A stretch of DNA of 64,000 bases. It comes from a virus. Its lineage: Duplodnaviria > Caudoviricetes. Location of the stretch: positions 128,001 to 192,000 of the IMG/VR virus record IMGVR_UViG_3300020477_000013. One strand, 5' to 3'. Position numbers and translations under genes: made by a program. The notes under the pieces are model-generated. The model saw nothing but the letters and a program-made list of their open reading frames with translations, was not told the DNA's origin and did not search any database. Positions 1 to 64,000 of the stretch are shown in pieces (position 1 is the first letter of the stretch; each line of letters begins with the position of its first letter).

Positions 1-222
1 CAAAAAGCTAAGAAAGCCAAGTATAATAGTGGATATAACGCAGCAAATGGAACATGGGTAAATATGTTTGATGCAGGAATTATAGATCCCCTCAAGGTTG
101 TAAGGTGCGCGTTAGAGAATGCATCTTCTGTTTCTAGGATGTTGATATCTGTTGGGTGTTCTATTACACATGATGAGCTCCACGCTAATCCAGAAGGTTC
201 AGGCCTAGTTTTTTCTAACTAG
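1..222 (+). CDS. groL: Chaperonin GroEL, C-terminal fragment (truncated by window edge)
   Basis: Frame 1 reads ...GYNAANGTWVNMFDAGIIDPLKVVRCALENASSVSRMLI...; matches the GroEL GYNA/AGIIDPxKVxRxALxNA C-terminus; TAG at 220-222. Confidence 0.9.
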   Translation, partial: QKAKKAKYNSGYNAANGTWVNMFDAGIIDPLKVVRCALENASSVSRMLISVGCSITHDELHANPEGSGLVFSN

Positions 223-328
223 GTATGTACTTAGCCTTTGTGGTGCTTATACTTTATCGTAGGTTGAGTTTTTATGTTTAGTTTGCACATTTACTGTGGG
301 TGTTTTTTTTAAACTTATGGAGGTTAAA

Positions 329-568
329 ATGTCCGGAAATGTTGTGCGTTTTTATAATGATGATGAGGTTCGAAAGTTGCCTACAAAGGAGTTGGCTGAC
401 ACGCTATATAAGTACAAGAGAATGTTGTCACGTGATAACTCAGTTAAAAATTTAAATGTCGACAGAAGGAGACTTGAGGTAGAAATTTGTTATTTGCAAC
501 GTGAGCTACAGTCACGTGAAAAGTGGAGTAAATCATTCGCTGAATCAGGCTTCCAAAAAAATCGGTGA
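329..568 (+). CDS. Hypothetical protein
   Basis: ATG at 329 with GGAGG upstream; same frame as track ORF 296..568. Confidence 0.6.
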   Translation: MSGNVVRFYNDDEVRKLPTKELADTLYKYKRMLSRDNSVKNLNVDRRRLEVEICYLQRELQSREKWSKSFAESGFQKNR

Positions 569-595
569 TCACTAATTTAGGAGAAGTAATATCTA

Positions 596-1366
596 ATGTC
601 AGATATACTTGAGACATTTTTTAAAGATGTAAGTAAAACCAACCTTCTTTCACATGCGGAAGAGATTGAGCTATCACAAAAGATAGAGGCTGGTGACAAT
701 GCTGCACGAAACAGGATGATTAAGGCCAACATCAGGTTGGCAATTAGCATAGCTAAGAAGTACCAAAAGAAAGGTTGCGATTTAGAGGATTTGATACAAG
801 AGTCGAATATCGGTTTGATGAAGGCTGTTGATCGTTATGACTGGAGGCGTGGCTTTAAGTTTTCGACTTATGCATGCTGGTGGATCAAGCAAGCGATTCG
901 ACGTCATCTCACATCTCAATCATCTGCGATTAAGCTCCCTTCATATGCACGAGGGCTAATGTGGAAGATTAATAACATGAGACAAGAGTACTCAGACGAA
1001 TTCGGTTCACAACCCTCTAATGAAGAGCTAGCGGACTTGTTAGGCGTTTCAATTAAGACGCTTCGAAATGTGCTCCAGTGCTCTTCATCCATAGTGTCTT
1101 TAGAGGCTACCATAGGTAGAAGTGACGCATCAGGTACTCGCACGCTGGCAGAGGTTATTCCCGATGAATCGCTTGTTTCTGTCGACGATAAAATAGATAG
1201 AGAGATTATTATTCAAGCAATTCGCAGGTCGTTATCTAGTTTGACGATGAGGGAAGAGAAAGTAATCCGACTAAGGTTTGGGATATCAGAAGATCCAGCG
1301 GATGATAGTTCATACCCGATTACTAATGAAGAATTGCTTAGACTGGAAAATAGAGGACGGGCCTAA
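596..1366 (+). CDS. Sigma70-family RNA polymerase sigma factor (regions 1.2, 2, 3, 4.1; lacks the 4.2 HTH)
   Basis: LLSHAEEIEL, ANIRLAISIAKKY, DLIQESNIGLMKAVDRYDWRRGFKFSTYACWWIKQAI, REEKVIRLRFG; AGGAGA RBS. Confidence 0.93.
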   Translation: MSDILETFFKDVSKTNLLSHAEEIELSQKIEAGDNAARNRMIKANIRLAISIAKKYQKKGCDLEDLIQESNIGLMKAVDRYDWRRGFKFSTYACWWIKQAIRRHLTSQSSAIKLPSYARGLMWKINNMRQEYSDEFGSQPSNEELADLLGVSIKTLRNVLQCSSSIVSLEATIGRSDASGTRTLAEVIPDESLVSVDDKIDREIIIQAIRRSLSSLTMREEKVIRLRFGISEDPADDSSYPITNEELLRLENRGRA

Positions 1367-1368
1367 AT

Positions 1369-1665
1369 ATGAGTATGCCGAAGGGTTATAAGAGTGATGT
1401 AGGATATGCTACAGTTGCAAGTGATTTTGGCGGGATGGACTACCGCTCTATTGCTGAGAAAATGAGTGAGGATGGTTATTGCATGAACCATGCAACTGCT
1501 AGGAACGTTTTTTTAAGGGCTATGAAAAAGCTAGCGGTCGTTGTATGCGATCTTCATGACGTGTCTGATGATGACACGATTGAAAGAACCTCCAGAGATC
1601 CTAGGTTTCAGGAAGGAATGATAGATATTGTGACTGATATTTATGAAGACGATATTAGCATTTAG
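1369..1665 (+). CDS. Small HTH protein resembling sigma70 region 4.2
   Basis: MDYRSIAEKMSEDGYCMNHATARNVFLRAMKKL parallels the TLEEIG..LGVSRERVRQIE..AL.KL pattern; starts 2 nt after the sigma stop. Confidence 0.55.
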   Translation: MSMPKGYKSDVGYATVASDFGGMDYRSIAEKMSEDGYCMNHATARNVFLRAMKKLAVVVCDLHDVSDDDTIERTSRDPRFQEGMIDIVTDIYEDDISI

Positions 1666-1675
1666 GGAGATATAA

Positions 1676-2017
1676 ATGGCAATTTCATGGAATTTTTATA
1701 CAAAGAAGAGAAAAGTTAGTGTTACCAAGCTTTTGGCGGAGAATCGAATTACGACGTATGAGGGATTATGCTCATTCTTGAAACTAAAGGGTGTTGCACC
1801 TCCGCCGACTTTTAGCGAGGTCGAGCGGTTCGGTCTAACGAAGCAGGGTGAGCAAGCCACAGGCGACAATAATGCACCAGCGAAGGGTAAAGCCCCTGAG
1901 GAAGTTGAAGTGGTCAACCCTACGGCTGGCGAGTTAGAGGAGTCCAAGGAGGTGAAGCCGTCCAAAAAGAAGGCTCCGTCGTGGAAGAGAAAGAAGCCGG
2001 CTGCTAAAAAGAAATAA
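1676..2017 (+). CDS. Hypothetical protein, Lys-rich C-terminus
   Basis: ORF track; GGAGA RBS; tight packing. Confidence 0.65.
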   Translation: MAISWNFYTKKRKVSVTKLLAENRITTYEGLCSFLKLKGVAPPPTFSEVERFGLTKQGEQATGDNNAPAKGKAPEEVEVVNPTAGELEESKEVKPSKKKAPSWKRKKPAAKKK

Positions 2018-2029
2018 GAGCTTTAAAAG

Positions 2030-2260
2030 ATGAAAAAAGATCTTTTTCTTAAGCCGGGTGAACTAGTCCGGCTTATACCAGGACAGTACTACAGAGTTGG
2101 TAATCTACCCTCCGATATTCCACCCTTTAAGAGATTGAGTGGTGAAACTAACGCCGTCTTGGTAGACTACCAAGGGTCCACAGATGATAGAGACTGCTGG
2201 ACTGTTTTGGCAAATGATGAAATTTTATTCGCATGGGAAGATAGTCTTTCCAGGATTTAA
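2030..2260 (+). CDS. Small SH3/KOW-like hypothetical protein
   Basis: LKPGELVRL start motif shared with the MKVGDLV family in this window. Confidence 0.55.
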   Translation: MKKDLFLKPGELVRLIPGQYYRVGNLPSDIPPFKRLSGETNAVLVDYQGSTDDRDCWTVLANDEILFAWEDSLSRI

Positions 2261-2269
2261 ATAAAAAAG

Positions 2270-2512
2270 GTGATTGATATTATGGTAAATGAAGTTGTAG
2301 TTGAGCTAGTCGAAAAGTTGACGAGAATAGAGGGAGAGCTTAAGTTGCTACAGGAAGAGAAAAAAGACTTATTCGATGACTACAAGGAAAAAATTGACCT
2401 TAAGGCATTTAAGGCAGCGGTTCGCATTGCAAAGATTCGGTCAAGGATGGGTGACTCCGAGGTTGCCCTAGACAATATACTTGATGCAGTGTCCAAGAAA
2501 TTAACCGTCTAA
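2270..2512 (+). CDS. GapR/DUF2312- or T4 DsbA-like small DNA-binding protein
   Basis: VEKLTRIEGELKLLQEEKKDLFDDYKEKIDLKAFKAAVRIAK pattern; start may be ATG 2282. Confidence 0.5.
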   Translation: MIDIMVNEVVVELVEKLTRIEGELKLLQEEKKDLFDDYKEKIDLKAFKAAVRIAKIRSRMGDSEVALDNILDAVSKKLTV

Positions 2513-2524
2513 GGTTTTTTAAAG

Positions 2525-3166
2525 ATGGTATATCGGCCCGTTTTAAAATGGCCAGACCCTCGCCTTAAGGATATCTCCGCTCCAGTCACTGAGTATGGTG
2601 AAGACTTACAGGTCTTGATAAGGGACATGTATGATACCCTTAATGTTGAAATGGGTGTCGGCCTTGCGGCACCTCAAATAGGCATACATCAGCGTGTGAT
2701 TATACTCGACTGTGATGCATTTGATGCTAAAAATCCTGATCCCATGGAAGAAGATGATAGGTTGTGGACGCTTATTAATCCTGAGATTAGTTTGAGTGGC
2801 GATGACGTGACATGGAGAGAAGCATGTCTATCAGTTCCTCTCTATGGAGGCGACGTCCCGAGGAAGACTGCTGTTACGGTTACATATAATGACCGTCATG
2901 GAAGTGAAAAAAAAGTAGAAGTATCATGGCCCCTAAGCGGATGCTTGCAACATGAATGTGATCACCTAGAAGGAATTTTGTTCATTGACCAGATGAATAA
3001 AAGAGAGTCTATGGAGATTCGAAAAAAGATTAACCGCCGGCGCCGAGAGAACAAGAAGGCAGCGCTCAAGCGCAGGCGGCGCCTGCGCGGTGAAAAGAAG
3101 CTGATAGATACCAGGATGTCTCATGGTCCAGGTAAGAGAAAAAAGAGAAAAAAGAGAAAAAAGTGA
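2525..3166 (+). CDS. def: Peptide deformylase with basic C-terminal tail
   Basis: Motifs GVGLAAPQIG, EACLSVP, QHECDHLEG. Confidence 0.95.
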   Translation: MVYRPVLKWPDPRLKDISAPVTEYGEDLQVLIRDMYDTLNVEMGVGLAAPQIGIHQRVIILDCDAFDAKNPDPMEEDDRLWTLINPEISLSGDDVTWREACLSVPLYGGDVPRKTAVTVTYNDRHGSEKKVEVSWPLSGCLQHECDHLEGILFIDQMNKRESMEIRKKINRRRRENKKAALKRRRRLRGEKKLIDTRMSHGPGKRKKRKKRKK

Positions 3167-3278
3167 AAAAAAATCACTTTAGGGGTGTTCTTGACTAATC
3201 TGGTGTCTATTATTAGTACATAAGAGCCTATAGGCTGTTATCGTTTTTGTTTTGTAACTTTATAGGAGAAATAGCAAA

Positions 3279-5150
3279 ATGAGTAAAATTATAGGGATTG
3301 ACTTGGGTACGACGAATTCATGCGTCGCTGTTGTTGAGGGCGGGGAGCCCAAAGTCATTGTTAACGAAGAAGGGAACAGGACGACACCTTCCGTCGTTGC
3401 ATTCGGTGATAATGACACCCTGGTGGGTGTAACGGCCCGCCGCCAGGCTGTTGTAAATCCCGGTAAGACTATCTACTCTGTCAAGAGGTTCATTGGGTCT
3501 AAGCTTAAGGAGGTTGAGTCCGCAGCGGGAAAGGTTGCGTACAACGTTGTATCTGCATCCGGAGGAGATGCACATGTAAAGGTTGGTGATAAGACATATT
3601 CACCTCCTGAGATTAGTGCAAAAGTTCTCCAGAAGCTTAAAAGATCTGCCGAGAAGTACTTGGGTGAGTCCGTTTCTGACGCGGTTATCACTGTGCCTGC
3701 ATATTTTAATGATAGCCAGCGTCAGGCAACAAAGGATGCAGGAAAGATCGCAGGCCTTAATGTTAAGCGGATTATTAATGAGCCTACTGCGGCCGCTTTG
3801 GCATACGGCCTTAATACCACAAGCGAACAACTAATTGCTGTTTATGACTTCGGCGGAGGGACATTTGACGTTTCTGTGCTAGAGGTAGGGAATGAAGTCG
3901 TCGAAGTCTTGTCAACGAGTGGAGACACTTACTTGGGGGGTGATAATGTAGATGAAGTGATCATCGATTACCTCACTGGTGTGTTTAAGCAAGAATCCGG
4001 TATTGATGTGAGTGATGATAGCATGGCTATGCAGAGAGTCCGGGAGGCCGCCGAGAAGGCCAAGATTGAACTCAGTTCTGCACAGCAGGCTGAGGTGAAC
4101 TTGCCATTCCTAACTGCAGATGCGACTGGACCCAAGCATATGGTTCACACACTTACGAGGTCAAAGTTCGAACAACTTGTTGAGCCTGTTGTCGAGAAGA
4201 CGTTTAAGTCTTGTAAGACGGCCCTAAAAGACGCCGGCAGGTCTCACTCCGAGATTGATCAAGTTATCCTCGTCGGGGGCTCTACTAGGATTCCTCTTGT
4301 TGTTAAAAAGGTAGAAGAATTTTTTGGGAAGGCTCCTCACCAAGGCGTGAATCCGGATGAGGTTGTCGCGCTCGGTGCAGCCGTTCAAGGTGGGGTACTT
4401 TCCGGAGACGTAAAAGATGTACTTCTTTTGGACGTTACGCCACTTAGTTTGGGTATTGAGACAATGGGCGCGGTTACAACTAAGTTGATCTCTAAGAACA
4501 CGACCGTCCCTACGAAGAAGTCAGAGGTTTTTTCAACCGCGTCTGATGGCCAATCGCAGGTGGAAATTCATGTCTTGCAGGGCGAGCGTGAGATGGCATC
4601 AGACAACCGAACGCTGGGTAGGTTTACCCTGGACGGAATTCCACCGGCTCCTCGTGGTGTCCCTCAAATTGAAGTCACATTTGATCTAGATGCAGATGGT
4701 GTCCTCAAGGTTTCTGCGGTGGATAAAGCAACAGGAAAGGACCAGGGAATCACAATTCAGGACTCATCCGGCCTTTCGTCGGAAGAGATTGAGAGAATGG
4801 TGAGGGAGGCTGCAAAATTCGAGGCGGAAGACCAGAAGAAGAGGGCAGTTGTTGAGTCAAGAAACAAGCTTGATTCTACGATCCACAGCGCTAACAAGAT
4901 GAAGGTTACAATGAAAGAGCAACTTTCTGAAGATGATATTATCGCAGTGGATTCAGCTATCAGCGAGGCTGAAAAGTATCTCACATCAGACATTACGTCA
5001 GACATTGATGGAGCTGTGGGTGCACTCACGTCAGTTTTGCAGGCACTCACAAAGTCTGTGTATGAAAATGCCACACCTCCCGAGAATTCTGGTGTGAATG
5101 ATACTGATACTCCAGCTGACGATGATATTATTGACGCGGAAGTTGCGTGA
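3279..5150 (+). CDS. dnaK: Chaperone DnaK (Hsp70)
   Basis: [56 protein letters not shown]; 623 aa. Confidence 0.98.
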
Positions 5151-5154
5151 TATA

Positions 5155-5183
5155 GTGTAAACCCTCCCTACGTGTTATATGAT
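5155..5183 (+). promoter_or_regulatory. Promoter GTGTAAA-N16-TATGAT, with an 11-bp inverted repeat (5163-5173/5190-5200) around the -10
   Basis: One of 10 matches to GTGYAAA-N16-TANNAT. Confidence 0.65.
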
Positions 5184-5206
5184 ACTAGTACGTAGGGAGG
5201 ACTATA

Positions 5207-5356
5207 ATGAAAAACAAAAAGAAAAAAATTACGCTACCCCGTAATTGGTACGCTGTACATGCACATTTTCGTTCAGGTGCAGGTTGTCACATTGATAAAA
5301 AAAAGCAAAATTCTAAGCGAGCATGCCGAGGCAAGGTAAAAGACCTTAGGGAGTAA
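5207..5356 (+). CDS. Small basic protein, 49 aa (MKNKKKKITLPRNWYAVHAHFRSGAGCHIDKKK...)
   Basis: Below track cutoff; GGGAGG RBS; fills the gap between promoter and ORF 5361. Confidence 0.7.
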   Translation: MKNKKKKITLPRNWYAVHAHFRSGAGCHIDKKKQNSKRACRGKVKDLRE

Positions 5357-5360
5357 ATAC

Positions 5361-5669
5361 ATGGCAAAGCAATTGCGTCTTCCATTTATCGATAATAATA
5401 AGAAAGATACACAGGTCTTCGAAATCTATAAGCTTGATTCTGCTGTATATCCCTATATCAGGAGGTATCATTCTCATATTAAATTTGTGATAGCTCCTTG
5501 CGCGGATGATGCATCGAATCAAGAGCGCCGTCTTTTTGAAGCGGCTAGGAAAGATAATGCATACCTTGGTATTAAGGAAGCGTCACGTGAGGATGTTATG
5601 ACTCGGTCAATTGTGCTAGAGGGCCAGCTTGAGGCTTGTTATGATGCTATGAAAAAACTAGATAGCTAA
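5361..5669 (+). CDS. Hypothetical protein
   Basis: ORF track; GGGAG RBS. Confidence 0.6.
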   Translation: MAKQLRLPFIDNNKKDTQVFEIYKLDSAVYPYIRRYHSHIKFVIAPCADDASNQERRLFEAARKDNAYLGIKEASREDVMTRSIVLEGQLEACYDAMKKLDS

Positions 5670-5681
5670 ACATTATTATAT

Positions 5682-5758
5682 GCGCCCGTAGCTCAGCTGG
5701 ATAGAGCATCGGCCTTCTAAGCCGAGGGTCACAGGTTCGAATCCTGTCGGGCGTGCCA
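5682..5758 (+). tRNA. tRNA-Arg (anticodon UCU)
   Basis: Cloverleaf; anticodon arm TCGGC-CTTCTAA-GCCGA; GGTTCGAATCC; encoded CCA. Confidence 0.97.
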
Positions 5759-5798
5759 TTTTATTTTTGTTATATGCGTTGGGCGTGAGGCTTCATAC

Positions 5799-6092
5799 AT
5801 GGAACAAGATATTTTAACTAAGGTCAGGATGATTGAAGAAGGTATTGTACCATTTGATTGGCCGGATTGCCATGTAAATGACGGATTGCATAGCATGCCA
5901 GAAGGCCTCCGCCGAAAGGCTCGGAGGAAATTTCGCAAGTTGTGGCGAAAGGCGTTAAAGAAAAAGTCTTCGAATGCTGTTCTTTTTCGCAACCTCGTAA
6001 ATAGTTGTGGTGTAGGTCTGGATGAGAGTAAATTACGTCCCCACCACCGCCGGGCCCGGGCTAAGCTTGTGATAGAATATCTCTACCCCTAA
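5799..6092 (+). CDS. Hypothetical basic protein
   Basis: ORF track; related in style to 59832..60158. Confidence 0.55.
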   Translation: MEQDILTKVRMIEEGIVPFDWPDCHVNDGLHSMPEGLRRKARRKFRKLWRKALKKKSSNAVLFRNLVNSCGVGLDESKLRPHHRRARAKLVIEYLYP

Positions 6093-6124
6093 TTATTCCT
6101 TTTTCATTTTATAAATTTTCCTAC

Positions 6125-6154
6125 CCGCCGACAGGTTAAACTGATCGGCGGTTT
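6125..6154 (+). terminator. Putative intrinsic terminator
   Basis: CCGCCGA-CAG...CTG-A-TCGGCGG followed by TTT. Confidence 0.5.
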
Positions 6155-6163
6155 ATATTTATA

Positions 6164-6760
6164 ATGTTGTGGGAGGATATTAGTATGCATTATAGAAGAT
6201 TAGTAGAGGCAGAGTCCCCGGAGGAGAGATTGATGGAGGTTTCCATACAGAAGGCTCTATCTAGGGCTCCTTTAAGTGTTACTGAGTTAAATCGCTTAAT
6301 GGAAGCAGACTTTGGTACATTAATATCAGAATGGGGCCTGGGCTATGATGAAGCGAACCGTGTTCTATACTGGATGAAAAATGAAACATATCGCATGAAC
6401 GCACAGTCATTATCATTTGGGAAGGTTGATGACTATGACATTCGTGGCCGTCGCCCTGGTTCTCCTGGTTTACTTGAGTCTCGCCGTAGAAAACACCTGA
6501 AGACAAGAATTAGGAATTCTATTAATGAGAGTATGAATCAAGTTTCGAAGTCAGCAAAGTCCCATCCTCTCAACGACCAGTCAGGCCATCATGCAAGGTG
6601 CTGGGGTCATGGGTCCGTTGTGGATCCTGAAGGTTACACCGGGCTCATTCAACAAGGGATTAATTTTACGAAAGGTAAGTCTAAATCTCCCCTAAGAATG
6701 ACCGAAGGTCAACTCCGTAGGGCACTTCGGGCTATTTTAAGGAAAAATATTTCCGGGTGA
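6164..6760 (+). CDS. Hypothetical protein with C-terminal copy of the array helix (MTEGQLRRALRAIL)
   Basis: ORF track; motif similarity to the array leader. Confidence 0.65.
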   Translation: MLWEDISMHYRRLVEAESPEERLMEVSIQKALSRAPLSVTELNRLMEADFGTLISEWGLGYDEANRVLYWMKNETYRMNAQSLSFGKVDDYDIRGRRPGSPGLLESRRRKHLKTRIRNSINESMNQVSKSAKSHPLNDQSGHHARCWGHGSVVDPEGYTGLIQQGINFTKGKSKSPLRMTEGQLRRALRAILRKNISG

Positions 6761-6882
6761 TAGCTTAAGCTATTATAAGCTACATCATTCTTCTTCTGCC
6801 CATAATATGTTGTTAATTAAACAACATTCCTCAAAACCCTATACTTATATTAGGATGGTGGGAGATCGCCGAGGAATGTAGC

Positions 6883-9033
6883 GTGGAGAGTAAAAGAGAA
6901 TATTTAAGGCTAGTTTTTCTTGCTTTGGTACCAACTCTTTTGGTAATAGCATGTCCAGTGAGTGATGGGGGAGGAAAGCAGTCCTCGATAGACGTCCTTG
7001 TTTCACATGACATCCAGGATGTTAATGATGATTTAGACGTGGAACCTGATACACAGGATGTCGGGCCTGACCCATGGGCTTACCCTTTTCCTGGTAATTC
7101 ATGTGTCCAATGTCAGTGGTATTATTGCCCACCCCTCGACTCAGTTTGGCAAAAGCAGATATGCATAGATCACTGTGAGGATCCGCCTGTTGTACTGCAT
7201 GAGGGTGAATGCGAGGAATATTTGCAGTGTGACCCCACACAGCCCACTATGGAGACCGGCATTCCATGTATTACTGATGACGGGTACCCTGGAACCCAGG
7301 ATAAAATTTGCAACAAAGGCCAGATACAGTATACCAATTGCGAGACAGAGTGCTTCGAAGAGCTGTGCAACGGCATAGACGATGACTGTGATGGGGAAAC
7401 AGACGAAGGGTTTGAGGAATATGAGGAGGTTTGTAATAACATCGATGACAACTGCAACGGTGTAGTTGACGAGGGTGAGTGGGAGTGTGATGAAGGTTGC
7501 GGGCCAGCACCGAACCTGTGCGTCGCGGGTGAATTTATCTGCACCGCACCCCTTCCGGAAGAGGAGATCTGCGACGGCCTGGACAATGACTGCGATGGAC
7601 TAACTGACGAAGACCAGCTAAACGCATGTGGCTCCTGCGGCCTAGAACCAGAAGAGTCATGTAATGGTATAGACGATGACTGTGACGGATTTATAGATGA
7701 AGAGTTAATTCAACCCTGTAGCACATCATGTGGCGAGGGTTACGAGATATGTGACGATGGTAACTGGATTTCATGCAATGCGCCCCCTGTCCTGGATGAG
7801 ATCTGTGACGGTCTGGACAACGACTGCGATGGCCAAATTGATGAAGAGCTACAATGTGTATGCACAATCCAGGATGTAGGTACTCTTTTCCCTTGCAGCG
7901 AACCTCCTCTCCTCTGCGGCCAGGGATATAAGACATGCGAGTGCCTAGATTCAGAGTGCAAGACGATTGTCACGACGCCATGTCATGCCATCTGCTATTG
8001 GTTAGCGGATCCCTGGGGGTCAGATCCATCCTGTGATCCTCATGTGGGCATTGCATTGGTGGATGAGAAGTGTAATAACTTTGATGATGATTGTGACCAA
8101 GATATAGATGAAGACCTATTCTCAGGATGCTATACAGGCCCTGAGGGAACCCTGTACGTAGGAATCTGTGAGCCCGGAGAGATGACATGTAGTGCAGGTA
8201 CATGGGGACACTACAGCGATGAATCCCAAAATTTTATTCCAGGATTCTGTAAAGATGAAGTTACCCCCCAACCTGAAATCTGCAACGGTCAGGATGATGA
8301 TTGTGATGGGGAAACTGACTGGGGCGAAGAGCTTAAGGACACCGATGTCCTGTTTATAATAGACTGGTCCGGGTCAATGAGTGATGAGATATCTGCAATT
8401 ATGACGGCACTAAATCAATTTGCAAATAACTTTAAGGATGAGACTGTGATTCACTGGGGCGTTATCCTCGGTCCAAAGCAGGCCCCCAATTTATATGATG
8501 AGCACCTAGAGCTATATCATAACCTCACAGGGTTTACCGACTTCTTAAACGCAATGTCAAGCCTCACATTTACAGGTATGAATACATCAAAGGAAATGCT
8601 TTTAGACGCCTTATACCTTTCATTACAAAATATTAGTGGGAGTACACCATACGCAGTTCCAGATATGACATGGCTTAATTTTGGAGGAATTGTTGATTCG
8701 GCGCCGCCTAAAGATTCTTTCTCTATTGACTGGCGCCCCGGGGCAGATCGCATAATAATAGTATTCACTGATGAAGTTGAGCAGAGCTACCTCTCACACT
8801 CAGATCCTCCTAGCGGAGCGCACGTCTTGGACTCCAGCATTATTATGTCGATGGCACAGGCAACACCACAGCTTAAAATCTACACTTTCGCCAAAAATGA
8901 GGTATGGCAGTGGGATGAAATAGCGAACAAGACAGGAGGGAAGTTCTTCCCCCTCACGAACAAGCCTACTGAGATGTATATTAGCCTTACAGAAATTTTA
9001 GATGAAATATGTAAGGGCGGTAACACCGAATGA
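6883..9033 (+). CDS. Myxococcota-type exported protein: 7 Cys/Asp 'putative metal-binding' repeats plus C-terminal vWA-like domain
   Basis: Hydrophobic N-terminus with Cys; 7x ExC[ND]xxDxxC[DN]; DVLFIIDWSGSM (MIDAS DxSxS) and IIVFTDE. Confidence 0.8.
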   Translation: MESKREYLRLVFLALVPTLLVIACPVSDGGGKQSSIDVLVSHDIQDVNDDLDVEPDTQDVGPDPWAYPFPGNSCVQCQWYYCPPLDSVWQKQICIDHCEDPPVVLHEGECEEYLQCDPTQPTMETGIPCITDDGYPGTQDKICNKGQIQYTNCETECFEELCNGIDDDCDGETDEGFEEYEEVCNNIDDNCNGVVDEGEWECDEGCGPAPNLCVAGEFICTAPLPEEEICDGLDNDCDGLTDEDQLNACGSCGLEPEESCNGIDDDCDGFIDEELIQPCSTSCGEGYEICDDGNWISCNAPPVLDEICDGLDNDCDGQIDEELQCVCTIQDVGTLFPCSEPPLLCGQGYKTCECLDSECKTIVTTPCHAICYWLADPWGSDPSCDPHVGIALVDEKCNNFDDDCDQDIDEDLFSGCYTGPEGTLYVGICEPGEMTCSAGTWGHYSDESQNFIPGFCKDEVTPQPEICNGQDDDCDGETDWGEELKDTDVLFIIDWSGSMSDEISAIMTALNQFANNFKDETVIHWGVILGPKQAPNLYDEHLELYHNLTGFTDFLNAMSSLTFTGMNTSKEMLLDALYLSLQNISGSTPYAVPDMTWLNFGGIVDSAPPKDSFSIDWRPGADRIIIVFTDEVEQSYLSHSDPPSGAHVLDSSIIMSMAQATPQLKIYTFAKNEVWQWDEIANKTGGKFFPLTNKPTEMYISLTEILDEICKGGNTE

Positions 9034-9647
9034 GAAAGGTAGTAGCTGCAGCGATTATAGTGCTCTTAAGTGCAGTGACATGTGTCGGGCATAATCAGGG
9101 ATCGTCTGTTTTCTTTTCCAACGATTATAAGATAATAAGGGGCGGCTCAACCTGCAATCCAGACGGTGACTTTCCTCAAATGATTATCATCCCATTTTTT
9201 GTTCATGCTACACAGGTCGTTAACGATTGTGATGTTTATGCTAAACACAAAGTTGGGCTTGCACTGTTAATATATTACCACAAGTGGGTCGAGGAATTCG
9301 GGGATCCGGATTTCAAGGTTAGAGAAATGCTAGAGAAAGTTATGATTCAATGGGGAGATCAAGTTAAGATTTCCAAAAGGGGGTTCTCTATTGATGGAGA
9401 ACCATTTACAAACAGGAATATTATTGGCCGTGTTATGGGACCTTCGGTGATCTGGGTTTTCAAGGGAAGAGAAAATAAGATATCAGAGACTGCATTAGTT
9501 CATGAATTGGTGCATCTTTCAATCAGGGCCGAATATGGTGAGCATGGAGATCCGGATCATGAAGGAGGAAAGTATGGAGGCTGGTCTGTGGTTCATACTC
9601 ACATGATTCAGGAGGTTAACCAGATGCTGAGGGCTTTTAATATATAG
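9030..9647 (+). CDS. Exported protein with HExxH motif (possible zinc peptidase)
   Basis: Signal-like N-terminus; ETALVHELVH. Confidence 0.5.
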   Translation: MRKVVAAAIIVLLSAVTCVGHNQGSSVFFSNDYKIIRGGSTCNPDGDFPQMIIIPFFVHATQVVNDCDVYAKHKVGLALLIYYHKWVEEFGDPDFKVREMLEKVMIQWGDQVKISKRGFSIDGEPFTNRNIIGRVMGPSVIWVFKGRENKISETALVHELVHLSIRAEYGEHGDPDHEGGKYGGWSVVHTHMIQEVNQMLRAFNI

Positions 9648-9744
9648 TTATCTTTGTGAGATACATGTGTATAATCAACATGTCTTTCGTGTCAAAAGAA
9701 TGTGAAGGTACTAATTATACAAGGCGCAACATGGGAGCTAAGTC

Positions 9745-10194
9745 ATGAGTTTAAATTGGGCAAATAATAATCATAATTACGTTCCAGCGTATCAGATGTC
9801 GGGCCTTCCGTTTGCGACCGGATCCGCCTCTACGTCAGAGCTGGCCAACAACGTTGTCGTAAAGGTCAAATTTCCATACGTGACAAGGTGGATTTATGTT
9901 CGGAATAATGGTTCAGGCGATCTTCGCTTAGGTTTTAGCGAGAATGGTGTTAATGCAAATAATGCAAATACATACAATGTGACAGGTTCAAACAGGAACT
10001 ACATTGTTATCCCTGCGGCCGCGGCCGGTAAATTTAGTCACCTTGGACCCCTGGAGGTTAAGTGTACATCTGTTTATCTCCGGCGCGATGCTAGTACTTC
10101 TACTGGGTTCGAACTCATGGCAGGGTATACTGCTATTCCGGAAAATCAATTCCTTGTACTGACTGGGTCGAATGACTTCCAGGGTGTTGGATAA
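9745..10194 (+). CDS. Hypothetical beta-rich protein, possibly virion structural
   Basis: ORF track; GGGAG RBS; G/S/T/N-rich. Confidence 0.55.
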   Translation: MSLNWANNNHNYVPAYQMSGLPFATGSASTSELANNVVVKVKFPYVTRWIYVRNNGSGDLRLGFSENGVNANNANTYNVTGSNRNYIVIPAAAAGKFSHLGPLEVKCTSVYLRRDASTSTGFELMAGYTAIPENQFLVLTGSNDFQGVG

Positions 10195-10234
10195 TTTTTT
10201 TATAAATCTTATTGTCTCTCTATAGAATTGGCAT

Positions 10235-11281
10235 ATGGAAAAAGATTATTATGATATCTTAGGCGTATCTAGATCAGCGAATTCTGATGATATAAAAAAA
10301 GCTTATCGAAAGCTAGCTGTTCAATTTCATCCGGATAAAAACCCGGACGATTCAGTTGCAGAAGAAAAATTCAAGGAGATAAGCGAGGCATACAGCATTC
10401 TGTCTGATCCCACAAAGAGGTCACAATATGATTCACCTACGGGGTTTACACATGCCGAGGGCTTTAACACAGCGGGTGATTTCAACGATATCTTTCAGCA
10501 GTTTGGGTTTGACGATATTTTTTCTGGTTTTTTCGGCGGCCGCAGGAGGCGCCGTCAGCAGTCGAGGAACCCCAATATAGAGATGGAGATGGAGATCCCA
10601 TTTCTCGACTCAGTACGCGGCGTGACGAATAAGATTCACCTGCAGCGCCGCGCGTCATGCGGCTCATGTCATGGCTCTGGTGCAAAGTTGGGTAGTAAGC
10701 CTGTGACATGCCCAACATGTAATGGCGCGGGAAGGACAGCACACAGGCAGGGGTTTATGTCTGTGACTATGGGATGCAGTACATGTTCTGGCTCCGGGAA
10801 AATTCTTACTGACCCTTGTTTGTCATGCTCTGGCACAGGCGTAACGCTGGAGACTGAAGAATTTGATATTAGGGTTCCTGCTGGGATTCATGAAGGAGAA
10901 TGTGTTGCTATAAGGGGGATGGGTGAGGTAGTGGATCCCTCTCTTCCACAAGGCGACTTAAATATTTTCATAAAAGTAAAGAAGACAAAAGATTTTGACC
11001 GCCGAGGTAATGATATTTTCTCCGATGTATCAGTACCGTTTGAGATTGCTACGCTGGGAGGTACTGTAGATCTTACGACTATCCACGGGACAAAAAAAGT
11101 GACTGTGCCGAAAGGTACACAGACAGGAAAGACAATTCGTGTAGCAGGTATGGGGGTTCACCATGAAACAGACTCTGCAAAGGGTGATCATTTTGCAAGG
11201 GTAATGATATCTGTTCCCACTACACTTACTGAGGATCAAGAGAATGTTTTGAGGATGTATTTTTCTTTGAACAATACATGA
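10235..11281 (+). CDS. dnaJ: Chaperone DnaJ (class A)
   Basis: DYYDILGV...HPD J domain, G/F region, four CxxCxGxG repeats, C-terminal domains. Confidence 0.97.
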
Positions 11282-11326
11282 TAACGGTTTAATTTTTTAA
11301 CTAAGAAGCAAAAGGAGCCGCAAGGG

Positions 11327-11545
11327 ATGGATACCATCGAAGATCTCAAGAAGCTTAATAAAGAGCTCAATGAAGAGATTAATAACTTAGAGTCTGATCT
11401 TGAATTTTGCCGAAGGGAACTAGCCGAATCCGTACGGGACGACATAGAATACCAGGCGACAATTCGAAAATTGCGTGCAGAAGTCAATAATTTAAAAAAC
11501 AAGATTAAAGTTCTAGAGAGCCCTAACACAGGAGGAGATGAGTAA
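11327..11545 (+). CDS. Coiled-coil hypothetical protein
   Basis: ORF track; heptad pattern. Confidence 0.55.
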   Translation: MDTIEDLKKLNKELNEEINNLESDLEFCRRELAESVRDDIEYQATIRKLRAEVNNLKNKIKVLESPNTGGDE

Positions 11546-11730
11546 TGGCAATGTCAGTAAAGAAGATGACAGGAATGCCTAGCCCAAAGAAGAAGACGTC
11601 ACAGGGGTGTGGGAAATACACAAAGACATCCCATGCTGGGGGCGAGACTTATTACGGGCATGTGAGGTCTGGGTCACCACCAGGCAAAGCACATAGGAGA
11701 AAGAAGCCTTATAGGGGACAAGGTAGATAA
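11545..11730 (+). CDS. Small basic protein ending YRGQGR
   Basis: GGAGG RBS; TAATG overlap; KKTSQG...YRGQG pattern recalled from T4-like marine phages. Confidence 0.6.
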   Translation: MAMSVKKMTGMPSPKKKTSQGCGKYTKTSHAGGETYYGHVRSGSPPGKAHRRKKPYRGQGR

Positions 11731-11999
11731 TGCAAGGCCAACCCTGGAAAGTCGAAAAGATATTTGATACATTTGAGCTAGCTGATAAGAAGCGCAAGAA
11801 TATTCTCCGAAATTCAGAAAATGTAAGTGTGAAGGTTAAGAGGATGTCAACCGGTAAATTTGCCGTGAAGACTAGGACACAGCACGTTGATGCCTCCGCG
11901 GTGGCTAGGGAAGATAAGCAGCCCCTTAGTCCAAAAAAGCTTAGGCAGGAAAAGAAGCGCAAAAATCGAGAACGTCGAGCTAAGAAAATGCCGTCCTAA
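11730..11999 (+). CDS. Basic hypothetical protein
   Basis: TAATG overlap with the previous gene. Confidence 0.55.
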   Translation: MQGQPWKVEKIFDTFELADKKRKNILRNSENVSVKVKRMSTGKFAVKTRTQHVDASAVAREDKQPLSPKKLRQEKKRKNRERRAKKMPS

Positions 12000-12012
12000 T
12001 ACCTTCCACTTA

Positions 12013-12041
12013 GTGCAAAAATCGAATATTTATTTTATAAT
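12013..12041 (+). promoter_or_regulatory. Promoter GTGCAAA-N16-TATAAT
   Basis: Match to the recurrent motif, upstream of 12067. Confidence 0.7.
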
Positions 12042-12066
12042 AATATTGTAAGGCACGGAGGATACC

Positions 12067-12891
12067 ATGGCACGAAAGTCAAGAGAATTGAGACTTTCAC
12101 AATCTAGAGACCTAATGCTTGCTTACGAAGAAGCATGTATGGACTCTGATTATCGATATCGGTTTATCGGTGACATGGTAAGGAGGCTTGAACGCCCTAA
12201 GGCCCTAAGTCAAAAGCAACGAAAGTGGCTGGATTCTCTTATCGACGAGGGGGCCCCCGCGCCTAAAGGCGACCCAGTTCTCATACAGAAGATTAAAGAT
12301 GCTGCTGAGCTTGACGGGATGCAGCATCGCCGTCAGGTTCTATGTGATTTTGCCGGAACGATTTGTAGAGGATATACCCTCAGCGAAAAGCAGTTTAAAT
12401 TTTTGGATATCATGTTATCTGAGGCGGAAGAGATTAGGCAGAATGGAAGGTATCGCCCTGCGGATCCTGGCCGGTTAGCCACCGCAAGTTCGCTGTTGTC
12501 AGGTAAGTCAGAGTGGTATTGGGCTCACCGCCGTGGTACAGCGAAAGCCTATCATAAAGTTCAATCATGGCTTAAGTGGAACACCATGCGAGAGGTGATT
12601 GAAGAAGTTAAGCTGCTTGGCAAAGAAACAAACCACGTTTTAGGTGAAGAGCCGGTTATCGATGAGTGGTCGTGCGAAAAGGTTTTGAAGGCAGCAAAAA
12701 CCGGTTTGTCTGAGATTGACTCTCCTCGTCATGAGGTCGGTGCACTACGTTATGTGGTCCTCGCCGGAAAAAGCATTCCCGGCATGGTAATGACTGAACC
12801 AAAAGTTATGGGTAATGATGTTAAGCAACAAATCCTGGTGGGGGGTGAAATGATTACATGCTCCACTACAGATATTCGTAAAAGAAAATAA
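12067..12891 (+). CDS. Hypothetical protein
   Basis: 274-aa ORF; GGAGG RBS; own promoter. Confidence 0.75.
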   Translation: MARKSRELRLSQSRDLMLAYEEACMDSDYRYRFIGDMVRRLERPKALSQKQRKWLDSLIDEGAPAPKGDPVLIQKIKDAAELDGMQHRRQVLCDFAGTICRGYTLSEKQFKFLDIMLSEAEEIRQNGRYRPADPGRLATASSLLSGKSEWYWAHRRGTAKAYHKVQSWLKWNTMREVIEEVKLLGKETNHVLGEEPVIDEWSCEKVLKAAKTGLSEIDSPRHEVGALRYVVLAGKSIPGMVMTEPKVMGNDVKQQILVGGEMITCSTTDIRKRK

Positions 12892-12989
12892 ATGCAGTAA
12901 AAAAGGTTTATACACTTAGCACAGTATAGATAGAATATTCACAACCTGGGGTCACTTGGCCCCTTTGTTATATTAAAAAAGGTATTAAA

Positions 12990-13352
12990 ATGTTGAGAAT
13001 AATTTTGGTAATAGCGATGATTGCTGTCTCTCTTCTGTTGATGGGTTGCAGTGATGATGTTGTCAATGAGGTATCAGATACCCAGGGGGTTTCTGTATCG
13101 GAGGACGCTTTGGGCTCGGATGCATCTGGGTTAGATGCTGAGGGTTCTCCAGCAGATGCTGGTGAAGCTTCCACCGACGTTGACGAGCAAGATAGTGCTG
13201 CCTCAGAGGGTGGTGATTCTGTACCAGCAGAGCCCATTGGCGATGATGCCGAGGAACTACCCTCAGATCCAACTGAGAATCCTGGTGATCAGTCAGCACA
13301 TTATTCATTTCCCGCTTGGGAAATTCCACCTTCAAATGACGATAACAGATAG
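12990..13352 (+). CDS. Acidic lipoprotein
   Basis: Lipobox LLMGC; D/E/S-rich. Confidence 0.65.
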   Translation: MLRIILVIAMIAVSLLLMGCSDDVVNEVSDTQGVSVSEDALGSDASGLDAEGSPADAGEASTDVDEQDSAASEGGDSVPAEPIGDDAEELPSDPTENPGDQSAHYSFPAWEIPPSNDDNR

Positions 13353-13362
13353 GAGGTTTATC

Positions 13363-13698
13363 ATGAAGGAATTTTTAAAGAAGAATGGTATTTGGGTCGT
13401 TGCAGTTACGGTAATTGTTGCAGTTTTGCTTTGGGTATCTGGTATCGTGGGTAGTTTTGTGCCTGGTGTAGCTACTAACACTAACACAGCCACTGATACT
13501 ACTATCACTGCGCCTGCGTCGACATCTACTTCTGGTGAGAATACAGGTACAACCACAGGTACAACCACAGGTACAACCACAGGTACAACCACAGGTACGA
13601 CGAATACGGGTACAACAACTACACCTGAGAATTCTGTGCCTACGATTGAGGGTACCTCCACGAATGCTGATAAGACGAATATTAATACAGACAATTAA
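13363..13698 (+). CDS. Membrane-anchored Thr-rich protein
   Basis: ATG 13363 with AGGAGG RBS (track start 13135 is an extension); TM helix then (TGTT)n. Confidence 0.7.
   Translation: MKEFLKKNGIWVVAVTVIVAVLLWVSGIVGSFVPGVATNTNTATDTTITAPASTSTSGENTGTTTGTTTGTTTGTTTGTTNTGTTTTPENSVPTIEGTSTNADKTNINTDN
13543..13598 (+). repeat. 12-bp tandem repeat ACAGGTACAACC, 4 full copies plus 8 nt
   Basis: Direct reading; encodes TGTT repeats. Confidence 0.95.
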
Positions 13699-13720
13699 TA
13701 TACGCTATTAAGCATGCCAT

Positions 13721-13756
13721 AAAAGGCATCCCCGGCATCGGGGATGCCTTTTTTAT
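13721..13756. terminator. Bidirectional-type intrinsic terminator
   Basis: AAAAGGCATCCCC-GGCATC-GGGGATGCCTTTT plus T run. Confidence 0.85.
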
Positions 13757-13831
13757 TATAACCATGTCTATACCACGTAGTGCCACACATGATGCTTGTA
13801 CACTGTATGTGGGTTATATAAGGTTTAACAT

Positions 13832-13905
13832 GTTCTCGTAGCTCAGCTGGATAGAGCGACCGCCTCCTAAGCGGTAGGTCGCAGGTTCGAATCCTGCCGG
13901 GAACG
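13832..13905 (+). tRNA. tRNA-Arg (anticodon CCU), CCA not encoded
   Basis: Anticodon arm ACCGC-CTCCTAA-GCGGT; GGTTCGAATCC; acceptor GTTCTCG/CGGGAAC. Confidence 0.93.
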
Positions 13906-13906
13906 A

Positions 13907-14239
13907 TTAATACTCACTATCGGAAGCATCAGGTAGTCTCATTGTTATCCTGCCGCTTTCAAGCTCGTCAGAAAGGAATTTTTGTGTATAAGATAATTCA
14001 TGCCTAAATTTTTCGAGTTGCCGTTCGACATGATGATATTCTACGTTGACTAATTCTTCTATTTTGTTTAGCCTATCATGGACTCCGGCGTCCCATTCAT
14101 ATTCTGCTGACATTTTTTTTCTTTCTAAGATAATTCCTATAGAGAAGCCAAGAACAAATGCAGCCGCTACTGCGGCTACAAAAACAATGACGTCCATTAT
14201 TTCCAACCCAATCATGATTTTATAAATAAGCGATAGCAA
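13907..14239 (-). CDS. Membrane-anchored hypothetical protein
   Basis: One of few minus-strand ORFs not overlapping a plus gene; start uncertain. Confidence 0.55.
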   Translation of the reverse strand: MLSLIYKIMIGLEIMDVIVFVAAVAAAFVLGFSIGIILERKKMSAEYEWDAGVHDRLNKIEELVNVEYHHVERQLEKFRHELSYTQKFLSDELESGRITMRLPDASDSEY

Positions 14240-14291
14240 TTAACTTATACACATAATGGAAAATTAAATCTTATTACGAGGTAGTAGGCTG

Positions 14292-15365
14292 ATGGCAGTA
14301 ACTAAAATTCATTACAGCAGAACGAGCGAAGGGGGGGTGGAACGAGCAGTCGGTCACGCCCTGAAAGCTTACCCAGGTACACTTTTAATATTCGTGGCCG
14401 ATTCGTCTAAAATATATGATGCAGTACGAGAGCGTTATCCTTTTCATGCTTGTATTCTTGCCGATAAGGAGCCTGATGAAGTCGTACCTGATATACTTAA
14501 GGAAAAGCGTATTGACATCAAGCAAGCAACATTTGTAATTGCATGCAACAGCGACCAGAAAGCCTTAAGGTATGTTGTATATATCACTGAGAATGGTGGG
14601 AAATATTTTCCCTGTGAAGACTCAAGGACGGCACAATATTTTCACATTAATGATAAGTGCTTTAGCATTGTAAATAGGCTGATGTGGATAGCACCAAGCC
14701 ATGTATCGGTCGACCAGTGGTGTAACATTATTCAGGCTATCGATATGACTTCCGATCTCACTGGCTCATACGTCGAGATAGGTGTGTTTAGAGGTTCTAG
14801 TGCAAAAGTTGCGTATGATTATTATAATACCATATGTAGGGAACAGACATGCTATTTTTTAGATACGTTTGGAGGGTTTCTTTATGATAGTGCTAAGGAC
14901 AGCCCTGACGCTAGGTGGGCAGAGGCCGATTTGCATGTTGTAGAGGATCATCCTATTTTCGGTAATTTGAAAGAGCAAGTTGGGGCATATTTGGATGGTA
15001 AGGCGGTGACTGCACATGGCGTGCTAGTACCTCCAGCTTCATGTACTAGCGGCACCCCGGATTCAACATATGCGGAATATAAATTGGTATCATGTGATAT
15101 TTGTGAAGATAACCTCCCTGGGGAGATAAAAAAGATCGCGGTATGTAATATCGACGTTGACCTCCAGGGTGCTATTGAGGCTGCTCTAAGAAAGTGTCAT
15201 CCTGTGATGGAATCAGGTGGTATAATGATAGTTCAAGACCCCGGAAAGACTCCTAGGCTTATCGGCGCCCGCCACGGTCTAGATAAATTCATGCAAGAGT
15301 TTGGCTCTAATTATCACCAAGTATACCTTGAGTCGTCAGGTCAGACTTACCTTATCAAGAAATAA
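14292..15365 (+). CDS. TylF/MycF-like O-methyltransferase domain protein
   Basis: GSYVEIGVFRGSS, YFLDTFGG, NIDVDL, GGIMIV. Confidence 0.65.
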   Translation: MAVTKIHYSRTSEGGVERAVGHALKAYPGTLLIFVADSSKIYDAVRERYPFHACILADKEPDEVVPDILKEKRIDIKQATFVIACNSDQKALRYVVYITENGGKYFPCEDSRTAQYFHINDKCFSIVNRLMWIAPSHVSVDQWCNIIQAIDMTSDLTGSYVEIGVFRGSSAKVAYDYYNTICREQTCYFLDTFGGFLYDSAKDSPDARWAEADLHVVEDHPIFGNLKEQVGAYLDGKAVTAHGVLVPPASCTSGTPDSTYAEYKLVSCDICEDNLPGEIKKIAVCNIDVDLQGAIEAALRKCHPVMESGGIMIVQDPGKTPRLIGARHGLDKFMQEFGSNYHQVYLESSGQTYLIKK

Positions 15366-15379
15366 GAGGAAGGTGCTCA

Positions 15380-15994
15380 ATGATTAAGTTGCTAGGGAAG
15401 GTGCCACGCAAGATATACGTTGCTTGTTCTGGTGGTTCCGATTCGATTGCTGCTTTAGATTTTTTAAGGCGTGGCAATCGGGATGTGTCTGCATGTTATT
15501 TTGACCATGTGACAGATCACAGCCCTGTAGCATGTGATGCAGTCAGTTCATATTGTAGCGAGCATGGTTTATCACTCACTTTAGGTAGTTGTAAGCGCAC
15601 GAAAAGCAAGGGGGAGAGCTGGGAGGAGTATTGGAGAAATGAGAGGCTAGATTTCTTTCACTCTTTAGATGCACCAGTGGTTACAGGACATACATTAGAC
15701 GACGTGTGTGAGTGGTGGGTGTTTACTTCGCTGACTGGGGTTCCTCGATTGATCCCATATGCACATAAAAACGTCATTAGGCCATTCATGCTAACACCAA
15801 AGGCTGATATGGTTTCGTGGTGTGAGAAGAAGGGAATCAAATTCGTTGAAGACCCGTCGAATTTTAGTGACAAGTATATGAGGTCGTTTATCAGAAAAAA
15901 TATGATGCCTCATGCACTTTATGTGAACCCTGGGTTTTATAAAGTTATGAGAAAAAAGCTAATCGATGAAACATCACACTTGGGAAGTGTATAG
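15380..15994 (+). CDS. tilS: tRNA(Ile)-lysidine synthase, minimal catalytic domain
   Basis: VACSGGSDS, TGHTLDD, IRPF, EDPSN...YMRSFIR; CAU tRNA immediately downstream. Confidence 0.88.
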   Translation: MIKLLGKVPRKIYVACSGGSDSIAALDFLRRGNRDVSACYFDHVTDHSPVACDAVSSYCSEHGLSLTLGSCKRTKSKGESWEEYWRNERLDFFHSLDAPVVTGHTLDDVCEWWVFTSLTGVPRLIPYAHKNVIRPFMLTPKADMVSWCEKKGIKFVEDPSNFSDKYMRSFIRKNMMPHALYVNPGFYKVMRKKLIDETSHLGSV

Positions 15995-16022
15995 TTTGGT
16001 ATACATTTTTTAAGCAATCTTC

Positions 16023-16100
16023 GGGCCCCTAGCTCAATCAGGTTAGAGCAAGCGGCTCATAACCGCTAGGTTCAGGGTTCAAGTCCCTGGGGGCCCACCA
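16023..16100 (+). tRNA. tRNA CAU, probably Ile2 (lysidine-modified)
   Basis: AGCGG-CTCATAA-CCGCT; G1-C72 (not initiator); C4-G69 and C5-G68; CCA; next to tilS. Confidence 0.92.
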
Positions 16101-16125
16101 AAAACTATGAAGACAGGTTTTTATC

Positions 16126-17160
16126 TTGAGTAATATTACTAGCGCAATTTGTTTTGATGATGTCTTGCTTGTCCCTAAGTATTCTGATATCCATTCAAGA
16201 AAAGAGATCGACTTGAGCGTCCCGCTACCTCGTACTAACATGTCTTTGGAAGTACCTATCATCTCTAGCCCGATGGATACAGTTACTGAAGATAACATGT
16301 CACATGCCATGTATGCATCAGGGGGCATGGGGATTATTCATAGGTATAATACTGTGGACAGGCAGGTCGAGATCTTAAATGATGCGATTATCGCCGGTGT
16401 GAAGCTGCCGGCTGCGGCTGTGGGTGTGTCTGGCGATTATCTAGATAGGGCAAGGGCATTGGCTGCCCATGGTGCAAAGGTTATATGCATCGATATTGCT
16501 CACGGTCATCATATCCTTATGAAGAATGCATTGTATGAACTGAGATGCTCACTTGGTAAAAGCGTGCATATTATGGCAGGTAATGTTGCAACTCTTGATG
16601 CGTTTAATGATCTTGCAGACTGGGGTGCTGACAGTATCAGGGTAGGAATAGGGGGCGGTTCAATCTGCTCTACACGTGTCCAGACTGGGCATGGAATGCC
16701 AACACTCCAGACAATTTTTCACTGCGCAAAATCAGATAGGGATGCGTTGCTTATCGCCGACGGAGGAATTCGAAATAGCGGAGATATCGTTAAGGCATTA
16801 GCGGCTGGAGCAGATGCGGTGATGCTGGGCTCTCTACTTGCAGGTACTGATGAGTCTCCTGGTGAGGTTATTTATATTCCCACCGAAGACAGGCGAGTCA
16901 AGGCTTATCGTGGTATGGCTTCAATAGAAGCCCAGGTTGATTGGCGGGGTCATACATCATCAGTGGAAGGTGTTTCAACGACCATTGATTATAAGGGTCC
17001 TGTCGGGGTAGTCATTGGAGGCCTAGTAACAGGCATAAGGTCAGGCTTATCCTACTCTGGAGCAAGGGATGTAAGGGAGTTCCAAGCAGCAGCAGAATTT
17101 ATAAGGCAAAGTGCAGCTGGGGCTGTTGAGAGTTCAACCCACATCCTAAAGTCTTCTTAG
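16126..17160 (+). CDS. guaB: IMP dehydrogenase/GMP reductase family, CBS-less
   Basis: [44 protein letters not shown]; TTG start; IMPDH versus GMPR not resolved. Confidence 0.8.
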
Positions 17161-17201
17161 CCTACATATTTATATAACATAAATAATGTGAGGAAAACAC
17201 C

Positions 17202-17783
17202 ATGCAGGTTTTGGCATTAGACTTAAGCTATGTAATGGCACCTTCTATCTCGGAATATGATTCCTTCCCGTGCAGCACAAGAATAAGCCCTGAGAAGCAC
17301 TGGGATGCCATTAGGCATTCAACTGGAAAAGATCGGTTTGCGTTTAGTCTAGAGAGATTAGGCGAATTAATACGGGTTTTTTCGAAAGCGCTTAAGAATA
17401 TAGAGCAAGATCAAATACACTGGGTGATGCACCAGAGTGATGTTTTACCCGTTCTAGTGTCATGTGACCACCTAACAATACATAATATTGACCATCACCA
17501 TGATATAGAGTCTCAGTCACTCGATATGGCAGGGTGGGTACATGAGCTTGATAGGCAGAAATTAGTTGATGAATATACCTGGTGGCGAAATAGGAATTCT
17601 AAAAACATAAATGAGGATATGCTGAACTGCTCTTATGGTGAAACTACATTTTCAAAAAGGCAGCCCATGAAAAACCCGGATGTTGTTATTATTTCACGCT
17701 CACCCTTGATGGTACCACCCGAGTTACAAGGGCTTTACGATATTTTTCAAGGTATGGCATGTTCGTGGTTCAATTCTCACTGA
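17202..17783 (+). CDS. UPF0489/arginase-deacetylase-fold-like hypothetical protein
   Basis: LALDLSY and HNIDHHHD motifs. Confidence 0.4.
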   Translation: MQVLALDLSYVMAPSISEYDSFPCSTRISPEKHWDAIRHSTGKDRFAFSLERLGELIRVFSKALKNIEQDQIHWVMHQSDVLPVLVSCDHLTIHNIDHHHDIESQSLDMAGWVHELDRQKLVDEYTWWRNRNSKNINEDMLNCSYGETTFSKRQPMKNPDVVIISRSPLMVPPELQGLYDIFQGMACSWFNSH

Positions 17784-17816
17784 TATTTGCTTAGTGTTTT
17801 AGGATGATAGTTAATT

Positions 17817-18191
17817 ATGACGACGGGGAGTCGAGGCGTGGAATATACGAAGCACTTGCTTAAGGTTCTGATAGGTGAAATGATAGAGGCTAGAGACCCG
17901 TTAACGGTACCAGGTCCTGCTATGTGGCGTGCACAAGCCCAGAAAAGAAAAGATGCAGAGGCCGAAGCAGAAGAGAAGAAGAAAAAGCGAACACCTAAGT
18001 CCTCTACAGGTCATGAATACTCACCAGCCAGCGGGTTTGTTGACTACTATGGCGACACCAATGATGCATCATTTATGGATGATTACGGTTACTATGGGTA
18101 CCCAGAGGTGGGTGACTATGACGACTATGACGACTATGACGACTATGACGACTATGATGGTGGTTATGATATAGGTGAAGGCGATTACTAG
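17817..18191 (+). CDS. Hypothetical protein with Tyr/Asp-rich low-complexity tail
   Basis: ORF track; (YDD)n. Confidence 0.55.
   Translation: MTTGSRGVEYTKHLLKVLIGEMIEARDPLTVPGPAMWRAQAQKRKDAEAEAEEKKKKRTPKSSTGHEYSPASGFVDYYGDTNDASFMDDYGYYGYPEVGDYDDYDDYDDYDDYDGGYDIGEGDY
18114..18157 (+). repeat. 9-bp tandem repeat GACTATGAC, 4 full copies plus 8 nt
   Basis: Direct reading. Confidence 0.95.
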
Positions 18192-18194
18192 TTT

Positions 18195-18368
18195 ATGAAG
18201 TTAGATATTAAAACGCTCATTACGCTTTTGTCCATCGCTGCTATGCTGGGGGGCTTCTATTATTCTACCGAGGTTCGTCTTGATACATTGGAAAGTAATG
18301 TTGTTGAATTAAAGTCTGAAATTCAGGGGCTGAAAAAGCAAGTTAACAGACTTAAGAAAAGGAATTAA
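18195..18368 (+). CDS. Small TM plus coiled-coil protein (57 aa)
   Basis: MKLDIKTLITLLSIAAMLGGFYYSTEVRLDTLE...; below track cutoff. Confidence 0.6.
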   Translation: MKLDIKTLITLLSIAAMLGGFYYSTEVRLDTLESNVVELKSEIQGLKKQVNRLKKRN

Positions 18369-18371
18369 GGG

Positions 18372-18527
18372 ATGTCTGACACAGTAGTTGCATCATTAAT
18401 AATTTTAGGATTCACTGTCACGGGTATATTTTTAGGTGCATGGTTTGCCGCACGGGGGTTCGAGAAATCGCTTATTCAAATGATGGATGATCCTGATGCA
18501 CCGTGGAACAAGGAGGATGAAGAGTGA
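18372..18527 (+). CDS. Small TM protein (51 aa)
   Basis: MSDTVVASLIILGFTVTGIFLGAW...; GTGA overlap with 18524. Confidence 0.55.
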   Translation: MSDTVVASLIILGFTVTGIFLGAWFAARGFEKSLIQMMDDPDAPWNKEDEE

Positions 18528-18898
18528 GAATTACAAAGAAGCAGCTAAGGCAAGTCATTCGTGAAGCAGTCGAAGAAAATGAGCTGCTCGGCCTTACGGG
18601 CCCATGGCATGAAGTCGTAGCTGCATACATAGCTCGTGGTCCCGGTAATGGGAGTCAGTCTGCAACAAATATGGTGCTTAATAAGTTACACATGGGCCCG
18701 GATCTATGGCGTATGCAAGAGGATGTTTTAGAGGACATGCTTATTGAGCTTGGGCCAAATGCCACCCCTGAACAAATTGATGCGGTGAGTATTGAATTTC
18801 GCGATGGCGTTCGTGCCAATAAGTGGATGCCTCAAACCAAGGAAGAAATGGAGGCTGATTGGGCCCGCGGCGGAAAGCCTCGTGCGGATTACAGTTAG
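18524..18898 (+). CDS. Leader-family protein
   Basis: MRITKKQLRQVIREAVEE; GGAGG RBS. Confidence 0.8.
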   Translation: MRITKKQLRQVIREAVEENELLGLTGPWHEVVAAYIARGPGNGSQSATNMVLNKLHMGPDLWRMQEDVLEDMLIELGPNATPEQIDAVSIEFRDGVRANKWMPQTKEEMEADWARGGKPRADYS

Positions 18899-18906
18899 GG
18901 TGTTAG

Positions 18907-19152
18907 ATGAAAATTACACGTAGCCAACTTAGAAGAATCATCCGAGAAGCGATATTGCTAGAAGACAAAGAGGGAAAAGGAAAATGCCCTGATGATGGTT
19001 GTGTTCAAAAGCGCTCGAAGGGCTGGGTTATTATCTCTAACAAGACCGGAGAATGCTGGGGCAGAAGTAAGAAGCAGGGAGGCGAGTGTACATATTATGG
19101 CTCAAGGGAAAAAGCTGAAGCAGCGCTTGGCGCTTATCATGCAGGTGGGTAA
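18907..19152 (+). CDS. Leader-family protein, 4-Cys cargo
   Basis: MKITRSQLRRIIREAILLE. Confidence 0.8.
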   Translation: MKITRSQLRRIIREAILLEDKEGKGKCPDDGCVQKRSKGWVIISNKTGECWGRSKKQGGECTYYGSREKAEAALGAYHAGG

Positions 19153-19401
19153 ATGAAGATGTCTGGCAAACAGTTGAGAAAGATTATTCGAGAGACGTTA
19201 TCATTGGACCTTGAGGTTGGTGACGTAATTCTAACAGGCCGATTCAAGAATAAGCGCACTGTCGTTAGGGAACTAGGGACTGATGATCTAGGTCAACCAA
19301 CCGTTAACGGGATGAAGGTCTTATCTTTTCGCATTGAAAAACTGATGCCAAAAAGTAAGTGGAGTAAGAAGACACTGGAAGAGATAGGGGAAGACGAATG
19401 A
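19153..19401 (+). CDS. Leader-family protein, SH3/KOW-like cargo
   Basis: MKMSGKQLRKIIRETL; LEVGDVILTG. Confidence 0.75.
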   Translation: MKMSGKQLRKIIRETLSLDLEVGDVILTGRFKNKRTVVRELGTDDLGQPTVNGMKVLSFRIEKLMPKSKWSKKTLEEIGEDE

Positions 19402-19685
19402 GAATAGGGTTATCAAATTTGAGAATGTTGATTAGAGAGGCATTGGAGGTGTCTGATGAAGAGATTAGGGCATTTCTTTCTGACCAGGCTGCAACTTACC
19501 ATCAGGACCACAGTCTAGACATTGATGGTGATGAAATTCCGGATGCATCCGCTATTCGTGAACTACTGCAGGCCGATTTTCTAAATAACTTTAGTCATAT
19601 CTCAATTAGCGATTATGCTGATCTTATTGACAGGTTATCTGTGATGCCTGACGTCAAGTGGTCACGCCCTGTGATGATGGTGTAG
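19398..19685 (+). CDS. Leader-family protein (divergent leader)
   Basis: MRIGLSNLRMLIREALE. Confidence 0.7.
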   Translation: MRIGLSNLRMLIREALEVSDEEIRAFLSDQAATYHQDHSLDIDGDEIPDASAIRELLQADFLNNFSHISISDYADLIDRLSVMPDVKWSRPVMMV

Positions 19686-19692
19686 GTTATAG

Positions 19693-19989
19693 ATGTGGCC
19701 GAAGGGGTATCAACTTAAATGGTTTCGAAGGGAACTTCCAAGAAAAGAAGGTCCTGCCCCGCCTATGAGACCCGGTTTCGGCCAAACACCCCTTAACGTA
19801 ATACAGGATGGTGATAAATTTTACGTTGGGACCTACTTTGTTTTACCTGATGGGTCTAGGAAACCATATACAGTTGAGAGTCAATATTTCTCCACGGAGA
19901 AAGAAGCCAAAGTTGTATTGTCAAGAATGACAGGCGGAAAAATGAAGGAGTCACTACTGCGTGCTTATGTAAGAGAGATGCTGGGCTAA
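19693..19989 (+). CDS. Hypothetical protein with C-terminal helix motif
   Basis: Ends MKESLLRAYVREMLG. Confidence 0.6.
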   Translation: MWPKGYQLKWFRRELPRKEGPAPPMRPGFGQTPLNVIQDGDKFYVGTYFVLPDGSRKPYTVESQYFSTEKEAKVVLSRMTGGKMKESLLRAYVREMLG

Positions 19990-21147
19990 ATGAGTAATGA
20001 TAAAATATCTGCATTTTACATAATGACAGAACCTGAGAAGATGGGTTACCCATATATTGAATCGATCACCTCTGTGCTGTCTTTTGCCGACGAGGTGGTT
20101 CTGGTGATGGGTAGAGATGAACCGGCTAGCGAGAAAAAGATTGACCAGTTGGCACGTTCTATTCCTCGGCAAAAGTCAGTTAAAATAGTGAAGACCCATG
20201 CTTGGCCAGAATTCGGATGGAACTATAATATAATGAGAGATCATATTCAACGCGGTTTGGACGAGTGTACACATGACTTATGTTTAAAGGTGGATTGTGA
20301 CTATGTCTTTAGAGATCAGCATTGTGATGAGATCCGTTCAGCAATTCAAATTCATGCACAGGATAATCATTTAGTAACCTTTGGCAGGGTCAATTTTTCA
20401 TGTTTAGGAAAAGCAGATTATCAACCAGCGATAGATCACACGCCTTGTTACGTTATTAATAAACGTGCATTGAGAGATGATGGCATAGAGTGTGCTATAT
20501 CCAATGAGTCGGGATCGAACCAACCTATTTTCATGAAAGACGAAAGGGTCCTAGATGTGTCTTCCGGTAAGGACCTCAAGGTGCTACCCCTAAGTCCTAT
20601 GTTACCAGATAGCCTAGAATCCTGGGTTTATCATTACCTTGTGATATGTCCAGTAAATTATTCATACACTTTCATGACTGCATCAAGAATTGCTAAGACG
20701 TGGTCTGAGTGGCATAGGGCTATACATCTCAGGTTTGGTAATCTCCGCATGCCGAATTTCGATTTAGATGATATGCATCAATCAATCAAGAATTTTGCGG
20801 CTTATCATTTCCAAGCAAAGATTCCATCCCTGGGGCATTGTAGAGACTGGGATGAAATAAGGGGTATTATTTTAGGCTCCAGCGGTGATACTTTAGCGGA
20901 TATGGTCAACAGGGGTATTTTACATTGTAATGACAGAGGTGAACCCCAGGTGTCAGGGGCCATGACAATGCAACTTGTAGACCACCCTGCATGTATGAGA
21001 CATGTATTACAGGGCATTTCATCCGACAAGTGGGGATTTAATAACTTTAACCTGCCTGAACCTCCCTCGAGGGGATTAACGCATGAAGGTGCGGCTGCCA
21101 TATATGAGAAGTGGTTAGGGGATATTGGTAGTTACTTGAATGAATAA
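19990..21147 (+). CDS. Glycosyltransferase family 2-like protein
   Basis: YPYIESITSVLSFADEVVLV, CTHDLCLKVDCDYVF (DxD). Confidence 0.65.
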   Translation: MSNDKISAFYIMTEPEKMGYPYIESITSVLSFADEVVLVMGRDEPASEKKIDQLARSIPRQKSVKIVKTHAWPEFGWNYNIMRDHIQRGLDECTHDLCLKVDCDYVFRDQHCDEIRSAIQIHAQDNHLVTFGRVNFSCLGKADYQPAIDHTPCYVINKRALRDDGIECAISNESGSNQPIFMKDERVLDVSSGKDLKVLPLSPMLPDSLESWVYHYLVICPVNYSYTFMTASRIAKTWSEWHRAIHLRFGNLRMPNFDLDDMHQSIKNFAAYHFQAKIPSLGHCRDWDEIRGIILGSSGDTLADMVNRGILHCNDRGEPQVSGAMTMQLVDHPACMRHVLQGISSDKWGFNNFNLPEPPSRGLTHEGAAAIYEKWLGDIGSYLNE

Positions 21148-21269
21148 ATAAACCCCCCCGCAACAACCGGGATTTTAATTCATTTTTAAGTGTCCCTTAT
21201 CGGTTGCATGTGATATTTATTTGCAGAATTGAATTATGGTATTCATATGATATCATCTAGGGGTTTAAA

Positions 21270-21377
21270 ATGAGTGAATTTTTATGGGGCTTTGTTGCGG
21301 GTGCGGTTGCTTCTCCTTTTGCATGGGAAGGCCTTAAGTGGTGCTTCCGAAAGGTGAAGGAAGCCACTAGTAAATAA
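21270..21377 (+). CDS. Small membrane peptide (35 aa)
   Basis: MSEFLWGFVAGAVASPFAWEGLKW...; fills an intergenic gap. Confidence 0.45.
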   Translation: MSEFLWGFVAGAVASPFAWEGLKWCFRKVKEATSK

Positions 21378-21443
21378 GTGGTATTATATTAAAATTTGCG
21401 TTAGCGTGGGATAATTGGTCTGGGCCCACGAGGGGAAAATAAA

Positions 21444-21704
21444 ATGAGACTATCAAAAAATCAATTAAGACAAATCATTCGAGAATCGCATAGTGAGTCG
21501 ATGTCGGGTGTGAATAGTCAGGTTAGAGAGTCACTCAGCTCTCACGAAGAAAAAGCTCAGGCGGACTCCTTCGCCATGTTTCCCGGTAACACTATCATGG
21601 ACTTGGAATCACTTCACGACTTGTGGTATGGTCGCTTTACAAGTGATGAAAACTTGATACTTGACCAGGCAATTGCACTTTTGAACAGGGAGCTCAGGGG
21701 GTAA
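21444..21704 (+). CDS. Leader-family protein
   Basis: MRLSKNQLRQIIRESHSE. Confidence 0.8.
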   Translation: MRLSKNQLRQIIRESHSESMSGVNSQVRESLSSHEEKAQADSFAMFPGNTIMDLESLHDLWYGRFTSDENLILDQAIALLNRELRG

Positions 21705-21706
21705 TA

Positions 21707-21988
21707 ATGCAAATATCACGTAAGAAGTTAAGAAGAATCATTAGGGAATCGTTGCTTCAAGAGTACGGTCCTGAATCTCGTGGGGAGCCCGGGCACAGAG
21801 GTGCAGATGGAAACTGGGTCGATCCTGGCATGGATGGTTACAATCCATACAAGGACAAGTCTCTGGCACCTGGTAACGGTTGGCCCCCTGAAGAGAGATC
21901 GGCAGCTATTAGAGCGTATACAGGCAGAGATGGTTACATTGCCAACTCTCAAGTGGACAAAAGCTGGGTGCATCCAGCATTTCGATAA
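21707..21988 (+). CDS. Leader-family protein
   Basis: MQISRKKLRRIIRESLLQE. Confidence 0.8.
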   Translation: MQISRKKLRRIIRESLLQEYGPESRGEPGHRGADGNWVDPGMDGYNPYKDKSLAPGNGWPPEERSAAIRAYTGRDGYIANSQVDKSWVHPAFR

Positions 21989-21999
21989 GAGATAAACTA

Positions 22000-22362
22000 G
22001 TGAAAATCACAAAACGACAACTCAGACGAATTATTCGGGAATCAATCACGGGCACGACAATTTATGTCGAGAAGAGTCCATACGGTGGGACTATGATTGA
22101 AGATGAGAATGGCGAATATCTTTCTGTGGGAGAGATGGTAAAATCCTTATTAGACTCAGGTGAATCAGACTTCTTTCACGATGCTTTAGGGCTACAGGAA
22201 CTCATGGCAGCCCATAGCCGTGGTGTTCAGGGTGGTATGCAGAAGTGGGACTCTGATGTGTTCGAACAATACTACAGCCTAGACATGGATAAAATGATTG
22301 ACACATATGCCGGTGCTAATGGATTACAAGTCAAATACATCCCCATGGGAGAGGATTACTAA
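22000..22362 (+). CDS. Leader-family protein
   Basis: GTG start; MKITKRQLRRIIRES. Confidence 0.85.
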   Translation: MKITKRQLRRIIRESITGTTIYVEKSPYGGTMIEDENGEYLSVGEMVKSLLDSGESDFFHDALGLQELMAAHSRGVQGGMQKWDSDVFEQYYSLDMDKMIDTYAGANGLQVKYIPMGEDY

Positions 22363-22363
22363 A

Positions 22364-22633
22364 ATGAAGATCACAAAAAGACAACTTAGAAGAATCATCA
22401 AGGAAGAGAAAGCGAGGCTTCTTATAGAAATGAATCCCGCTGTTGAGGAGGGAATCTCACGTGGCGTGCAGAATGGCATTTGGGGCTGGCTCGAGCGCGA
22501 GTTTGCCCAAGACATGACCGGTGAAGATGTGTGGAATAATCCTACATACACCGAGAGTATTGCACACGCATTGGAAACAATTGCCAAGGAAGTACGGACC
22601 GCAGGGACGCAAGAAGGTACGTACGGGGGGTAA
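22364..22633 (+). CDS. Leader-family protein
   Basis: Start at TAAA-ATG 22364; MKITKRQLRRIIKEEKARLLIE. Confidence 0.85.
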   Translation: MKITKRQLRRIIKEEKARLLIEMNPAVEEGISRGVQNGIWGWLEREFAQDMTGEDVWNNPTYTESIAHALETIAKEVRTAGTQEGTYGG

Positions 22634-22634
22634 A

Positions 22635-22922
22635 ATGAAGATCACAAAAAGACAGCTCAGACGAATTATCAAAGAACAACTTCAACTTCTTAGTGAGGAG
22701 GGCTATGATAGTTATCGTGATAGTAGGCGAGAGGCTGGCTATGGTGGAACAACTTGGAAGAGTAAGCAAGACTATAGGCGTCGAAGAGCCCAACAGATAA
22801 AGTATGCAGAGGAAGTCACAGCCCAGGGAAGAGAAGATGCCCTTGCCGGCCGGCCTAAAGACGCTAGCATAGGGCACCTTGCGTACCATGAGGCATACGA
22901 CGAAGCGCTCAAGGAAGCATGA
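22635..22922 (+). CDS. Leader-family protein
   Basis: Start 22635; MKITKRQLRRIIKEQLQLLSE. Confidence 0.85.
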   Translation: MKITKRQLRRIIKEQLQLLSEEGYDSYRDSRREAGYGGTTWKSKQDYRRRRAQQIKYAEEVTAQGREDALAGRPKDASIGHLAYHEAYDEALKEA

Positions 22923-22923
22923 T

Positions 22924-23259
22924 ATGAAGATCACAAAGAGACAACTCAGAAGAATCATCAAGGAAGAGCTTCAATCCATGACAGTTGACAAGCGAGATCA
23001 GCTTATGGATGCGCTGGAAGATAAATACGGACTCCAGGTAAGAACTACCGAAGAGTTTGGTTCTGGTCCTGGGGGCGTATGGATTGCTGCTGAGTCAGCT
23101 TCCGCACAAACGCCGGACGGCTTACCACTGTTTGACTACTACTTGGACATGGATCCATATGAATTTGGTGTACACCCGGAATTTTCAAGGTTTATTGCAC
23201 CTTATGGTTTTTATGCAGAGTGGAATGATCCAGGAACATTAATGTTGTGGAGGGTGTAA
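22924..23259 (+). CDS. Leader-family protein
   Basis: Start 22924; MKITKRQLRRIIKEEL. Confidence 0.85.
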   Translation: MKITKRQLRRIIKEELQSMTVDKRDQLMDALEDKYGLQVRTTEEFGSGPGGVWIAAESASAQTPDGLPLFDYYLDMDPYEFGVHPEFSRFIAPYGFYAEWNDPGTLMLWRV

Positions 23260-23260
23260 C

Positions 23261-23608
23261 ATGAGAATCACAAAGAGGCAGCTAAGAAGAATTATTAAGG
23301 AAGAAAAGGCGAAGCTGATAAGAGAGTCATTTTCGCCTGATTCTATCGCTGAGTTTGATAGGGAAATTAATTCCAATCTGGAACAGGGGAAGTTGTACCT
23401 TGACATGGGTGATACTTCGATGGCTCAGATGTACGATGATGATGCATATTCTTTAGAGGCCATTAGAGATATGGCCATTCAAGACAGGGCAGCTGGTGAG
23501 CCTATGGGATCAAATTCACTTCGTAATTTGGTTAGCCGTTTAGACACAGCCGCACGTGAAAAGATACCAGACGACTTCTATTACTGGATAATCGGCGAGG
23601 ATTATTAA
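23261..23608 (+). CDS. Leader-family protein
   Basis: MRITKRQLRRIIKEEKAKLIRE. Confidence 0.85.
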   Translation: MRITKRQLRRIIKEEKAKLIRESFSPDSIAEFDREINSNLEQGKLYLDMGDTSMAQMYDDDAYSLEAIRDMAIQDRAAGEPMGSNSLRNLVSRLDTAAREKIPDDFYYWIIGEDY

Positions 23609-23609
23609 A

Positions 23610-24068
23610 ATGAGAATCACAAAGAGGCAGCTAAGAAGAATCATTAGGGAAGCTTATTATGAAGATGCCGAAGACCGAGGATATTTTGACCATGTTGGTG
23701 GTCTCAACGCTCCTAAGCATCCTGATAATGAAGAGTATATGGCTGGGTGGGATCAATCCATCATAGATGATAAGGTCTCCGCGGACCACAAGGCAGAGAA
23801 GGAGATGGAAAGAAGGCTCCAGCCAGCACGCGATAGAACAATGGCAACACTCGATAGATCACGTCAGGAACTGGAGAGTGCCCATGGAATCACTGACGAC
23901 TTGGCCTACGAAGTTGAGATGGGAAGTCTCTTTCTGGCTAAGGAAGATGAGCTCCGTAAGCTGGCCAATGCAAGTGGTGCCCAAGGCCTAGCCGCTAAAA
24001 AGTTATTGGACATGACCCCCCAGCAACGTGCTGCATATAAAAGTTTAATGATTAGGACAACGATGTAG
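23610..24068 (+). CDS. Leader-family protein
   Basis: MRITKRQLRRIIREAYYE. Confidence 0.85.
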   Translation: MRITKRQLRRIIREAYYEDAEDRGYFDHVGGLNAPKHPDNEEYMAGWDQSIIDDKVSADHKAEKEMERRLQPARDRTMATLDRSRQELESAHGITDDLAYEVEMGSLFLAKEDELRKLANASGAQGLAAKKLLDMTPQQRAAYKSLMIRTTM

Positions 24069-24087
24069 GTCGTAAATAAGATATTAC

Positions 24088-24348
24088 ATGAAAATCACTA
24101 AGAGACAACTAAGAAGAATCATCAAGGAAGAGAAGGCTAAGCTTCTTAATGAGTATACGCCTGCCGATACCAGCGGGTCAGCTCCTTATTCTAGCCCTGC
24201 AAACATTGAAGAAGAAATAGCAGAACTCGAAAATGCTCTTAACTCTCTATACGTCGCAGGCAGAGCACTTCCTTTTCCGATGGATAGAAGAATCATGGAT
24301 GCTACCGAGATGATCGAGAGGGCGCTCAATATATTACAAGGAAAGTAA
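24088..24348 (+). CDS. Leader-family protein
   Basis: MKITKRQLRRIIKEEKAKLLNE. Confidence 0.85.
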   Translation: MKITKRQLRRIIKEEKAKLLNEYTPADTSGSAPYSSPANIEEEIAELENALNSLYVAGRALPFPMDRRIMDATEMIERALNILQGK

Positions 24349-24349
24349 A

Positions 24350-24622
24350 ATGAAGATCACAAAGAGACAACTAAGAAGAATCATCAAAGAAGAGAAGGCC
24401 AGGCTCATGAATGAACAACCTACTCGCCGGCCTGACTATAAGTTTAATCAGGGCGTACAGGGTGAATATGCTCCCGGTGAATCAGTACTTGAGGATTTGA
24501 TGGTCGCGGTTGACGAAGCTATTGCCAACGCCACGGGTCAGATCGATCTAGATTTTCAAGATGGTCCGCTATCGTCTAGACAAGTTGTCAATTTTGTTAT
24601 TCGATCGTTACAGGAAAGATAA
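24350..24622 (+). CDS. Leader-family protein
   Basis: MKITKRQLRRIIKEEKARLMNE. Confidence 0.85.
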   Translation: MKITKRQLRRIIKEEKARLMNEQPTRRPDYKFNQGVQGEYAPGESVLEDLMVAVDEAIANATGQIDLDFQDGPLSSRQVVNFVIRSLQER

Positions 24623-24623
24623 A

Positions 24624-25013
24624 ATGAAAATCACCAAACGACAACTTAGAAGAATCATCAAAGAAGAGAAGGCCAGGCTCATGTCCGAAGCCGACACTGG
24701 AATGCGACCAGGGCCAGATGGCATTATCGTCGTCGATCGTGGAAATATGGGGAGAGAAAAAGATCGTTGGCTGGTACTGTTTGAGGTGGAAGATATTGTA
24801 TCCCCCGAGCTATACACTTATCTCTCGCAAAGAAGCGATTGGAGAAAACTAACATCTGGCCCTAAGGCAACAGGCCCGACCGAAGAGGCAGCCCGGGCCA
24901 AGCTCAACAAGGCTATTGATAAGTTTCTGGCAATGCTATCTCAGAAAATCATTGAAGCACGAAACGAGGTCGGCATGCTGGACGAATTCAGGGCAAGCTT
25001 GGAGAAACTATAA
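24624..25013 (+). CDS. Leader-family protein
   Basis: Start 24624; MKITKRQLRRIIKEEKARLMSE. Confidence 0.85.
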   Translation: MKITKRQLRRIIKEEKARLMSEADTGMRPGPDGIIVVDRGNMGREKDRWLVLFEVEDIVSPELYTYLSQRSDWRKLTSGPKATGPTEEAARAKLNKAIDKFLAMLSQKIIEARNEVGMLDEFRASLEKL

Positions 25014-25014
25014 A

Positions 25015-25299
25015 ATGAAAATCACAAAACGACAACTTCGAAGAATCATCAAAGAAGAGAAGGCCAGGCTTCTATCTGAGGTGACCCCCGGTGAACGTGA
25101 TGATGCTAAGAGGCTTGATGCAGAGTGGGCAGCAAGGGTAAATGCAGAGCAAGGTGCCCTCCAATCTCAAGCTGATATCTCACGTGAGTTAGGCGAATTA
25201 CATAATGCTATCGATCGATTGATTGACGTGATGGGCCGTGATGAAGTAGCCGCTGAGCTTGAGGGAATCGCAGAAGAGATTAGGATGGGAATGGTATGA
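25015..25299 (+). CDS. Leader-family protein
   Basis: Start 25015; MKITKRQLRRIIKEEKARLLSE. Confidence 0.85.
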   Translation: MKITKRQLRRIIKEEKARLLSEVTPGERDDAKRLDAEWAARVNAEQGALQSQADISRELGELHNAIDRLIDVMGRDEVAAELEGIAEEIRMGMV

Positions 25300-26951
25300 A
25301 AATCACAAAAAGACAACTCAGGCGAATCATCAAAGAAGAGAAGGCCAGGCTCATGGAGTATGGTGGCCGACCTTATGACCCAACTGTTCCTGGAGACTAC
25401 GAGCGATATCGTGATAATCCGACCGGCGACGCGCCTCCGGGTGGCGAGTGGGATGCAAAACTGGAGAAGATGGCCGATGAAGTCGGTGATCGAGCCGCCG
25501 GTGGATACGAACCATCGATGGACGGTTCTCCTGAAGCGTATGCTGACCATATCCTTGATTGGTATGCTGAAGACCCACCACCTCCGCTCGACGAGATGGA
25601 GGGTTTAGCGTTTGCACTGTCAAAGCCCTATTATAGAAAGGTGATTAAGGCCGCGGTTCTCGAGTACATCGGAATGATGACAGAAGGAAGGGCTTTACAT
25701 GAGCAATACCATTCCATGTCACCAGCCGGCAAATCCTTGTCTAGATCGATTAAAGGTAAATTCATGAGGATGTACCCCGACGCCTCGGTCGGGATTGACG
25801 GTCGTGAAGGGTGGATCACAGTCAATGGTAAAAAGGCTATCAATATGTCCCAGGCTAGCGGACGCGGAATGTCAGATGAAGAAATGATAGACAAGATGCA
25901 TGCAGTATATGCCCAGTCACAAGTAGATCCCGATATCCCAACCGCCGACACGAGAATGGATACGTTTATGGAGGGAAAAATGAAAATCTCAAAACGACAA
26001 CTCAGGCGAATCATCAAAGAAGAGAAGTCGAGGGTTTTATCTGAGCGCCGAATGCAAATTGCACCACGACGAAGGCGTAGCGTTCTGTTGACAGAGCGTA
26101 GTTTACGTTACGTAGCACGCCAGGCTATCATCGATCACAACCGAGGTGTTCGAATTGATGAGAATTGGTTTAGTGACGTAGCAAAGAAGGCCAAGGCCTT
26201 TGTCGCCGATAAAGTGGAAGACGCCCAGATAATGTTTAATGACTTCAAGAAGAAGCTCCCGGGTGGTATGGCAAAGCACATATCTAAGGCGTACAAGAAA
26301 ATGATCAGAGATGTCAAAGAGATGACAGACAAGGTCGATTTTGGGCTATACGATTTGAAAGCTATCGAATGGCAGCCAGATTCCATGGAGGAGGCACTAG
26401 AGAACGGCAAGATCGTCAAGAAGTTCTTTGATGACTTTAACATCGACATGGACATCAACGATCTAATGGGTCAAGAGAATTTTGACGCTGATACCGAGTA
26501 TGATCTCAATCAAAAATTTAAGAAATCCCTAAGGGATGTTATGCAACGAACAGAGTTTTACGTGTTCACTGATACTGAGATTGAGAAAACTAAAAAGAAG
26601 ATTGTCGACGCCCTAGGGGAAAAGAAAGGAAAGGCAGTTGCTGAAGAGATGGCAGAAGAGCTAGTTGCAACAATGAAAGAGTACGAAGAAGACGTGCTTA
26701 GTCGCGATTATGCTGATGAAATATCGCTGGCAGTCCGTGGGTATGCCAAGTCCTTAGCCTATGCTGCTGAGCAAGAGTGGGCAAAGAAGATGGATGAGAA
26801 AGAGCGTCGATTAGCTGGCCTAGAGCGTATGAAGATAGCTGATGCCAACGAAAAAGCAGCTTGGAAGAAGGAGGAGCGACGAAAAGATCGCGCCGCTAAG
26901 AAGAAGTACAGCACTGAGCCGGAGGACCGGACAAGGTCTAAGTGGAGCTAA
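25296..26951 (+). CDS. Leader-family fusion protein, with a second in-frame leader at 25980
   Basis: 551 aa; N-terminal MKITKRQLRRIIKEEKARLME and internal MKISKRQLRRIIKEEKSRVLSE at aa 229. Confidence 0.85.
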   Translation: MKITKRQLRRIIKEEKARLMEYGGRPYDPTVPGDYERYRDNPTGDAPPGGEWDAKLEKMADEVGDRAAGGYEPSMDGSPEAYADHILDWYAEDPPPPLDEMEGLAFALSKPYYRKVIKAAVLEYIGMMTEGRALHEQYHSMSPAGKSLSRSIKGKFMRMYPDASVGIDGREGWITVNGKKAINMSQASGRGMSDEEMIDKMHAVYAQSQVDPDIPTADTRMDTFMEGKMKISKRQLRRIIKEEKSRVLSERRMQIAPRRRRSVLLTERSLRYVARQAIIDHNRGVRIDENWFSDVAKKAKAFVADKVEDAQIMFNDFKKKLPGGMAKHISKAYKKMIRDVKEMTDKVDFGLYDLKAIEWQPDSMEEALENGKIVKKFFDDFNIDMDINDLMGQENFDADTEYDLNQKFKKSLRDVMQRTEFYVFTDTEIEKTKKKIVDALGEKKGKAVAEEMAEELVATMKEYEEDVLSRDYADEISLAVRGYAKSLAYAAEQEWAKKMDEKERRLAGLERMKIADANEKAAWKKEERRKDRAAKKKYSTEPEDRTRSKWS

Positions 26952-26955
26952 AACA

Positions 26956-27219
26956 ATGAAAATCACCAAACGACAACTTAGAAGAATCATCAAAGAAGAG
27001 AAGGCACGAATCCTTAGGGAGATCCGAGATGAACGATCTCCCCAGGGCCGCCAATCTGCTCGTGGTCCCGCTAGCGCCTATGATCAGGGATATGAAGCAG
27101 GCACAAGGGGCGATCGATCTGAAATGCCACTCGAGCAATACGGTACACCTTTCTACGATGCATGGATGGAAGGCTGGGATGACGGACTAGCTTCATTCCA
27201 TGGTGGCGGAAGCTACTAA
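26956..27219 (+). CDS. Leader-family protein with RMF-like cargo
   Basis: Start 26956; AYDQGYEAGTRGDRSEMP...DAWMEGWDDG. Confidence 0.8.
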   Translation: MKITKRQLRRIIKEEKARILREIRDERSPQGRQSARGPASAYDQGYEAGTRGDRSEMPLEQYGTPFYDAWMEGWDDGLASFHGGGSY

Positions 27220-27266
27220 ACGAAACAGGCAATTTTAGCCAACAATATTATAAAGGAGAAATTACA

Positions 27267-27365
27267 ATGAGAAAAGTATTACATAGATTAGTAAATTTAT
27301 TCAATAACTCACACTGCTGCTGCTGCTGTGGTTGCTGTCCTCACCCTGAGAAGTCTTGCTGTTAG
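27267..27365 (+). CDS. Cys-rich micropeptide, 32 aa with 9 Cys (metallothionein-like)
   Basis: AAGGAGA RBS; MRKVLHRLVNLFNNSHCCCCCGCCPHPEKSCC*. Confidence 0.7.
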   Translation: MRKVLHRLVNLFNNSHCCCCCGCCPHPEKSCC

Positions 27366-27376
27366 GGGTACATGAT

Positions 27377-27631
27377 ATGAGAGTCACTAAGCGGCAACTA
27401 AGGCAAATCATTAGAGAAGCTCTTGAAACCGAAATGGAAGAGGGGGATGTACTTGGTGAGGAAGACCTTGAGGAGTACTGGACACCCGGCATAGATACTT
27501 CAGGCCGGGTAGATACCAGCAGGGCAGACAAAAAGCCTACAGGCCAGGAAATGGGTTGCAAAGATCGAAGGACCGGGAAGACTGTTGAGCCGTATTGGCA
27601 ACAGAGAATGGGAAAATGGGTGTGCCCATAA
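27377..27631 (+). CDS. Leader-family protein
   Basis: Start 27377; MRVTKRQLRQIIREALE. Confidence 0.8.
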   Translation: MRVTKRQLRQIIREALETEMEEGDVLGEEDLEEYWTPGIDTSGRVDTSRADKKPTGQEMGCKDRRTGKTVEPYWQQRMGKWVCP

Positions 27632-27894
27632 TGAAAATTACAAAAAGACAATTAAGAAGAATCATCAAAGAAGAGAAAGCCAAGCTCGTCTCCGAGATAT
27701 CGGCTGAACGGGGTGCTAGCCTGCCTCGTACCCATATGGGCGAGACAATCACACCAGAGAGCGTCGTTGCCGACCTGTTTAATTTAGCAGCTAAGGTAGA
27801 AGCTTTAGGTGAAGATTTCTTTTCTGACAGCGACAGCTTAGCTGATTGGGCGAATAATTTTATGTCCAGACATAACGTTATGCAGGAGAGATAA
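27631..27894 (+). CDS. Leader-family protein
   Basis: TAATG overlap; MKITKRQLRRIIKEEKAKLVSE. Confidence 0.85.
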   Translation: MKITKRQLRRIIKEEKAKLVSEISAERGASLPRTHMGETITPESVVADLFNLAAKVEALGEDFFSDSDSLADWANNFMSRHNVMQER

Positions 27895-27901
27895 CATTAA
27901 A

Positions 27902-28150
27902 ATGAAAATCACGAAGCGACAACTCAGAAGAATCATCAAGGAAGAGAGGGCCAGGTTACTTAATGAAGGGCCTAACCTAGCGCTTCGTAATGCGATCATG
28001 GATACTTACGAGGGCGTGTATGGAGATCTAATCTCACAAGGTGCCGATCCATCGGTTGCACAAGATCGAGCTAGTGATGCAGTTATGTCAGAGGTTGAAG
28101 CCTGGTTGGATGCCGTAGGAATTCCACGCACATATGTGGGATTATCATAA
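27902..28150 (+). CDS. Leader-family protein
   Basis: MKITKRQLRRIIKEERARLLNE. Confidence 0.85.
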   Translation: MKITKRQLRRIIKEERARLLNEGPNLALRNAIMDTYEGVYGDLISQGADPSVAQDRASDAVMSEVEAWLDAVGIPRTYVGLS

Positions 28151-28401
28151 TGAAAATCGCCAAACGTCAGCTAAGAAGAATCATCAAAGAAGAGAAAGCA
28201 CGATTGTTGACAGAGGATAGCATTAATGCTGCAGAAGATCGACTTTTCGCCGCTATAGATGACTTTGTACAAGTGGTAGATGAGGAACTAGGGTACGATG
28301 TTCCACTTCACGTGTTACGGCGGCAGGTTGATGATGTAGTTGGCTCAGCTTTTGCACAGTTTGAAGCGGACCAAAAAGCAGAGGATGACTTAAGATCATG
28401 A
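28150..28401 (+). CDS. Leader-family protein
   Basis: MKIAKRQLRRIIKEEKARLLTE. Confidence 0.85.
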   Translation: MKIAKRQLRRIIKEEKARLLTEDSINAAEDRLFAAIDDFVQVVDEELGYDVPLHVLRRQVDDVVGSAFAQFEADQKAEDDLRS

Positions 28402-28760
28402 GAATCACAAAACGACAACTCAGACGAATCATTAAAGAAGCCATGGAAGATGAGCCCATCCGCATGATACCAGGTGATTCATTCCCTGCAGATGCGCTTA
28501 AATCAAGGCGCTCCAGGAAACCCCAACCCTCCGGCGAATTCAGAGACACAATCGTTATGAGTCCAACCGGCGATACTCTCCTAGTCGGTGGGCAGGAAGT
28601 GGCTCTTCAAAATGCTGTAAAAGAACTCGAGATACAGTCAGGTCAGCCAGTGTCGGCCATACAAGCAGGTGATATCAACGCGAAGCTATTAAGACAGTAT
28701 GGTCAAGGATACGTTGAGCTTCCAATATCTTGGTCGCCCAATACAGGATGGAAATTCTAA
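28398..28760 (+). CDS. Leader-family protein
   Basis: MRITKRQLRRIIKEAME. Confidence 0.85.
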   Translation: MRITKRQLRRIIKEAMEDEPIRMIPGDSFPADALKSRRSRKPQPSGEFRDTIVMSPTGDTLLVGGQEVALQNAVKELEIQSGQPVSAIQAGDINAKLLRQYGQGYVELPISWSPNTGWKF

Positions 28761-29017
28761 TGAAAATCACGAAAAGACAGTTAAAGCAGATCATCAAAGA
28801 AGAGAAGGCAAAGCTCAATGAAGGTGGATGGAGTAAGGGTCCAGAGCGCCTTAGGGAGATTAGGGAAGGAATGCTAGAGGCCTTATTCCAGTCCATCGAT
28901 GCTCAAGCCTCTTATGATCCAGAAGCCCTGGGAATTATTAAGTCTGAAATAATGATGCGAGGCCTAGATTTTAGAAAAGAGGCACTGGCTTACTTACGAG
29001 AACTAGAGGGTTATTAA
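28760..29017 (+). CDS. Leader-family protein
   Basis: Start 28760; MKITKRQLKQIIKEEKAKLNE. Confidence 0.85.
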   Translation: MKITKRQLKQIIKEEKAKLNEGGWSKGPERLREIREGMLEALFQSIDAQASYDPEALGIIKSEIMMRGLDFRKEALAYLRELEGY

Positions 29018-29018
29018 A

Positions 29019-29333
29019 ATGAAAATTACAAAGAGACAGCTTAGAAGAATCATCAAGGAAGAGAAAGCCCGGCTTGTAAATGAGATCCAGGCTGAGAAAG
29101 ACGTCAGGCAGCTGACCCTTAATCAAGGTGAGGTTGATAAGGTTGAGGCCATGCGATCAGCACTGGATAGAATGTTCTTTGAGTATCGAAAAATAAATTC
29201 AATACCCCCACAATGGCTTGATGACTCCAACGGGTTCGGTACATCCAGGTATGATAAACTAGAAGAACTGTTGATGGATGCAGGCGAAGAAATGTCAGAC
29301 TTGGTACATGATATGAAGAAAGTGGGAATATAA
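29019..29333 (+). CDS. Leader-family protein
   Basis: MKITKRQLRRIIKEEKARLVNE. Confidence 0.85.
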   Translation: MKITKRQLRRIIKEEKARLVNEIQAEKDVRQLTLNQGEVDKVEAMRSALDRMFFEYRKINSIPPQWLDDSNGFGTSRYDKLEELLMDAGEEMSDLVHDMKKVGI

Positions 29334-29413
29334 GACTCAGAGTGAGGTTCAAAGGTTGAACCTCGTATCATTAACAAAAAATTATCTATATTAAAAAATG
29401 GGAGGCACCTAAA

Positions 29414-29995
29414 ATGATAGTTACAAAGAGACAATTGAGAAGAATAATCAAGGAAGAAGCACGCCGTCTAATGGAGGACAGCATTGACAGTGAGCTTGAT
29501 CACCTTAAGAAAAATGTGCATGATGATATTGAGCACATTCGTGATCTAAAAGATGACATTAGGGATGATCATGAAGAAGAGCTTCGTGCGGAGAAGGCAC
29601 GCAAGGATGAGTCGCGCCGGAGGACAAAGTCTAAGCTACGCAGGATTGTTCGTCGTACTATCAACGAAGAGCATGCAGACTGGGGCATGGGAAAAGATGA
29701 AGATTCACGTACACACCATGGCGAAAAAGATTATACAGGCCATAAGGGTGATCATTCAAAGACTCATCCAGGTGAATTAGACTATGAAGATGATGCAGCT
29801 GGAAGAGCACATGATGCAATTGCTGCTATTCATGACCTGGCATCTGCAGCAGGCGTTGAGCTTGATGTTACGGCCGGGGATGCTCTTGACAGTGAGGATG
29901 CAACGATCATCGCTATGGAAGGCAGGCTCCGCCGACAGGCACTAAAGAAGCGTATTAAAAGATTGACGAGGGATGCGATCCGCCGAGGACTATAA
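29414..29995 (+). CDS. Leader-family protein; His/Asp-rich, with extra internal basic helices
   Basis: MIVTKRQLRRIIKEEARRLME; GGGAGG RBS. Confidence 0.85.
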   Translation: MIVTKRQLRRIIKEEARRLMEDSIDSELDHLKKNVHDDIEHIRDLKDDIRDDHEEELRAEKARKDESRRRTKSKLRRIVRRTINEEHADWGMGKDEDSRTHHGEKDYTGHKGDHSKTHPGELDYEDDAAGRAHDAIAAIHDLASAAGVELDVTAGDALDSEDATIIAMEGRLRRQALKKRIKRLTRDAIRRGL

Positions 29996-29996
29996 G

Positions 29997-30239
29997 ATGA
30001 AAATCTCAAAACGACAACTAAGAAGAATTATCAAAGAAGAGAAGGCCAAGTTACTAAAAGAGGCACCGACTCCTGAATTTGGTATATTCGATCAGTATTA
30101 CCTAGCTGATCTACTGATGGAAGAGGTCGAAAGTTTTATGGACCAGACAGGGGTGGATAGCTTCGGGCCGGCCGAGGTCGAGGATATGCGTAATGCAGTC
30201 ATGGCGGCACTTGATACGATTGTGAAACAGGTGAGCTAA
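29997..30239 (+). CDS. Leader-family protein
   Basis: Start 29997; MKISKRQLRRIIKEEKAKLLKE. Confidence 0.85.
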   Translation: MKISKRQLRRIIKEEKAKLLKEAPTPEFGIFDQYYLADLLMEEVESFMDQTGVDSFGPAEVEDMRNAVMAALDTIVKQVS

Positions 30240-30259
30240 ACCTAAGTGAGGTTAAAATT

Positions 30260-30652
30260 ATGAGAATTTCAAAACAACAATTAAGAAGAATCATCAAAGA
30301 AGAGCGCATGCGAATTCTTTATGAGGAAGTTGAAGAGATGGAGATCAAGGTAGACACTAATGAACACCACTGGCCTCGTGTAGAGTGGTCGAACATTGGT
30401 GAGCTTACCGATAAGTGGGCAGACCAAGAGAGAAATGCTTGGGATAAAGGTGATACGTCTATGCTTCCGGAGAAGCCGGAAGACGTCAGCATATCCGCAT
30501 GGGAAGCAGAGCATAAGGCTGCTTGGGAAGACCAGGTAGAAAATGCTGCATTAGATTTAGAGGCGGAGTTAACCACACGGATCCGCAGGCTAGCTCTTAA
30601 AACGATGCAGGAATTTACTGATTCGCTGATAGCGGGTGATTATTCTGCCTAG
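30260..30652 (+). CDS. Leader-family protein
   Basis: MRISKQQLRRIIKEERMRILYE. Confidence 0.85.
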   Translation: MRISKQQLRRIIKEERMRILYEEVEEMEIKVDTNEHHWPRVEWSNIGELTDKWADQERNAWDKGDTSMLPEKPEDVSISAWEAEHKAAWEDQVENAALDLEAELTTRIRRLALKTMQEFTDSLIAGDYSA

Positions 30653-30660
30653 TTTGGTAA

Positions 30661-31506
30661 ATGGGGGTGAAGCAGATGCCTAAAGACAACCACAAGAAAT
30701 TTCTATCAGAACTTAAGGACTTATCACCGACAGAGCGCCGTGTTGCTTTAAAACTAGCACGCTCATCACGTCCTTCAGCGCGAAGGTATATAAGGCTTGT
30801 CTTAGAGAATAAGAAATCCTACAGCAAAGCCGGTACGGGTAGTATGTCTGCTAAGGAGGGTGATTCTCGGCACTCCGCCAAAAGAAAAGGGGATTATTTT
30901 CAAGCTAATGTCATCGCTGAGGGAATTTTTGGGTGGTCTGGCGAAAAGATAATGAAGAAGATTGTTGGTAGGAATTATGCACCCCCTATCCGAGTAGATG
31001 CTGCTGCAAAAAATCTCGAGGTTGCGCTTGGGCAGTATGCGACGTCTTATGCGAGGAAGGCTACGCCTCGCCGTGTATCTCCTGATGAATTTGCTCAAGA
31101 AGCAAAGGCAGGTTTAGCTAAGGGCCTGCGGCTATGTACTTCATTTGCAAGGCACGTTGCTACTTCTTTAGACGCTAAAACTGAACCTGCTCAAATCAAG
31201 AGGGAATCTACGGATATTCGGGAAAAAATTCTGCGTGCAAAGATTAGGGAGCTTCTTGTAAAAGAGCAAGTTGTTGGGTATACGGCGCCGCAAGAAAAAA
31301 AGTCTGATGGTGGGGGATACTTGAGCGTAGGTGACATGGGTGTTGATACAACACTCGGTGATGATTCAACGGACGAAGATCAGGCATCAGCTAACCAGGT
31401 AAGAAAGCTAACACAGCAACGCCAACAAGATTTAGATTCTGGTGATACAGTTGATGCAGAAAATGTGGGTCAACAGCTTGGCATGGCCAGGAAGATGAGA
31501 GGGTAA
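30661..31506 (+). CDS. Hypothetical protein with internal helix motif
   Basis: IREKILRAKIRELLVKE; start may be ATG 30676. Confidence 0.65.
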   Translation: MGVKQMPKDNHKKFLSELKDLSPTERRVALKLARSSRPSARRYIRLVLENKKSYSKAGTGSMSAKEGDSRHSAKRKGDYFQANVIAEGIFGWSGEKIMKKIVGRNYAPPIRVDAAAKNLEVALGQYATSYARKATPRRVSPDEFAQEAKAGLAKGLRLCTSFARHVATSLDAKTEPAQIKRESTDIREKILRAKIRELLVKEQVVGYTAPQEKKSDGGGYLSVGDMGVDTTLGDDSTDEDQASANQVRKLTQQRQQDLDSGDTVDAENVGQQLGMARKMRG

Positions 31507-31507
31507 A

Positions 31508-32149
31508 ATGAGGGTCACACGAAAGCAACTAAGAAGAATTATTAGAGAAACATGGGCCGATGATGATAGAGATTTCTCTGCACCCCCAGGCGAAGAAGAC
31601 TACTACGCTCCCGGTGGAGAAGGTGAGCAGGTTACGGATACACAGCTCAAAAGAGGCTGGGGTTCATGGCTAGAAGAAAGAGGCCTGGAATTTGAAGACT
31701 TGGACGATCTCGCCCTCGCGGCCGGCGCACCTAACAGGACATGGCTAGATTCCATCCCTCCGCATGATGGTTTCATCGGCCCGTTGGATGTTGGGGTGTG
31801 GGTAAAAGATATACAGGCTGCTAAGGAAATATTGTCAACAAGAGCAGGAGACTACAGTTCGTCGCCACATGGTAAGAAGATGAATGAAGGCGTTGACCCC
31901 CGAGGCCTTAAGACATATCTCAAAAGCCTGGGGGTCAAGCGAAGCTTCGGCAACTTGACCGATGTTCTATCAACAGTGTTTAACGAATTCGAGGGTGATG
32001 CTGTAGACATGAAGGAAGAGGTTGAGATCGTTAATGGCATACGTGATGATAACGGGCAGGCGATCAATTGGCCCATTGAAGTCTACCAAGACATCTACGG
32101 GCTATATAAAAAGCACCGGCGGGGATTCCGCGCTCAAAGGAGATGGTAG
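31508..32149 (+). CDS. Leader-family protein
   Basis: MRVTRKQLRRIIRETW. Confidence 0.85.
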   Translation: MRVTRKQLRRIIRETWADDDRDFSAPPGEEDYYAPGGEGEQVTDTQLKRGWGSWLEERGLEFEDLDDLALAAGAPNRTWLDSIPPHDGFIGPLDVGVWVKDIQAAKEILSTRAGDYSSSPHGKKMNEGVDPRGLKTYLKSLGVKRSFGNLTDVLSTVFNEFEGDAVDMKEEVEIVNGIRDDNGQAINWPIEVYQDIYGLYKKHRRGFRAQRRW

Positions 32150-32151
32150 TA

Positions 32152-32586
32152 ATGAAGATATCTAAAAAAAAGATTCAACAAATCGTAGCTGAAAATATAT
32201 TTGATTTGTTTATCGCACCAAAAAAAGTACATACGATGAAAATTTCCCAGCGGCAATTAAAAAGAATGATAAAAGAAGAGAAGGCAAAGCTCAAAGAAGC
32301 CGGCCCAAATTATCCCAAGCATGCATTTCCAGAGAAGACGCCGGCCAAACAAGGCGCTGCTATGACAACCTCTGGAGACCCACAGTCATACCATGACTTA
32401 GCGACACGCATGGATAAGATTACTTTATTGATTGAAGATCTTTCTATGGACTACGTCGATAGTGGCTGGTTGAAGGGAGGTGATCATGCTTCTTTGGCTA
32501 ATGATTTAGATAATCTCTTCTCTAACTCAGATAGGCTAGCTATGGCGGTTATGGGATTAGCACGATCAATGGGAGATATAGAGTGA
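32152..32586 (+). CDS. Leader-family protein with two tandem leaders (32152 and 32236)
   Basis: MKISKKKIQQIVAEN...MKISQRQLKRMIKEEKAKLKE. Confidence 0.8.
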   Translation: MKISKKKIQQIVAENIFDLFIAPKKVHTMKISQRQLKRMIKEEKAKLKEAGPNYPKHAFPEKTPAKQGAAMTTSGDPQSYHDLATRMDKITLLIEDLSMDYVDSGWLKGGDHASLANDLDNLFSNSDRLAMAVMGLARSMGDIE

Positions 32587-32921
32587 GAATCACCCGCAGG
32601 CAACTAGGAATAATTATCCGGGAAGAGATAGAGAAGTCGGCCCCCTTTGGAAGTGGCATGGAGCAGGCTGATCTCGACCCTGAAGAGAAAGAACTGATTG
32701 GGCACACATGACTGACACATGCCAAGCTGAAGTCTTCAGCTTTACAGGAATCTTACGGGATACGAGGGAATATGGCAGGAAAGGTTGTTTGGCACTCTTT
32801 AAAGAAGGACGGGTCAATCACTAAATATGATATAAGGTTCGGGGGTAAGATCCTTAGGGGGATTCCTGCTGCCCTTGTGGAGTCAATTAAAGAAGTACAA
32901 CATGAACATGAGGAGAGATAA
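32583..32921 (+). CDS. Leader-family protein with in-frame UGA (codon 43); candidate selenoprotein, 112 aa
   Basis: GTG start MRITRRQLGIIIREEIE; TGA at 32709-32711; frame open to TAA 32919-32921; 8-bp hairpin 12 nt after the TGA. Confidence 0.6.
32724..32742 (+). promoter_or_regulatory. Candidate bacterial SECIS apical stem-loop
   Basis: AAGCTGAA-GTC-TTCAGCTT perfect stem; loop starts GU, 21 nt after the UGA. Confidence 0.5.
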
Positions 32922-32922
32922 G

Positions 32923-33168
32923 TTGAAAATTTCAAAAAAACAACTAAGAAGAATTATAAAGGAAGAATTCGACAATATGCTGAGTGAGCCGACTCCGGAG
33001 GATGTTGTGCCGGTAGAGGATGCATGGGCAGGTGGGGAAGATTTGGTGATGCCGATAGACCACTCAGAGGCCGGCGGGTCTGAACCTGTAACTAGTTTTC
33101 CAGAGACGCTAGACATTGTCGACTCGATAACCGAAAGGGTAATGAGAAGATTAAGAGGGAATAGGTGA
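32923..33168 (+). CDS. Leader-family protein
   Basis: TTG start with GAGGAGA RBS; (M)KISKKQLRRIIKEEFDNMLSE. Confidence 0.8.
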   Translation: MKISKKQLRRIIKEEFDNMLSEPTPEDVVPVEDAWAGGEDLVMPIDHSEAGGSEPVTSFPETLDIVDSITERVMRRLRGNR

Positions 33169-33845
33169 GATATAAATTATCAGAATCATCTCTTCGTTAC
33201 ATTATTCGAAATCTATTAATAGAGAAGAGGTGGGTGGATCTTGGCGCAAAAAAAGGCGTTGTCATCGATCTCCACCCTTCTGATTTTGAGGATGAGGAGT
33301 GCCTTGAAGAACCATGTCCTGAGGGTGTCCGCGATTTAGATGATGAGATATTTGACCTGATTCAGAACGCATACAGGGATGTTGAGTTGGAACCTGGCAA
33401 GTTTGGAAATGCAAAAGTTAGGTCTCCCTCTGATTTACCTGGTGGGTATACTATAATGCAGGCCGCTGATTTAGATGATGATCCTGATCCGGATTTTTTT
33501 CGTGGTGGAAAGATGAGGGGTGGAAGGTACAAGCTAGGGATTGTGGGCCACGATGGTTCACAGGCTGCTATCGATAAATATCTTGAAGAAACAGCTAGCC
33601 AGCTAATGTCAGGGGCAATGGCTGAAATGTCTGGTAAGATAGCACATATCATGATTACAAGGTATGGTGTACCGGCAGTTACTTCCCATGCTGCTGTACA
33701 GTCAATGCTAGGTAAGGATGTATCATGGGTGGGACGCCATCCGGATGATCACTACGCCGACCGCTATGGTCCTGAGTACGAGGGATTTTATGATCGTGTT
33801 ATTGGGGGTAAGTCCCATATGAAAATTTTATTAGGGGGCACTTGA
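33165..33845 (+). CDS. Hypothetical protein with divergent leader
   Basis: MRYKLSESSLRYIIRNLLIE. Confidence 0.7.
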   Translation: MRYKLSESSLRYIIRNLLIEKRWVDLGAKKGVVIDLHPSDFEDEECLEEPCPEGVRDLDDEIFDLIQNAYRDVELEPGKFGNAKVRSPSDLPGGYTIMQAADLDDDPDPDFFRGGKMRGGRYKLGIVGHDGSQAAIDKYLEETASQLMSGAMAEMSGKIAHIMITRYGVPAVTSHAAVQSMLGKDVSWVGRHPDDHYADRYGPEYEGFYDRVIGGKSHMKILLGGT

Positions 33846-33909
33846 TTTTTTAATTAACTAGTATACTTATTCACGTAGAATTTTGCCTTTTACGAGAGGA
33901 GCCTATGTG

Positions 33910-34182
33910 ATGAAGAGATATCTATCTTTATTTTACTGGTTATTATTACTAGGTTTTTTGATGATGTTCCTGGTTGCTCTTGACTCCGCGGTTGTTAGGG
34001 CCGCGCAACCAAAAAGCAAATTTTACGATTTCAGTGAGCAATTAATAGACGGCGAAATTAAAAAGCCCACAACCCTTTATACAGATGCTCGAGAAAGTGT
34101 AAGATTTGATAGGTTACTTAAGTTAAAGAAGTCGTTTATCCCCGATCTCCTTGATACTGCCAAGGAGAGGGTATTTAAGTAA
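33910..34182 (+). CDS. CglF/GltF-like exported protein (myxobacterial gliding-motility family)
   Basis: Signal peptide, then FYDFSEQLIDGEIKKP...FDRLLKLKKSFIPDL; matches the recalled DF...IxGxLxKP...F..LIxxRxxFxPEL pattern. Confidence 0.55.
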   Translation: MKRYLSLFYWLLLLGFLMMFLVALDSAVVRAAQPKSKFYDFSEQLIDGEIKKPTTLYTDARESVRFDRLLKLKKSFIPDLLDTAKERVFK

Positions 34183-34191
34183 TGTGATGAG

Positions 34192-34482
34192 ATGGAAAAA
34201 AGGGATGATGAAAATCGCGCCGACCAAGCTATAAAGAAAATCGATTCTTTATTAAGCCGCATAGGGTCTGGTACAATTCCATCCGGAATGTACGTTGAGA
34301 ATTCGTTAAACGAAATTAGGGATGTAATTATAGAGTTGCAACATGAGAATGAATCGTTGTGGTTTATGCTAGATGAAATACGCGACTCTGACATTGAAGA
34401 GCATTCTGATACATTGAATAAGGCTCTAGAGCAAATTAAGCTGGAGTCTTTAATGAAAAATATGAAACCCGTAGAAGCATGA
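34192..34482 (+). CDS. Hypothetical protein
   Basis: ORF track. Confidence 0.6.
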   Translation: MEKRDDENRADQAIKKIDSLLSRIGSGTIPSGMYVENSLNEIRDVIIELQHENESLWFMLDEIRDSDIEEHSDTLNKALEQIKLESLMKNMKPVEA

Positions 34483-34492
34483 GGGGCTTTAG

Positions 34493-34690
34493 ATGTTGAG
34501 AGTGGGAAACCGTGTTTCTCCCTTTTTCGATATGGGAAAAAAGGGAACCATAATAGACATGATACAAACTAGTCACCAGACATGGATGGTCGATGGCTCT
34601 GCTAGCCACTCATGGGTCATTAGGGTGAAATTTGACAATGGTGATATATTTGAATATTCACCAGGCGACCTCATGCCGATAGACGACTAA
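34493..34690 (+). CDS. Small SH3-like protein
   Basis: MLRVGNRV...GTII...IRVKFDNG. Confidence 0.55.
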   Translation: MLRVGNRVSPFFDMGKKGTIIDMIQTSHQTWMVDGSASHSWVIRVKFDNGDIFEYSPGDLMPIDD

Positions 34691-34702
34691 GCAGAAATAG
34701 AA

Positions 34703-35371
34703 TTGAATAAATTTAGACTGGTATTTTTTATATCACTTACCTTTGTGCTACTTCAATATCCAGAAGGCCATGCACATAAGGGTGATTATATGAATCGTGA
34801 TATGTCATGTGACCATGGTCCTGGAGATGAAATCTCATATGAAGAAATTCGCCGTATAGCCATTCACGGATGTCCACTTCGAAAATCAAGTAGCGTGAAT
34901 ATTGAGCTTATAGATAAGTTGATTTCTATTGAGAAGAAGTTCGGCTTACCGTCCTCGGTACGAGGCCTTCTACTATCTGCAGCATGTTCAGAGTCCGGCT
35001 ACAACCCCAAGGCCCGTGGTGATTATAGAAAGAGCAAAAAGACAAAAAGAAAGATCGCCAAGGCCCACGGTCTACTGCAGTTTTGGCCATGGGCTAAGAA
35101 GTATATAGATAGAGATGACCCCGTCCAGTCTGCTGATTTCTGGCTTAAACGAATTAAGAGACAAATTCCATTCGTTAAAAAGAGATGCAAGTTTAAGAAT
35201 AAGAGGAAGATCTGGTTTGCATCACATGTCACAGCCGTACGTGCTCCAAAGAAAACGGGGAGGTGTTATGAGTCAAGCCGGCACCACAGGTTACTGAAGG
35301 GATGGCACCGATCGATTATCAGGGACCGTAAAGCATGCCATGACAGAATGTTGAATAATAATGGGTGCTGA
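34703..35371 (+). CDS. Lytic transglycosylase (SLT)-like protein with signal/anchor; possible lysin
   Basis: LLSAACSESGYNPKARGD (catalytic Glu motif), AHGLLQF. Confidence 0.6.
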   Translation: MNKFRLVFFISLTFVLLQYPEGHAHKGDYMNRDMSCDHGPGDEISYEEIRRIAIHGCPLRKSSSVNIELIDKLISIEKKFGLPSSVRGLLLSAACSESGYNPKARGDYRKSKKTKRKIAKAHGLLQFWPWAKKYIDRDDPVQSADFWLKRIKRQIPFVKKRCKFKNKRKIWFASHVTAVRAPKKTGRCYESSRHHRLLKGWHRSIIRDRKACHDRMLNNNGC

Positions 35372-35711
35372 GGATACAATGGGGGGTTACTGTAACGTGT
35401 TAAGGGCACATGAGGATTATCTTCTTAAGTCAAAGGAAGCTGCTTTGGAGCTTAAGTCGTATCTAACTAAGCTGCATATGTCTTTAGAGAAAGACATTGC
35501 TAAGCGGAAAGAGCTTCTAGACTTTAGCGAAGGAGAAGCTGTATGCTCACCTGAAGAGATTAAAAAAGAGAAAGAGGAAATAGCATTTCTTGAATCCATA
35601 TGCCATGAGCAGTTATACAGGCAACTTACAAGGTGGATCAAGTTTCAGGAGAAAATAAAAGATGGACCACCAAGAAAAAAAAGAAAGCGCGGCCGTAATA
35701 GATCTCGTTAA
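35361..35711 (+). CDS. Hypothetical protein
   Basis: ORF track. Confidence 0.5.
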   Translation: MGAEDTMGGYCNVLRAHEDYLLKSKEAALELKSYLTKLHMSLEKDIAKRKELLDFSEGEAVCSPEEIKKEKEEIAFLESICHEQLYRQLTRWIKFQEKIKDGPPRKKRKRGRNRSR

Positions 35712-36015
35712 GTATAAGATAGAAAAATATATAAAATTTTTACCTCCGGGAAGTACTGAGAGGAAGATTAACGAAAAGATTTTGGAGTTATATGAGGATG
35801 GAAAAGTTACCGTATACTGGTCTGATGAGGACCTCTGGGTAGCAATGACTGATGGTTCACCTGTTTCACCCGAGCTCCTAGGGTTACCTGAGACAGGTGA
35901 TGATGAAGTTGAGATTATATACCGGGACCTATCTTATGACGATTTTCCGGAGATAGAATTTACCCCCGATTTCGGTTCTTCTGACGATGGGGATGACGAG
36001 CCGATTGATGAGTGA
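35662..36015 (+). CDS. Acidic hypothetical protein
   Basis: ORF track; overlaps the previous ORF, start uncertain. Confidence 0.5.
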   Translation: MDHQEKKESAAVIDLVKYKIEKYIKFLPPGSTERKINEKILELYEDGKVTVYWSDEDLWVAMTDGSPVSPELLGLPETGDDEVEIIYRDLSYDDFPEIEFTPDFGSSDDGDDEPIDE

Positions 36016-36432
36016 TTTATTGAAGTTGGTAACACTTACATTTTGTGGTGTTATACTGGTTCAGGTGGTATGTATATTTTCTTTTTTTGTTAGTTTTCTG
36101 CTTATTGCATGGGCAGTATCAGGGCTATGATATACAGGGTGAAGTAGTATGATAAAAAATATTAAGCATATGACATTTAAGAGCACTGATGGATCTCTTA
36201 ATACGTTTGGGTTTGTTACGCTAATTGTTGCGTCGATAGTGGGAGCGCTGTCGCCTTTTTTACTATCATTATTTTTTAATTAAACACAGCTCTTCTGTGC
36301 ATTAGATTTAATGATATTGATGTACAGTACAAAATAATGCCCGTATCGTTCAAGGGCATTGCAAATAGATTTAGGTGAAACGATAGTCGCGATACATTTT
36401 CTTAGTAACTTTTTTATTTTATAGGAGCTGAT

Positions 36433-37899
36433 ATGGGAAAGCTTAAGCAACTAAGAGGCAATTTGATTAGGGATTCCCTATCATCTGGAGCGAATAATGC
36501 ATACCAGCTAGATACCGGCGCTATCTCTGTACAGACAGGAGAACATACAGGCAGGTCGCCTGATGCAAAGTGTATAGTAAGGGATTCTAATACTGAGGGT
36601 GTCGTTGATTGGGAGAATAACCAGGCGTGTACACCATCTGAGTTTCTATCTTTACGCGATAAGATGCTGGCCTATTCTGGGACCATTCACACATATAAGC
36701 AGGCCTTGTTTGCGGGCCGAGATGAAGACTACCAGATAGGTATTTCTGTTAATACTTCAACTGCATGGCAAGCATTATTTGCGAATAATATGTTTGTGAG
36801 ATGCAGGGAAAAAACAACCCCCCCTCAGGTCAGGTGGGAGATTTTTTGCTTTCCTGAATTCCAAGAAGAAGCTAGGGTGATGATAAGTTTTACACATCGC
36901 CAAATTCTCCTAACAGGTACCCATTATGCAGGGGAAATTAAGAAAAGTATTTTTACGGTTTTAAATTATATCCTCCCTGGGTTGAACGTCCTCCCGATGC
37001 ATTGCTCAGTCAATGCTGGTTCTGACCTCAAGAATTCTGCTGTATTTTTCGGCCTTTCGGGGACCGGAAAAACTACGTTGTCTGCATCTCCAGGTCGTGT
37101 TTTGATCGGCGACGATGAGCATGGCTGGTCACCTGACGGGCTTTTTAATTTTGAGGGTGGCTGTTATGCAAAAGTCATAAATTTATCAAGAGAGTCTGAG
37201 CCAGAGATTTGGGATGCTGTTAATCGAGAAGGCGCAATTCTCGAGAATGTTGTTGCCGATGAGTCAGGTGTACCAGATTTTTCCAGGAGTGACCTAACAG
37301 AAAATACGAGAGGCTCTTACCCTATTTCACATATTGATAATGCATCGCTAGAAGGTACAGCACCTCACCCTCAAAATATTATTTTTCTTACGTGTGATGC
37401 TTTTGGTGTGTTACCTCCTGTATCTAGATTGAGTAAAGAAGAAGCAGTTGAACATTTCTTGCTGGGGTATACTGCCAAGGTTGCCGGTACTGAGCGGGGT
37501 ATATCTAGTCCAGTTGCAACGTTTTCACACTGTTTTGGCGCACCATTTATGCCTCACAAGCCGTCGGTATACGCAGATATTTTACGAGATAAAATTAGCG
37601 ATCATGATGTTGACTGTTGGCTTGTCAATACGGGGTGGGTAGCAGGAAACTATAACGACGGTCATAGGATTCCTCTGGGCGTTTCCAGAAAGATTGTCGA
37701 CATGATACTTGCCGGTACTTTAGCTAATGAACAATTTTGCAAACATGAATATACTGGATTATCGATTCCATCTGGCACTAAAGAAATACTGGGCTGTAAG
37801 CTTCAGCCTGAACTAAATTGGAAAGATGAATCTAAATATCAACGTGAGGTTATTTCACTAATGGAGAAATGGTCAAGCGTTCTACAAAAACTGCGTTAG
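36433..37899 (+). CDS. pckA: Phosphoenolpyruvate carboxykinase (ATP)
   Basis: TGRSP, YAGEIKKS, MHCS, FFGLSGTGKTTLS, IGDDEHGW, NFEGGCYAK. Confidence 0.96.
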   Translation: MGKLKQLRGNLIRDSLSSGANNAYQLDTGAISVQTGEHTGRSPDAKCIVRDSNTEGVVDWENNQACTPSEFLSLRDKMLAYSGTIHTYKQALFAGRDEDYQIGISVNTSTAWQALFANNMFVRCREKTTPPQVRWEIFCFPEFQEEARVMISFTHRQILLTGTHYAGEIKKSIFTVLNYILPGLNVLPMHCSVNAGSDLKNSAVFFGLSGTGKTTLSASPGRVLIGDDEHGWSPDGLFNFEGGCYAKVINLSRESEPEIWDAVNREGAILENVVADESGVPDFSRSDLTENTRGSYPISHIDNASLEGTAPHPQNIIFLTCDAFGVLPPVSRLSKEEAVEHFLLGYTAKVAGTERGISSPVATFSHCFGAPFMPHKPSVYADILRDKISDHDVDCWLVNTGWVAGNYNDGHRIPLGVSRKIVDMILAGTLANEQFCKHEYTGLSIPSGTKEILGCKLQPELNWKDESKYQREVISLMEKWSSVLQKLR

Positions 37900-37917
37900 T
37901 ATTTTTAGGGACAAATA

Positions 37918-38433
37918 ATGGGTGATGTCAAGGTAGGGGATAACGTTAACATCGGTGAGAATGTAGCTATTGCAAAATCGCCGTATGAGAATGATTCTCC
38001 GAATACAATCATTGGATTTACATGCGGCGCGTTCGATCTCTTACATGCAGGGCATGCATTAATGCTTGAAGAAGCGAGAAGTAAATGTGACTACTTAATA
38101 GTAGGTGTACAGTCTGATCCAACTCTTGACCGACCAGAAAAAAACCAGCCAGTGCAGAGTTACGACGAGAGAATAACCATGGTTAGGTCTATAAGATATG
38201 TAGATGAGGTTGTCTTATACGATACTGAAAATGATTTAATCGACGTACTTCAGAAATTAATGCCTGACGTAAGGATAGTAGGTGCTGACTGGGAAGGTAA
38301 AGAATTTACCGGTAGTGATTTACCTATCGATGTATATTTTAACTCTAGGGACCATGGGTGGTCGACAAGCGATTTAAGGCGAAGGGTATACAATGCAGAG
38401 AAGTCTAATGTTAGCAGGGGATCTATAAGTTGA
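37918..38433 (+). CDS. Cytidylyltransferase family (TagD-like)
   Basis: GFTCGAFDLLHAGH, LIVGVQSD, ERITMVRSIRYVDEV. Confidence 0.85.
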   Translation: MGDVKVGDNVNIGENVAIAKSPYENDSPNTIIGFTCGAFDLLHAGHALMLEEARSKCDYLIVGVQSDPTLDRPEKNQPVQSYDERITMVRSIRYVDEVVLYDTENDLIDVLQKLMPDVRIVGADWEGKEFTGSDLPIDVYFNSRDHGWSTSDLRRRVYNAEKSNVSRGSIS

Positions 38434-38705
38434 ATGTTGACCTAGGTTCTTCAAGTTGGCATAATTTTTCTACACCTTCAAAGCCTCTGGGGGTTAGGGA
38501 GTCGCAACAGTCTGGTGAGAGTTTTACTGGGAATGCGTATCTCAACTCGCGTAGGGAAAAGAAGGCCTCCCGGAATGCCAAGAAGAAATATGCCCCGGCG
38601 GTGATATGCAATATTTCTGGCATCCACCCGGATTCCCTAAAGAGGTCTGTGTTAACATATAATAGATTCGGGGGGCTGTGTTATACGTATGATATCATTA
38701 AATGA
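38430..38705 (+). CDS. Hypothetical protein
   Basis: Fills a gap; start uncertain. Confidence 0.35.
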   Translation: MNVDLGSSSWHNFSTPSKPLGVRESQQSGESFTGNAYLNSRREKKASRNAKKKYAPAVICNISGIHPDSLKRSVLTYNRFGGLCYTYDIIK

Positions 38706-39558
38706 TAGATTTAGCTATGTTGGTAATACACCACTCATGCGATTGGGCGAAAATCTTTGGGCAAAACTTGAAACCTTTAGTCTAACCGGGTCCGTTAAAG
38801 ACAGGCTAATTAGCTTTATTCTTGCCCGTGCTATTTCTAGGGGTGATATTGATGAGAATTCTGTACTCGTTGAAGCCACATCGGGGAACACCGGTATATC
38901 GCTAGCTGCGCACGGAGCCAAGCTCGGCCTTAAAGTTAAGATCATTATGCCTAAAAATATGAGTGCTGAACGTAAGCAAATGATGAGTATCTACGGGGCA
39001 GAGATAATAGAGGTGGGGGATAGCGATTTTGAAGGTGCAATTGTTGCCCGTAATAATCTCGTGGCCTCGAATACTAGGTACTGGTCACCAAATCAATTTG
39101 AGAATTTAGACAACATACTGTGCCATCGTCTAACTACTGCACCTGAAATTTCATCTCAATTACCTCCAGGCGTTAAATGGGAAGCATTTGTTTCGGGCGC
39201 TGGAACGGGAGGTACGATTATGGGTGTACAGCAATATGTTAATGCGGTAGGATCATTAGACACTAAGGTAATAATGGTTATGCCTGCTGAGGACTCAAAA
39301 AAACATGGCATCCAAGGAATTAATGATGGGGCTGATTTTTTGGTAGATCATACATGCATTGATGAATCGATTAGTATTAAGACTACCGATGCAAAGAACA
39401 GGGCGCGCCGACTAGCCAGTGAGAATGGCTTGTTAGTAGGGATTAGCGCCGGTGCGAATGTTTTAGCTGCTGAAATGTGGATCCGAAAAAATAAGCCAAA
39501 AGGTGCAGTGGTTACAATATTATGTGATCGTGGCGAGAGATACCTTAGTATTCTATAG
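38689..39558 (+). CDS. cysK: PLP-dependent cysteine synthase family
   Basis: VGNTPL, TGSVKDR, EATSGNTG, GAGTGGT, IQGI, CDRGERYLS; CysK versus CysM not resolved. Confidence 0.85.
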   Translation: MISLNDRFSYVGNTPLMRLGENLWAKLETFSLTGSVKDRLISFILARAISRGDIDENSVLVEATSGNTGISLAAHGAKLGLKVKIIMPKNMSAERKQMMSIYGAEIIEVGDSDFEGAIVARNNLVASNTRYWSPNQFENLDNILCHRLTTAPEISSQLPPGVKWEAFVSGAGTGGTIMGVQQYVNAVGSLDTKVIMVMPAEDSKKHGIQGINDGADFLVDHTCIDESISIKTTDAKNRARRLASENGLLVGISAGANVLAAEMWIRKNKPKGAVVTILCDRGERYLSIL

Positions 39559-39580
39559 GTTGCTGCATATATAGATTATA

Positions 39581-39775
39581 ATGAAGTTGACCATAACAGA
39601 GCTTAGGGCGTTGATTAGAGAGTCATTTATCTCTATAATTAATGAGGGCCTCCCTTATCCGGATAAAGGAGCACCTGATATTAATATCCCTGACCCTGAC
39701 CCAGATGTCGGAGATGCTGAAGATCTTCCAGGCGAAGGTGATGTCAATAGGCTCATCGCAACGGTTTATCCCTAA
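39581..39775 (+). CDS. Leader-family protein (outlier)
   Basis: MKLTITELRALIRESFISIINE. Confidence 0.65.
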   Translation: MKLTITELRALIRESFISIINEGLPYPDKGAPDINIPDPDPDVGDAEDLPGEGDVNRLIATVYP

Positions 39776-40498
39776 TTATTTTATCCCTTGAGCCTTAGGG
39801 TACCTTTTTGTGGCGTATGAGAGATACTCTTTTCTAATCATAGACATTAAGCTATGGAGTTCTTCTTCATCATAGCCTTCCCTTAATCCTCTCTCATAAA
39901 TGAAAGTTAGTTCTTCATCTATAATTTTACCTAGGGGAAGCCGATTTCTTTTTGCTCGTTTCATAAATCCAGCTATATGGCCTGCGATCTCCCCGGGACA
40001 CATATAGTATGATGCAGCGTTAGATAAAGACGCCCAAATATCTTCTTCTCCGGATAGGTGTTTAGAGCAGTCCATTAATTCTGATGTCTCTTGTCCAGAG
40101 TGCTCTAGTTCATGCCGAAGTGCATCAGTTAATTCTTCATCAATGAACCCCAGCATGCTATCTTTAAAGTCTCGTGGTAGCCTGAGAAAAACCCTAATAT
40201 CAGAATTTTTTCTTTGCTTTTCTGTTGCATCAATGTCGAATTCATAAGCTGCTGAGGCGCTTGGCGTACCTTCGCTAATATCGATTATCACATATCGTAA
40301 ATACTCGATATCGTCAAGCTCGGGGACATCCTGGAGCATAAAGCTCACGTTTCCGATTTCCATAAAGTGTTCACGTACTTCAGGATCTTTTATCGCTTTC
40401 ATAACATGGCGCTTGATTGTTGTTGTGTACCTATCAAGCTTTCTACCCGTTATAATAGCTTCTGATATAACAAGGCGTAAGAGTTTTAATCCTTTCAT
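39776..40498 (-). CDS. Hypothetical protein with HExxH motif and divergent leader
   Basis: MKGLKLLRLVISEAII; ALRHELEH. Confidence 0.65.
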   Translation of the reverse strand: MKGLKLLRLVISEAIITGRKLDRYTTTIKRHVMKAIKDPEVREHFMEIGNVSFMLQDVPELDDIEYLRYVIIDISEGTPSASAAYEFDIDATEKQRKNSDIRVFLRLPRDFKDSMLGFIDEELTDALRHELEHSGQETSELMDCSKHLSGEEDIWASLSNAASYYMCPGEIAGHIAGFMKRAKRNRLPLGKIIDEELTFIYERGLREGYDEEELHSLMSMIRKEYLSYATKRYPKAQGIK

Positions 40499-40520
40499 GT
40501 TTTTAAATATATGTTGTGTT

Positions 40521-40549
40521 GTGCAAAATGGCTCTTCTTAGAATATAAT
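40521..40549 (+). promoter_or_regulatory. Promoter GTGCAAA-N16-TATAAT
   Basis: Match to the recurrent motif. Confidence 0.7.
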
Positions 40550-40575
40550 ATGAATATAAGGCAAAGGAAAACTTT

Positions 40576-41025
40576 ATGGCAAGCATTTCCAAGAAAACAC
40601 TTGCGGCGGCAAAAGCCAATATTAGAGAAAAAACGCCTGATGTGTGTGAAGACGAACGTGTTAACAATACACGTGCACGTAAGAAAGATATGCAAAATGC
40701 TAGGGCTGCTGCACGCGCTATGAGGCCCGACCGGTCTTTCTCTAGAAAGGTAGTAACCGGCCCAAATTCTTTAAAGCGGCGCCGGCCTAAGACTAGCTTT
40801 AATTACTCTGAGGGCTCTCTTGTTGAGGTTCGAAAGTCATTTTCGAATTACAATACGCAATACATTTCCGTAGATAAAGGTACCATTGCTATGGTTGTCA
40901 ATGGTCCATATGAGACAGGACATTCTACATATGGGGTAGACATTCTCATTGGTGGAATGATGGTTAAAAATGTTAATCCCAAGTATCTCATAATGCATAT
41001 GGCACCGGGGAGAGATCATGAATAA
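40576..41025 (+). CDS. Hypothetical protein, C-terminal SH3-like
   Basis: ORF after promoter; AAGGA RBS. Confidence 0.6.
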   Translation: MASISKKTLAAAKANIREKTPDVCEDERVNNTRARKKDMQNARAAARAMRPDRSFSRKVVTGPNSLKRRRPKTSFNYSEGSLVEVRKSFSNYNTQYISVDKGTIAMVVNGPYETGHSTYGVDILIGGMMVKNVNPKYLIMHMAPGRDHE

Positions 41026-41299
41026 AGACTTTAATACCAGGTCGGCAGTTGAACCTCTGCTACTGGAAGGGTATGCTTTGAAAGAGAAGTGTGGACGTAC
41101 ATCATTGTGTATCGGCTCAAGGCTAAAAAGCTTGCGTGCACCCCAGGTTTCTAATGAGAAATATGCTCGTCTAGACGCACCCAGCATTCCTGTATACGAA
41201 TACAAGATGTTTGATGAGGGAATGATATCATATATAGATTCAGATGACGTTGTTGAGATGTTATCAGGGGGCGCTAGAATTGTCATCACGGAAATCTAG
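41018..41299 (+). CDS. Hypothetical protein
   Basis: ORF track. Confidence 0.5.
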   Translation: MNKDFNTRSAVEPLLLEGYALKEKCGRTSLCIGSRLKSLRAPQVSNEKYARLDAPSIPVYEYKMFDEGMISYIDSDDVVEMLSGGARIVITEI

Positions 41300-41583
41300 T
41301 AAAAGAAGGCAAGCTGGTCACAAGTCGCAAAAAGACCTTCCTCCTAAATTTAAGTTGGGTCATAGGATTGCACTTGATACACCGGCCGGTGATGTGATAG
41401 GTGAGATAAAAGAATGTGATTTAACTCATGCGGTAATGGTTAGCGATTTAGACAACACGATACGTTATCGGCTGCCTCATGAAATGATTAAGCGAGGAAA
41501 GGTTAGATTTTTATAGCATGTGAGATGCGAATATCTAGTTAGGAGATTAGTTATAAAATAGGGATTTAGTAATTCTGTTTTTT

Positions 41584-41925
41584 ATGTCACTTACTATTAA
41601 AAATTTTATCTCAGAAAGATATGAATATGCTACTTTTTACTTTTTGCTATTTTTCATTGTCGCTGCAAATGCTTTCGATGCACTGTGTACGATAAGCTGG
41701 ATTGAGTCCGGCCTAGCCGTCGAGGCGAATCCTCTTATGGCATATCTTTTAGAGCGTGGGCATAACTTATTTTTTGTTGTAAAGATGTCTGTCGTTTGTG
41801 TAGCTACATGGATTCTTTATTTGAGGCGGCACTTTAGGCTAACCCGGATTCTGGTCGTACCGGTTTCATTGGTTTACGCAGTTGTGTTAATGATTCACTT
41901 AAGTATGATAGGCTTACCAGGCTAG
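41584..41925 (+). CDS. DUF5658-like membrane protein
   Basis: NAFDALCT...EANPLMAYLL. Confidence 0.65.
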   Translation: MSLTIKNFISERYEYATFYFLLFFIVAANAFDALCTISWIESGLAVEANPLMAYLLERGHNLFFVVKMSVVCVATWILYLRRHFRLTRILVVPVSLVYAVVLMIHLSMIGLPG

Positions 41926-41939
41926 GAGAAAATTAATTT

Positions 41940-42164
41940 ATGGTGACATGGATTATTATTGCTATCGCTTTTTCGATTCTACTTCACAGTATATACCACT
42001 CTTACAGGCGCGCGAAGTATGAGTCTGACATCACTTCTTATCTTGAGGAATGCCGCCGGCGAAGAATCGATGCCTTATACGGTCGGCTTTCTATTGCGGA
42101 CGACAGGGATGCGGTTTACCAGGTGGTAGAAAATGAAGATGAAAAGCCTAACGGGGAGTTTTGA
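41940..42164 (+). CDS. Small membrane-anchored protein
   Basis: AGGAGA RBS; N-terminal TM. Confidence 0.55.
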   Translation: MVTWIIIAIAFSILLHSIYHSYRRAKYESDITSYLEECRRRRIDALYGRLSIADDRDAVYQVVENEDEKPNGEF

Positions 42165-42339
42165 TTTGTGCACCCGCGATTGCCTACTGGATTATGATAT
42201 CATGACCTGCATGGGTTGTGGAAGAACGCTGGACGAAATCAGTAACTGGTTTTTCATGTCAGCTCAAGAAAAGTATGCAGTCGCTCAGAGAATTGATAGG
42301 GCCAAGTCATGTGGCGATAACAAGAAAGGGGGTAAGTAA
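42133..42339 (+). CDS. DUF1289-like Cys-motif protein
   Basis: CxxxC...CMGCGRTLDEISNW. Confidence 0.7.
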   Translation: MKMKSLTGSFDLCTRDCLLDYDIMTCMGCGRTLDEISNWFFMSAQEKYAVAQRIDRAKSCGDNKKGGK

Positions 42340-42341
42340 GT

Positions 42342-42590
42342 ATGGAAGCCCCAGGTGTCGAAAATAACCTCAGTCATATCATAAGAGATATCGACGATTC
42401 TTTAAAGAAGTTTTCCGAAGTGTACATGACCATTAATAGTTCAATACAGTCTGCAGGTGACCTAGATGTTGACAAGGCTTTTATCATAAGGGCTGAAATG
42501 ATGCTAGGTCGTATGCATTCGCTTAGGGAAGATATACAGAAGGTTAGAGATGGCCTTAGGGAGATATCTACTTCTGCTAGTGCAATTTGA
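42342..42590 (+). CDS. Hypothetical protein
   Basis: ORF track. Confidence 0.5.
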   Translation: MEAPGVENNLSHIIRDIDDSLKKFSEVYMTINSSIQSAGDLDVDKAFIIRAEMMLGRMHSLREDIQKVRDGLREISTSASAI

Positions 42591-42702
42591 AATAACGCAT
42601 GGTATAATATAAATGTGGTAAGGGGATTACCACACAGGAGATATCATGATTAGGTTTTTAACAGATTGTGTTTGTGCTTTTTTCTTGGGCCAACTAGCCG
42701 CC

Positions 42703-43437
42703 TTAGGCTTTGTCGTCGGTTCTTGTTTGGGTATCGCGCTTCTGTTGGCTATGGTGTTTTAGCTCTTTGCGCCTTGCAAACCTGGTTAACAATCTTCTGG
42801 TTAGTGCACTCGGTTTCTCCCATGCCCTATGCGAAGTGGGGAGTGTAGCACAGTAATTCATGAATCTAATGAAGCTAAAAAATTCAGGCCGTAAGTAAGA
42901 AGGAATATCACGGTCTTTTTCGTATTGTAGCCTTTGGGCTTTATCAATCCACCCATTTTTTTCTATGAATTTTTTTCTATATTCACTGTGTTCAGGGATG
43001 ATGAGCTCAGCTAGCTTTCTTCTCTTCTTTGCCCATGGTGAATTTTCATATTCAATACGCTCCATGTAGCTGCGAAATTTTTCCAATCCTTTATCATGGG
43101 TTTGTAGGAGTTGTAGATCGTATGACGGAAACACTTGGTGGTGCACTAGATTGAGGTGTCGGCATATGCTAATTGCTTTTGCCCCAAGGCCAGACCCTAT
43201 GTGAAAATGATCCATGCCTATGTGATTGAGGATGATCATCGTTCGCAATATTGGGTTTCCGAATTTCGCCCCCGCATATCTTTCTGAATCATCAATATCA
43301 GGTATGATAACATAGGGGGCCATTTCGAAATTCCCCTGGATTAACTGCCACTTATTCGGAACGGTTTTAATGAGGCCGGCATCAATGAATACCTGTAGTC
43401 TGTCTTCAAGCATCACTTTAAATGCATCGGTACCCAT
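42703..43437 (-). CDS. Hypothetical protein
   Basis: 244-aa minus-strand ORF in an otherwise empty interval. Confidence 0.65.
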   Translation of the reverse strand: MGTDAFKVMLEDRLQVFIDAGLIKTVPNKWQLIQGNFEMAPYVIIPDIDDSERYAGAKFGNPILRTMIILNHIGMDHFHIGSGLGAKAISICRHLNLVHHQVFPSYDLQLLQTHDKGLEKFRSYMERIEYENSPWAKKRRKLAELIIPEHSEYRKKFIEKNGWIDKAQRLQYEKDRDIPSYLRPEFFSFIRFMNYCATLPTSHRAWEKPSALTRRLLTRFARRKELKHHSQQKRDTQTRTDDKA

Positions 43438-43518
43438 TCCACTATTCCTTAAGAAAGATCGAAGGCGCTACCCTTCTTATTAATAGATATGGGATATCAA
43501 AATAAATGTATACAGCAC

Positions 43519-43547
43519 GTGTAAAAAACTGTGATTTATAATATGAT
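43519..43547 (+). promoter_or_regulatory. Promoter GTGTAAA-N16-TATGAT (before tRNA-Leu)
   Basis: Match to the recurrent motif. Confidence 0.6.
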
Positions 43548-43566
43548 TGCTATGTAAAGATAATAT

Positions 43567-43653
43567 GGCACCGTGGCGGAATTGGTATACGCATCAGACT
43601 TAAAATCTGACGCCCGTACGGGATTGAGGGTTCGAGTCCCTCCGGTGCTACCA
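43567..43653 (+). tRNA. tRNA-Leu (anticodon UAA)
   Basis: TCAGA-CTTAAAA-TCTGA; long variable arm; GGTTCGAGTCC; CCA. Confidence 0.96.
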
Positions 43654-43692
43654 CACATGTTACAGACTTGGTCGGTAAATTTTTGAGAGAAA

Positions 43693-44316
43693 ATGATTAT
43701 ATTTAGATACGAGGGTATACCAGTACGTCTTCATTTTAGTTTCTGGATTTTAGTTGCTTTTTTAGTACTTCCCGAGATGGTCACTGGAAGTATGGGAAGT
43801 GCTTTTTTATTGGTGCTAATGCTTACTGGGCTTTTCGGCTCTGTCGTTCTTCATGAGTTTGGGCATGCCTTGATGGCCAGAAGGTTTGGTATTGACACAA
43901 CTTCAATTACATTATACCCCTTTGGGGGTATTGCTGCTCTTAAGAGTGAGCCCCAGACGAGTAGGTCAGAATTTTATATAGCAGTCGCCGGTCCGGCTGT
44001 TAACATCGTTTTGTGCGTTATGCTTTTTCCATTTTATATGATAGACATGCCTTTAGCTGCGGAGCTAATTACTGTTAATCTAGTTTTGGGTATTTTTAAT
44101 CTAATTCCCGCTTTTCCGATGGACGGGGGCAGAATATTGAGGGCATATTTGTCACAAAAAATGTCACGTAAGGGTGCAACGATCATTTCTTTAAGGGTCT
44201 CTAGGGTATTTGCATGGGTGTTTATTGCCCTCGGTTTGGTCACCAGTGGCGTTAACCTAGTGTTGATTGGGGGATTCTTGCTTCTATTCATTAGCCAAAT
44301 AGAGCGTCAGGTTTAG
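43693..44316 (+). CDS. Site-2 (M50) intramembrane metalloprotease
   Basis: LHEFGHA, AGPAVN, FNLIPAFPMDGGRIL. Confidence 0.92.
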   Translation: MIIFRYEGIPVRLHFSFWILVAFLVLPEMVTGSMGSAFLLVLMLTGLFGSVVLHEFGHALMARRFGIDTTSITLYPFGGIAALKSEPQTSRSEFYIAVAGPAVNIVLCVMLFPFYMIDMPLAAELITVNLVLGIFNLIPAFPMDGGRILRAYLSQKMSRKGATIISLRVSRVFAWVFIALGLVTSGVNLVLIGGFLLLFISQIERQV

Positions 44317-44391
44317 GTTAACCAAAGGCATATGCCCTAAACATGTTTACAATATTGTAATCATGATGGATATTATGTGTTCTAATAGAGA

Positions 44392-44583
44392 TTGAGGATG
44401 AATTTTATGAGATATGTACTTATGATTATTTTGATGTTTGTTGCACTAACAATGGGTTCGTGCTATGTCCCAATGCCATCAGTTGGTGTTAGGTCGACTC
44501 CCATTAAGCATACTAAGAGGTGTGTACACACTTCAGGCGGCTCAATTAAATGTGAGCATACTCAGACGTACGTTAGGTATTAA
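44392..44583 (+). CDS. Small lipoprotein-like protein
   Basis: Hydrophobic N-terminus then GSC. Confidence 0.45.
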   Translation: MRMNFMRYVLMIILMFVALTMGSCYVPMPSVGVRSTPIKHTKRCVHTSGGSIKCEHTQTYVRY

Positions 44584-44588
44584 TCACA

Positions 44589-44915
44589 ATGCGTATATGG
44601 ACAATATCAACGATAGGGAAATGTGTTCTCTTAGCATTGTTTTATTTATCTTTGTCTTCATGTATAGATGTCAGTATAGATCCGCTAGACCCCCTAGGGC
44701 ACCCACCACATGATGGAATGTACATATCCCTTTATGCGGATGCCCACTATACACACCCCCAGTGTTATGCCGACATTGTTTTTGAGTATGATCATCCTAT
44801 AGATTGTGATGATGAATGTTGCTATTGGGAAGATGGGTATTGTGAGTTACTATATTGCACCGATGATGTCTTGGATTGCGATTGGAAGTTAGTATCGGAT
44901 TCATGCGTGACTTAA
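44589..44915 (+). CDS. Cys-rich lipoprotein-like protein
   Basis: LSSC lipobox; CDDECCYWEDGYC. Confidence 0.5.
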   Translation: MRIWTISTIGKCVLLALFYLSLSSCIDVSIDPLDPLGHPPHDGMYISLYADAHYTHPQCYADIVFEYDHPIDCDDECCYWEDGYCELLYCTDDVLDCDWKLVSDSCVT

Positions 44916-45042
44916 TAACCCCATGGGAAGGGGCAAAGTGAGTTATGCGGTTTTGCGTGTGTAGTCCCGTTATAAGAACACTAGTGTTCTTCTTCCGTGC
45001 CTCTCATCCGCGTTTCGCAAATCGAGGGATATAGTTATATGT

Positions 45043-45678
45043 ATGCAAGGAGAAGAACCAGAGACAGGCTTTCAAGAGCTGCTAGTGCTTGCCGACGTCG
45101 CCCGTCTCGAGTTCGAACAGTTTAGTGAGAGAGACAAGCTTTATCGACGTGAGTTCAATCGAGAATTTGCGGATGAACTAGCATACCTCGTTTCACAGGA
45201 TGCACTTCCCAAGGAAGAAAAGGGTGCTAAGATTGATGGGGAAGACGAGAGGGAAGCTGTGTCTAAAAAGACCCTCAAGAAAATGCACCGAAAACTAGCA
45301 AGGTTGACCCACCCCGACCTCACGGATGCAGAGGATGACACAGAGTTTAAAAAGATCCAGGAGGCATATGAGGCCGGTGACGTTGCAACGATCGTCGCGG
45401 CCTGCAAGCAACACAATGTCAACGTTGACCTGACCGCCCTAGAGTCTCGCTCTCTCCGAAAACAGATAGAATCAAGGAGACAACATGTTGCTGCTGGAAT
45501 GGCCACCGCTCACTGGATCTGGTGTGAGTCTGACAAGACTGATAGCATCCGACGCCACATGTGGACATACATGAACATTGACCCCGCTGAATATGAAAAG
45601 TGGTTATCTGATAATGACATAGTCGTTCTTAAGGAGCTAAAAGAAGATGAGATTTTGGTCAGTTTTAGTGTGGAATAG
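45043..45678 (+). CDS. Protein with internal J-domain-like segment
   Basis: MHRKLARLTHPD...EFKKIQEAYE. Confidence 0.6.
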   Translation: MQGEEPETGFQELLVLADVARLEFEQFSERDKLYRREFNREFADELAYLVSQDALPKEEKGAKIDGEDEREAVSKKTLKKMHRKLARLTHPDLTDAEDDTEFKKIQEAYEAGDVATIVAACKQHNVNVDLTALESRSLRKQIESRRQHVAAGMATAHWIWCESDKTDSIRRHMWTYMNIDPAEYEKWLSDNDIVVLKELKEDEILVSFSVE

Positions 45679-45879
45679 CGAGACAGAGAGTGAAGAGAGT
45701 TTCCGCGTTGCCGGACCCAGCACGAATACCGCGAAGACAATAAAGGATACATTTCGACAAGTGCATCCAGAGTGGAAGAACATCCGCATGCGACGGGTAA
45801 AGAAGCCGACCTGGTGGAAATATGGCGAGAAGTAGCAATGCTTAAACTTTCGGCAGATCTCGCGTAGGGTTAATCACAT

Positions 45880-46461
45880 ATGGCTGATGGCACACAGGTC
45901 CTGAAAATAATTGATGATATGAACCTAGGCGCGGGTTCTGTCTTTATCGATGCAGGTGCACAGACGGGCCAGGAGCTTCACTACTTGGCCAACACTGATA
46001 TCGAGGTGCACTCTTTTGAGTGTCACCCTGAACACTTTAAGCAACTGAATAAAGTGTACGGAGGCTGTCGTAATATTGAGCTATATCATGCATGTGTGTA
46101 TATTCATGATGAGATGATCCCGGTATACTTTAAGCATGGAGACTCTATGGGTTCAATGTCCCTGTGCGAAGCGAAGATTAACGTGAATGAGAGAGATGGA
46201 ATTATGGTGCGCTCGATTGACATATGCAATTTTGTCTCTAGCCTAGGGAGACATGTCGATGTGCTCAAGTTAGATGTAGAGGGCGCTGAGTTTGATATTA
46301 TAGAAAAGCTCATCACCTCCCACAAGATTAACAACATATCACGCATATACTTCGAGGATCACCTACATAAATTCCACGATCACGCCTGGCACCAGAAGAG
46401 AGAGAAGGTTCTTGAAATGATGACTGCTTTCCCTAATAGTAAATTCGGTGTGTGGTATTAA
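45880..46461 (+). CDS. FkbM-family methyltransferase
   Basis: FIDAGAQTG, VHSFE, VDVLKLDVEGAEF. Confidence 0.85.
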   Translation: MADGTQVLKIIDDMNLGAGSVFIDAGAQTGQELHYLANTDIEVHSFECHPEHFKQLNKVYGGCRNIELYHACVYIHDEMIPVYFKHGDSMGSMSLCEAKINVNERDGIMVRSIDICNFVSSLGRHVDVLKLDVEGAEFDIIEKLITSHKINNISRIYFEDHLHKFHDHAWHQKREKVLEMMTAFPNSKFGVWY

Positions 46462-46485
46462 TTTTTCAATTTTAGTAATTTAATT

Positions 46486-46514
46486 GTGTAAAATGCGCCA
46501 GTATTGGGTAGAAT
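46486..46514 (+). promoter_or_regulatory. Promoter GTGTAAA-N16-TAGAAT
   Basis: Match to the recurrent motif. Confidence 0.65.
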
Positions 46515-46521
46515 AGTACAC

Positions 46522-46977
46522 ATGGATAATAAAAAGCCAGAGACTGTCATCGTTGCCTTGAGCGGAGGGTTTGACCCCCCCACCCCGGGGCACGTCTCGA
46601 TGATTCGAGATGCCAAGAATATTGGTGACGTCATTATTATCCTGAATAGCGATGGATGGTGCGACAAGGCACGGTGGTCGGGCAAGAGGTTCCTACCTTT
46701 TGAGACCAGGAAGAGGTGCTTGGAGCTAATCCCCGGGGTTGTGGGGGTCATTGAGGCAAAGGATGCCGATGGTACTGTATGCGAATCCTTACGTGAGCTC
46801 AAGCCGGACTTTTTTGGAAACGGCGGGAACCGTACGGTAAAGAATACTCCGGAGGTTGAGATGTGTAAGGATCTCGGAATTGGGATGTTGTGGTTCCTGG
46901 GTGATAATGTCAAGCAGGAGGATCATGACGTCCTTAAGGAGGCCGTGATGGAGGCCAACAGGGTGAGAGGCCTATAG
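46522..46977 (+). CDS. Cytidylyltransferase-like (RfaE2/RibL-type) protein
   Basis: SGGFDPPTPGH, LNSD, FGNGGNR; start moved to ATG 46522, downstream of the promoter. Confidence 0.75.
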   Translation: MDNKKPETVIVALSGGFDPPTPGHVSMIRDAKNIGDVIIILNSDGWCDKARWSGKRFLPFETRKRCLELIPGVVGVIEAKDADGTVCESLRELKPDFFGNGGNRTVKNTPEVEMCKDLGIGMLWFLGDNVKQEDHDVLKEAVMEANRVRGL

Positions 46978-47118
46978 TATGGGAGCAAATATGTTTTTTT
47001 TGTAATGGAGCTATGACGTTTTGTATTGGGGATTTTTAGTATCCCCGCATGTAAATTAATTTAGGTGAAAATGCATATGCAGAGTAACCGCTGTTCTTTT
47101 TAAAATAAAGCAATATTT

Positions 47119-47194
47119 GCCCTCGTAACTCAGCAGGCAGAGTAGCGGGCTTTTAACCCGAAAGTCGTAGGTTCGAAACCTACCGGGGGCACCA
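47119..47194 (+). tRNA. tRNA-Lys (anticodon UUU)
   Basis: CGGG-CTTTTAA-CCCG; GGTTCGAAACC; CCA. Confidence 0.93.
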
Positions 47195-47240
47195 AACACT
47201 TCTGTTCCAGGTATCAAAATGATATATCATGCCATGATAT

Positions 47241-47403
47241 GTCACGCCGAGGATGGAAGCCTTAAGGAACGACAATCCTAACTGTTGAGCTGCTACTCCA
47301 GTTAGACAAATCGTTCGCCGTTGCAGCGGAAACCGGAGCCTTGGCACAGCCACCCGGGCAAGCGGTGACGGGGGCATGCGCCGGTTAGCCCGGCGTGTCC
47401 CCC
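47241..47403 (+). ncRNA. Unassigned structured RNA candidate
   Basis: GC-rich non-coding stretch with nested stems and a terminal 14-bp hairpin. Confidence 0.45.
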
Positions 47404-47457
47404 TAGCTTGTTTGTTTAGAGACTAAGACATAAATTTTTAAAATTAGGAGTTTAACC

Positions 47458-47712
47458 ATGTCCGTAGGAAGACAATTACATAGGGCAGCTGTTGCCCACT
47501 TTGAATCCCAGAGGGAAGAAGCTATCGCTGTGCTTCAGCTTTACTTCACTTCGCCTAGTGCAGTTGGAGATCATCCAGGCCTCGTCGGCGATATCGTTGA
47601 ATGGACCTCAAAGATAGCTGAAGCAGAGGATGCCCTCAGGGTCTTGAGTACCATGTTCAGGTTTGAGGAAAATTCACAGGCACCCATGGGTAAATCCGAA
47701 CCAGGCTCCTGA
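47458..47712 (+). CDS. Hypothetical protein
   Basis: AGGAG RBS; AVGDHP motif. Confidence 0.65.
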   Translation: MSVGRQLHRAAVAHFESQREEAIAVLQLYFTSPSAVGDHPGLVGDIVEWTSKIAEAEDALRVLSTMFRFEENSQAPMGKSEPGS

Positions 47713-47724
47713 TAACCCAGATAT

Positions 47725-47800
<76 letters not shown>

Positions 47801-47860
47801 CATATTGATCTTGTACATTTATTCATTGTCTTTTAATTTTTCTTAGGAGGATTTTTTAAA

Positions 47861-48103
47861 TTGAATAGAATTTGGACTGCAGTTAGTACTAATCGTTCTA
47901 CCGGCCAGCGATGCCGCAATGTCTTCAACGGCGGGTTTGACTATGACGTGGCACTTAAGGAATTTAATGAAGAATTCCCAGGCCACATGCTAGAAGTGCT
48001 AGCACCTGGTACAGTGGAAATGAAAACGTTTAGTACCGGTAAATCGCGTAGTGGGCAATCCCTCCGTGTTAACCCTCTAAATGATATGCCTTCGGGATTT
48101 TAG
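47861..48103 (+). CDS. Hypothetical protein
   Basis: TTG start; AGGAGG RBS. Confidence 0.6.
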   Translation: MNRIWTAVSTNRSTGQRCRNVFNGGFDYDVALKEFNEEFPGHMLEVLAPGTVEMKTFSTGKSRSGQSLRVNPLNDMPSGF

Positions 48104-48111
48104 GAGAAAAT

Positions 48112-48585
48112 ATGAACAAGTTGGACAAGCTAAATTCTGCACTTACGGATGGTACCATGGACGTTGTGATGATCTATGAAGATCGTTGCGATGTATGGCA
48201 CTGTACGGATGAATACGTTGCGGAGGCAGTTGAGCAAACTAGCACCGCTGATGCACTGGCACAGCTAATTACACTGTCACCAGAAATAACGGATCAGTGG
48301 GGTAATCCCATCCTTGATAACATGCGTGATAGTGGTTATCTTGAGGATTATCAGCGTGGCGGCGGGACTTTTTGCGAACATGTTGCTAGTTCGATTCGCC
48401 AAAATTTTTATGAGGGTGATTGGCTAGAGTATAACACAGAAAAGTACGATCACAAACGTGGGTGTACAACCATTTCTGCTACTGTTAAGCTTCCTATGCG
48501 TGACGTTATTAAGCTTGATGAGGCTGCATTATCAGGGTGGACGCTACAGGTAACAACTGACCTAGGCAACCTGATTATTGAGTAA
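48112..48585 (+). CDS. Hypothetical protein
   Basis: AGGAGA RBS. Confidence 0.7.
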   Translation: MNKLDKLNSALTDGTMDVVMIYEDRCDVWHCTDEYVAEAVEQTSTADALAQLITLSPEITDQWGNPILDNMRDSGYLEDYQRGGGTFCEHVASSIRQNFYEGDWLEYNTEKYDHKRGCTTISATVKLPMRDVIKLDEAALSGWTLQVTTDLGNLIIE

Positions 48586-48589
48586 TCTT

Positions 48590-48618
48590 GTGCAAATCTC
48601 CTGCCTGTATGTTACAAT
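48590..48618 (+). promoter_or_regulatory. Promoter GTGCAAA-N16-TACAAT with inverted repeat around the -10
   Basis: Motif match; arms CTCCTGCCTGTATGT / ACATACAAGGCAAGGAG. Confidence 0.7.
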
Positions 48619-48642
48619 GTACATACAAGGCAAGGAGGCCAC

Positions 48643-49044
48643 ATGAGTAAGAAACTCTCGAAAGGTTGTTTAGTTCGTCTCGATCCGCAAGTGTGCTTCA
48701 CTAAGAAGCATGGTGGTGGTCTTCAATACCCTAGAACGAACTACCTAAATGATGAGCGCGGGACAGTCGAGAGTTCTCGGCCTGTGACACCCGAAGAGAC
48801 TAAGGCTTGGTATGCGTCTGACGCATCGAAAGGCATGAATAGTGCCGGCGAGTCGAAGCTGCCACCTCAGTCGGCCTATGTTCTCTTGCACCGTGATCGT
48901 ACATATCAAGTACTTCGTGCTCGATGTCGAGTCCGACTGGGCTGGGGTAATCCGACGCCTGGCTTGACTAAGATTCTTTGTACGCATACGGGTGAAGAGA
49001 CATACGTTAAGCGAGAGTTGCTTGAGGTTGTCTGTGAAGGATAA
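48643..49044 (+). CDS. Hypothetical protein (SH3-like)
   Basis: AAGGAGG RBS; LSKGCLVRL. Confidence 0.7.
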   Translation: MSKKLSKGCLVRLDPQVCFTKKHGGGLQYPRTNYLNDERGTVESSRPVTPEETKAWYASDASKGMNSAGESKLPPQSAYVLLHRDRTYQVLRARCRVRLGWGNPTPGLTKILCTHTGEETYVKRELLEVVCEG

Positions 49045-49222
49045 GTTGCTCAAGGTAATAGCATGGAGGTTGATATCTATCACTATAACTCTCATCATCC
49101 TGGCTGTCGTCATGGGTGATGTAGGGTCTGCAACTGGGATTACATTTTTTCTTCATGGATTTTTAACCGTATGTCATTTTGCATTTGAAAATTTATGGGA
49201 GAAATTTCATGAAAGAGGGTGA
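49034..49222 (+). CDS. DUF2061-like small membrane protein
   Basis: GTG start; KVIAWRLISI...FENLWEKF. Confidence 0.6.
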   Translation: MKDKLLKVIAWRLISITITLIILAVVMGDVGSATGITFFLHGFLTVCHFAFENLWEKFHERG

Positions 49223-49436
49223 TATCGTAAGGGTGAAAAACCCGACTAATCTTTGGCCTGAGGATAATGAAGAAAAGGCTCGATCTCTGTATCCGTGGAA
49301 GTTTGAGGTGGGGATTGTGACATGTACGAAACCATACGGGGGATTTCCAGGTAAAGAAGTTTATGTGCACTTCCCCAGCTATCCTGAAAAGACTATCTTA
49401 GCCGACGCCCTAATTGTTGTACATGAAGGTGGGTGA
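49209..49436 (+). CDS. MKVGDLV-family SH3/KOW-like protein
   Basis: MKEGDIVRVK. Confidence 0.7.
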   Translation: MKEGDIVRVKNPTNLWPEDNEEKARSLYPWKFEVGIVTCTKPYGGFPGKEVYVHFPSYPEKTILADALIVVHEGG

Positions 49437-49605
49437 TCTAGTTGTACCCCTCCGCACTAAAGAAGAGGCTGGTTTGGGGTTTGGGTTAATCATTGAATCA
49501 TATTTCAATGACTCAGACTTAACTGAGTATTTCTATGTTGCTTGGAAACATGAGGCCCAGTGGTGGTCTGAGCTTGAGCTTAAGGTAATTGATGAACCTG
49601 CTTGA
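49423..49605 (+). CDS. MKVGDLV-family SH3/KOW-like protein
   Basis: MKVGDLVVP...GFGLII. Confidence 0.7.
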   Translation: MKVGDLVVPLRTKEEAGLGFGLIIESYFNDSDLTEYFYVAWKHEAQWWSELELKVIDEPA

Positions 49606-49885
49606 ATTTGACGATAACGATTGGGATATATGGTCCGGCTGTGAATCTCCTCGCCCATTGAGGTGCGAGGTTGAATGTCTTACCGGCGACCCAATTACAG
49701 TAATCATCGATGGTGTAGATGTTATCATATGCGGAGATGAATCCGAGGTAGGAATTCTGGGCAATCACTTTTCCTATCATTCAGAGGGAATAGCAATGAT
49801 AGCTGTTCTGTCATTGGGACAGCCTAGCGTGCCGGCATGTATTAATGAACTACGAAATATTTTGTTGTCATTTGTGCAAACATGA
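49592..49885 (+). CDS. Hypothetical protein
   Basis: ORF track. Confidence 0.5.
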   Translation: MNLLEFDDNDWDIWSGCESPRPLRCEVECLTGDPITVIIDGVDVIICGDESEVGILGNHFSYHSEGIAMIAVLSLGQPSVPACINELRNILLSFVQT

Positions 49886-49902
49886 TAATATCGTATTATA
49901 AT
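49874..49902 (+). promoter_or_regulatory. Promoter GTGCAAA-N16-TATAAT
   Basis: Match to the recurrent motif. Confidence 0.7.
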
Positions 49903-49956
49903 ATACTTGTGGTTAGGGGAAATAGCCACTAAGATAACGGACTTGGAGCTTAGAAA

Positions 49957-50634
49957 GTGAAAGCTAGTGAACGTGACGCAATCATCGATGACCTTCTCCT
50001 TAAGCGCCCTGTAGGGCCGAAGGGCGTGAATCTTACATTCACTACGACGGAAGAGTACTGCTATGATACCGGCAGGTACCGCAATATTCAACGCTGTGAT
50101 ACGCCCCATTACGGTTACGACGTTGAAACGCTCTTTGACCTTGGCCTTCATGATAGCTCTAGCGTTTCAAAGTATGTCAGGGATCGATGGTTCGCCGGAA
50201 AGTCTTCTTGGGAAATTGGCCGAAGGAAGTCGACGATAACACGCCGCGCAAATCGCATCTGGGAACGTATCGGCCAGGGTGTTCGTCACATGAAGCGTGA
50301 GGGAGGCCGAGGTATCTACGCAGTCCGTCCCGCATATGGGGGAGACACGATTGCATACATCTTCGGTAGCAATCCCCAAGAGGCCATCAGCGTCGCTGCG
50401 ACGTTCATCCCTCCCACAGACGGTAGGAGCTACCGCGCGGATTTCAAAGAGCTTGGAGGCGTAGAGAAACTGCGGTCTTACAACGAGAAGCTCCAGAAGT
50501 ATCTACAGAATGAAGTCAAGCGTTGCGAAGAGCAGCTCAAGACTTATGAAAAAAAGATGAGTGACTGCACAAATCGGATGACAATGCTCAATGTTTTGGC
50601 CGGGCACCAGGTTGCTCTAGAAACTGATGTTTAA
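49957..50634 (+). CDS. Hypothetical protein with C-terminal coiled coil
   Basis: GTG start; GGAG RBS. Confidence 0.7.
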   Translation: MKASERDAIIDDLLLKRPVGPKGVNLTFTTTEEYCYDTGRYRNIQRCDTPHYGYDVETLFDLGLHDSSSVSKYVRDRWFAGKSSWEIGRRKSTITRRANRIWERIGQGVRHMKREGGRGIYAVRPAYGGDTIAYIFGSNPQEAISVAATFIPPTDGRSYRADFKELGGVEKLRSYNEKLQKYLQNEVKRCEEQLKTYEKKMSDCTNRMTMLNVLAGHQVALETDV

Positions 50635-50645
50635 TCACCATCTCT

Positions 50646-50674
50646 GTGCAAATATTTTCCCCATGTGATACTAT
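50646..50674 (+). promoter_or_regulatory. Promoter GTGCAAA-N16-TACTAT with inverted repeat around the -10
   Basis: Motif match; TTTTCCCCA (50655-63) / TGGGGAAAA (50686-94). Confidence 0.7.
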
Positions 50675-50739
50675 ATAAATGTTGGTGGGGAAAACCAACC
50701 CAGTATAACGAAGCTTTAACTTTCGACCAAGGAGATATC

Positions 50740-51495
50740 GTGAAGCTAAACGTTAAGAATAATGAGGTACCTTTTGGCACTAACATTCTTGAGGTAAAGG
50801 TACCCAAGCAATTGCGCAACAAGGTCAAGTCAGGCCTTGAGTACATTGACTGCGCACTGGGAGGTGAGGGCTTTACACCTTCAGCTGTCACATTCTTTAC
50901 AGGCACCCCGGGGTCAGGCAAGACCACGATGATGCTCAAGCTGGCAGATAGCCTGACTAAGCAGGGGGCCGTGGTCCTCTTCAACACTGCTGAGGAGAGT
51001 CTCTTCCAGGTCAAGCTGGTCGCTGAGCGACTCGGACTCCGAAACGGGTTCGTCGCCGGCCAGGAGAACCACATCCCTACGCTGCTTGAAAATTGTGACA
51101 AGCTTCGAGCCAAGCGTGGCAACAAGAAGAAGCCGTTCTTCCTCATCGTCGACAGTCTCCAGTGTATGGACGACGGTAAGTACAAGGATGGCCACGTTAA
51201 TCGAGCTTCTGCTGAACGTAGCCTAGGTATGATTACCGATTACTGTAAGGAGAATTTCTGTAACGCTGTCGTCATTGGACAGGTCAACAAATCCGGACAA
51301 ATGGCGGGTACCAATAAGCTTAAGCATATGGTTGACGCCATGATGGAATTGAGCGTTGAAGAGAAAGACCGCGACCTTGAGGGTTGCCGAGTTCTTCAGA
51401 CAACGAAAAATCGGTTTGGGGGATGTGGTCATACATTTTTCCTCCAGCTCAACCGCAGAGGGTTTACTGAGGTTGCTCGGGTTAGTGCTGCCTAG
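50740..51495 (+). CDS. RadA/Sms-like RecA-superfamily ATPase (no N-terminal zinc finger)
   Basis: GTPGSGKTT Walker A, LFNTAEES, LIVDSLQ, LKHMVDA, KNRFG; GTG 50740 with AAGGAGA RBS. Confidence 0.85.
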   Translation: MKLNVKNNEVPFGTNILEVKVPKQLRNKVKSGLEYIDCALGGEGFTPSAVTFFTGTPGSGKTTMMLKLADSLTKQGAVVLFNTAEESLFQVKLVAERLGLRNGFVAGQENHIPTLLENCDKLRAKRGNKKKPFFLIVDSLQCMDDGKYKDGHVNRASAERSLGMITDYCKENFCNAVVIGQVNKSGQMAGTNKLKHMVDAMMELSVEEKDRDLEGCRVLQTTKNRFGGCGHTFFLQLNRRGFTEVARVSAA

Positions 51496-51589
51496 GTAAG
51501 CTAGCTCAAATAGATGGGCTAGGAGTGGTTATTTACATTTACAAGTGTACGTGTGAACATAATAATAGTTAAGAAATTAAGGTGACATC

Positions 51590-52162
51590 ATGAAGGTAAT
51601 GTTTTTGCATGGGCTCGAGGGTAGCCCTGAGGGCCTAAAGGCAACTTATTTGTGTGAAAAATACAATGCGGTTGTACCGAAACTAGATATGAGCGAATTG
51701 ATTCGGCTCAAGGGGGATTCTAAAAACTGGAGCCTCGTTGATCGATATGATATCTTGTGGGCATCTAGGATTCCTCTCCGGCAAGTTCGTGAAGCTATAA
51801 CAGAGAATAAACCTGACATCATTGTTGGGTCTTCGATGGGCGGCGCGCTACTGGCGAAAATGATTATAGAAAATGCATGGTCAGGTCCATCAGTTTTTCT
51901 TGCGTCTGCTTCAAAAATGATGTTTGATATCTCGAAGGTTTCACCTGCAACAGGTAAGAAGTGCAGGTGGATCCACGGGTCCATGGATGATGTTGTACCC
52001 CTAGACGACAGTATCGACATCTCAAAGGCGTCTGGGGGTAGCCTAGAGGTAATTGATGACGACCATCGCCTAGAAAAAATTATTGAACTTGGCAGCCTAG
52101 ATGAAGCTATCATGCATGCAGGAAATTACGTTGAAAGAAGTCTGGAAAAAAATACTGGCTAA
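51590..52162 (+). CDS. Alpha/beta hydrolase (YqiA/UPF0227-like)
   Basis: FLHGLEGSP, GSSMGG, DDDHRL. Confidence 0.8.
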   Translation: MKVMFLHGLEGSPEGLKATYLCEKYNAVVPKLDMSELIRLKGDSKNWSLVDRYDILWASRIPLRQVREAITENKPDIIVGSSMGGALLAKMIIENAWSGPSVFLASASKMMFDISKVSPATGKKCRWIHGSMDDVVPLDDSIDISKASGGSLEVIDDDHRLEKIIELGSLDEAIMHAGNYVERSLEKNTG

Positions 52163-52263
52163 TCTGACATCATATGAATTTATGGTGTATACCTTCGCTG
52201 CCAATGTCACACTGTTGCTCATCTTTGCCCTGATGATCCAATATTGTTAGGAGGCATCATCTC

Positions 52264-52569
52264 GTGGGCTCTGAGTGGCGTTACATAACAGCATTGAGCT
52301 ACGGTGCCTGGTACATGTATGTAGTGGAGTGTGCTGATACTACTCTATATACCGGAATCACCAAGTGCATCGATAGAAGGCTACGAGAACATAATGGAAG
52401 TAATCGCGGGGCGAAGTATACACGCTCACGCCGGCCGGTAAAATTAGTGTATTACAAGCAGTATCAAGATCAGTCATCAGCTCTAAAGGCAGAGTCAAAA
52501 TTTAAGAAGATGACTAGATTTCAGAAACTACAAATAGTTAAGGGATTTTACAAAAATGGAAAAGACTGA
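52264..52569 (+). CDS. GIY-YIG nuclease family (UPF0213-like)
   Basis: YMYVVECADTTLYTGIT...RRLREHN...GAKYTRSRRPV...ALKAE; start uncertain. Confidence 0.88.
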   Translation: MGSEWRYITALSYGAWYMYVVECADTTLYTGITKCIDRRLREHNGSNRGAKYTRSRRPVKLVYYKQYQDQSSALKAESKFKKMTRFQKLQIVKGFYKNGKD

Positions 52570-52747
52570 CGTCAAGAATTTAATGCAGTTGAGGGAGTAT
52601 ATACGCAACTACTATCAGGAGTTGCCCAAGAAATATGTCGCAGGAAATGTCGAACATGACGTTGCATTTAGGGAAGTAACGACATTCTGTGCGACACTTA
52701 TCAATAGCTTAGACGATCTGCTCAAAGATCATGTAGATTTTACGTAG
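52556..52747 (+). CDS. Hypothetical protein
   Basis: ORF track. Confidence 0.5.
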   Translation: MEKTDVKNLMQLREYIRNYYQELPKKYVAGNVEHDVAFREVTTFCATLINSLDDLLKDHVDFT

Positions 52748-52756
52748 TAGATATCA

Positions 52757-53965
52757 ATGGATCATTCGAAGAAAACGGGTGTACTGCTGTGTTTGGATGA
52801 AGACCGTACCCTTGAATTCGAGGCCGGCCTAGAGTCCCTTATTCCAGGCTACAGGTACATTGATTGGAGAATAACACCCATCCTTAAGCCCTCACGATCT
52901 TGTGGGGAAGATGCTTTTAGGTGGGACCACACATGGAAAGCAAAGATAGGCTTGCATGATGAGTCTGTAATAACAGATTCCAGCATAGGAATAAAGACAA
53001 GAGACTATCTATCGAAGTATGCAGATGAATTTGGATGGCATCTTGTAACTAATTTAAAGCAAGAGTTTCCTGTACCATGGGATAACTCTTCTTTTTTTAT
53101 AACGCTATACAAGGGCCACAAGTCATGGGATAAATCGCTAATCCCTACCCCTCAGCGCACATGGAGTCACTCTGTTGGGGTAGGCACACCTAGGCGAATC
53201 GTTGGGGTAATGCAGGTAAAAAATTCAGAGCTAATAGTCGAGAAGACTATAGAGAATATTATGCCCTTACTTGACTGGCTTATCGTATTAGACAACGAGT
53301 CGTCTGATTCGACACCATCAATCGTACGAGAGATTGCCTCTCACGACCCGCGTATTCTGACAAAGGATATCCTCACGACAGAATCAGGTGCAAGGTATCT
53401 TCATTCGCTATGTGGAACAGACACAGTCATAGTTAAGGTTGATGCTGATGAAATTTGGAACCCTTTTTACGTAACATGGTTGCGGGATTACCTTTTGTGT
53501 GCTAATGTAGTTAACACATGCGAATTTGAAATTCCATCCGGCCAGATATACGTCAACGGAGTAGATTTAAACAATAATGTATGTACAGGTAAGCCTGAAT
53601 CGTGGAATGGCATGCATTATTTTGGAAATATTATAGCATGGCCTCAACAATCAGAAAGGCTGCACGGACCTAAGAAGAAGATCCGGGCAGGAACACGGTC
53701 TCAACCTGTTCAGCTGGGTGGGCCTAGGGGTTCCTACCCTATTTTGCATTTCCCATTTTTCCAGTTTTCCAAAGAAAAGACCTGGGGTAAGAAACTTGGT
53801 TGGGAACAGCACAAGGTTTCATATGTAGAGCCTGACCCCAAGAAATGGAAAGTTGAATCTCTGGATGAATTCGGCGTTACTTCCGTCATGTCACAATTGT
53901 TGGGGAATGAAAAAATGTGGGTCGTACCGGGTGAATTTATAAATGCAGCATTGGAGAGAGAATAG
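52757..53965 (+). CDS. Glycosyltransferase family 2-like domain protein
   Basis: IVGVMQVKNSE...IVLDNESSDST...KVDADE. Confidence 0.7.
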   Translation: MDHSKKTGVLLCLDEDRTLEFEAGLESLIPGYRYIDWRITPILKPSRSCGEDAFRWDHTWKAKIGLHDESVITDSSIGIKTRDYLSKYADEFGWHLVTNLKQEFPVPWDNSSFFITLYKGHKSWDKSLIPTPQRTWSHSVGVGTPRRIVGVMQVKNSELIVEKTIENIMPLLDWLIVLDNESSDSTPSIVREIASHDPRILTKDILTTESGARYLHSLCGTDTVIVKVDADEIWNPFYVTWLRDYLLCANVVNTCEFEIPSGQIYVNGVDLNNNVCTGKPESWNGMHYFGNIIAWPQQSERLHGPKKKIRAGTRSQPVQLGGPRGSYPILHFPFFQFSKEKTWGKKLGWEQHKVSYVEPDPKKWKVESLDEFGVTSVMSQLLGNEKMWVVPGEFINAALERE

Positions 53966-54202
53966 ATGAAGAACTATATAGCCTGCGGTGTAGCAGGTCT
54001 TGTCATGGGATTTTTGGTGAGCTGGTTTGTGATGACTGTTTGGGATGGGCTTATTCCTGCTCCACCCGAGAACGTTATTATCCGGCAGGCTCTTATGAGC
54101 CATTGTCAAGATACACCTGTGAGGGTATTATCCTGCCCCGGTCGGGTAGATACGTGTGTTTGTGGAAATCTTACAGAGAAGGATCTAAAGGGTGGAAAAT
54201 AA
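53966..54202 (+). CDS. Small membrane-anchored Cys-containing protein
   Basis: ORF track. Confidence 0.5.
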   Translation: MKNYIACGVAGLVMGFLVSWFVMTVWDGLIPAPPENVIIRQALMSHCQDTPVRVLSCPGRVDTCVCGNLTEKDLKGGK

Positions 54203-55703
54203 TATTTTAGACGCTGGCGCCGAAGAGTTTATAACTGAGCTTGCGGGTGTTTTTCATACGAGTCTTAAGGTTTTGCTAGGTGCCCGCAGGGATAGACAAC
54301 TACAATATGACAGCGGGCACCTACCTGATTTTCTGCAAGAGACAGAAGGTATTAGAAATTCAACATGGGAAGTTTCACCCGTACCTGAAGATATTCATGA
54401 TAGAAGGGTAGAGATCACAGGCCCACCTGATAGAAAAATGGTGATTAATGCACTCAATTCTGGTGCGAATGTCTTCATGGCTGATTTTGAGGATAGCATG
54501 TCGCCCACATGGGAGAATGTGCTAAGTGGTCAGCAAAATTTATATGACGCAGTTCGAGGCACTATAACTTATGAGCACCCCACAAAGGGGACATACAGAT
54601 TGTGCTCCAATCCCGCAGTTTTATTTGTCAGGCCTAGGGGGTTACACCTACCGGAGTCTCATTTTAAAGTAGGGGGAGAGGATGTACCAGCGTGCTTGTT
54701 CGACTTTGGTATTTTTATGTATAATAATGCCAGGTACCTTGTTGATAGTGGGCGCGCTCCGTATTTTTACCTGCCAAAGCTAGAGCATTATTTGGAGGCA
54801 AGGTGGTGGAACAGCGTATTCACCTGGACCCAGGAGAAATTAGGCATTGAGCCCGGTACGATCAAGGCAACAGTTTTGCTAGAGACCCTTCCTGCTGCAT
54901 TTCAAATGAATGAAATTCTTTATGAGCTTAAGGAGCACTCAGCAGGCTTGAATTGTGGTAGGTGGGACTACATCTTTAGCTATATTAAGACGCTGGGGGG
55001 TGATCCTTCATATGTGCTACCTGATAGGTCACAGGTTACGATGGAATCCTCTTTTATGACTGCGTATTCAAATTTGGTCGTTCACACATGTCATAAAAGA
55101 GGAATTCATGCCATGGGAGGAATGGCGGCTCAGATCCCCATTAGGGATGATGCTGCAGCAAATGCCTCAGCAATGGAAAAAGTTTACCAGGATAAGCGCA
55201 GAGAAGTCGCCGCCGGACATGACGGCACATGGGTAGCTCATCCTGGCCTTATATCCATAGCAAAAGATGTATTTAATGAATTCATGCCTGGTAAAAACCA
55301 AATATCTTTAAAGACAGAGTGCTCATGTTCACAGAGCGATTTGCTGCAACCGTCGCAGGGAACTATCACCCGACAGGGCCTACAGCAAAATGTTGATGTA
55401 GGTATTCGATATATTTCTGCATGGCTTAACGGGAATGGGTGCGTGCCTCTTTATAATTTAATGGAAGATGCAGCTACTGCAGAGATATCTCGCACGCAGA
55501 TTTGGCAATGGATAAAGCATGGTGCAACCCTGGACGACGGCACACCGGTTAGCCACGGTTTGCTGGAGGCAATTACAGGAAAAATTGTATGGGATAATCC
55601 ATCATTGAAAGATGGCGCAAATTTATTTTTAGACATGTGTTTAAATGAAACCGTGGTAGAGTTTTTAACCATACCTGCATATAAAAGGATTATGAATGGG
55701 TAA
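54192..55703 (+). CDS. aceB: Malate synthase A
   Basis: [57 protein letters not shown]. Confidence 0.96.
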
Positions 55704-56940
55704 TAATGATGATCGTTGGCATGGTATATCCAGGCCGTATTCTACAGAAGATGTTGTACGTTTGAGGGGATCACTTCCGGAACGTTATGTCCTTGCCGAA
55801 AGGACGTCAAAGAAACTATGGAGGCTGCTCAACGAAAAGGACTATACACATGCTATGGGTGCCGTTACAGGCAATCAAGCTATGCAGATGGTGAAGGGTG
55901 GCTTGCCGGCAATATACTGTTCGGGGTGGCAAGTTGCAGCTGATGCTAACGATTCACATGAAATGTATCCCGATCAAAGTCTTTATGCGGTCCACAGCGT
56001 TCCCATGCTAGTCCAAAAAATAAACAATGCTTTGAGGAGAGCAGACCAGGTTGAGTGGTCCGAGAATAGCTCATCTACGTCAAGGGACTGGTTTGTACCG
56101 ATCGTAGCAGATGCCGAAGCTGGGTTTGGGGGATCACTTAACGCGTTTGAATTAATGAAATCTATGATCAGGGCAGGTGCGGCGGGTGTACACTTTGAAG
56201 ATCAGTTAAGCTCTGCGAAAAAGTGCGGTCATCTCGGTGGTAAGGTCTTAGTGCCAGGCAGCGAATTTATCAAAAAACTAGTTGCGGCCCGCCTGGCTGC
56301 TGACGTGATGGGAACGGACACCATATTGATAGCAAGGACTGATGCCAATAGCGCAAAACTATTAACGTCAGACATAGATCCGGAAGATAAGCCATTCATT
56401 ACTTCAAGTGACAGGACGCCAGAGGGATTTTATCGAATCACCGGTGGTCTAGATCTAGCTATTTCTAGAGGGCTAAGATATGCACCCTACGCAGACCTAA
56501 TTTGGTGTGAGACTGGAAAGCCTGACTTAGAAGAAGCAAAGAGATTCGCAGATGCTATTCATGAGAAGTATCCTGGAAAACTGCTGGCGTACAATTGTTC
56601 ACCGAGCTTTAACTGGAAGAAAAATCTGGATGATGAAACAATAGCAAAGTTCCAACGTGAGCTAGGGAAGATGGGTTACAAGTTTCAATTCATTACCCTG
56701 GCTGGTTTTCATAATCTCAATTACCACATGTTTCAGTTAGCTCGAAATTATGAAGAAAAAGATATGACGGCATACTCTGAATTACAGGAGAGTGAATTTG
56801 AGGCAGAGGTTAATGGGTATACGGCAACTAAGCATCAGAGAGAAGTTGGGACCGGATACTTTGACGCGGTTGCTCAGGTGATATCAAGCGATTCATCTAC
56901 GCTAGCATTAAAAGAGTCAACAGAGGCGGAGCAGTTTTAG
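55696..56940 (+). CDS. aceA: Isocitrate lyase
   Basis: [59 protein letters not shown]. Confidence 0.97.
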
Positions 56941-56942
56941 AA

Positions 56943-57740
56943 ATGTCATATGCTTCTTATATTCCCTTTGTTTCAATGTATTGTCACAATTTTAAAACAG
57001 CCAATATTTTAGAGGTTGGTACCGAATATGGAACATCTTTTATTTCTTTGTTGCATCGGCTGGTAAATAGCAATCGATCTTTTAATATGGTGGGTGTAGA
57101 TATTTGGATTAGGGATTCATTTAATGCTACGGTTCAATCAATCCCGCGCGATCAGGAAAAACAAAGAGTCACACTTTTAGAGGCTAACAGCCTAGATATC
57201 CTAGGTCATGTCTTACAGCCGGGCCGCCTAGGCGGCCCATCAGGGCGCTCAATATTAGAGATGCCTATATCCGTAGCACTGGTGGACGGCGATCATAATT
57301 ACTATACTGTTAGTAAAGAGTTAGAGCTAATCGGTAAGTATTCATCACCAGAAACGATTATCGTTTGTGATGACTATAGTACTCGATATGGTGATAAAGA
57401 CATGTTTTACTCTGAGGTGGCTGAGTATAAGCACGTCGACGAAGGTTCATTTACACCCCGTGTATCCCTTGAAAAAGAAGGTGTCCGACCTGCTGTTGAC
57501 GATTTTCTGGAAAACAATAATATGTGGGAAAAGCTAGATGATCCCCCTGATTTGACACACGATGGCTGCTTGTTGTATAGGAAAGATAATAGGATATTTA
57601 ACTCGCTATTCCAGGCGTATCCAGATCTACCTGTACAAATAAGAAATATCCAGGCTATTGATTCGGGTAACGGTGCAATCATCGACATGACGGGAGACAA
57701 AGCTGTTAGTATCATACAGCAATTAAATTCCGCACCATGA
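56943..57740 (+). CDS. Class I SAM-dependent methyltransferase (Methyltransf_24-like)
   Basis: ILEVGTEYGTS, LVDGDHNY, IVCDDY. Confidence 0.75.
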   Translation: MSYASYIPFVSMYCHNFKTANILEVGTEYGTSFISLLHRLVNSNRSFNMVGVDIWIRDSFNATVQSIPRDQEKQRVTLLEANSLDILGHVLQPGRLGGPSGRSILEMPISVALVDGDHNYYTVSKELELIGKYSSPETIIVCDDYSTRYGDKDMFYSEVAEYKHVDEGSFTPRVSLEKEGVRPAVDDFLENNNMWEKLDDPPDLTHDGCLLYRKDNRIFNSLFQAYPDLPVQIRNIQAIDSGNGAIIDMTGDKAVSIIQQLNSAP

Positions 57741-57803
57741 GATGAATGAGCTCTTTTCACGATATATTTAAATTTGTAGCACGTTGCTGTGCTGTAGCTC
57801 TAT

Positions 57804-58304
57804 TTGACAATAAGCAGTGGGGGGCAGGGTATTGTGTTGAGCGCGATAATCCAGATAATGATAGCAATTATAGTCGCTAATCTTTACGAATGGGTTATCC
57901 ACAAACATGTTTTACACGGCCTCGGAAAAAAGAAAAATTCTTCATGGAGTTCACACTGGTCAGTGCACCACAGAAACTGTCGTCAAAATGAAAATTTTGA
58001 CCAAGACTACCTAGATGTTTTTGGCGGCGGCTGGAGCGAAGGAGCAAAAGAGATAGTAGGCGTTTTGTTTTTGGCTATTATTCAAATTCCTACATTTTTT
58101 GTGTTTCCCTGGTACGCTGGAACATCTATCATGATGGCTGGGCTATATTTCTTCATACACCGAAAAGCCCATCTAGATATTGATTGGTGTAAAAAATGGG
58201 TACCGTGGCACTATGATCACCACATGGGAAAAGACCAGGACAAAAACTGGGGTGTTACCCTCCCGCTGTGGGACTATATCTTGGGCACTAGGGTAAAGTT
58301 ATAA
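57804..58304 (+). CDS. Fatty acid hydroxylase/sterol desaturase family membrane protein
   Basis: His boxes HKHVLH, HWSVHH, HYDHH; NWGVT..WDYILGT; start uncertain. Confidence 0.75.
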   Translation: MTISSGGQGIVLSAIIQIMIAIIVANLYEWVIHKHVLHGLGKKKNSSWSSHWSVHHRNCRQNENFDQDYLDVFGGGWSEGAKEIVGVLFLAIIQIPTFFVFPWYAGTSIMMAGLYFFIHRKAHLDIDWCKKWVPWHYDHHMGKDQDKNWGVTLPLWDYILGTRVKL

Positions 58305-58354
58305 AATCTGTGATTACTTTTTTATAACGAGTTATTCTTTCGTTATAGTTTGGT

Positions 58355-58687
58355 ATGTACGGATTAATCATTTCACTGTTGTTGCTCGGCGCGCCAGACA
58401 TGCATGACCCCACCTGGGAAAGGGCTGATGTTCGATCATTCGAAAGATACGATGCAGGTAATACATGCATTTTTAATTTTTATTCTCCAAAAATATTGAA
58501 GAAATATGAGGTCTGGATTAAGCCCAAGTGGAGGAAGTATCGGCACTCCAGAAGTATAGAGAGACTGGTGATTATTCACCCCATATGTAATGATCGCAAC
58601 TGGTATGCACATGGTGGTATGTATGAGACTCATACCATGAACAAGTATTTGAGAAAGTTTGGAGCGAAGTTTAAAAAAGTTAATTAA
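58355..58687 (+). CDS. Hypothetical protein
   Basis: ORF track. Confidence 0.5.
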   Translation: MYGLIISLLLLGAPDMHDPTWERADVRSFERYDAGNTCIFNFYSPKILKKYEVWIKPKWRKYRHSRSIERLVIIHPICNDRNWYAHGGMYETHTMNKYLRKFGAKFKKVN

Positions 58688-58775
58688 TTTCTGTACACCT
58701 TCAGCGTTTCAGATAATATTATCACATAACCAATTGGCGACATCGCCACCAACTATCTTTTAAAGGAGATACTAC

Positions 58776-58976
58776 ATGAGCTATTTGAATTCTAAGAGCA
58801 CCAAGCGTTTCGATTTTACAATTAACCAGAACAAGACGTCCAAGAAGGCTGGATCCAACCAGCTGACGATTAGCACACGCCCCTATGGCGACCGCTACAG
58901 CGTGGGTACCAGCACCCTCCAGATGACTGTGAAGGAAGCGCAGACTCTCAAGAATTTCCTGAATGAGAACCTCTAG
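58776..58976 (+). CDS. Small basic hypothetical protein
   Basis: AAGGAGA RBS; followed by a strong terminator. Confidence 0.7.
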   Translation: MSYLNSKSTKRFDFTINQNKTSKKAGSNQLTISTRPYGDRYSVGTSTLQMTVKEAQTLKNFLNENL

Positions 58977-59005
58977 GGTACTTGCTTAGGCATTTGCTTA
59001 ATATG

Positions 59006-59039
59006 AAAGGACACCCAGTTAACTGGGTGTCCTTTTTTT
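59006..59039. terminator. Intrinsic terminator
   Basis: Perfect palindrome AAAGGACACCCAGTTAACTGGGTGTCCTTT plus T run. Confidence 0.85.
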
Positions 59040-59132
59040 ATTTGGTGAATAATAAAATATACATCTGTTGTCTAGAGGGTATCTTTAGTATGTCCCTAGG
59101 GACATTGGACACACACACACAAGGAGAAAAAA

Positions 59133-59336
59133 ATGGGTGATTCAAAAAAGAGTGGATACGAGCTTCGTACCGACTTACTAGGAATGGCAATCGGAATTGT
59201 TTCCGACAAGACTAATCGCCAGTTTGAGAACGAGCATCTTAAGCCGGAAGGACAGCGTAATGCTGTTGCTCCATATACGACTGAAGATATTATTGCAGAA
59301 GCTGAAAAGCTGTATGCGTTCGTCCAGAAGAAGTAA
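59133..59336 (+). CDS. Small phage-type protein (GYELRTDLL...EAEKLYAFV)
   Basis: AAGGAGA RBS preceded by a (CA)n tract. Confidence 0.7.
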   Translation: MGDSKKSGYELRTDLLGMAIGIVSDKTNRQFENEHLKPEGQRNAVAPYTTEDIIAEAEKLYAFVQKK

Positions 59337-59407
59337 TATTATATGCCGCAGGGGGGCACGGGCTAAAAGGTGTCTCATTTCTTAACACACAACAAAATTG
59401 GAAAAAA

Positions 59408-59845
59408 ATGAAAGTAGAAGTAGGGCAGAATGTCAGTGTACATTACATGGGTACGCTTGAAGATGGAACTGAATTTGACAATTCTCGTACAAAGGGTACA
59501 CCCCTAGATTTCACAGTGGGTTCAGGACAGTTGATTCCTGGGTTTGACAGTGCGGTCGTTGGAATGGGCGTAGGAGAAGTTAAGAGTATCAAGGTAGCTC
59601 CCGGTGAGGCTTACGGTGATTTTATACCAGAGGCGATCGTTAGCGTACCTAAGTCTCAGTTTCCCGAAGGGTTCCAATTTGAGGTAGGCGCCGTGGTACA
59701 TGGTAAAAACCCAGACGGATCTATAGCTGCGGCTACGATAGCATCTCAAGATGGATTTACTGTTACATTAGATTGCAATCATCCCCTTGCAGGAAAGAAC
59801 CTCAATTTCGAAATTGAAGTGGTAAGCATTAATGAAAACCAATAA
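59408..59845 (+). CDS. FKBP-type peptidyl-prolyl isomerase (SlyD/FkpB-like)
   Basis: VHYMGTLEDGTEFDNS, LIPGFDSAVVGM, DCNHPLAGKNLNFEIEV. Confidence 0.93.
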   Translation: MKVEVGQNVSVHYMGTLEDGTEFDNSRTKGTPLDFTVGSGQLIPGFDSAVVGMGVGEVKSIKVAPGEAYGDFIPEAIVSVPKSQFPEGFQFEVGAVVHGKNPDGSIAAATIASQDGFTVTLDCNHPLAGKNLNFEIEVVSINENQ

Positions 59846-60158
59846 GAGAAGCCGGCCGTCCCGTAAGGGGTACCGCAATAAGTCTGAGCTTGAAAGAATA
59901 GGCGAAATTGTAGCTTCAATTGCCGGCCTGGACAACGATGAGATAGTGAGCTTGTACGAAGAACATGAGTCAATTCGTGACCGGCGTATTAACAAGAATG
60001 ACGACCCAATCAGGAGTGAGACCCGCAATAAGAAGCTAACGGGATGGTCATCTTGGATGAAAGCTGGGGGCATGGATCCTGATAATAAGCATGTAAAGAA
60101 TTTTTGCCAAATGCTGATTAAGGCGAGCAATAAACCCCACGCTACATTTGACGGATAA
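59832..60158 (+). CDS. Hypothetical basic protein
   Basis: ORF track. Confidence 0.5.
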   Translation: MKTNKRSRPSRKGYRNKSELERIGEIVASIAGLDNDEIVSLYEEHESIRDRRINKNDDPIRSETRNKKLTGWSSWMKAGGMDPDNKHVKNFCQMLIKASNKPHATFDG

Positions 60159-60510
60159 AATGATATCGTCTAAGTTAGCCTTAGGCATATTACTTTACAC
60201 ATTAATGCACGTCTTTGTTTGGTTTGGCACCAATTCTCAATTCATGAAAAGTGCTGAGAATGTTAATACATTAATGTTAGCGCTAATTTTATCGATACCC
60301 ATAACGCTGTGTGCTTATTATGCTAGCAGATATACATATGATGAGCTTGGCGAATCAATTTGGGCTGCTCGCTTTATAGGGTTTGGCGTTTCTTACCTAG
60401 TGTTTCCCGTGTTAACATGGGTCCTACTAGGCGAGTCCATGTTAACATATAAGACAATATCATGTGTATTCCTGTCATTCCTGATGATATACATACAAGT
60501 TTTTTCATGA
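60148..60510 (+). CDS. Four-TM small membrane protein (DMT-like)
   Basis: Four hydrophobic segments; start likely ATG 60160. Confidence 0.6.
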   Translation: MTDKMISSKLALGILLYTLMHVFVWFGTNSQFMKSAENVNTLMLALILSIPITLCAYYASRYTYDELGESIWAARFIGFGVSYLVFPVLTWVLLGESMLTYKTISCVFLSFLMIYIQVFS

Positions 60511-60523
60511 TAGGAGAGATGAA

Positions 60524-61699
60524 ATGAAGACACTTTTTGATCTAGGCGCATGCGTCGGCGACTTTACAACTAGTTGGTTAGAGAAAAACCCCGACGGAAA
60601 CGTCGTCTGTGTAGAACCTGATCCAGAAAATTTACGGATCCTTAAAGAAAAATTTGGTATGCATGCGAATGTAAAAATCATACATGCGTGTATTTCAACA
60701 GAGTCAGGTACTTCTACTTTTTATCGTGGTACATCTACCACAAATGGCTCAATGGACCTAGAGACAGAAGCGCTACGGAGGTTAGATGCCCCTGAGGAAA
60801 TTAGCGTCCGAACCCTATCGGTGCCTGAATTATTCCATGAATGTGGCGTTTCTCACTCTAATAGTGTAGTAAAGATTGATATTGAGGGGTTTGAACACAG
60901 GGTGCTATGTCAAATGTTGGATCAAGACATCATTCCCCTAGATGTCTATATGGAAGACGGGTGTAGAAAAACGACCACGTTGGAAGAATGGAAAGCTCGT
61001 CTGGATTTTTATAAAAAGGTTGAGAAGCTGAATATTCTTGACAGGTTTGCCTTTGAGACTAGCGCTGAAGCCGGTACACGTCATCTGCTAATGCCACGAG
61101 ATAGCAGGGACAACCCCGGGCGTATAATTGGGTATGTCGGCGTTAACGGGTGGTATGCATATAAGAAGATCAAGAATCCAGAATTTGCAATTGCGGAATT
61201 CTTAGACGAGGGGCGCTGTCTCTTTACGAATGCTATTGAACTTGTGGCACAGCGAAATGTATACCCCGGGGTTGTGGATTATGATACAGCACACTCTTTT
61301 TTGGCTGATGCTAACGAATACGCGTTCTGCTTATTTGCCGGGCCCTTTAAACAGTTAGTCGCATGCCCCAACGCCGCCCCGGGCGAAGAACATCACGTCC
61401 TTCTGCATACATTACGAGAACTAGATTTTAACACCGGTAGGTCTGACCTGGTTACTGAAATTCCCTTAGGGATGGCTATGATTCCGGAGAAGGGAGGCAG
61501 TTTTAGTTGCATGCCCCTCTTGACAACTGCGATAAATGTGACAGTCGATGAAGTACTTGATAGCAGGATATGGAAAGCAGCCGCTAAAGCATATTTTGAT
61601 CTCCATCCGGAATATCATACCATTACTCGTCATATGCTTAAGATGGTAGGCGTCCCCGAGGATCGAATTCCCTACCCTTCTATGCAGAGTTTTAAATAA
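60524..61699 (+). CDS. FkbM-family methyltransferase with C-terminal extension
   Basis: FDLGACVG, VEPDPEN, VVKIDIEGFE. Confidence 0.75.
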   Translation: MKTLFDLGACVGDFTTSWLEKNPDGNVVCVEPDPENLRILKEKFGMHANVKIIHACISTESGTSTFYRGTSTTNGSMDLETEALRRLDAPEEISVRTLSVPELFHECGVSHSNSVVKIDIEGFEHRVLCQMLDQDIIPLDVYMEDGCRKTTTLEEWKARLDFYKKVEKLNILDRFAFETSAEAGTRHLLMPRDSRDNPGRIIGYVGVNGWYAYKKIKNPEFAIAEFLDEGRCLFTNAIELVAQRNVYPGVVDYDTAHSFLADANEYAFCLFAGPFKQLVACPNAAPGEEHHVLLHTLRELDFNTGRSDLVTEIPLGMAMIPEKGGSFSCMPLLTTAINVTVDEVLDSRIWKAAAKAYFDLHPEYHTITRHMLKMVGVPEDRIPYPSMQSFK

Positions 61700-61727
61700 G
61701 ATAATCAGGGTTATTATTTTTAGAATT

Positions 61728-61756
61728 GTGTAAATTGCTCTTGTGTATTGTATAAT
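61728..61756 (+). promoter_or_regulatory. Promoter GTGTAAA-N16-TATAAT (before CAU tRNA)
   Basis: Match to the recurrent motif. Confidence 0.7.
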
Positions 61757-61792
61757 GATATCATAAGGGGCAAGGAAATCTTGTCACGCTAC

Positions 61793-61870
61793 GGGCTCTT
61801 AGCTCAATCAGGTTAGAGCGTCGGCCTCATAAGCCGCAGGTTCAGGGTTCAAGTCCCTGAGGGCCCACCA
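61793..61870 (+). tRNA. tRNA CAU (Ile2 or elongator Met), paralogue of 16023..16100
   Basis: CGGC-CTCATAA-GCCG; same D and T arms as the first copy; CCA. Confidence 0.9.
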
Positions 61871-61897
61871 TTCATAGTTTGCAAGGGAGAATGAGTA

Positions 61898-62149
61898 ATG
61901 ATGAGAAAGCTTGAAGAAGAAGTAAGAGATGATGTCTCAAGGCTGTTAGCAATGCTCAACCCCGGAGTAGAAGAAAGCTCCGAGACGTATCAGTTTGTGA
62001 GAGATCGGCTTACTCGAATGGCAATTATGGGTACTCTTCCTCCTGCTAGCCGACCGAAGCATAGTTCATCTCAAATGACTAGTCGATCGAGTGATAAAAA
62101 TCCCATGATCGATTTTAGTGCTGAGAAGGAAAAGTTTATTGCCCCATAG
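61898..62149 (+). CDS. Hypothetical protein
   Basis: ORF track; GGGAGA RBS. Confidence 0.55.
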   Translation: MMRKLEEEVRDDVSRLLAMLNPGVEESSETYQFVRDRLTRMAIMGTLPPASRPKHSSSQMTSRSSDKNPMIDFSAEKEKFIAP

Positions 62150-62217
62150 GGGACGCTTCATTTTTGATAAGCTTTCGAAAAGTAATGAGTTACAAACGCA
62201 CATTACTTTTTATACAC

Positions 62218-62246
62218 GTGCAAATCCATCCTACATGTAGTATAAT
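62218..62246 (+). promoter_or_regulatory. Promoter GTGCAAA-N16-TATAAT with inverted repeat around the -10 and an upstream stem-loop
   Basis: TCCTACATGTA/TACATGTAAGGA; upstream AAAAGTAATG (62178-87)/CATTACTTTT (62201-10). Confidence 0.7.
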
Positions 62247-62380
62247 GTACATGTAAGGAGGGGTAGCATGGCGCACCTGATGATGACAATATTGGTCCTC
62301 GGTATCTTGAGTGTGGGTGGCGTACGCCCTATTAGTCCCTCTACTGGTAGCGTTAACACATTCTTGGTGGAGCTAGTTTA

Positions 62381-62569
62381 ATGAAAGTAGGTGACTTGGT
62401 GAAAATTAACGATCTCTGTGCCCAGCTTGATTTAGTCGGTACAATGGGGACAGTCGTCGAAACTGGAATCAAAGAAGAATGGCATTCATGGCTCCTCGCC
62501 GGTGTGTTAACGAATAAAGGCGTTATCCGGTTCCGCGAAGACACACCTCAGCTTGAGGTGATTGAATGA
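62381..62569 (+). CDS. MKVGDLV-family SH3/KOW-like protein
   Basis: MKVGDLVKI...GTVVE. Confidence 0.7.
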   Translation: MKVGDLVKINDLCAQLDLVGTMGTVVETGIKEEWHSWLLAGVLTNKGVIRFREDTPQLEVIE

Positions 62570-62772
62570 ACGAGCTGCCGCTGTTTCTTGATGTTGGTTC
62601 TTTGGTTCGGTCTAACGCCGGCACTAAACATCATGGAAAGCTGGGGATCGTCACCCATGTGAAATATCGCTGGAGCGACCCTCGTGAAGAAGAGTTAGAG
62701 GTCGCGGTTCTCTACCCTGAGACGGGTGAAGAGATGTGGTGGAGTGAGTATAACCTTGAGGTGGTTCAGTGA
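62566..62772 (+). CDS. MKVGDLV-family SH3/KOW-like protein
   Basis: LDVGSLVR...LGIVT...LEVV. Confidence 0.7.
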   Translation: MNELPLFLDVGSLVRSNAGTKHHGKLGIVTHVKYRWSDPREEELEVAVLYPETGEEMWWSEYNLEVVQ

Positions 62773-62987
62773 AAGTCGGTGATTTGGTGAAGTTCAATAA
62801 GACCGGGGTCTTTGCCTTGATTCTTCAAGCCTCCGATGAGGGTGGGTATACATCTATGGAGCTACACGTTCTTGGCGATGTCTTGGCCCACCCAGCATTG
62901 AGAGCTGGTACTCTACAAAACCCCATTGACATCACTTGGATGTCTGAGCATATGCTCAAAAGAACTGCGGAGGTGGTAAATGTCTAG
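62769..62987 (+). CDS. MKVGDLV-family SH3/KOW-like protein
   Basis: GTG start; MKVGDLVKF. Confidence 0.7.
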   Translation: MKVGDLVKFNKTGVFALILQASDEGGYTSMELHVLGDVLAHPALRAGTLQNPIDITWMSEHMLKRTAEVVNV

Positions 62988-63201
62988 GGATCAGATGGCA
63001 ATTCGAGAAGCGTTTAGTGCGCTATGCGAATATCAAAACCCATCAAGCTCTGAAGAAAGAAAACAGATGAGCCTTATTCGATGTTGGCAAATTCTTGCTG
63101 CAGCAGTTCAGGCGGACCGGCCTGCTCATGAGTATGTTCACGACCAATTGAATAATTGGTCTTATGGAAAAGAAGAGGAGTTGTATGATGAAGGTGGGTG
63201 A
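62980..63201 (+). CDS. Hypothetical protein
   Basis: GGAGG RBS. Confidence 0.55.
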   Translation: MSRDQMAIREAFSALCEYQNPSSSEERKQMSLIRCWQILAAAVQADRPAHEYVHDQLNNWSYGKEEELYDEGG

Positions 63202-63385
63202 TTTGGTAAAGATGAAGGGCCCTAAGTCAGAGTATAGGTGGCGGACTGGTTATGGCGAAGGAATCGGCGTTATTCTAGAAGCACCACATCGCACCCAGCG
63301 AACAATGCGTGGGTGCACTGTGATGTGGACAGCTGGGGACATTAAGGATGTTCCGGAAGACTGGATTGAGGCGATCAGTGATTAA
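63188..63385 (+). CDS. MKVGDLV-family SH3/KOW-like protein
   Basis: MKVGDLVKM...GIGVIL; GAGGAG RBS. Confidence 0.7.
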   Translation: MKVGDLVKMKGPKSEYRWRTGYGEGIGVILEAPHRTQRTMRGCTVMWTAGDIKDVPEDWIEAISD

Positions 63386-63475
63386 GCATTTCTTTAGGTT
63401 TATGGCAGATGTTTTTATGGGCGGTAGGTGCTGCTCACAGTGTAGTTGCTGGAATGCAAAGAGTAGAGACGATTA

Positions 63476-63682
63476 ATGAAAGTTGGTGACTTGGTTCGAT
63501 GTATATGGCAACCTCGTACATCGCGTATCGAAAAAGGTTGTGCGGTACAAATGGAGCACTATATCAAGGGTGAGCTGGGTATTATTGTGAGCTTAAGTAA
63601 GTACGGTACACCACATGTTTTGTTTCCGAAATTTATGTACGAGCATCCTTTGGCACATACTGCGCTGGAGGCAGTGGCATGA
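63476..63682 (+). CDS. MKVGDLV-family SH3/KOW-like protein
   Basis: MKVGDLVRC...LGIIV...LEAV. Confidence 0.7.
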   Translation: MKVGDLVRCIWQPRTSRIEKGCAVQMEHYIKGELGIIVSLSKYGTPHVLFPKFMYEHPLAHTALEAVA

Positions 63683-63737
63683 TACTGTTTTTAGTACTCG
63701 CACTCCTTTTTGCACTGTGCTATATGGAGGACATGTC

Positions 63738-63833
63738 ATGAAGTTTGGTGATGTTGTCTACTACACCTTCGGCTGGGGTTTGGCAATTGCCATCATGGCC
63801 TCGATTATTACGATGATTGTGGTGACGCTATGA
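63738..63833 (+). CDS. Small membrane peptide (31 aa)
   Basis: GGAGG RBS; MKFGDVVYYTFGWGLAIAIM... Confidence 0.5.
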   Translation: MKFGDVVYYTFGWGLAIAIMASIITMIVVTL

Positions 63834-64000
63834 AAGCAGGCGATCTTGTGAAGATGAAGTCTAGCGTGAAATCAAAGCTGAGTCCCCACAATCCGAAGAC
63901 TAGTCCAACCGATCAGGTTGGCCTGGTGTATAGTACTCATGCTAGAGGAATCAAGGTACTTATGCCTGACAGCACCATCAAGCTGGGCTTGGTTGATCAT
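63830..64000 (+). CDS. MKVGDLV-family protein, truncated by window edge
   Basis: ATGA overlap; MKAGDLVKMKS...VGLVY. Confidence 0.65.
   Translation, partial: MKAGDLVKMKSSVKSKLSPHNPKTSPTDQVGLVYSTHARGIKVLMPDSTIKLGLVDH

Follow-up and report, generated by a model that had tools for sequence, protein, structure and literature searches.

The window, i.e. the whole stretch of 64,000 nucleotides analysed here, covers positions 128,001-192,000 of IMG/VR record IMGVR_UViG_3300020477_000013, a viral contig of 201.6 kb from an uncultured marine phage that represents a distant T4-type jumbo myovirus; genome coordinates refer to the whole contig. A six-frame motif scan detected 33 copies of MKITKRQLRRIIKEE variants (the leader) between window positions 18524 and 33168, all on the plus strand. 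One of them is an in-frame internal copy (25980), while the other 32 are located at ORF starts (GTG in three cases, TTG in one), the number already given in the initial annotation. The ORF layout likewise reproduced the annotated run of 24 leader genes in a row (21444-30652), whose sole interruption is a Cys-rich micropeptide ORF. The spacing between array members is mostly +1, -1 or -4 nt. The features of the locus are summarized in Table 1.

Table 1. Leader genes and neighbouring features of the array locus (window coordinates).
Feature	Position	Strand	Remark
Promoter-like motif ATATTTAT	17166..17173	+	36 nt 5' of ORF 17202-17783
First sub-array, 4 leader genes	18524-18898 (GTG), 18907-19152, 19153-19401, 19398-19685	+	
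GT2-like glycosyltransferase	19990-21147		between sub-arrays
Promoter-like motif ATATTTAT	21213..21220	+	5' of 35-aa ORF (21270-21377) and main array
Main array, part 1: 14 consecutive leader genes	21444..27219	+	six-frame motif scan and ORF calls
Main array, part 1, starts	21444, 21707, 22000, 22364, 22635, 22924, 23261, 23610, 24088, 24350, 24624, 25015, 25296, 26956	+	
Internal in-frame leader copy (MKISKRQLRRIIKEEKSRVLSE)	25980..26045	+	residue 229 of 551-aa ORF 25296-26951
Leader gene with ribosome-modulation-factor (RMF)-like cargo	26956..27219	+	PF04957 match
Cys-rich micro-ORF, 32 aa, non-leader	27267..27365	+	157-nt gap, the only large one in the main array
Main array, part 2: 10 consecutive leader genes	27377..30652	+	six-frame motif scan and ORF calls
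Main array, part 2, starts	27377, 27631, 27902, 28150, 28398, 28760, 29019, 29414, 29997, 30260	+	
281-aa ORF without N-terminal leader	30661..31506	+	leader-like RRYIRLVLE at about residues 41-49 (translation)
Last 4 leader genes	31508-32149, 32236-32586, 32583-32711 (GTG), 32923-33168 (TTG)	+	
226-aa ORF, second leader type (…SSLRYIIRNLLIE)	33165..33845	+	immediately 3' of array

Regarding the flanking members, three cargoes of the first sub-array have leader-tagged homologues in the related complete genome G001 (31-75% identity). The leader ORF 32583-32711 encodes only 42 aa and is terminated by an in-frame TGA. A family search with the 281-aa ORF yielded no match, and the G001 homologue of the 226-aa ORF is located immediately 5' of a leader array. 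The annotated range 18524-33168 is incomplete for the family as a whole, with at least eight extra copies outside the array (genome positions 83243, 83482, 83769, 84035, 87602, 109447, 120452 and approximately 194817) and a second leader class, MKLLREYIRSLLxE, at genome positions 81.6-87.5 kb. The genome-wide total is 40 copies, or more than 50 if the second leader type is counted. Of the 73 occurrences of the pattern [LIVMF][RKQ]x[LIVM][LIVM]xE in about 61,000 residues (crude gene calls), 48 begin within the first 20 residues; this position bias far exceeds chance.

The leader is invariant at M1, L8, I12 and E14, and conservation reaches at least 90% at Q7, R9 and I11. An I/L/V-x-E is present at residues 12-14 in all 40 copies, and a second hydrophobic-x-E, ending at about residues 18-24, was counted in 27 of the 40 genome copies, in line with the earlier statement that most members have such a site at about residues 19-22. 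The description of the leader as a basic amphipathic helix stood in part: for the member 24088-24348 AlphaFold2 predicted a leader helix (residues 5-22), a low-confidence linker and a helical-hairpin cargo, whereas the amphipathicity is only moderate (muH 0.74 over residues 4-15, a value reached by 4% of shuffles; not significant over residues 2-22). Orthologues of this gene keep both leader and cargo and differ by 25-70 residues in linker length; the leader is modular, the linker varying between a fixed leader and a fixed cargo.

The cargoes were confirmed to be largely unrelated and usually acidic: in comparisons from residue 25 on, BLASTP paired no two of them at E<0.01 and phmmer gave pairs at noise level only, and most have a pI of 4-5. 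Turnover appears to be high, as of 40 tagged cargoes only about 11 are common to two phages with capsid proteins of 71% identity. The cargo of 26956-27219 matched PF04957 with 26.6 bits (cut-off 27.9, E 6.4e-6); its three best PDB sequence matches were all RMF (E 0.3-0.5), and most of its close orthologues carry PF04957, two of them having been named RMF by JGI. These matches point to an RMF-like protein, i.e. a candidate RMF homologue that would be directed to the ribosome.

Leaders also occur within proteins. The internal copy at 25980 has a Shine-Dalgarno-like GGAGGG just 5' of it, and an analogous internal copy in G001 has Ile in place of the start codon. A 1076-aa ORF contains the second leader type three times internally. 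Multi-leader proteins are common in public data; the best of the 6,799 protein clusters matching the leader contain two to three leaders each.

These 6,799 clusters are nearly all from phages. The leader was found in about 39 IMG/VR contigs, whereas among 185,579 cellular species genomes it was restricted to four stretches in three MAG records. A huge phage of 484 kb has eight copies, six of which lie within about 25 kb of the capsid gene. Among cultured relatives with virion proteomics, none has the leader except Flavobacterium phage immuto, in which it is present in one unannotated gene. A profile of the leader yielded no match in T4, Syn9, P-HM1 or S-SM2. An S77 protease is encoded on each of the five long viral contigs with the leader that were tested. 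On the present contig, a profile search identified a prohead protease of the gp21 family (Peptidase_S77, PF03420, E 2.7e-26), which shows 33% identity to T4 gp21 with the His, Ser and Asp positions aligned. It is located inside a T4-type head module comprising TerL, a gp20 portal (PF07230), a gp22-like scaffold and a gp23-type capsid protein (PF07068). The initial annotation had named phage restriction and co-occurrence with a gp21-like protease and a scaffold as checks of a capsid-targeting role, and all of its predictions that could be checked computationally were borne out.

The proteins of the head module offer parallels to the leader. The N-terminus of the scaffold, MSKLFKEAIAE/AKQL, parallels that of T4 gp22, MLKEQLIAE/AQKI (the slash marks the bond after Glu); this resemblance to gp22 and the T4 capsid-targeting sequence is confined to the scaffold N-terminus and not found in the leader. 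In the capsid protein, an invariant Glu (VLRE/A, residue 61) aligns with T4 gp23 LTE/A (Glu65), the cleavage site of gp23, and the end of the leader, I-I-K/R-E, matches the predicted maturation site V-L-R-E/A of the capsid protein. IIRE followed by A, S or T occurs in 17 of the 25 Arg13 copies, and the other form is IIKE followed by Glu, with the second site usual. Judged from these alignments, the cleavage logic appears to be conserved between leader, capsid protein, scaffold and T4. The resemblance of the leader to a small ORF adjoining the protease (MSKISKSKLKTLIKE…) was not significant (E 0.36).

A promoter-like motif is common to the arrays and the structural genes. ATATTTA[AT] occurs 24 times on the plus strand of the genome, 16 of these in intergenic DNA, which makes up 8.9% of the genome. 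The intergenic occurrences are mostly located 27-46 nt 5' of structural genes (scaffold, adaptor, sheath-like), and the motif is also found 5' of both sub-arrays, that at 17166-17173 heading an operon that extends into the first four leader genes. In G001 the motif lies 5' of the portal and sheath genes and also of the arrays. ATATTTAW is additionally found 5' of genes without an assigned role.

Taken with modest confidence, the leader is probably a capsid-targeting propeptide of the T4 style, removed by the prohead protease and extended in each genome to dozens of cargoes; that the tagged proteins dock on the core, are cleaved, stay in the virion and are injected is inferred. Under this model the tagged proteins would be made late in infection, alongside the structural proteins, and the basic N-terminal helix (about residues 5-22) would dock them on the prohead scaffolding core. 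The gp21-family serine protease would then cut after Glu14 and/or at the second hydrophobic-x-E near residue 22, which would remove the tag and split fused proteins into their modules. Once released, the cargoes would remain in the head, pass into the next host cell together with the DNA and act there as early effectors, the RMF homologue possibly among them. The docking helix (to a scaffold or partner protein) that the initial annotation offered as an alternative is not really a rival, because this model already presumes such docking as its mechanism. On the propeptide reading, a cleavable linker would allow for the internal leaders in fused proteins. Several observations count against it. 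The leader lacks sequence similarity to the T4 tag, its resemblance to the small ORF adjoining the protease is not significant, and ATATTTAW is not confined to arrays and structural genes. The head module is about 110 kb distant from the leader arrays. After Glu14, most leader copies have another Glu, whereas the T4 gp21 sites examined have A, S, G or T there. Finally, the cargoes are mostly acidic, unlike the basic internal proteins of T4, and a large number of acidic proteins next to the packed DNA would be electrostatically unfavourable.

The leader could instead be a docking helix for a hub outside the capsid (e.g. the phage's own Hsp70/DnaJ/GroEL chaperones, the ribosome or RNA polymerase), so that the cargoes would be modulators acting, unpackaged, in the same cell. 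The phage itself encodes Hsp70, DnaJ, a chaperonin, a sigma factor and ribosomal protein S21, the basic leader helix has a narrow stripe of hydrophobic residues, the RMF-like cargo would be ribosome-directed, and small acidic cargoes resemble many host-takeover proteins. However, a hub leaves unexplained why the leader has an invariant hydrophobic-x-Glu end that matches the capsid maturation site, why internal leaders are frequent in fused proteins, why the leader strictly co-occurs with S77 head proteases and why arrays and structural genes have a promoter-like motif in common; moreover, no candidate hub gene consistently adjoins the arrays. This explanation is considered unlikely, although it is the most serious of the alternatives.

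Tethering of the cargoes to phage DNA or RNA by an arginine-rich nucleic-acid-binding peptide, as in lambda N or Rev, is very improbable. The leader is predicted to be helical, Lys or Arg occupies six of its first 13 residues, and family searches gave weak, sub-threshold matches to ribbon-helix-helix and antitoxin N-termini. It is, however, the hydrophobic and acidic positions (L8, I12, E14) that are invariant, in contrast to the variable basic positions. In the second leader type, basic residues are fewer but the hydrophobic/Glu pattern persists, and a repeated target in RNA or DNA was not observed.

Hardly any probability is assigned to the possibility that the repeat is a gene-start cassette at the DNA or RNA level (a ribosome-binding site and the A-rich initial 45 nt) which boosts translation and serves as a recombination site for gene swapping, with the peptide as a by-product. 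Each leader copy does have a purine-rich, Shine-Dalgarno-like stretch, the genes are tightly coupled, and some pairs of leader genes have exact DNA runs of 28-50 nt in common, which are sufficient for homologous exchange. Leader codon choice is also skewed to AGA, ATC and GAA relative to the genome. Over codons 2-15 of the 40 copies, however, pS was 0.74 and pN 0.18, compared with a pS of 0.75 in unrelated cargo. With synonymous differences saturated and amino-acid changes four times rarer, it is the peptide that is conserved and not the DNA, which largely refutes the cassette as the main cause. Leu8 and Arg6 are each encoded by five different codons, and where two copies encode the same residue, the codon was identical in 0.59 of the pairs if the copies are neighbours and in 0.55 if they are distant, i.e. 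neighbouring copies are barely closer than distant copies. As far away as immuto and the 484-kb phage the peptide is kept while the DNA differs.

A recognition sequence for a modifying enzyme, following a RiPP-like or maturase logic, would suit the format of unrelated proteins with one N-terminal peptide and the GT2-like glycosyltransferase between the sub-arrays, but it is just as improbable, since no radical-SAM gene (PF04055) was found in this contig, the complete relative G001 or G002, the glycosyltransferase is only weakly matched in G001 and far from the arrays there, and the arrays lack a consistent link to any other enzyme.

The closest known counterpart of a capsid-targeting leader is that of T4. 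There gp21, the prohead protease, cleaves the capsid-targeting sequence off IPI, IPII, IPIII and Alt (Mullaney & Black 1996; PMC3012670, PMC5694885), and this sequence is the sole common feature of otherwise diverse internal proteins (PMC3012670). Propeptides removed by gp21 in T4 comprise 10-20 residues, Alt being cut at ITE-6 and LTE-619 (PMC5694885). The present system is similar in its short N-terminal peptide on otherwise unrelated proteins, ending in hydrophobic-x-Glu, in its gp21-family protease with a gp20/gp22/gp23 head module, and in its diverse cargo sets with fast turnover; the tag falls within the T4 propeptide length class (10-20 residues). It differs in that the leader (14-22 residues, strongly basic) lacks sequence similarity to MKTYQEFIAE, the T4 tag as quoted in the initial annotation, which was indeed found in two exact copies in T4, compared with about 40 leader copies per genome here (more than 50 with the second type). 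Cargoes here are mostly acidic and the T4 internal proteins basic, and tandem leader-cargo fusions are frequent, unlike in T4. Targeting function has been demonstrated for the T4 peptide only.

In phiKZ and SPN3US, ejection or inner-body proteins bear propeptides which S80 proteases cut at (S/A/G)-x-E (PMC5694885, PMC7411985, PMC10052503), and SPN3US heads contain about 50 proteins (PMC7411985). As in these jumbo phages with tens of head-internal proteins, processing after Glu is proposed here, often at several sites per propeptide in their case, and the identical N-termini that their paralogues may have (gp53/gp54) are a further likeness to the leader. Their propeptides, however, are mostly longer than 100 residues with no universal tag, their protease belongs to S80 and not S77, the rest of their head module is not T4-type, and they lack long arrays of small tagged genes. 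Encapsulin cargo-loading peptides are an analogy only, in which a short conserved peptide directs unrelated cargo into an HK97-fold shell. These peptides, however, are usually C-terminal, bind the shell and not a scaffold, are uncleaved and serve one or few cargoes.

A wider proposal is tentative and held with less confidence than the capsid-targeting reading itself: a marine clade of jumbo T4-like phages may use one portable address-and-cut code of 14-22 residues to load dozens of small effectors per capsid, with thousands of cargo families, many of them as self-resolving polyproteins, and an injected arsenal that would open each infection, include translation modulators such as the candidate RMF homologue and be rapidly reshuffled between phages. 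If the tag works as in T4, thousands of uncharacterised proteins would be marked as virion-delivered early effectors, which would provide a catalogue to be searched for functions in anti-defence and host takeover among ocean phages, hardly any of which can be cultured. Protein injection of the T4 type could then involve tens of protein species per virion, not three or four, a second, unrelated capsid-targeting peptide would be available for putting foreign proteins into phage heads, and the tandem leader-cargo fusions would represent a simple polyprotein strategy of a bacterial virus. Even without packaging, a strongly selected peptide on about 20% of the genes of a phage is unexplained biology.

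The window spans bases 128001-192000 of its source contig, an IMG/VR viral contig 201,585 bp in length with a completeness estimate of 73%, and almost all genes of the window are carried on the plus strand. A six-frame scan recovered 33 copies of the leader motif MKITKRQLRRIIKEE between window positions 18524 and 32923, all on the plus strand. As the initial annotation had claimed, 32 of these open an ORF; the remaining copy (25980) lies in frame within a 551-aa ORF (25296-26951). The main array also proved, as described there, to consist of 24 successive members (21444-30652) interrupted by one micropeptide, a 32-aa cysteine-rich ORF, and its spacers are mostly +1, -1 or -4 nt. Further N-terminal leaders were located with a leader profile. 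A second leader type, MKLLREYIRSLLxE, begins a run of larger proteins (genome 81.6-87.5 kb) and is also present on ORF 33165-33845, directly 3' of the array. Of about 260 crude gene calls, 49 have the pattern hydrophobic-(R/K/Q)-x-hydrophobic-hydrophobic-x-E within their first 30 residues, and 48 of the 73 occurrences of this pattern start within the first 20 residues.

The 98-aa ORF at 19693-19989 has a leader-like C-terminal end, MKESLLRAYVREMLG, directly before the TAA-ATG of a same-frame GT2-like gene; this end could be what remains of an earlier tagged start. The leader ORF starting at 32583 is halted by an in-frame TGA (32709-32711), past which 69 further codons are open until a TAA at 32919-32921, just ahead of the next leader gene; the TGA could be a nonsense mutation or a site of read-through or recoding. 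Genes for Hsp70 (E 2.7e-246), a full-length DnaJ and a Cpn60 chaperonin, all phage-encoded, are clustered upstream of the arrays. The auxiliary metabolic genes of the window are those for PEP carboxykinase, an IMPDH/GMP-reductase family protein, malate synthase and isocitrate lyase; the last two make up a full glyoxylate shunt pair.

Coordinates of selected features in window and whole-contig (genome) numbering
Feature	Window	Genome	Strand	Remarks
Sigma-70 family factor	596-1366			regions 1.2, 2 and 3; no region 4 match
Hsp70, DnaJ and Cpn60 genes	3279-5150, 10235-11281	126582-128222		
IMPDH/GMP-reductase family protein	16126-17160			
ATATTTA[AT]	17166		+	before operon leading into first sub-array
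ATATTTA[AT]	21213		+	before main array
32-aa Cys-rich ORF	27267-27365			only large gap of main array; 9 Cys in last 16 residues (…CCCCCGCC…CC)
PEP carboxykinase	36433-37899			
Malate synthase	54192-55703			
Isocitrate lyase	55696-56940			
GTATAATATAAATGT then GGGG…CCCC hairpin	42608, 50674, 64081	195999, 199841, 201378		before genes
Ribosomal protein S21		33596-33820		inside head module; PF01165, E 2.7e-9
1076-aa ORF		78414-81644		
Further N-terminal leaders		83243, 83482, 83769, 84035, 87602, 109447, 120452, ~194817		leader profile

Leader positions M1, L8, I12 and E14 are invariant, and synonymous codon use is free (five codons each for Leu8 and Arg6). Pooled over all pairs, leader codons 2-15 gave a pS of 0.74 and a pN of 0.18. 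Since this pS is equal to that of the unrelated cargo codons (0.75), with a pN of only 0.18, the shared DNA is a by-product of the shared peptide. The same values rule out a recent duplication, a conversion tract or an RNA element as the source of the likeness. The leader is almost certainly a functional module at the peptide level, and a DNA-level cassette as the repeated unit, largely excluded by the pS/pN comparison, is highly improbable. Exact DNA runs of 28-50 nt are common to a few leader pairs; these could promote cassette exchange and do not account for the family.

The cargoes had been described as largely unrelated and usually acidic, which was borne out: BLASTP and phmmer gave no relation among them, and most are acidic. 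Pfam and PHROGs searches of about 45 tagged proteins yielded no family except for one cargo resembling ribosome modulation factor (RMF), and an Atlas search with a 213-aa member gave no usable match. For member 24088-24348, AlphaFold2 (input alignment of 17 orthologues) predicted a helix spanning residues 5-22, then a linker of low confidence (residues 23-36) and a helical hairpin. In the alignment the leader and hairpin are conserved, and two orthologues carry 25-70 additional residues between them; on this model the leader is a separable module. The match of ORF 26956-27219 to RMF falls just under the Pfam cut-off. The top sequence matches of this ORF in the PDB are RMF without exception; PF04957 is present in most close orthologues, two of the orthologues being labelled RMF by their source. 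In front of a domain which is found alone in bacteria, the tagged protein has 36 additional residues, made up of leader and linker. RMF and ribosomal protein S21 both act at the small ribosomal subunit, and the presence of an RMF-like tagged protein and an S21 gene in one phage hints at a theme of translation takeover.

The left part of the contig carries a large terminase, a T4-type portal (PF07230), a 297-aa ORF, a Peptidase_S77 prohead protease (PF03420, E 2.7e-26), several small ORFs, the S21 gene, a 597-aa acidic scaffold-like protein and a gp23-type capsid protein (PF07068). A gp21-like protease is thus present, at genome 30278-30880; it shares 33% identity with T4 gp21, and the His, Ser and Asp positions align. 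The nearest cultured capsid proteins are those of Flavobacterium phage immuto, Microcystis phage Mel-JY01 and Rhodothermus phage RM378, and huge phages supply the close matches among uncultured viruses; immuto and Mel-JY01 have syntenic head modules. The scaffold N-terminus reads MSKLFKEAIAE-AKQL, compared with MLKEQLIAE-AQKI in T4 gp22. The alignment of capsid N-termini contains one invariant Glu, which is Glu61 here (…QVLRE-ANS…) and Glu65 in T4 gp23 (…FLTE-AEIGG…), the latter being the maturation cleavage site. The database record of T4 gp23 states cleavage by gp21 and says no more on cleavage. The leader end and the Glu61 site share one four-residue pattern. Of the 25 Arg13 copies, 17 read I-I-R-E with A, S or T as the next residue; the other form is I-I-K-E-E, and the residue after Glu14 is Glu in most copies. 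A second L/I/V/M-x-E, noted earlier, is usual and lies near residue 22. By-eye likenesses of the leader to T4 gp67 (…DLIKEEK…LIE; 2.7 bits) and to a 140-aa ORF beside the protease (E 0.36) were suggestive, fell short of significance and are given no weight as evidence.

The internal leader at 25980 is preceded by its own Shine-Dalgarno-like sequence. In the related complete genome G001, a 263-aa protein contains an internal leader copy with Ile in place of the start, so that this copy could be produced only within a fusion. The 1076-aa ORF has three internal second-type leaders (at about residues 34, 272 and 667) and no Pfam or PHROG family match, and is a candidate polyprotein of four modules. 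The leader profile, searched against 1.84 billion representative proteins, matches 6,799 clusters (E <= 0.001); nearly all of the best 150 of these have two or three leaders, and the inspected sequences are leader-cargo-leader-cargo strings. Such fusions would do no harm with a leader that doubles as a cleavage site; an obligate N-terminal signal would not tolerate them in this way, save with internal starts.

The exact peptide pattern was found in 53 stretches of about 39 IMG/VR contigs, and all five long leader contigs tested (267-293 kb) carry an S77 protease, so that leader and gp21-like protease co-occur there. In G001 there are about 33 leaders, grouped in three arrays. The capsid proteins of the two phages share 71% identity, and of the 40 tagged cargoes of this contig only about 11 have tagged homologues in G001. 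Regarding phage restriction, a search of 185,579 species genomes found four stretches with the pattern, spread over three MAG records. Among these, NHDW01000006.1 (305,838 bp), from an S77-encoding MAG binned as Methylococcaceae TMED69, has two exact copies and probably represents a jumbo phage from the same clade, binned into a bacterial MAG. By profile, phage immuto, the one cultured phage in which the leader turned up, has one copy, in gene immuto35A_190, upstream of the head module, and the 484-kb phage LR756508 at least eight, of which six lie no more than about 25 kb from the capsid gene; none was detected in Mel-JY01, RM378, T4, Syn9, P-HM1, S-SM2 or LR756511. A tblastn search of the members against 50,697 phage records gave no match.

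The word ATATTTA[AT] has 24 plus-strand occurrences, 16 of them within the intergenic 8.9% of the genome. These intergenic copies lie mostly 27-46 nt upstream of the scaffold, head-tail adaptor, sheath-like and other structural operons, and in G001 (293 kb) the word stands ahead of the portal and sheath-like genes as well as a number of leader genes or arrays; it is also found ahead of genes without assigned function. Its position before both virion genes and arrays argues for their predicted co-expression. The T4 late-promoter word TATAAAT[AG] showed no association with structural genes or arrays and tags another class (GTATAATATAAATG plus hairpin) in the 170-201 kb region; scans for sigma-70-type promoters and terminators (16.5-34.5 kb) were not above shuffles. 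The GTATAATATAAATGT and hairpin element, which recurs in the contig's right part, resembles a promoter class of its own with a stem-loop, and recalls the promoter-stem-loop cassettes of T4-type phages. Speculatively, a sigma factor that lacks region 4, as the one in the window seems to, could recognise a promoter of one element, for instance ATATTTAW.

The T4 internal proteins are a diverse set with only the capsid-targeting sequence in common (PMC3012670), and all enter the core by means of it; the propeptide is 10-20 residues long, and Alt is cleaved at ITE-6 and LTE-619 (PMC5694885). The quoted tag MKTYQEFIAE was retrieved in two exact copies from T4. On balance, the most economical explanation of the arrays appears to be a T4-style capsid-targeting propeptide, which the S77 protease would cut off, in a tag system expanded to about 40 cargoes per genome, or more than 50 with the second leader type. 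Weaknesses of this explanation are that the leader has no sequence similarity to the T4 tag, that Glu follows Glu14 in most copies, that the cargoes are acidic, that the arrays are distant from the head genes and that the likeness to the small ORF beside the protease lacks significance. A docking helix for a non-capsid hub is a considerably less probable function of the leader, and an arginine-rich nucleic-acid-binding peptide an improbable one. A leader for a modifying enzyme is as improbable as the DNA-level cassette: a radical-SAM gene is absent from this contig, from G001 and from a third genome, G002, and the GT2-like gene, rejected as an array partner, is not linked to arrays in other genomes.

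No paper with the leader motif was found in the literature, nor any on leader-tagged arrays of such size in T4-type phages; work on capsid-targeting sequences was found for T4, phiKZ, SPN3US and P1 only. Under the propeptide explanation, the leader is a predicted protease substrate, which is the likelier part; encapsidation of the tagged proteins is predicted with about even confidence, and by analogy with T4 the cargoes are, more tentatively, putative injected effectors. The principle is known from T4, and the scale, leader sequence, fusion architecture and lineage are new.

What the first reader, a model, noticed from the sequence alone, without database searches (positions are those of the whole stretch)
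32583..32921. Candidate phage-encoded selenoprotein: in-frame UGA plus SECIS-like hairpin in a leader-family gene missed by the ORF track
Seen: a GTG start overlapping the previous stop gives MRITRRQLGIIIREEIEKSAPFGSGMEQADLDPEEKELIGHT, then TGA (32709-11). The frame then stays open as LTHAKLKSSALQESYGIRGNMAGKVVWHSLKKDGSITKYDIRFGGKILRGIPAALVESIKEVQHEHEER to TAA 32921, 1 nt before the next gene's TTG (32923). Read-through fills the gap exactly, as in the rest of the tightly packed array. A perfect 8-bp stem AAGCTGAA-GTC-TTCAGCTT starts 12 nt after the TGA, with a GU-starting loop 21 nt from it. Established: bacterial SECIS elements are hairpins just 3' of the UGA with a G near the 5' side of the apical loop, and delta/Myxococcota lineages commonly use Sec. 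Inference, from unverified memory: T4-like marine phage proteins with H-x-C-x-T-H...H..D.G.I..YD(V/I).F...(V/I)P...E.H.H would put Cys at this UGA, the classic Sec signature. Phage selenoproteins are rarely described; this one would also be a tagged virion cargo.
Basis: partly seen in the sequence, partly recalled or inferred. Interest (0 to 1): 0.9.

Follow-up and report, generated by a model that had tools for sequence, protein, structure and literature searches.

The report
Phage gene encoding selenocysteine via SECIS
A small gene of an uncultured marine jumbo phage has an internal UGA "stop" and an RNA hairpin just after it, both conserved in 36 related phage sequences, while distant relatives have cysteine at that position; this is the signature of selenocysteine, and I found no phage-encoded selenoprotein family described in the literature I could search.

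Summary
Observation confirmed and interpretation supported. GTG 32583, in-frame TGA 32709-11, TAA 32919-21 and the 8-bp hairpin at 32724-42 are all present.

- **Conserved TGA:** it sits at the same codon in all 36 homologous loci examined (about 28-83% protein identity). Independent runs carry the same letters, so it is not a miscall.
- **Conserved hairpin:** every TGA locus has a 6-8 bp hairpin 10-14 nt downstream. The stems differ in sequence and covary. The loop carries G at its first or second base.
- **Cys homologs:** sense-codon homologs, including T4-like cyanophage proteins, have an invariant Cys there. The four checked lack the hairpin.
- **Translation continues:** codon-position variability shows frame 0 is coding on both sides. 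No downstream start codon is conserved.
- **Not a code change:** TGA is an ordinary stop elsewhere in the genome. No suppressor tRNA or sel gene is on the phage.
- **Host hint:** a complete related phage genome is binned with a gammaproteobacterial MAG that has selA, selB, selC and selD.

Best reading (about 0.8): a phage selenoprotein decoded by host SelB through a bacterial-type SECIS. Selenium insertion, the host and the protein's function are untested.

This scan noted candidate phage selenoproteins before on other DNA, in other protein families, but not this family.

The parts
32583..32921 (+). Complete recoded gene: 112 codons plus stop, GTG start, Sec-UGA at codon 43, TAA stop
   Evidence: Full-length homologs share 55-80% identity. 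Codon-position variability shows frame-0 coding on both sides of the TGA.
32571..32575 (+). GGGAG Shine-Dalgarno-like motif, 7 nt before the GTG start
   Evidence: Read directly from the sequence; not tested further.
32583..32627 (+). N-terminal leader of the MKITKRQLRRIIREE type (here MRITRRQLGIIIREE), ending in an I-x-E motif and shared with the neighbouring gene array
   Evidence: The genome encodes a T4 gp21-type prohead protease (PF03420, 92 bits). Capsid targeting and cleavage are inferred, not shown.
32709..32711 (+). In-frame UGA, proposed selenocysteine codon (residue 43), in an H-T-U-L-T-H context and followed by C
   Evidence: TGA is conserved in 36/36 loci. It aligns to an invariant Cys in sense-codon homologs (hhalign 99.9%). 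The same letters occur in independent runs.
32712..32723 (+). 12-nt spacer between UGA and hairpin, with suppressed synonymous variation
   Evidence: The spacer is 10-14 nt in all loci. Third-position variability is 0.15 in the 36 nt after the TGA, against 0.47 further downstream.
32724..32742 (+). SECIS-like hairpin: 8-bp stem (32724-31 with 32735-42) and GUC loop (32732-34)
   Evidence: 97% of cells paired, 3 pairs with compensatory double changes, 0/500 shuffles reach the observed score. Distant homologs have entirely different stem sequences at the same place. The hairpin is absent at Cys codons.
32694..32918 (+). Conserved beta-rich domain (residues 38-112) carrying H41, U43, H46, H71, H107 and H109
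   Evidence: Alignment A5: H41, U/C43, H71 and G77 are invariant; H46, H107 and H109 are conserved in at least 90% of rows. AF2 model: pLDDT above 80 across about residues 41-100. Only weak SH3/KOW/Tudor-like matches in PDB, Z up to 5. BFVD matches to cyanophage proteins.

Best explanation
The gene at 32583-32921 encodes one 112-residue selenoprotein. Ribosomes that reach UGA-43 are met by the host's SelB-GTP-Sec-tRNA(Sec) complex, which is recruited by the hairpin 12 nt downstream (a bacterial-type, in-ORF SECIS with a G-U loop). Selenocysteine is inserted and translation continues through the conserved beta-barrel domain. The phage supplies only the mRNA signal; SelA, SelB, SelC and SelD come from the host. 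Sec replaces an otherwise invariant Cys within a His-rich cluster (H41-x-U43-x-x-H46, H71, H107-x-H109). This cluster is most likely a metal-binding or redox site. Ribosomes that fail to recode release a 42-residue peptide. The N-terminal leader probably directs the protein into the prohead, where a T4-type protease would remove it.

Shown by comparison: the UGA is conserved, translation continues in frame, the RNA hairpin is under selection, and the UGA column pairs with Cys in homologs. Inferred: SelB dependence, the chemistry of the site, and packaging into the capsid.
For: 1. TGA is at the same codon in 36/36 homologous loci from many samples and studies, at about 28-83% protein identity. 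The 'W' shown in database proteins is TGA read with table 4.
2. All 36 have a 6-8 bp hairpin 10-14 nt after the TGA, with at least 7 different stem sequences. The loops are GUC, GGUCU, GGG, GUU, AGUU, GGA or GGC. In the 25-sequence alignment 97% of cells pair, 3 pairs show double compensatory changes, and 0/500 shuffles reach the observed covariation. The chance of a hairpin of at least 7 bp at a random position is 0.85%.
3. Frame 0 is coding on both sides of the TGA: variability by codon position is 0.14/0.08/0.38 upstream and 0.18/0.11/0.41 downstream. Synonymous variation drops to 0.15 over the spacer and hairpin.
4. No downstream start codon is conserved, and the other-frame ORF is not conserved.
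5. Every homolog with a sense codon at the site has Cys: nine representative-search hits, of which eight are in alignment A5 where the column is invariant, plus cyanophage P-HM2. None has Trp. Profile-profile comparison gives 99.9% probability and E = 6e-33, with the TGA column aligned to Cys. Four of four Cys loci lack the hairpin.
6. The Sec forms make essentially one deep clade, 25 of 26, so the UGA has been kept through long divergence.
7. TGA is a normal stop in 46 of 160 long plus-strand ORFs. No tRNA-Sec or suppressor tRNA is on the record. This is the only such site in the genome.
8. The geometry matches E. coli fdhF, read from the real sequence: UGA followed by C, apical stem from nt 15, loop G22-G23-U24-C25. 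Here the stem starts at nt 16 and the loop is G24-U25-C26.
9. A complete related jumbo phage genome (G001:C5) carries the same TGA and hairpin. It is binned with a MAG that has selA, selB and tRNA-Sec side by side, plus selD. Twelve of the 21 genomes searched (G001 and its 20 relatives) have selB. Some relatives have SelW-like and AhpD-like genes with in-frame TGA.
10. Cys forms occur in phages of cyanobacteria, a lineage reported to lack Sec (PMC9312934).
Against: - There is no direct evidence that selenium is inserted.
- The window phage's host is unknown. The only host hint is metagenomic binning of a distant relative (38% identity for this protein), and 100 relatives of that MAG lack the gene.
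- The hairpin is a simple stem with a 3-nt loop and has no bulged U as in fdhF. Rfam gives no hit.
- SECIS elements of SelW-like genes in the candidate host lineage look somewhat different: a 16-nt spacer, a 5-bp stem and a CGUGU loop.
- The motif is not a classical CxxU redox motif, and the protein's function is unknown.
- The phage record is only about 73% complete, so phage-borne tRNAs or factors could be missing. The complete relative C5 shows none.
Confidence: 0.8

Rival explanations
1. Programmed stop-codon read-through. The hairpin and the weak UGA-C context let near-cognate tRNA-Trp decode UGA in a fraction of ribosomes. This would give a fixed ratio of a 42-residue peptide to a 112-residue extended protein, as in Qbeta A1.
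For: UGA-C is conserved in 33 of 36 loci. The hairpin is short and simple. The 42-residue N-terminal part is itself very highly conserved. No Sec machinery is on the phage.
Against: No homolog has TGG at the site, although it is one transition from TGA. All sense-codon homologs have an invariant Cys. G is kept at the first or second loop base while the stems change completely, which points to sequence-specific recognition of the loop rather than a mere physical barrier. Trp at a conserved Cys within a His cluster is unlikely to preserve function.
Confidence: 0.1
2. UGA is decoded as Cys or another standard residue by an unrecognised suppressor tRNA or site-specific mechanism supplied by the phage or its host.
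For: About 27% of the phage genome is missing. Cys is the residue in homologs.
Against: TGA ends 46 of 160 long ORFs, including the gene immediately upstream. The complete relative C5 shows only ordinary tRNA-like hits and a single such site. A general suppressor would not need a covarying hairpin.
Confidence: 0.05
3. Two separate genes: UGA terminates a 42-residue peptide, and the downstream domain is made from its own start or by termination-reinitiation.
For: An ATG or GTG overlaps the TGA in most close relatives. The window has ATG 32772 with GAGGG upstream. Table-11 gene callers split the gene this way.
Against: Twelve of 27 loci have no frame-0 start codon within 30 codons, and none is at a conserved position. 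The overlapping ATG/GTG is in another frame and opens ORFs of 5-67 codons. Residues directly after the TGA (L-T-H) are conserved as protein in frame 0. In Cys homologs the two halves are one continuous domain.
Confidence: 0.04
4. Nonsense mutation, pseudogene or sequencing error.
For: A single-window view cannot exclude it. Two relatives (L028, L024) do carry frameshifts.
Against: The TGA is identical in 36 loci across deep divergence, with purifying selection on both sides. Independent runs agree.
Confidence: 0.01

Closest known systems
Bacterial selenoprotein genes with an in-ORF SECIS bound by SelB (prototype E. coli fdhF; minimal 17-nt upper stem-loop, as cited in PMC4607533)
   Same: In-frame UGA followed by C. 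An apical hairpin starts 11-12 nt after the UGA, with G-U in the loop at nt 23-25. There is a Sec/Cys pair with homologs. The signal lies inside the coding sequence and constrains synonymous sites.
   Different: The gene is carried by a phage that has no sel genes of its own. The stem is a perfect 7-8 bp helix with a 3-nt loop, no bulged U and no extended lower helix. The protein is unrelated to any catalogued selenoprotein family that I could check: the GOS families A, B and C differ, and the texts of BSepDB (PMC13326102, 111 families) and deep-Sep (PMC12013277) do not contain the words phage or virus.
Uncharacterised domain of T4-like cyanomyophage proteins (P-HM2 PHM2_164 'possible cytitidyltransferase', T4-like gene cluster 534; phrog_22379, phrog_11470, phrog_764)
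   Same: Homologous domain: hhalign 99.9%, tblastn and BFVD hits, PHROG links of the Cys forms. The same H-x-C/U ... H ... H-x-H pattern is present.
   Different: The cyanophage forms use Cys (TGT/TGC) and have no hairpin. They are embedded in larger proteins of 130-700 residues and lack the MKITKRQLRRIIREE leader. The 'cytidyltransferase' name is an untested annotation.
Poxvirus selenoproteins (molluscum contagiosum and fowlpox glutathione peroxidases; PMC8310308)
   Same: A virus encodes a selenoprotein and relies on host Sec machinery. In fowlpox the SECIS lies within the coding region.
   Different: Those are eukaryotic viruses with a eukaryotic SECIS (SBP2/eEFSec system) and captured cellular GPx genes. 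Here it is a bacterial-type SECIS in a phage-specific protein family.
Qbeta A1 read-through protein (UGA read as Trp)
   Same: A phage gene with an internal UGA gives a short and a long product.
   Different: Qbeta read-through has no Cys-homolog signature. Here the site pairs with an invariant Cys and has a covarying hairpin at SECIS distance.
T4 internal proteins with a capsid-targeting sequence cleaved by gp21 at (L/I)-x-E
   Same: A short conserved N-terminal leader ending in I-x-E is shared by many unrelated small proteins in an array. A gp21-type protease gene is present.
   Different: The leader sequence is unrelated to the T4 capsid-targeting sequence. Packaging and cleavage are untested.

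Membership tests
Bacterial-type selenoprotein gene (Sec-UGA plus in-ORF SECIS) | In-frame UGA conserved among orthologs, with coding sequence continuing in the same frame | tested here: met
   36/36 loci keep the TGA. Frame-0 coding signal on both sides.
Bacterial-type selenoprotein gene (Sec-UGA plus in-ORF SECIS) | Homologs with a sense codon have Cys at the UGA position | tested here: met
   Nine Cys-form representative-search hits plus cyanophage proteins; none with Trp or any other residue.
Bacterial-type selenoprotein gene (Sec-UGA plus in-ORF SECIS) | Stem-loop shortly 3' of the UGA, with a conserved G in the apical loop at a defined distance | tested here: met
   Spacer 10-14 nt, stem 6-8 bp, G at the first or second loop base in all 36 loci. 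Geometry is within 1 nt of fdhF. No formal bSECISearch run was possible.
Bacterial-type selenoprotein gene (Sec-UGA plus in-ORF SECIS) | The hairpin is under selection as RNA and is tied to the UGA | tested here: met
   Compensatory changes, 0/500 shuffles reach the observed score. Different stems in distant homologs. Absent in 4/4 Cys loci. Synonymous-site suppression over the element.
Bacterial-type selenoprotein gene (Sec-UGA plus in-ORF SECIS) | SelA, SelB, SelC and SelD are available in the translating cell | tested here: inconclusive
   None on the phage or on its complete relative C5. The MAG that holds C5 has all four (same calls), and 12 of 21 genomes searched in that lineage have selB. 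The link rests on binning only, and the window phage's host is unknown.
Bacterial-type selenoprotein gene (Sec-UGA plus in-ORF SECIS) | Selenium is actually incorporated at the UGA | not testable with these tools
   Needs 75Se labelling or mass spectrometry.
Cyanomyophage T4-GC534 / phrog_22379-type domain | Significant sequence and fold similarity over the whole domain | tested here: met
   hhalign 99.9%, E = 6e-33 over 100 columns. Profile search retrieves Cys forms at E = 1e-20 and weaker. BFVD hits at E = 8e-5 and weaker. The window protein alone hits no named PHROG above noise.
T4-type capsid-targeted internal proteins | N-terminal targeting leader with an (L/I)-x-E cleavage site, and a gp21-type prohead protease in the genome | tested here: inconclusive
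   The leader and I-x-E motif are present. PF03420 protease is present. There is no similarity to the T4 capsid-targeting sequence and no virion data.
Stop-codon-reassigned phage (code 4-like, TGA = Trp) | TGA is avoided as a stop and frequent inside genes; a suppressor tRNA is present | tested here: not met
   TGA ends 46 of 160 long ORFs. There is one internal site only. No UCA-anticodon tRNA was found.

The most novel reading that the evidence does not exclude
A whole lineage of marine jumbo phages builds a selenoprotein by hijacking host SelB, and packages it into the capsid through the shared leader as an injected, selenium-dependent metal or redox factor. On this reading Sec or Cys usage in the family tracks whether the host can decode Sec: Cys in cyanophages, Sec in phages of Sec-using heterotrophs. 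Host Sec capacity and selenium supply would then become determinants of phage fitness or host range. The UGA would also act as a selenium-sensing switch between a 42-residue peptide and the full protein.
Probability: 0.3. Interest if true: 0.9.

Novelty: new variant of a known kind. Interest (0 to 1): 0.82.

Why it matters
- **Missing from phage annotation:** selenocysteine decoding is well known in cells and in two poxviruses. The literature and selenoprotein catalogues I could search describe no bacteriophage-encoded selenoprotein family.
- **Strength of this case:** the comparative evidence is unusually complete. It comprises dozens of independent sequences, a covarying SECIS, and Cys forms in phages whose hosts lack Sec.
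- **What it would show if confirmed:** phages can rely on the host's Sec machinery using only an mRNA signal.
- **Annotation consequence:** gene callers systematically split or truncate such genes. Many database entries end at ...GHT, start just after it, or were rescued only by wrongly applying table 4.
- **New handles:** it adds a protein family with an unusual His-rich Sec site. It also offers a marker for predicting hosts (Sec-using or not) and a natural minimal SECIS of about 19 nt for engineering.

Tried and rejected
**Searches that gave nothing useful**
- Pfam gave no hit for the protein or for its Cys homologs.
- PHROGs gave only noise for the window protein.
- Rfam gave no hit around the site.
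- PDB and AlphaFold-cluster fold searches gave only generic SH3/KOW/Tudor-like barrels, Z up to 5 and E at least 0.05. No function can be drawn from them.
- An IMG/VR search with the Cys alignment failed for lack of a conserved stretch. Two distant 'W' representatives were not found in IMG/VR.

**Readings tested and rejected**
- *Global TGA reassignment:* rejected.
- *Suppressor tRNA or tRNA-Sec on the phage:* not found. The 42-bit tRNA-Sec hit is the long-arm tRNA-Leu(UAA).
- *sel genes on the phage:* none.
- *Independent start at ATG 32772, or the other-frame ATG 32708:* rejected.
- *Miscall:* rejected.
- *Other Sec-like sites in G000 or in the related complete phage:* none convincing. The remaining hits lie on the non-coding strand.

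**Host and catalogue checks**
- The candidate host MAG's molybdopterin enzymes have no in-frame stop, so no host fdhA SECIS was available for comparison.
- The gene was not found in 100 relatives of that MAG, so the host link is not reinforced.
- GOS hypothetical selenoprotein families A, B and C are different proteins.
- No RNA run holding the locus was found.

Full report
**What is in the window.**
- A GTG at 32583 overlaps the TGA stop of the preceding gene and is preceded by GGGAG.
- The frame reads 42 codons to TGA at 32709-11. It then stays open for 69 more codons to TAA at 32919-21, one base before the next gene's TTG.
- Twelve nucleotides after the TGA lies a perfect 8-bp stem with a GUC loop (32724-42). 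This hairpin is part of the minimum-free-energy fold.
- The window belongs to a 201.6-kb IMG/VR virus record estimated at 73% complete.

**The UGA is conserved, not an accident.**
- A protein search returned full-length homologs with 'W' at residue 43 and many proteins that end exactly at ...GHT.
- The DNA shows that the 'W' is TGA read by gene callers under table 4.
- I collected more loci from IMG/VR, JGI and Tara metagenomes and one GTDB genome. I also checked six distant representatives from an exhaustive profile search.
- In total, 36 of 36 loci have TGA at the homologous codon, at about 28-83% protein identity.
- Contigs from other samples and another study match the window across the TGA with no differing letter.

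**Translation continues in frame.**
- Across 18 ungapped orthologs, variability by codon position is 0.14/0.08/0.38 upstream of the TGA and 0.18/0.11/0.41 downstream. Both halves are therefore under purifying selection in frame 0.
- The residues right after the TGA (L-T-H) are conserved.
- Twelve of 27 loci have no ATG, GTG or TTG in frame within 30 codons of the TGA. No start is at a conserved position, and the ATG at 32772 is unique to this window.
- The ATG or GTG that overlaps the TGA is in another frame and opens ORFs of 5 to 67 codons.
- In Cys-containing homologs the two halves form one continuous domain.

**The hairpin is a selected RNA element tied to the UGA.**
- In a 25-sequence alignment, 97% of stem cells pair. 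Three stem pairs show changes on both sides (C-G to U-A or A-U; G-C to U-A; A-U to C-G). None of 500 shuffles reaches the observed covariation, and slid registers collapse.
- Distant homologs have completely different stems at the same place. Examples are AAGCGGAA/TTCCGCTT, GGAAGAA/TTCTTCC, ACTTGGGG/CTCCAAGT and GTCGGAA/TTCCGAC.
- All 36 loci have a stem of at least 6 bp (35 of them at least 7 bp), 10-14 nt after the TGA. The loop is 3-5 nt with G at its first or second base. The background rate of a hairpin of at least 7 bp is 0.85%.
- Third-codon-position variability falls to 0.15 across the spacer and hairpin, against 0.47 further downstream.
- Four loci with TGT or TGC at the site have no such hairpin.

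**The Sec/Cys pair.**
- Among 134 profile hits, those that cross the site fall into two classes: TGA or Cys. No homolog has TGG or any other residue.
- In a 34-sequence alignment (26 TGA forms read as C, 8 Cys forms) the invariant columns are H41, U/C43, H71 and G77. H46, H107 and H109 are conserved in at least 90% of rows.
- Profile-profile comparison of the two classes gives 99.9% probability and E = 6e-33, with the TGA column on the Cys.
- The Cys forms include proteins of T4-like cyanomyophages: P-HM1, P-HM2, MED4-213, P-SSM7, S-RIM14, S-SSM2 and S-ShM2.
- Cyanobacteria are reported to lack Sec (PMC9312934). That fits Cys in their phages.
- In a maximum-likelihood tree, 25 of 26 Sec forms make one clade with deep internal branches.

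**Not a code change or a suppressor.**
- TGA ends 46 of 160 long plus-strand ORFs, including the gene just upstream.
- ARAGORN finds seven ordinary tRNAs in the whole record. The sub-threshold tRNA-Sec hit is tRNA-Leu(UAA).
- This is the only plus-strand site in the genome that combines an internal TGA, open frames on both sides and a hairpin.

**Where the Sec machinery would come from.**
- The phage record has no selA, selB or selD.
- A homolog with TGA and hairpin lies on a 305.8-kb contig of the MAG 'Methylococcaceae bacterium TMED69'.
- That contig is a complete related jumbo phage of about 280 kb with a 25.6-kb terminal overlap. It shares 90 of 184 long ORFs with the window's genome in synteny, and it carries all the leader-coding sites found in the MAG.
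- The bacterial contigs of the MAG hold selA, selB and tRNA-Sec side by side, plus selD.
- Twelve of the 21 genomes searched (G001 and its 20 relatives) have a bona fide selB. Some relatives carry SelW-like (CxxU) and AhpD-like genes with an in-frame TGA.
- This is only a binning-level host hint. The protein was not found in 100 relatives of the MAG.

**Comparison with known SECIS elements.**
- Read from the real E. coli K-12 sequence, fdhF has UGA followed by C, an apical stem starting at nt 15 and the loop G22-G23-U24-C25, counting the U of UGA as 1.
- The window has UGA followed by C, a stem from nt 16 and the loop G24-U25-C26.
- The phage element lacks a bulged U and a lower helix.
- The SelW-like genes of the candidate host lineage use a 16-nt spacer, a 5-bp stem and a CGUGU loop. 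The resemblance is therefore to the general model, not to one host element.

**The protein.**
- The AF2 model has mean pLDDT 74.5, and above 80 across about residues 41-100. It shows an N-terminal helix (the leader) and a small beta-barrel.
- PDB and AlphaFold-cluster searches give only generic SH3/KOW/Tudor-like matches. BFVD gives cyanophage proteins.
- The conserved H-x-U/C-x-x-H, H71 and H-x-H pattern suggests a metal or redox site. This is inference only.
- The leader MKITKRQLRRIIREE is kept in nearly all Sec forms and in the surrounding gene array. The genome has a T4 gp21-type prohead protease. Capsid targeting with cleavage after I-x-E is therefore plausible but untested.

**Novelty.**
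- Full-text searches found poxvirus GPx selenoproteins and mentions of tRNA-Sec genes in huge phages. They found no described phage-encoded selenoprotein family.
- The texts of BSepDB (111 families) and deep-Sep do not contain the words phage or virus.
- The new GOS families A, B and C are different proteins.
- Earlier agents of this scan reported candidate phage selenoproteins in other protein families on other genomes. None is of this family.

**Limits.**
Selenium insertion, SelB dependence, the host, the site's chemistry and packaging are all inferred. The main rival is hairpin-stimulated read-through with Trp. The exclusive Cys/TGA pattern and the conserved loop G disfavour it, but only experiment can exclude it.

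Noticed in passing
G001:C5 (NHDW01000006.1, 305,838 bp); loci L069-L084: A contig of the MAG 'Methylococcaceae bacterium TMED69' is a complete jumbo phage genome of about 280 kb with a 25.6-kb terminal overlap. It is syntenic with the window's phage, so it is phage sequence binned into a bacterial MAG.
   Followed up: partly
P0010-P0019 and similar proteins: In many related contigs the table-11 gene call fuses an upstream leader-bearing gene in frame with this gene. These proteins carry two leader copies and end at ...GHT. Either true fusions exist, or starts are over-extended.
   Followed up: no
L028:2096-2130 and L024:1005-1345: Two relatives have frameshifts: a 1-nt deletion just upstream of the TGA in L028 and a C-terminal frame break in L024. 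Both still keep the TGA and the hairpin. These may be assembly errors or decaying copies.
   Followed up: no
window 43567-43653: tRNA-Leu(UAA) with a long variable arm scores 42 bits against the Rfam tRNA-Sec model, below the 47-bit threshold. Its anticodon is TAA, so it is not a Sec tRNA.
   Followed up: yes
window 32143-32586: The preceding ORF has a leader-like start (MVVMKISKKKIQQIV...) and a second, better leader copy from residue 31 (MKISQRQLKRMIKEE). It may be two overlapping start options or a duplicated tag.
   Followed up: no
L094, L095, L096 (G006, G005, G003) and G005/G006 CMD-family hits: Relatives of the candidate host carry SelW-like genes with a C-G-V-U motif and AhpD-like genes with one in-frame TGA. 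The lineage therefore appears to use selenoproteins.
   Followed up: partly
L036:216-428: Next to a Cys-form homolog lies a small gene with a weak Rdx (SelW-like) Pfam hit. It has C-Q-L-S where that family has CxxC or CxxU, and no TGA.
   Followed up: partly
G001:C5:239313-239585: In the complete related phage the Sec gene sits on the opposite strand to nearly all neighbouring genes. In the window it is co-oriented with the array.
   Followed up: no
G000:C1:30362-30787: A T4 gp21-type prohead protease (PF03420, 92 bits) is encoded about 130 kb upstream of the leader-gene array.
   Followed up: partly
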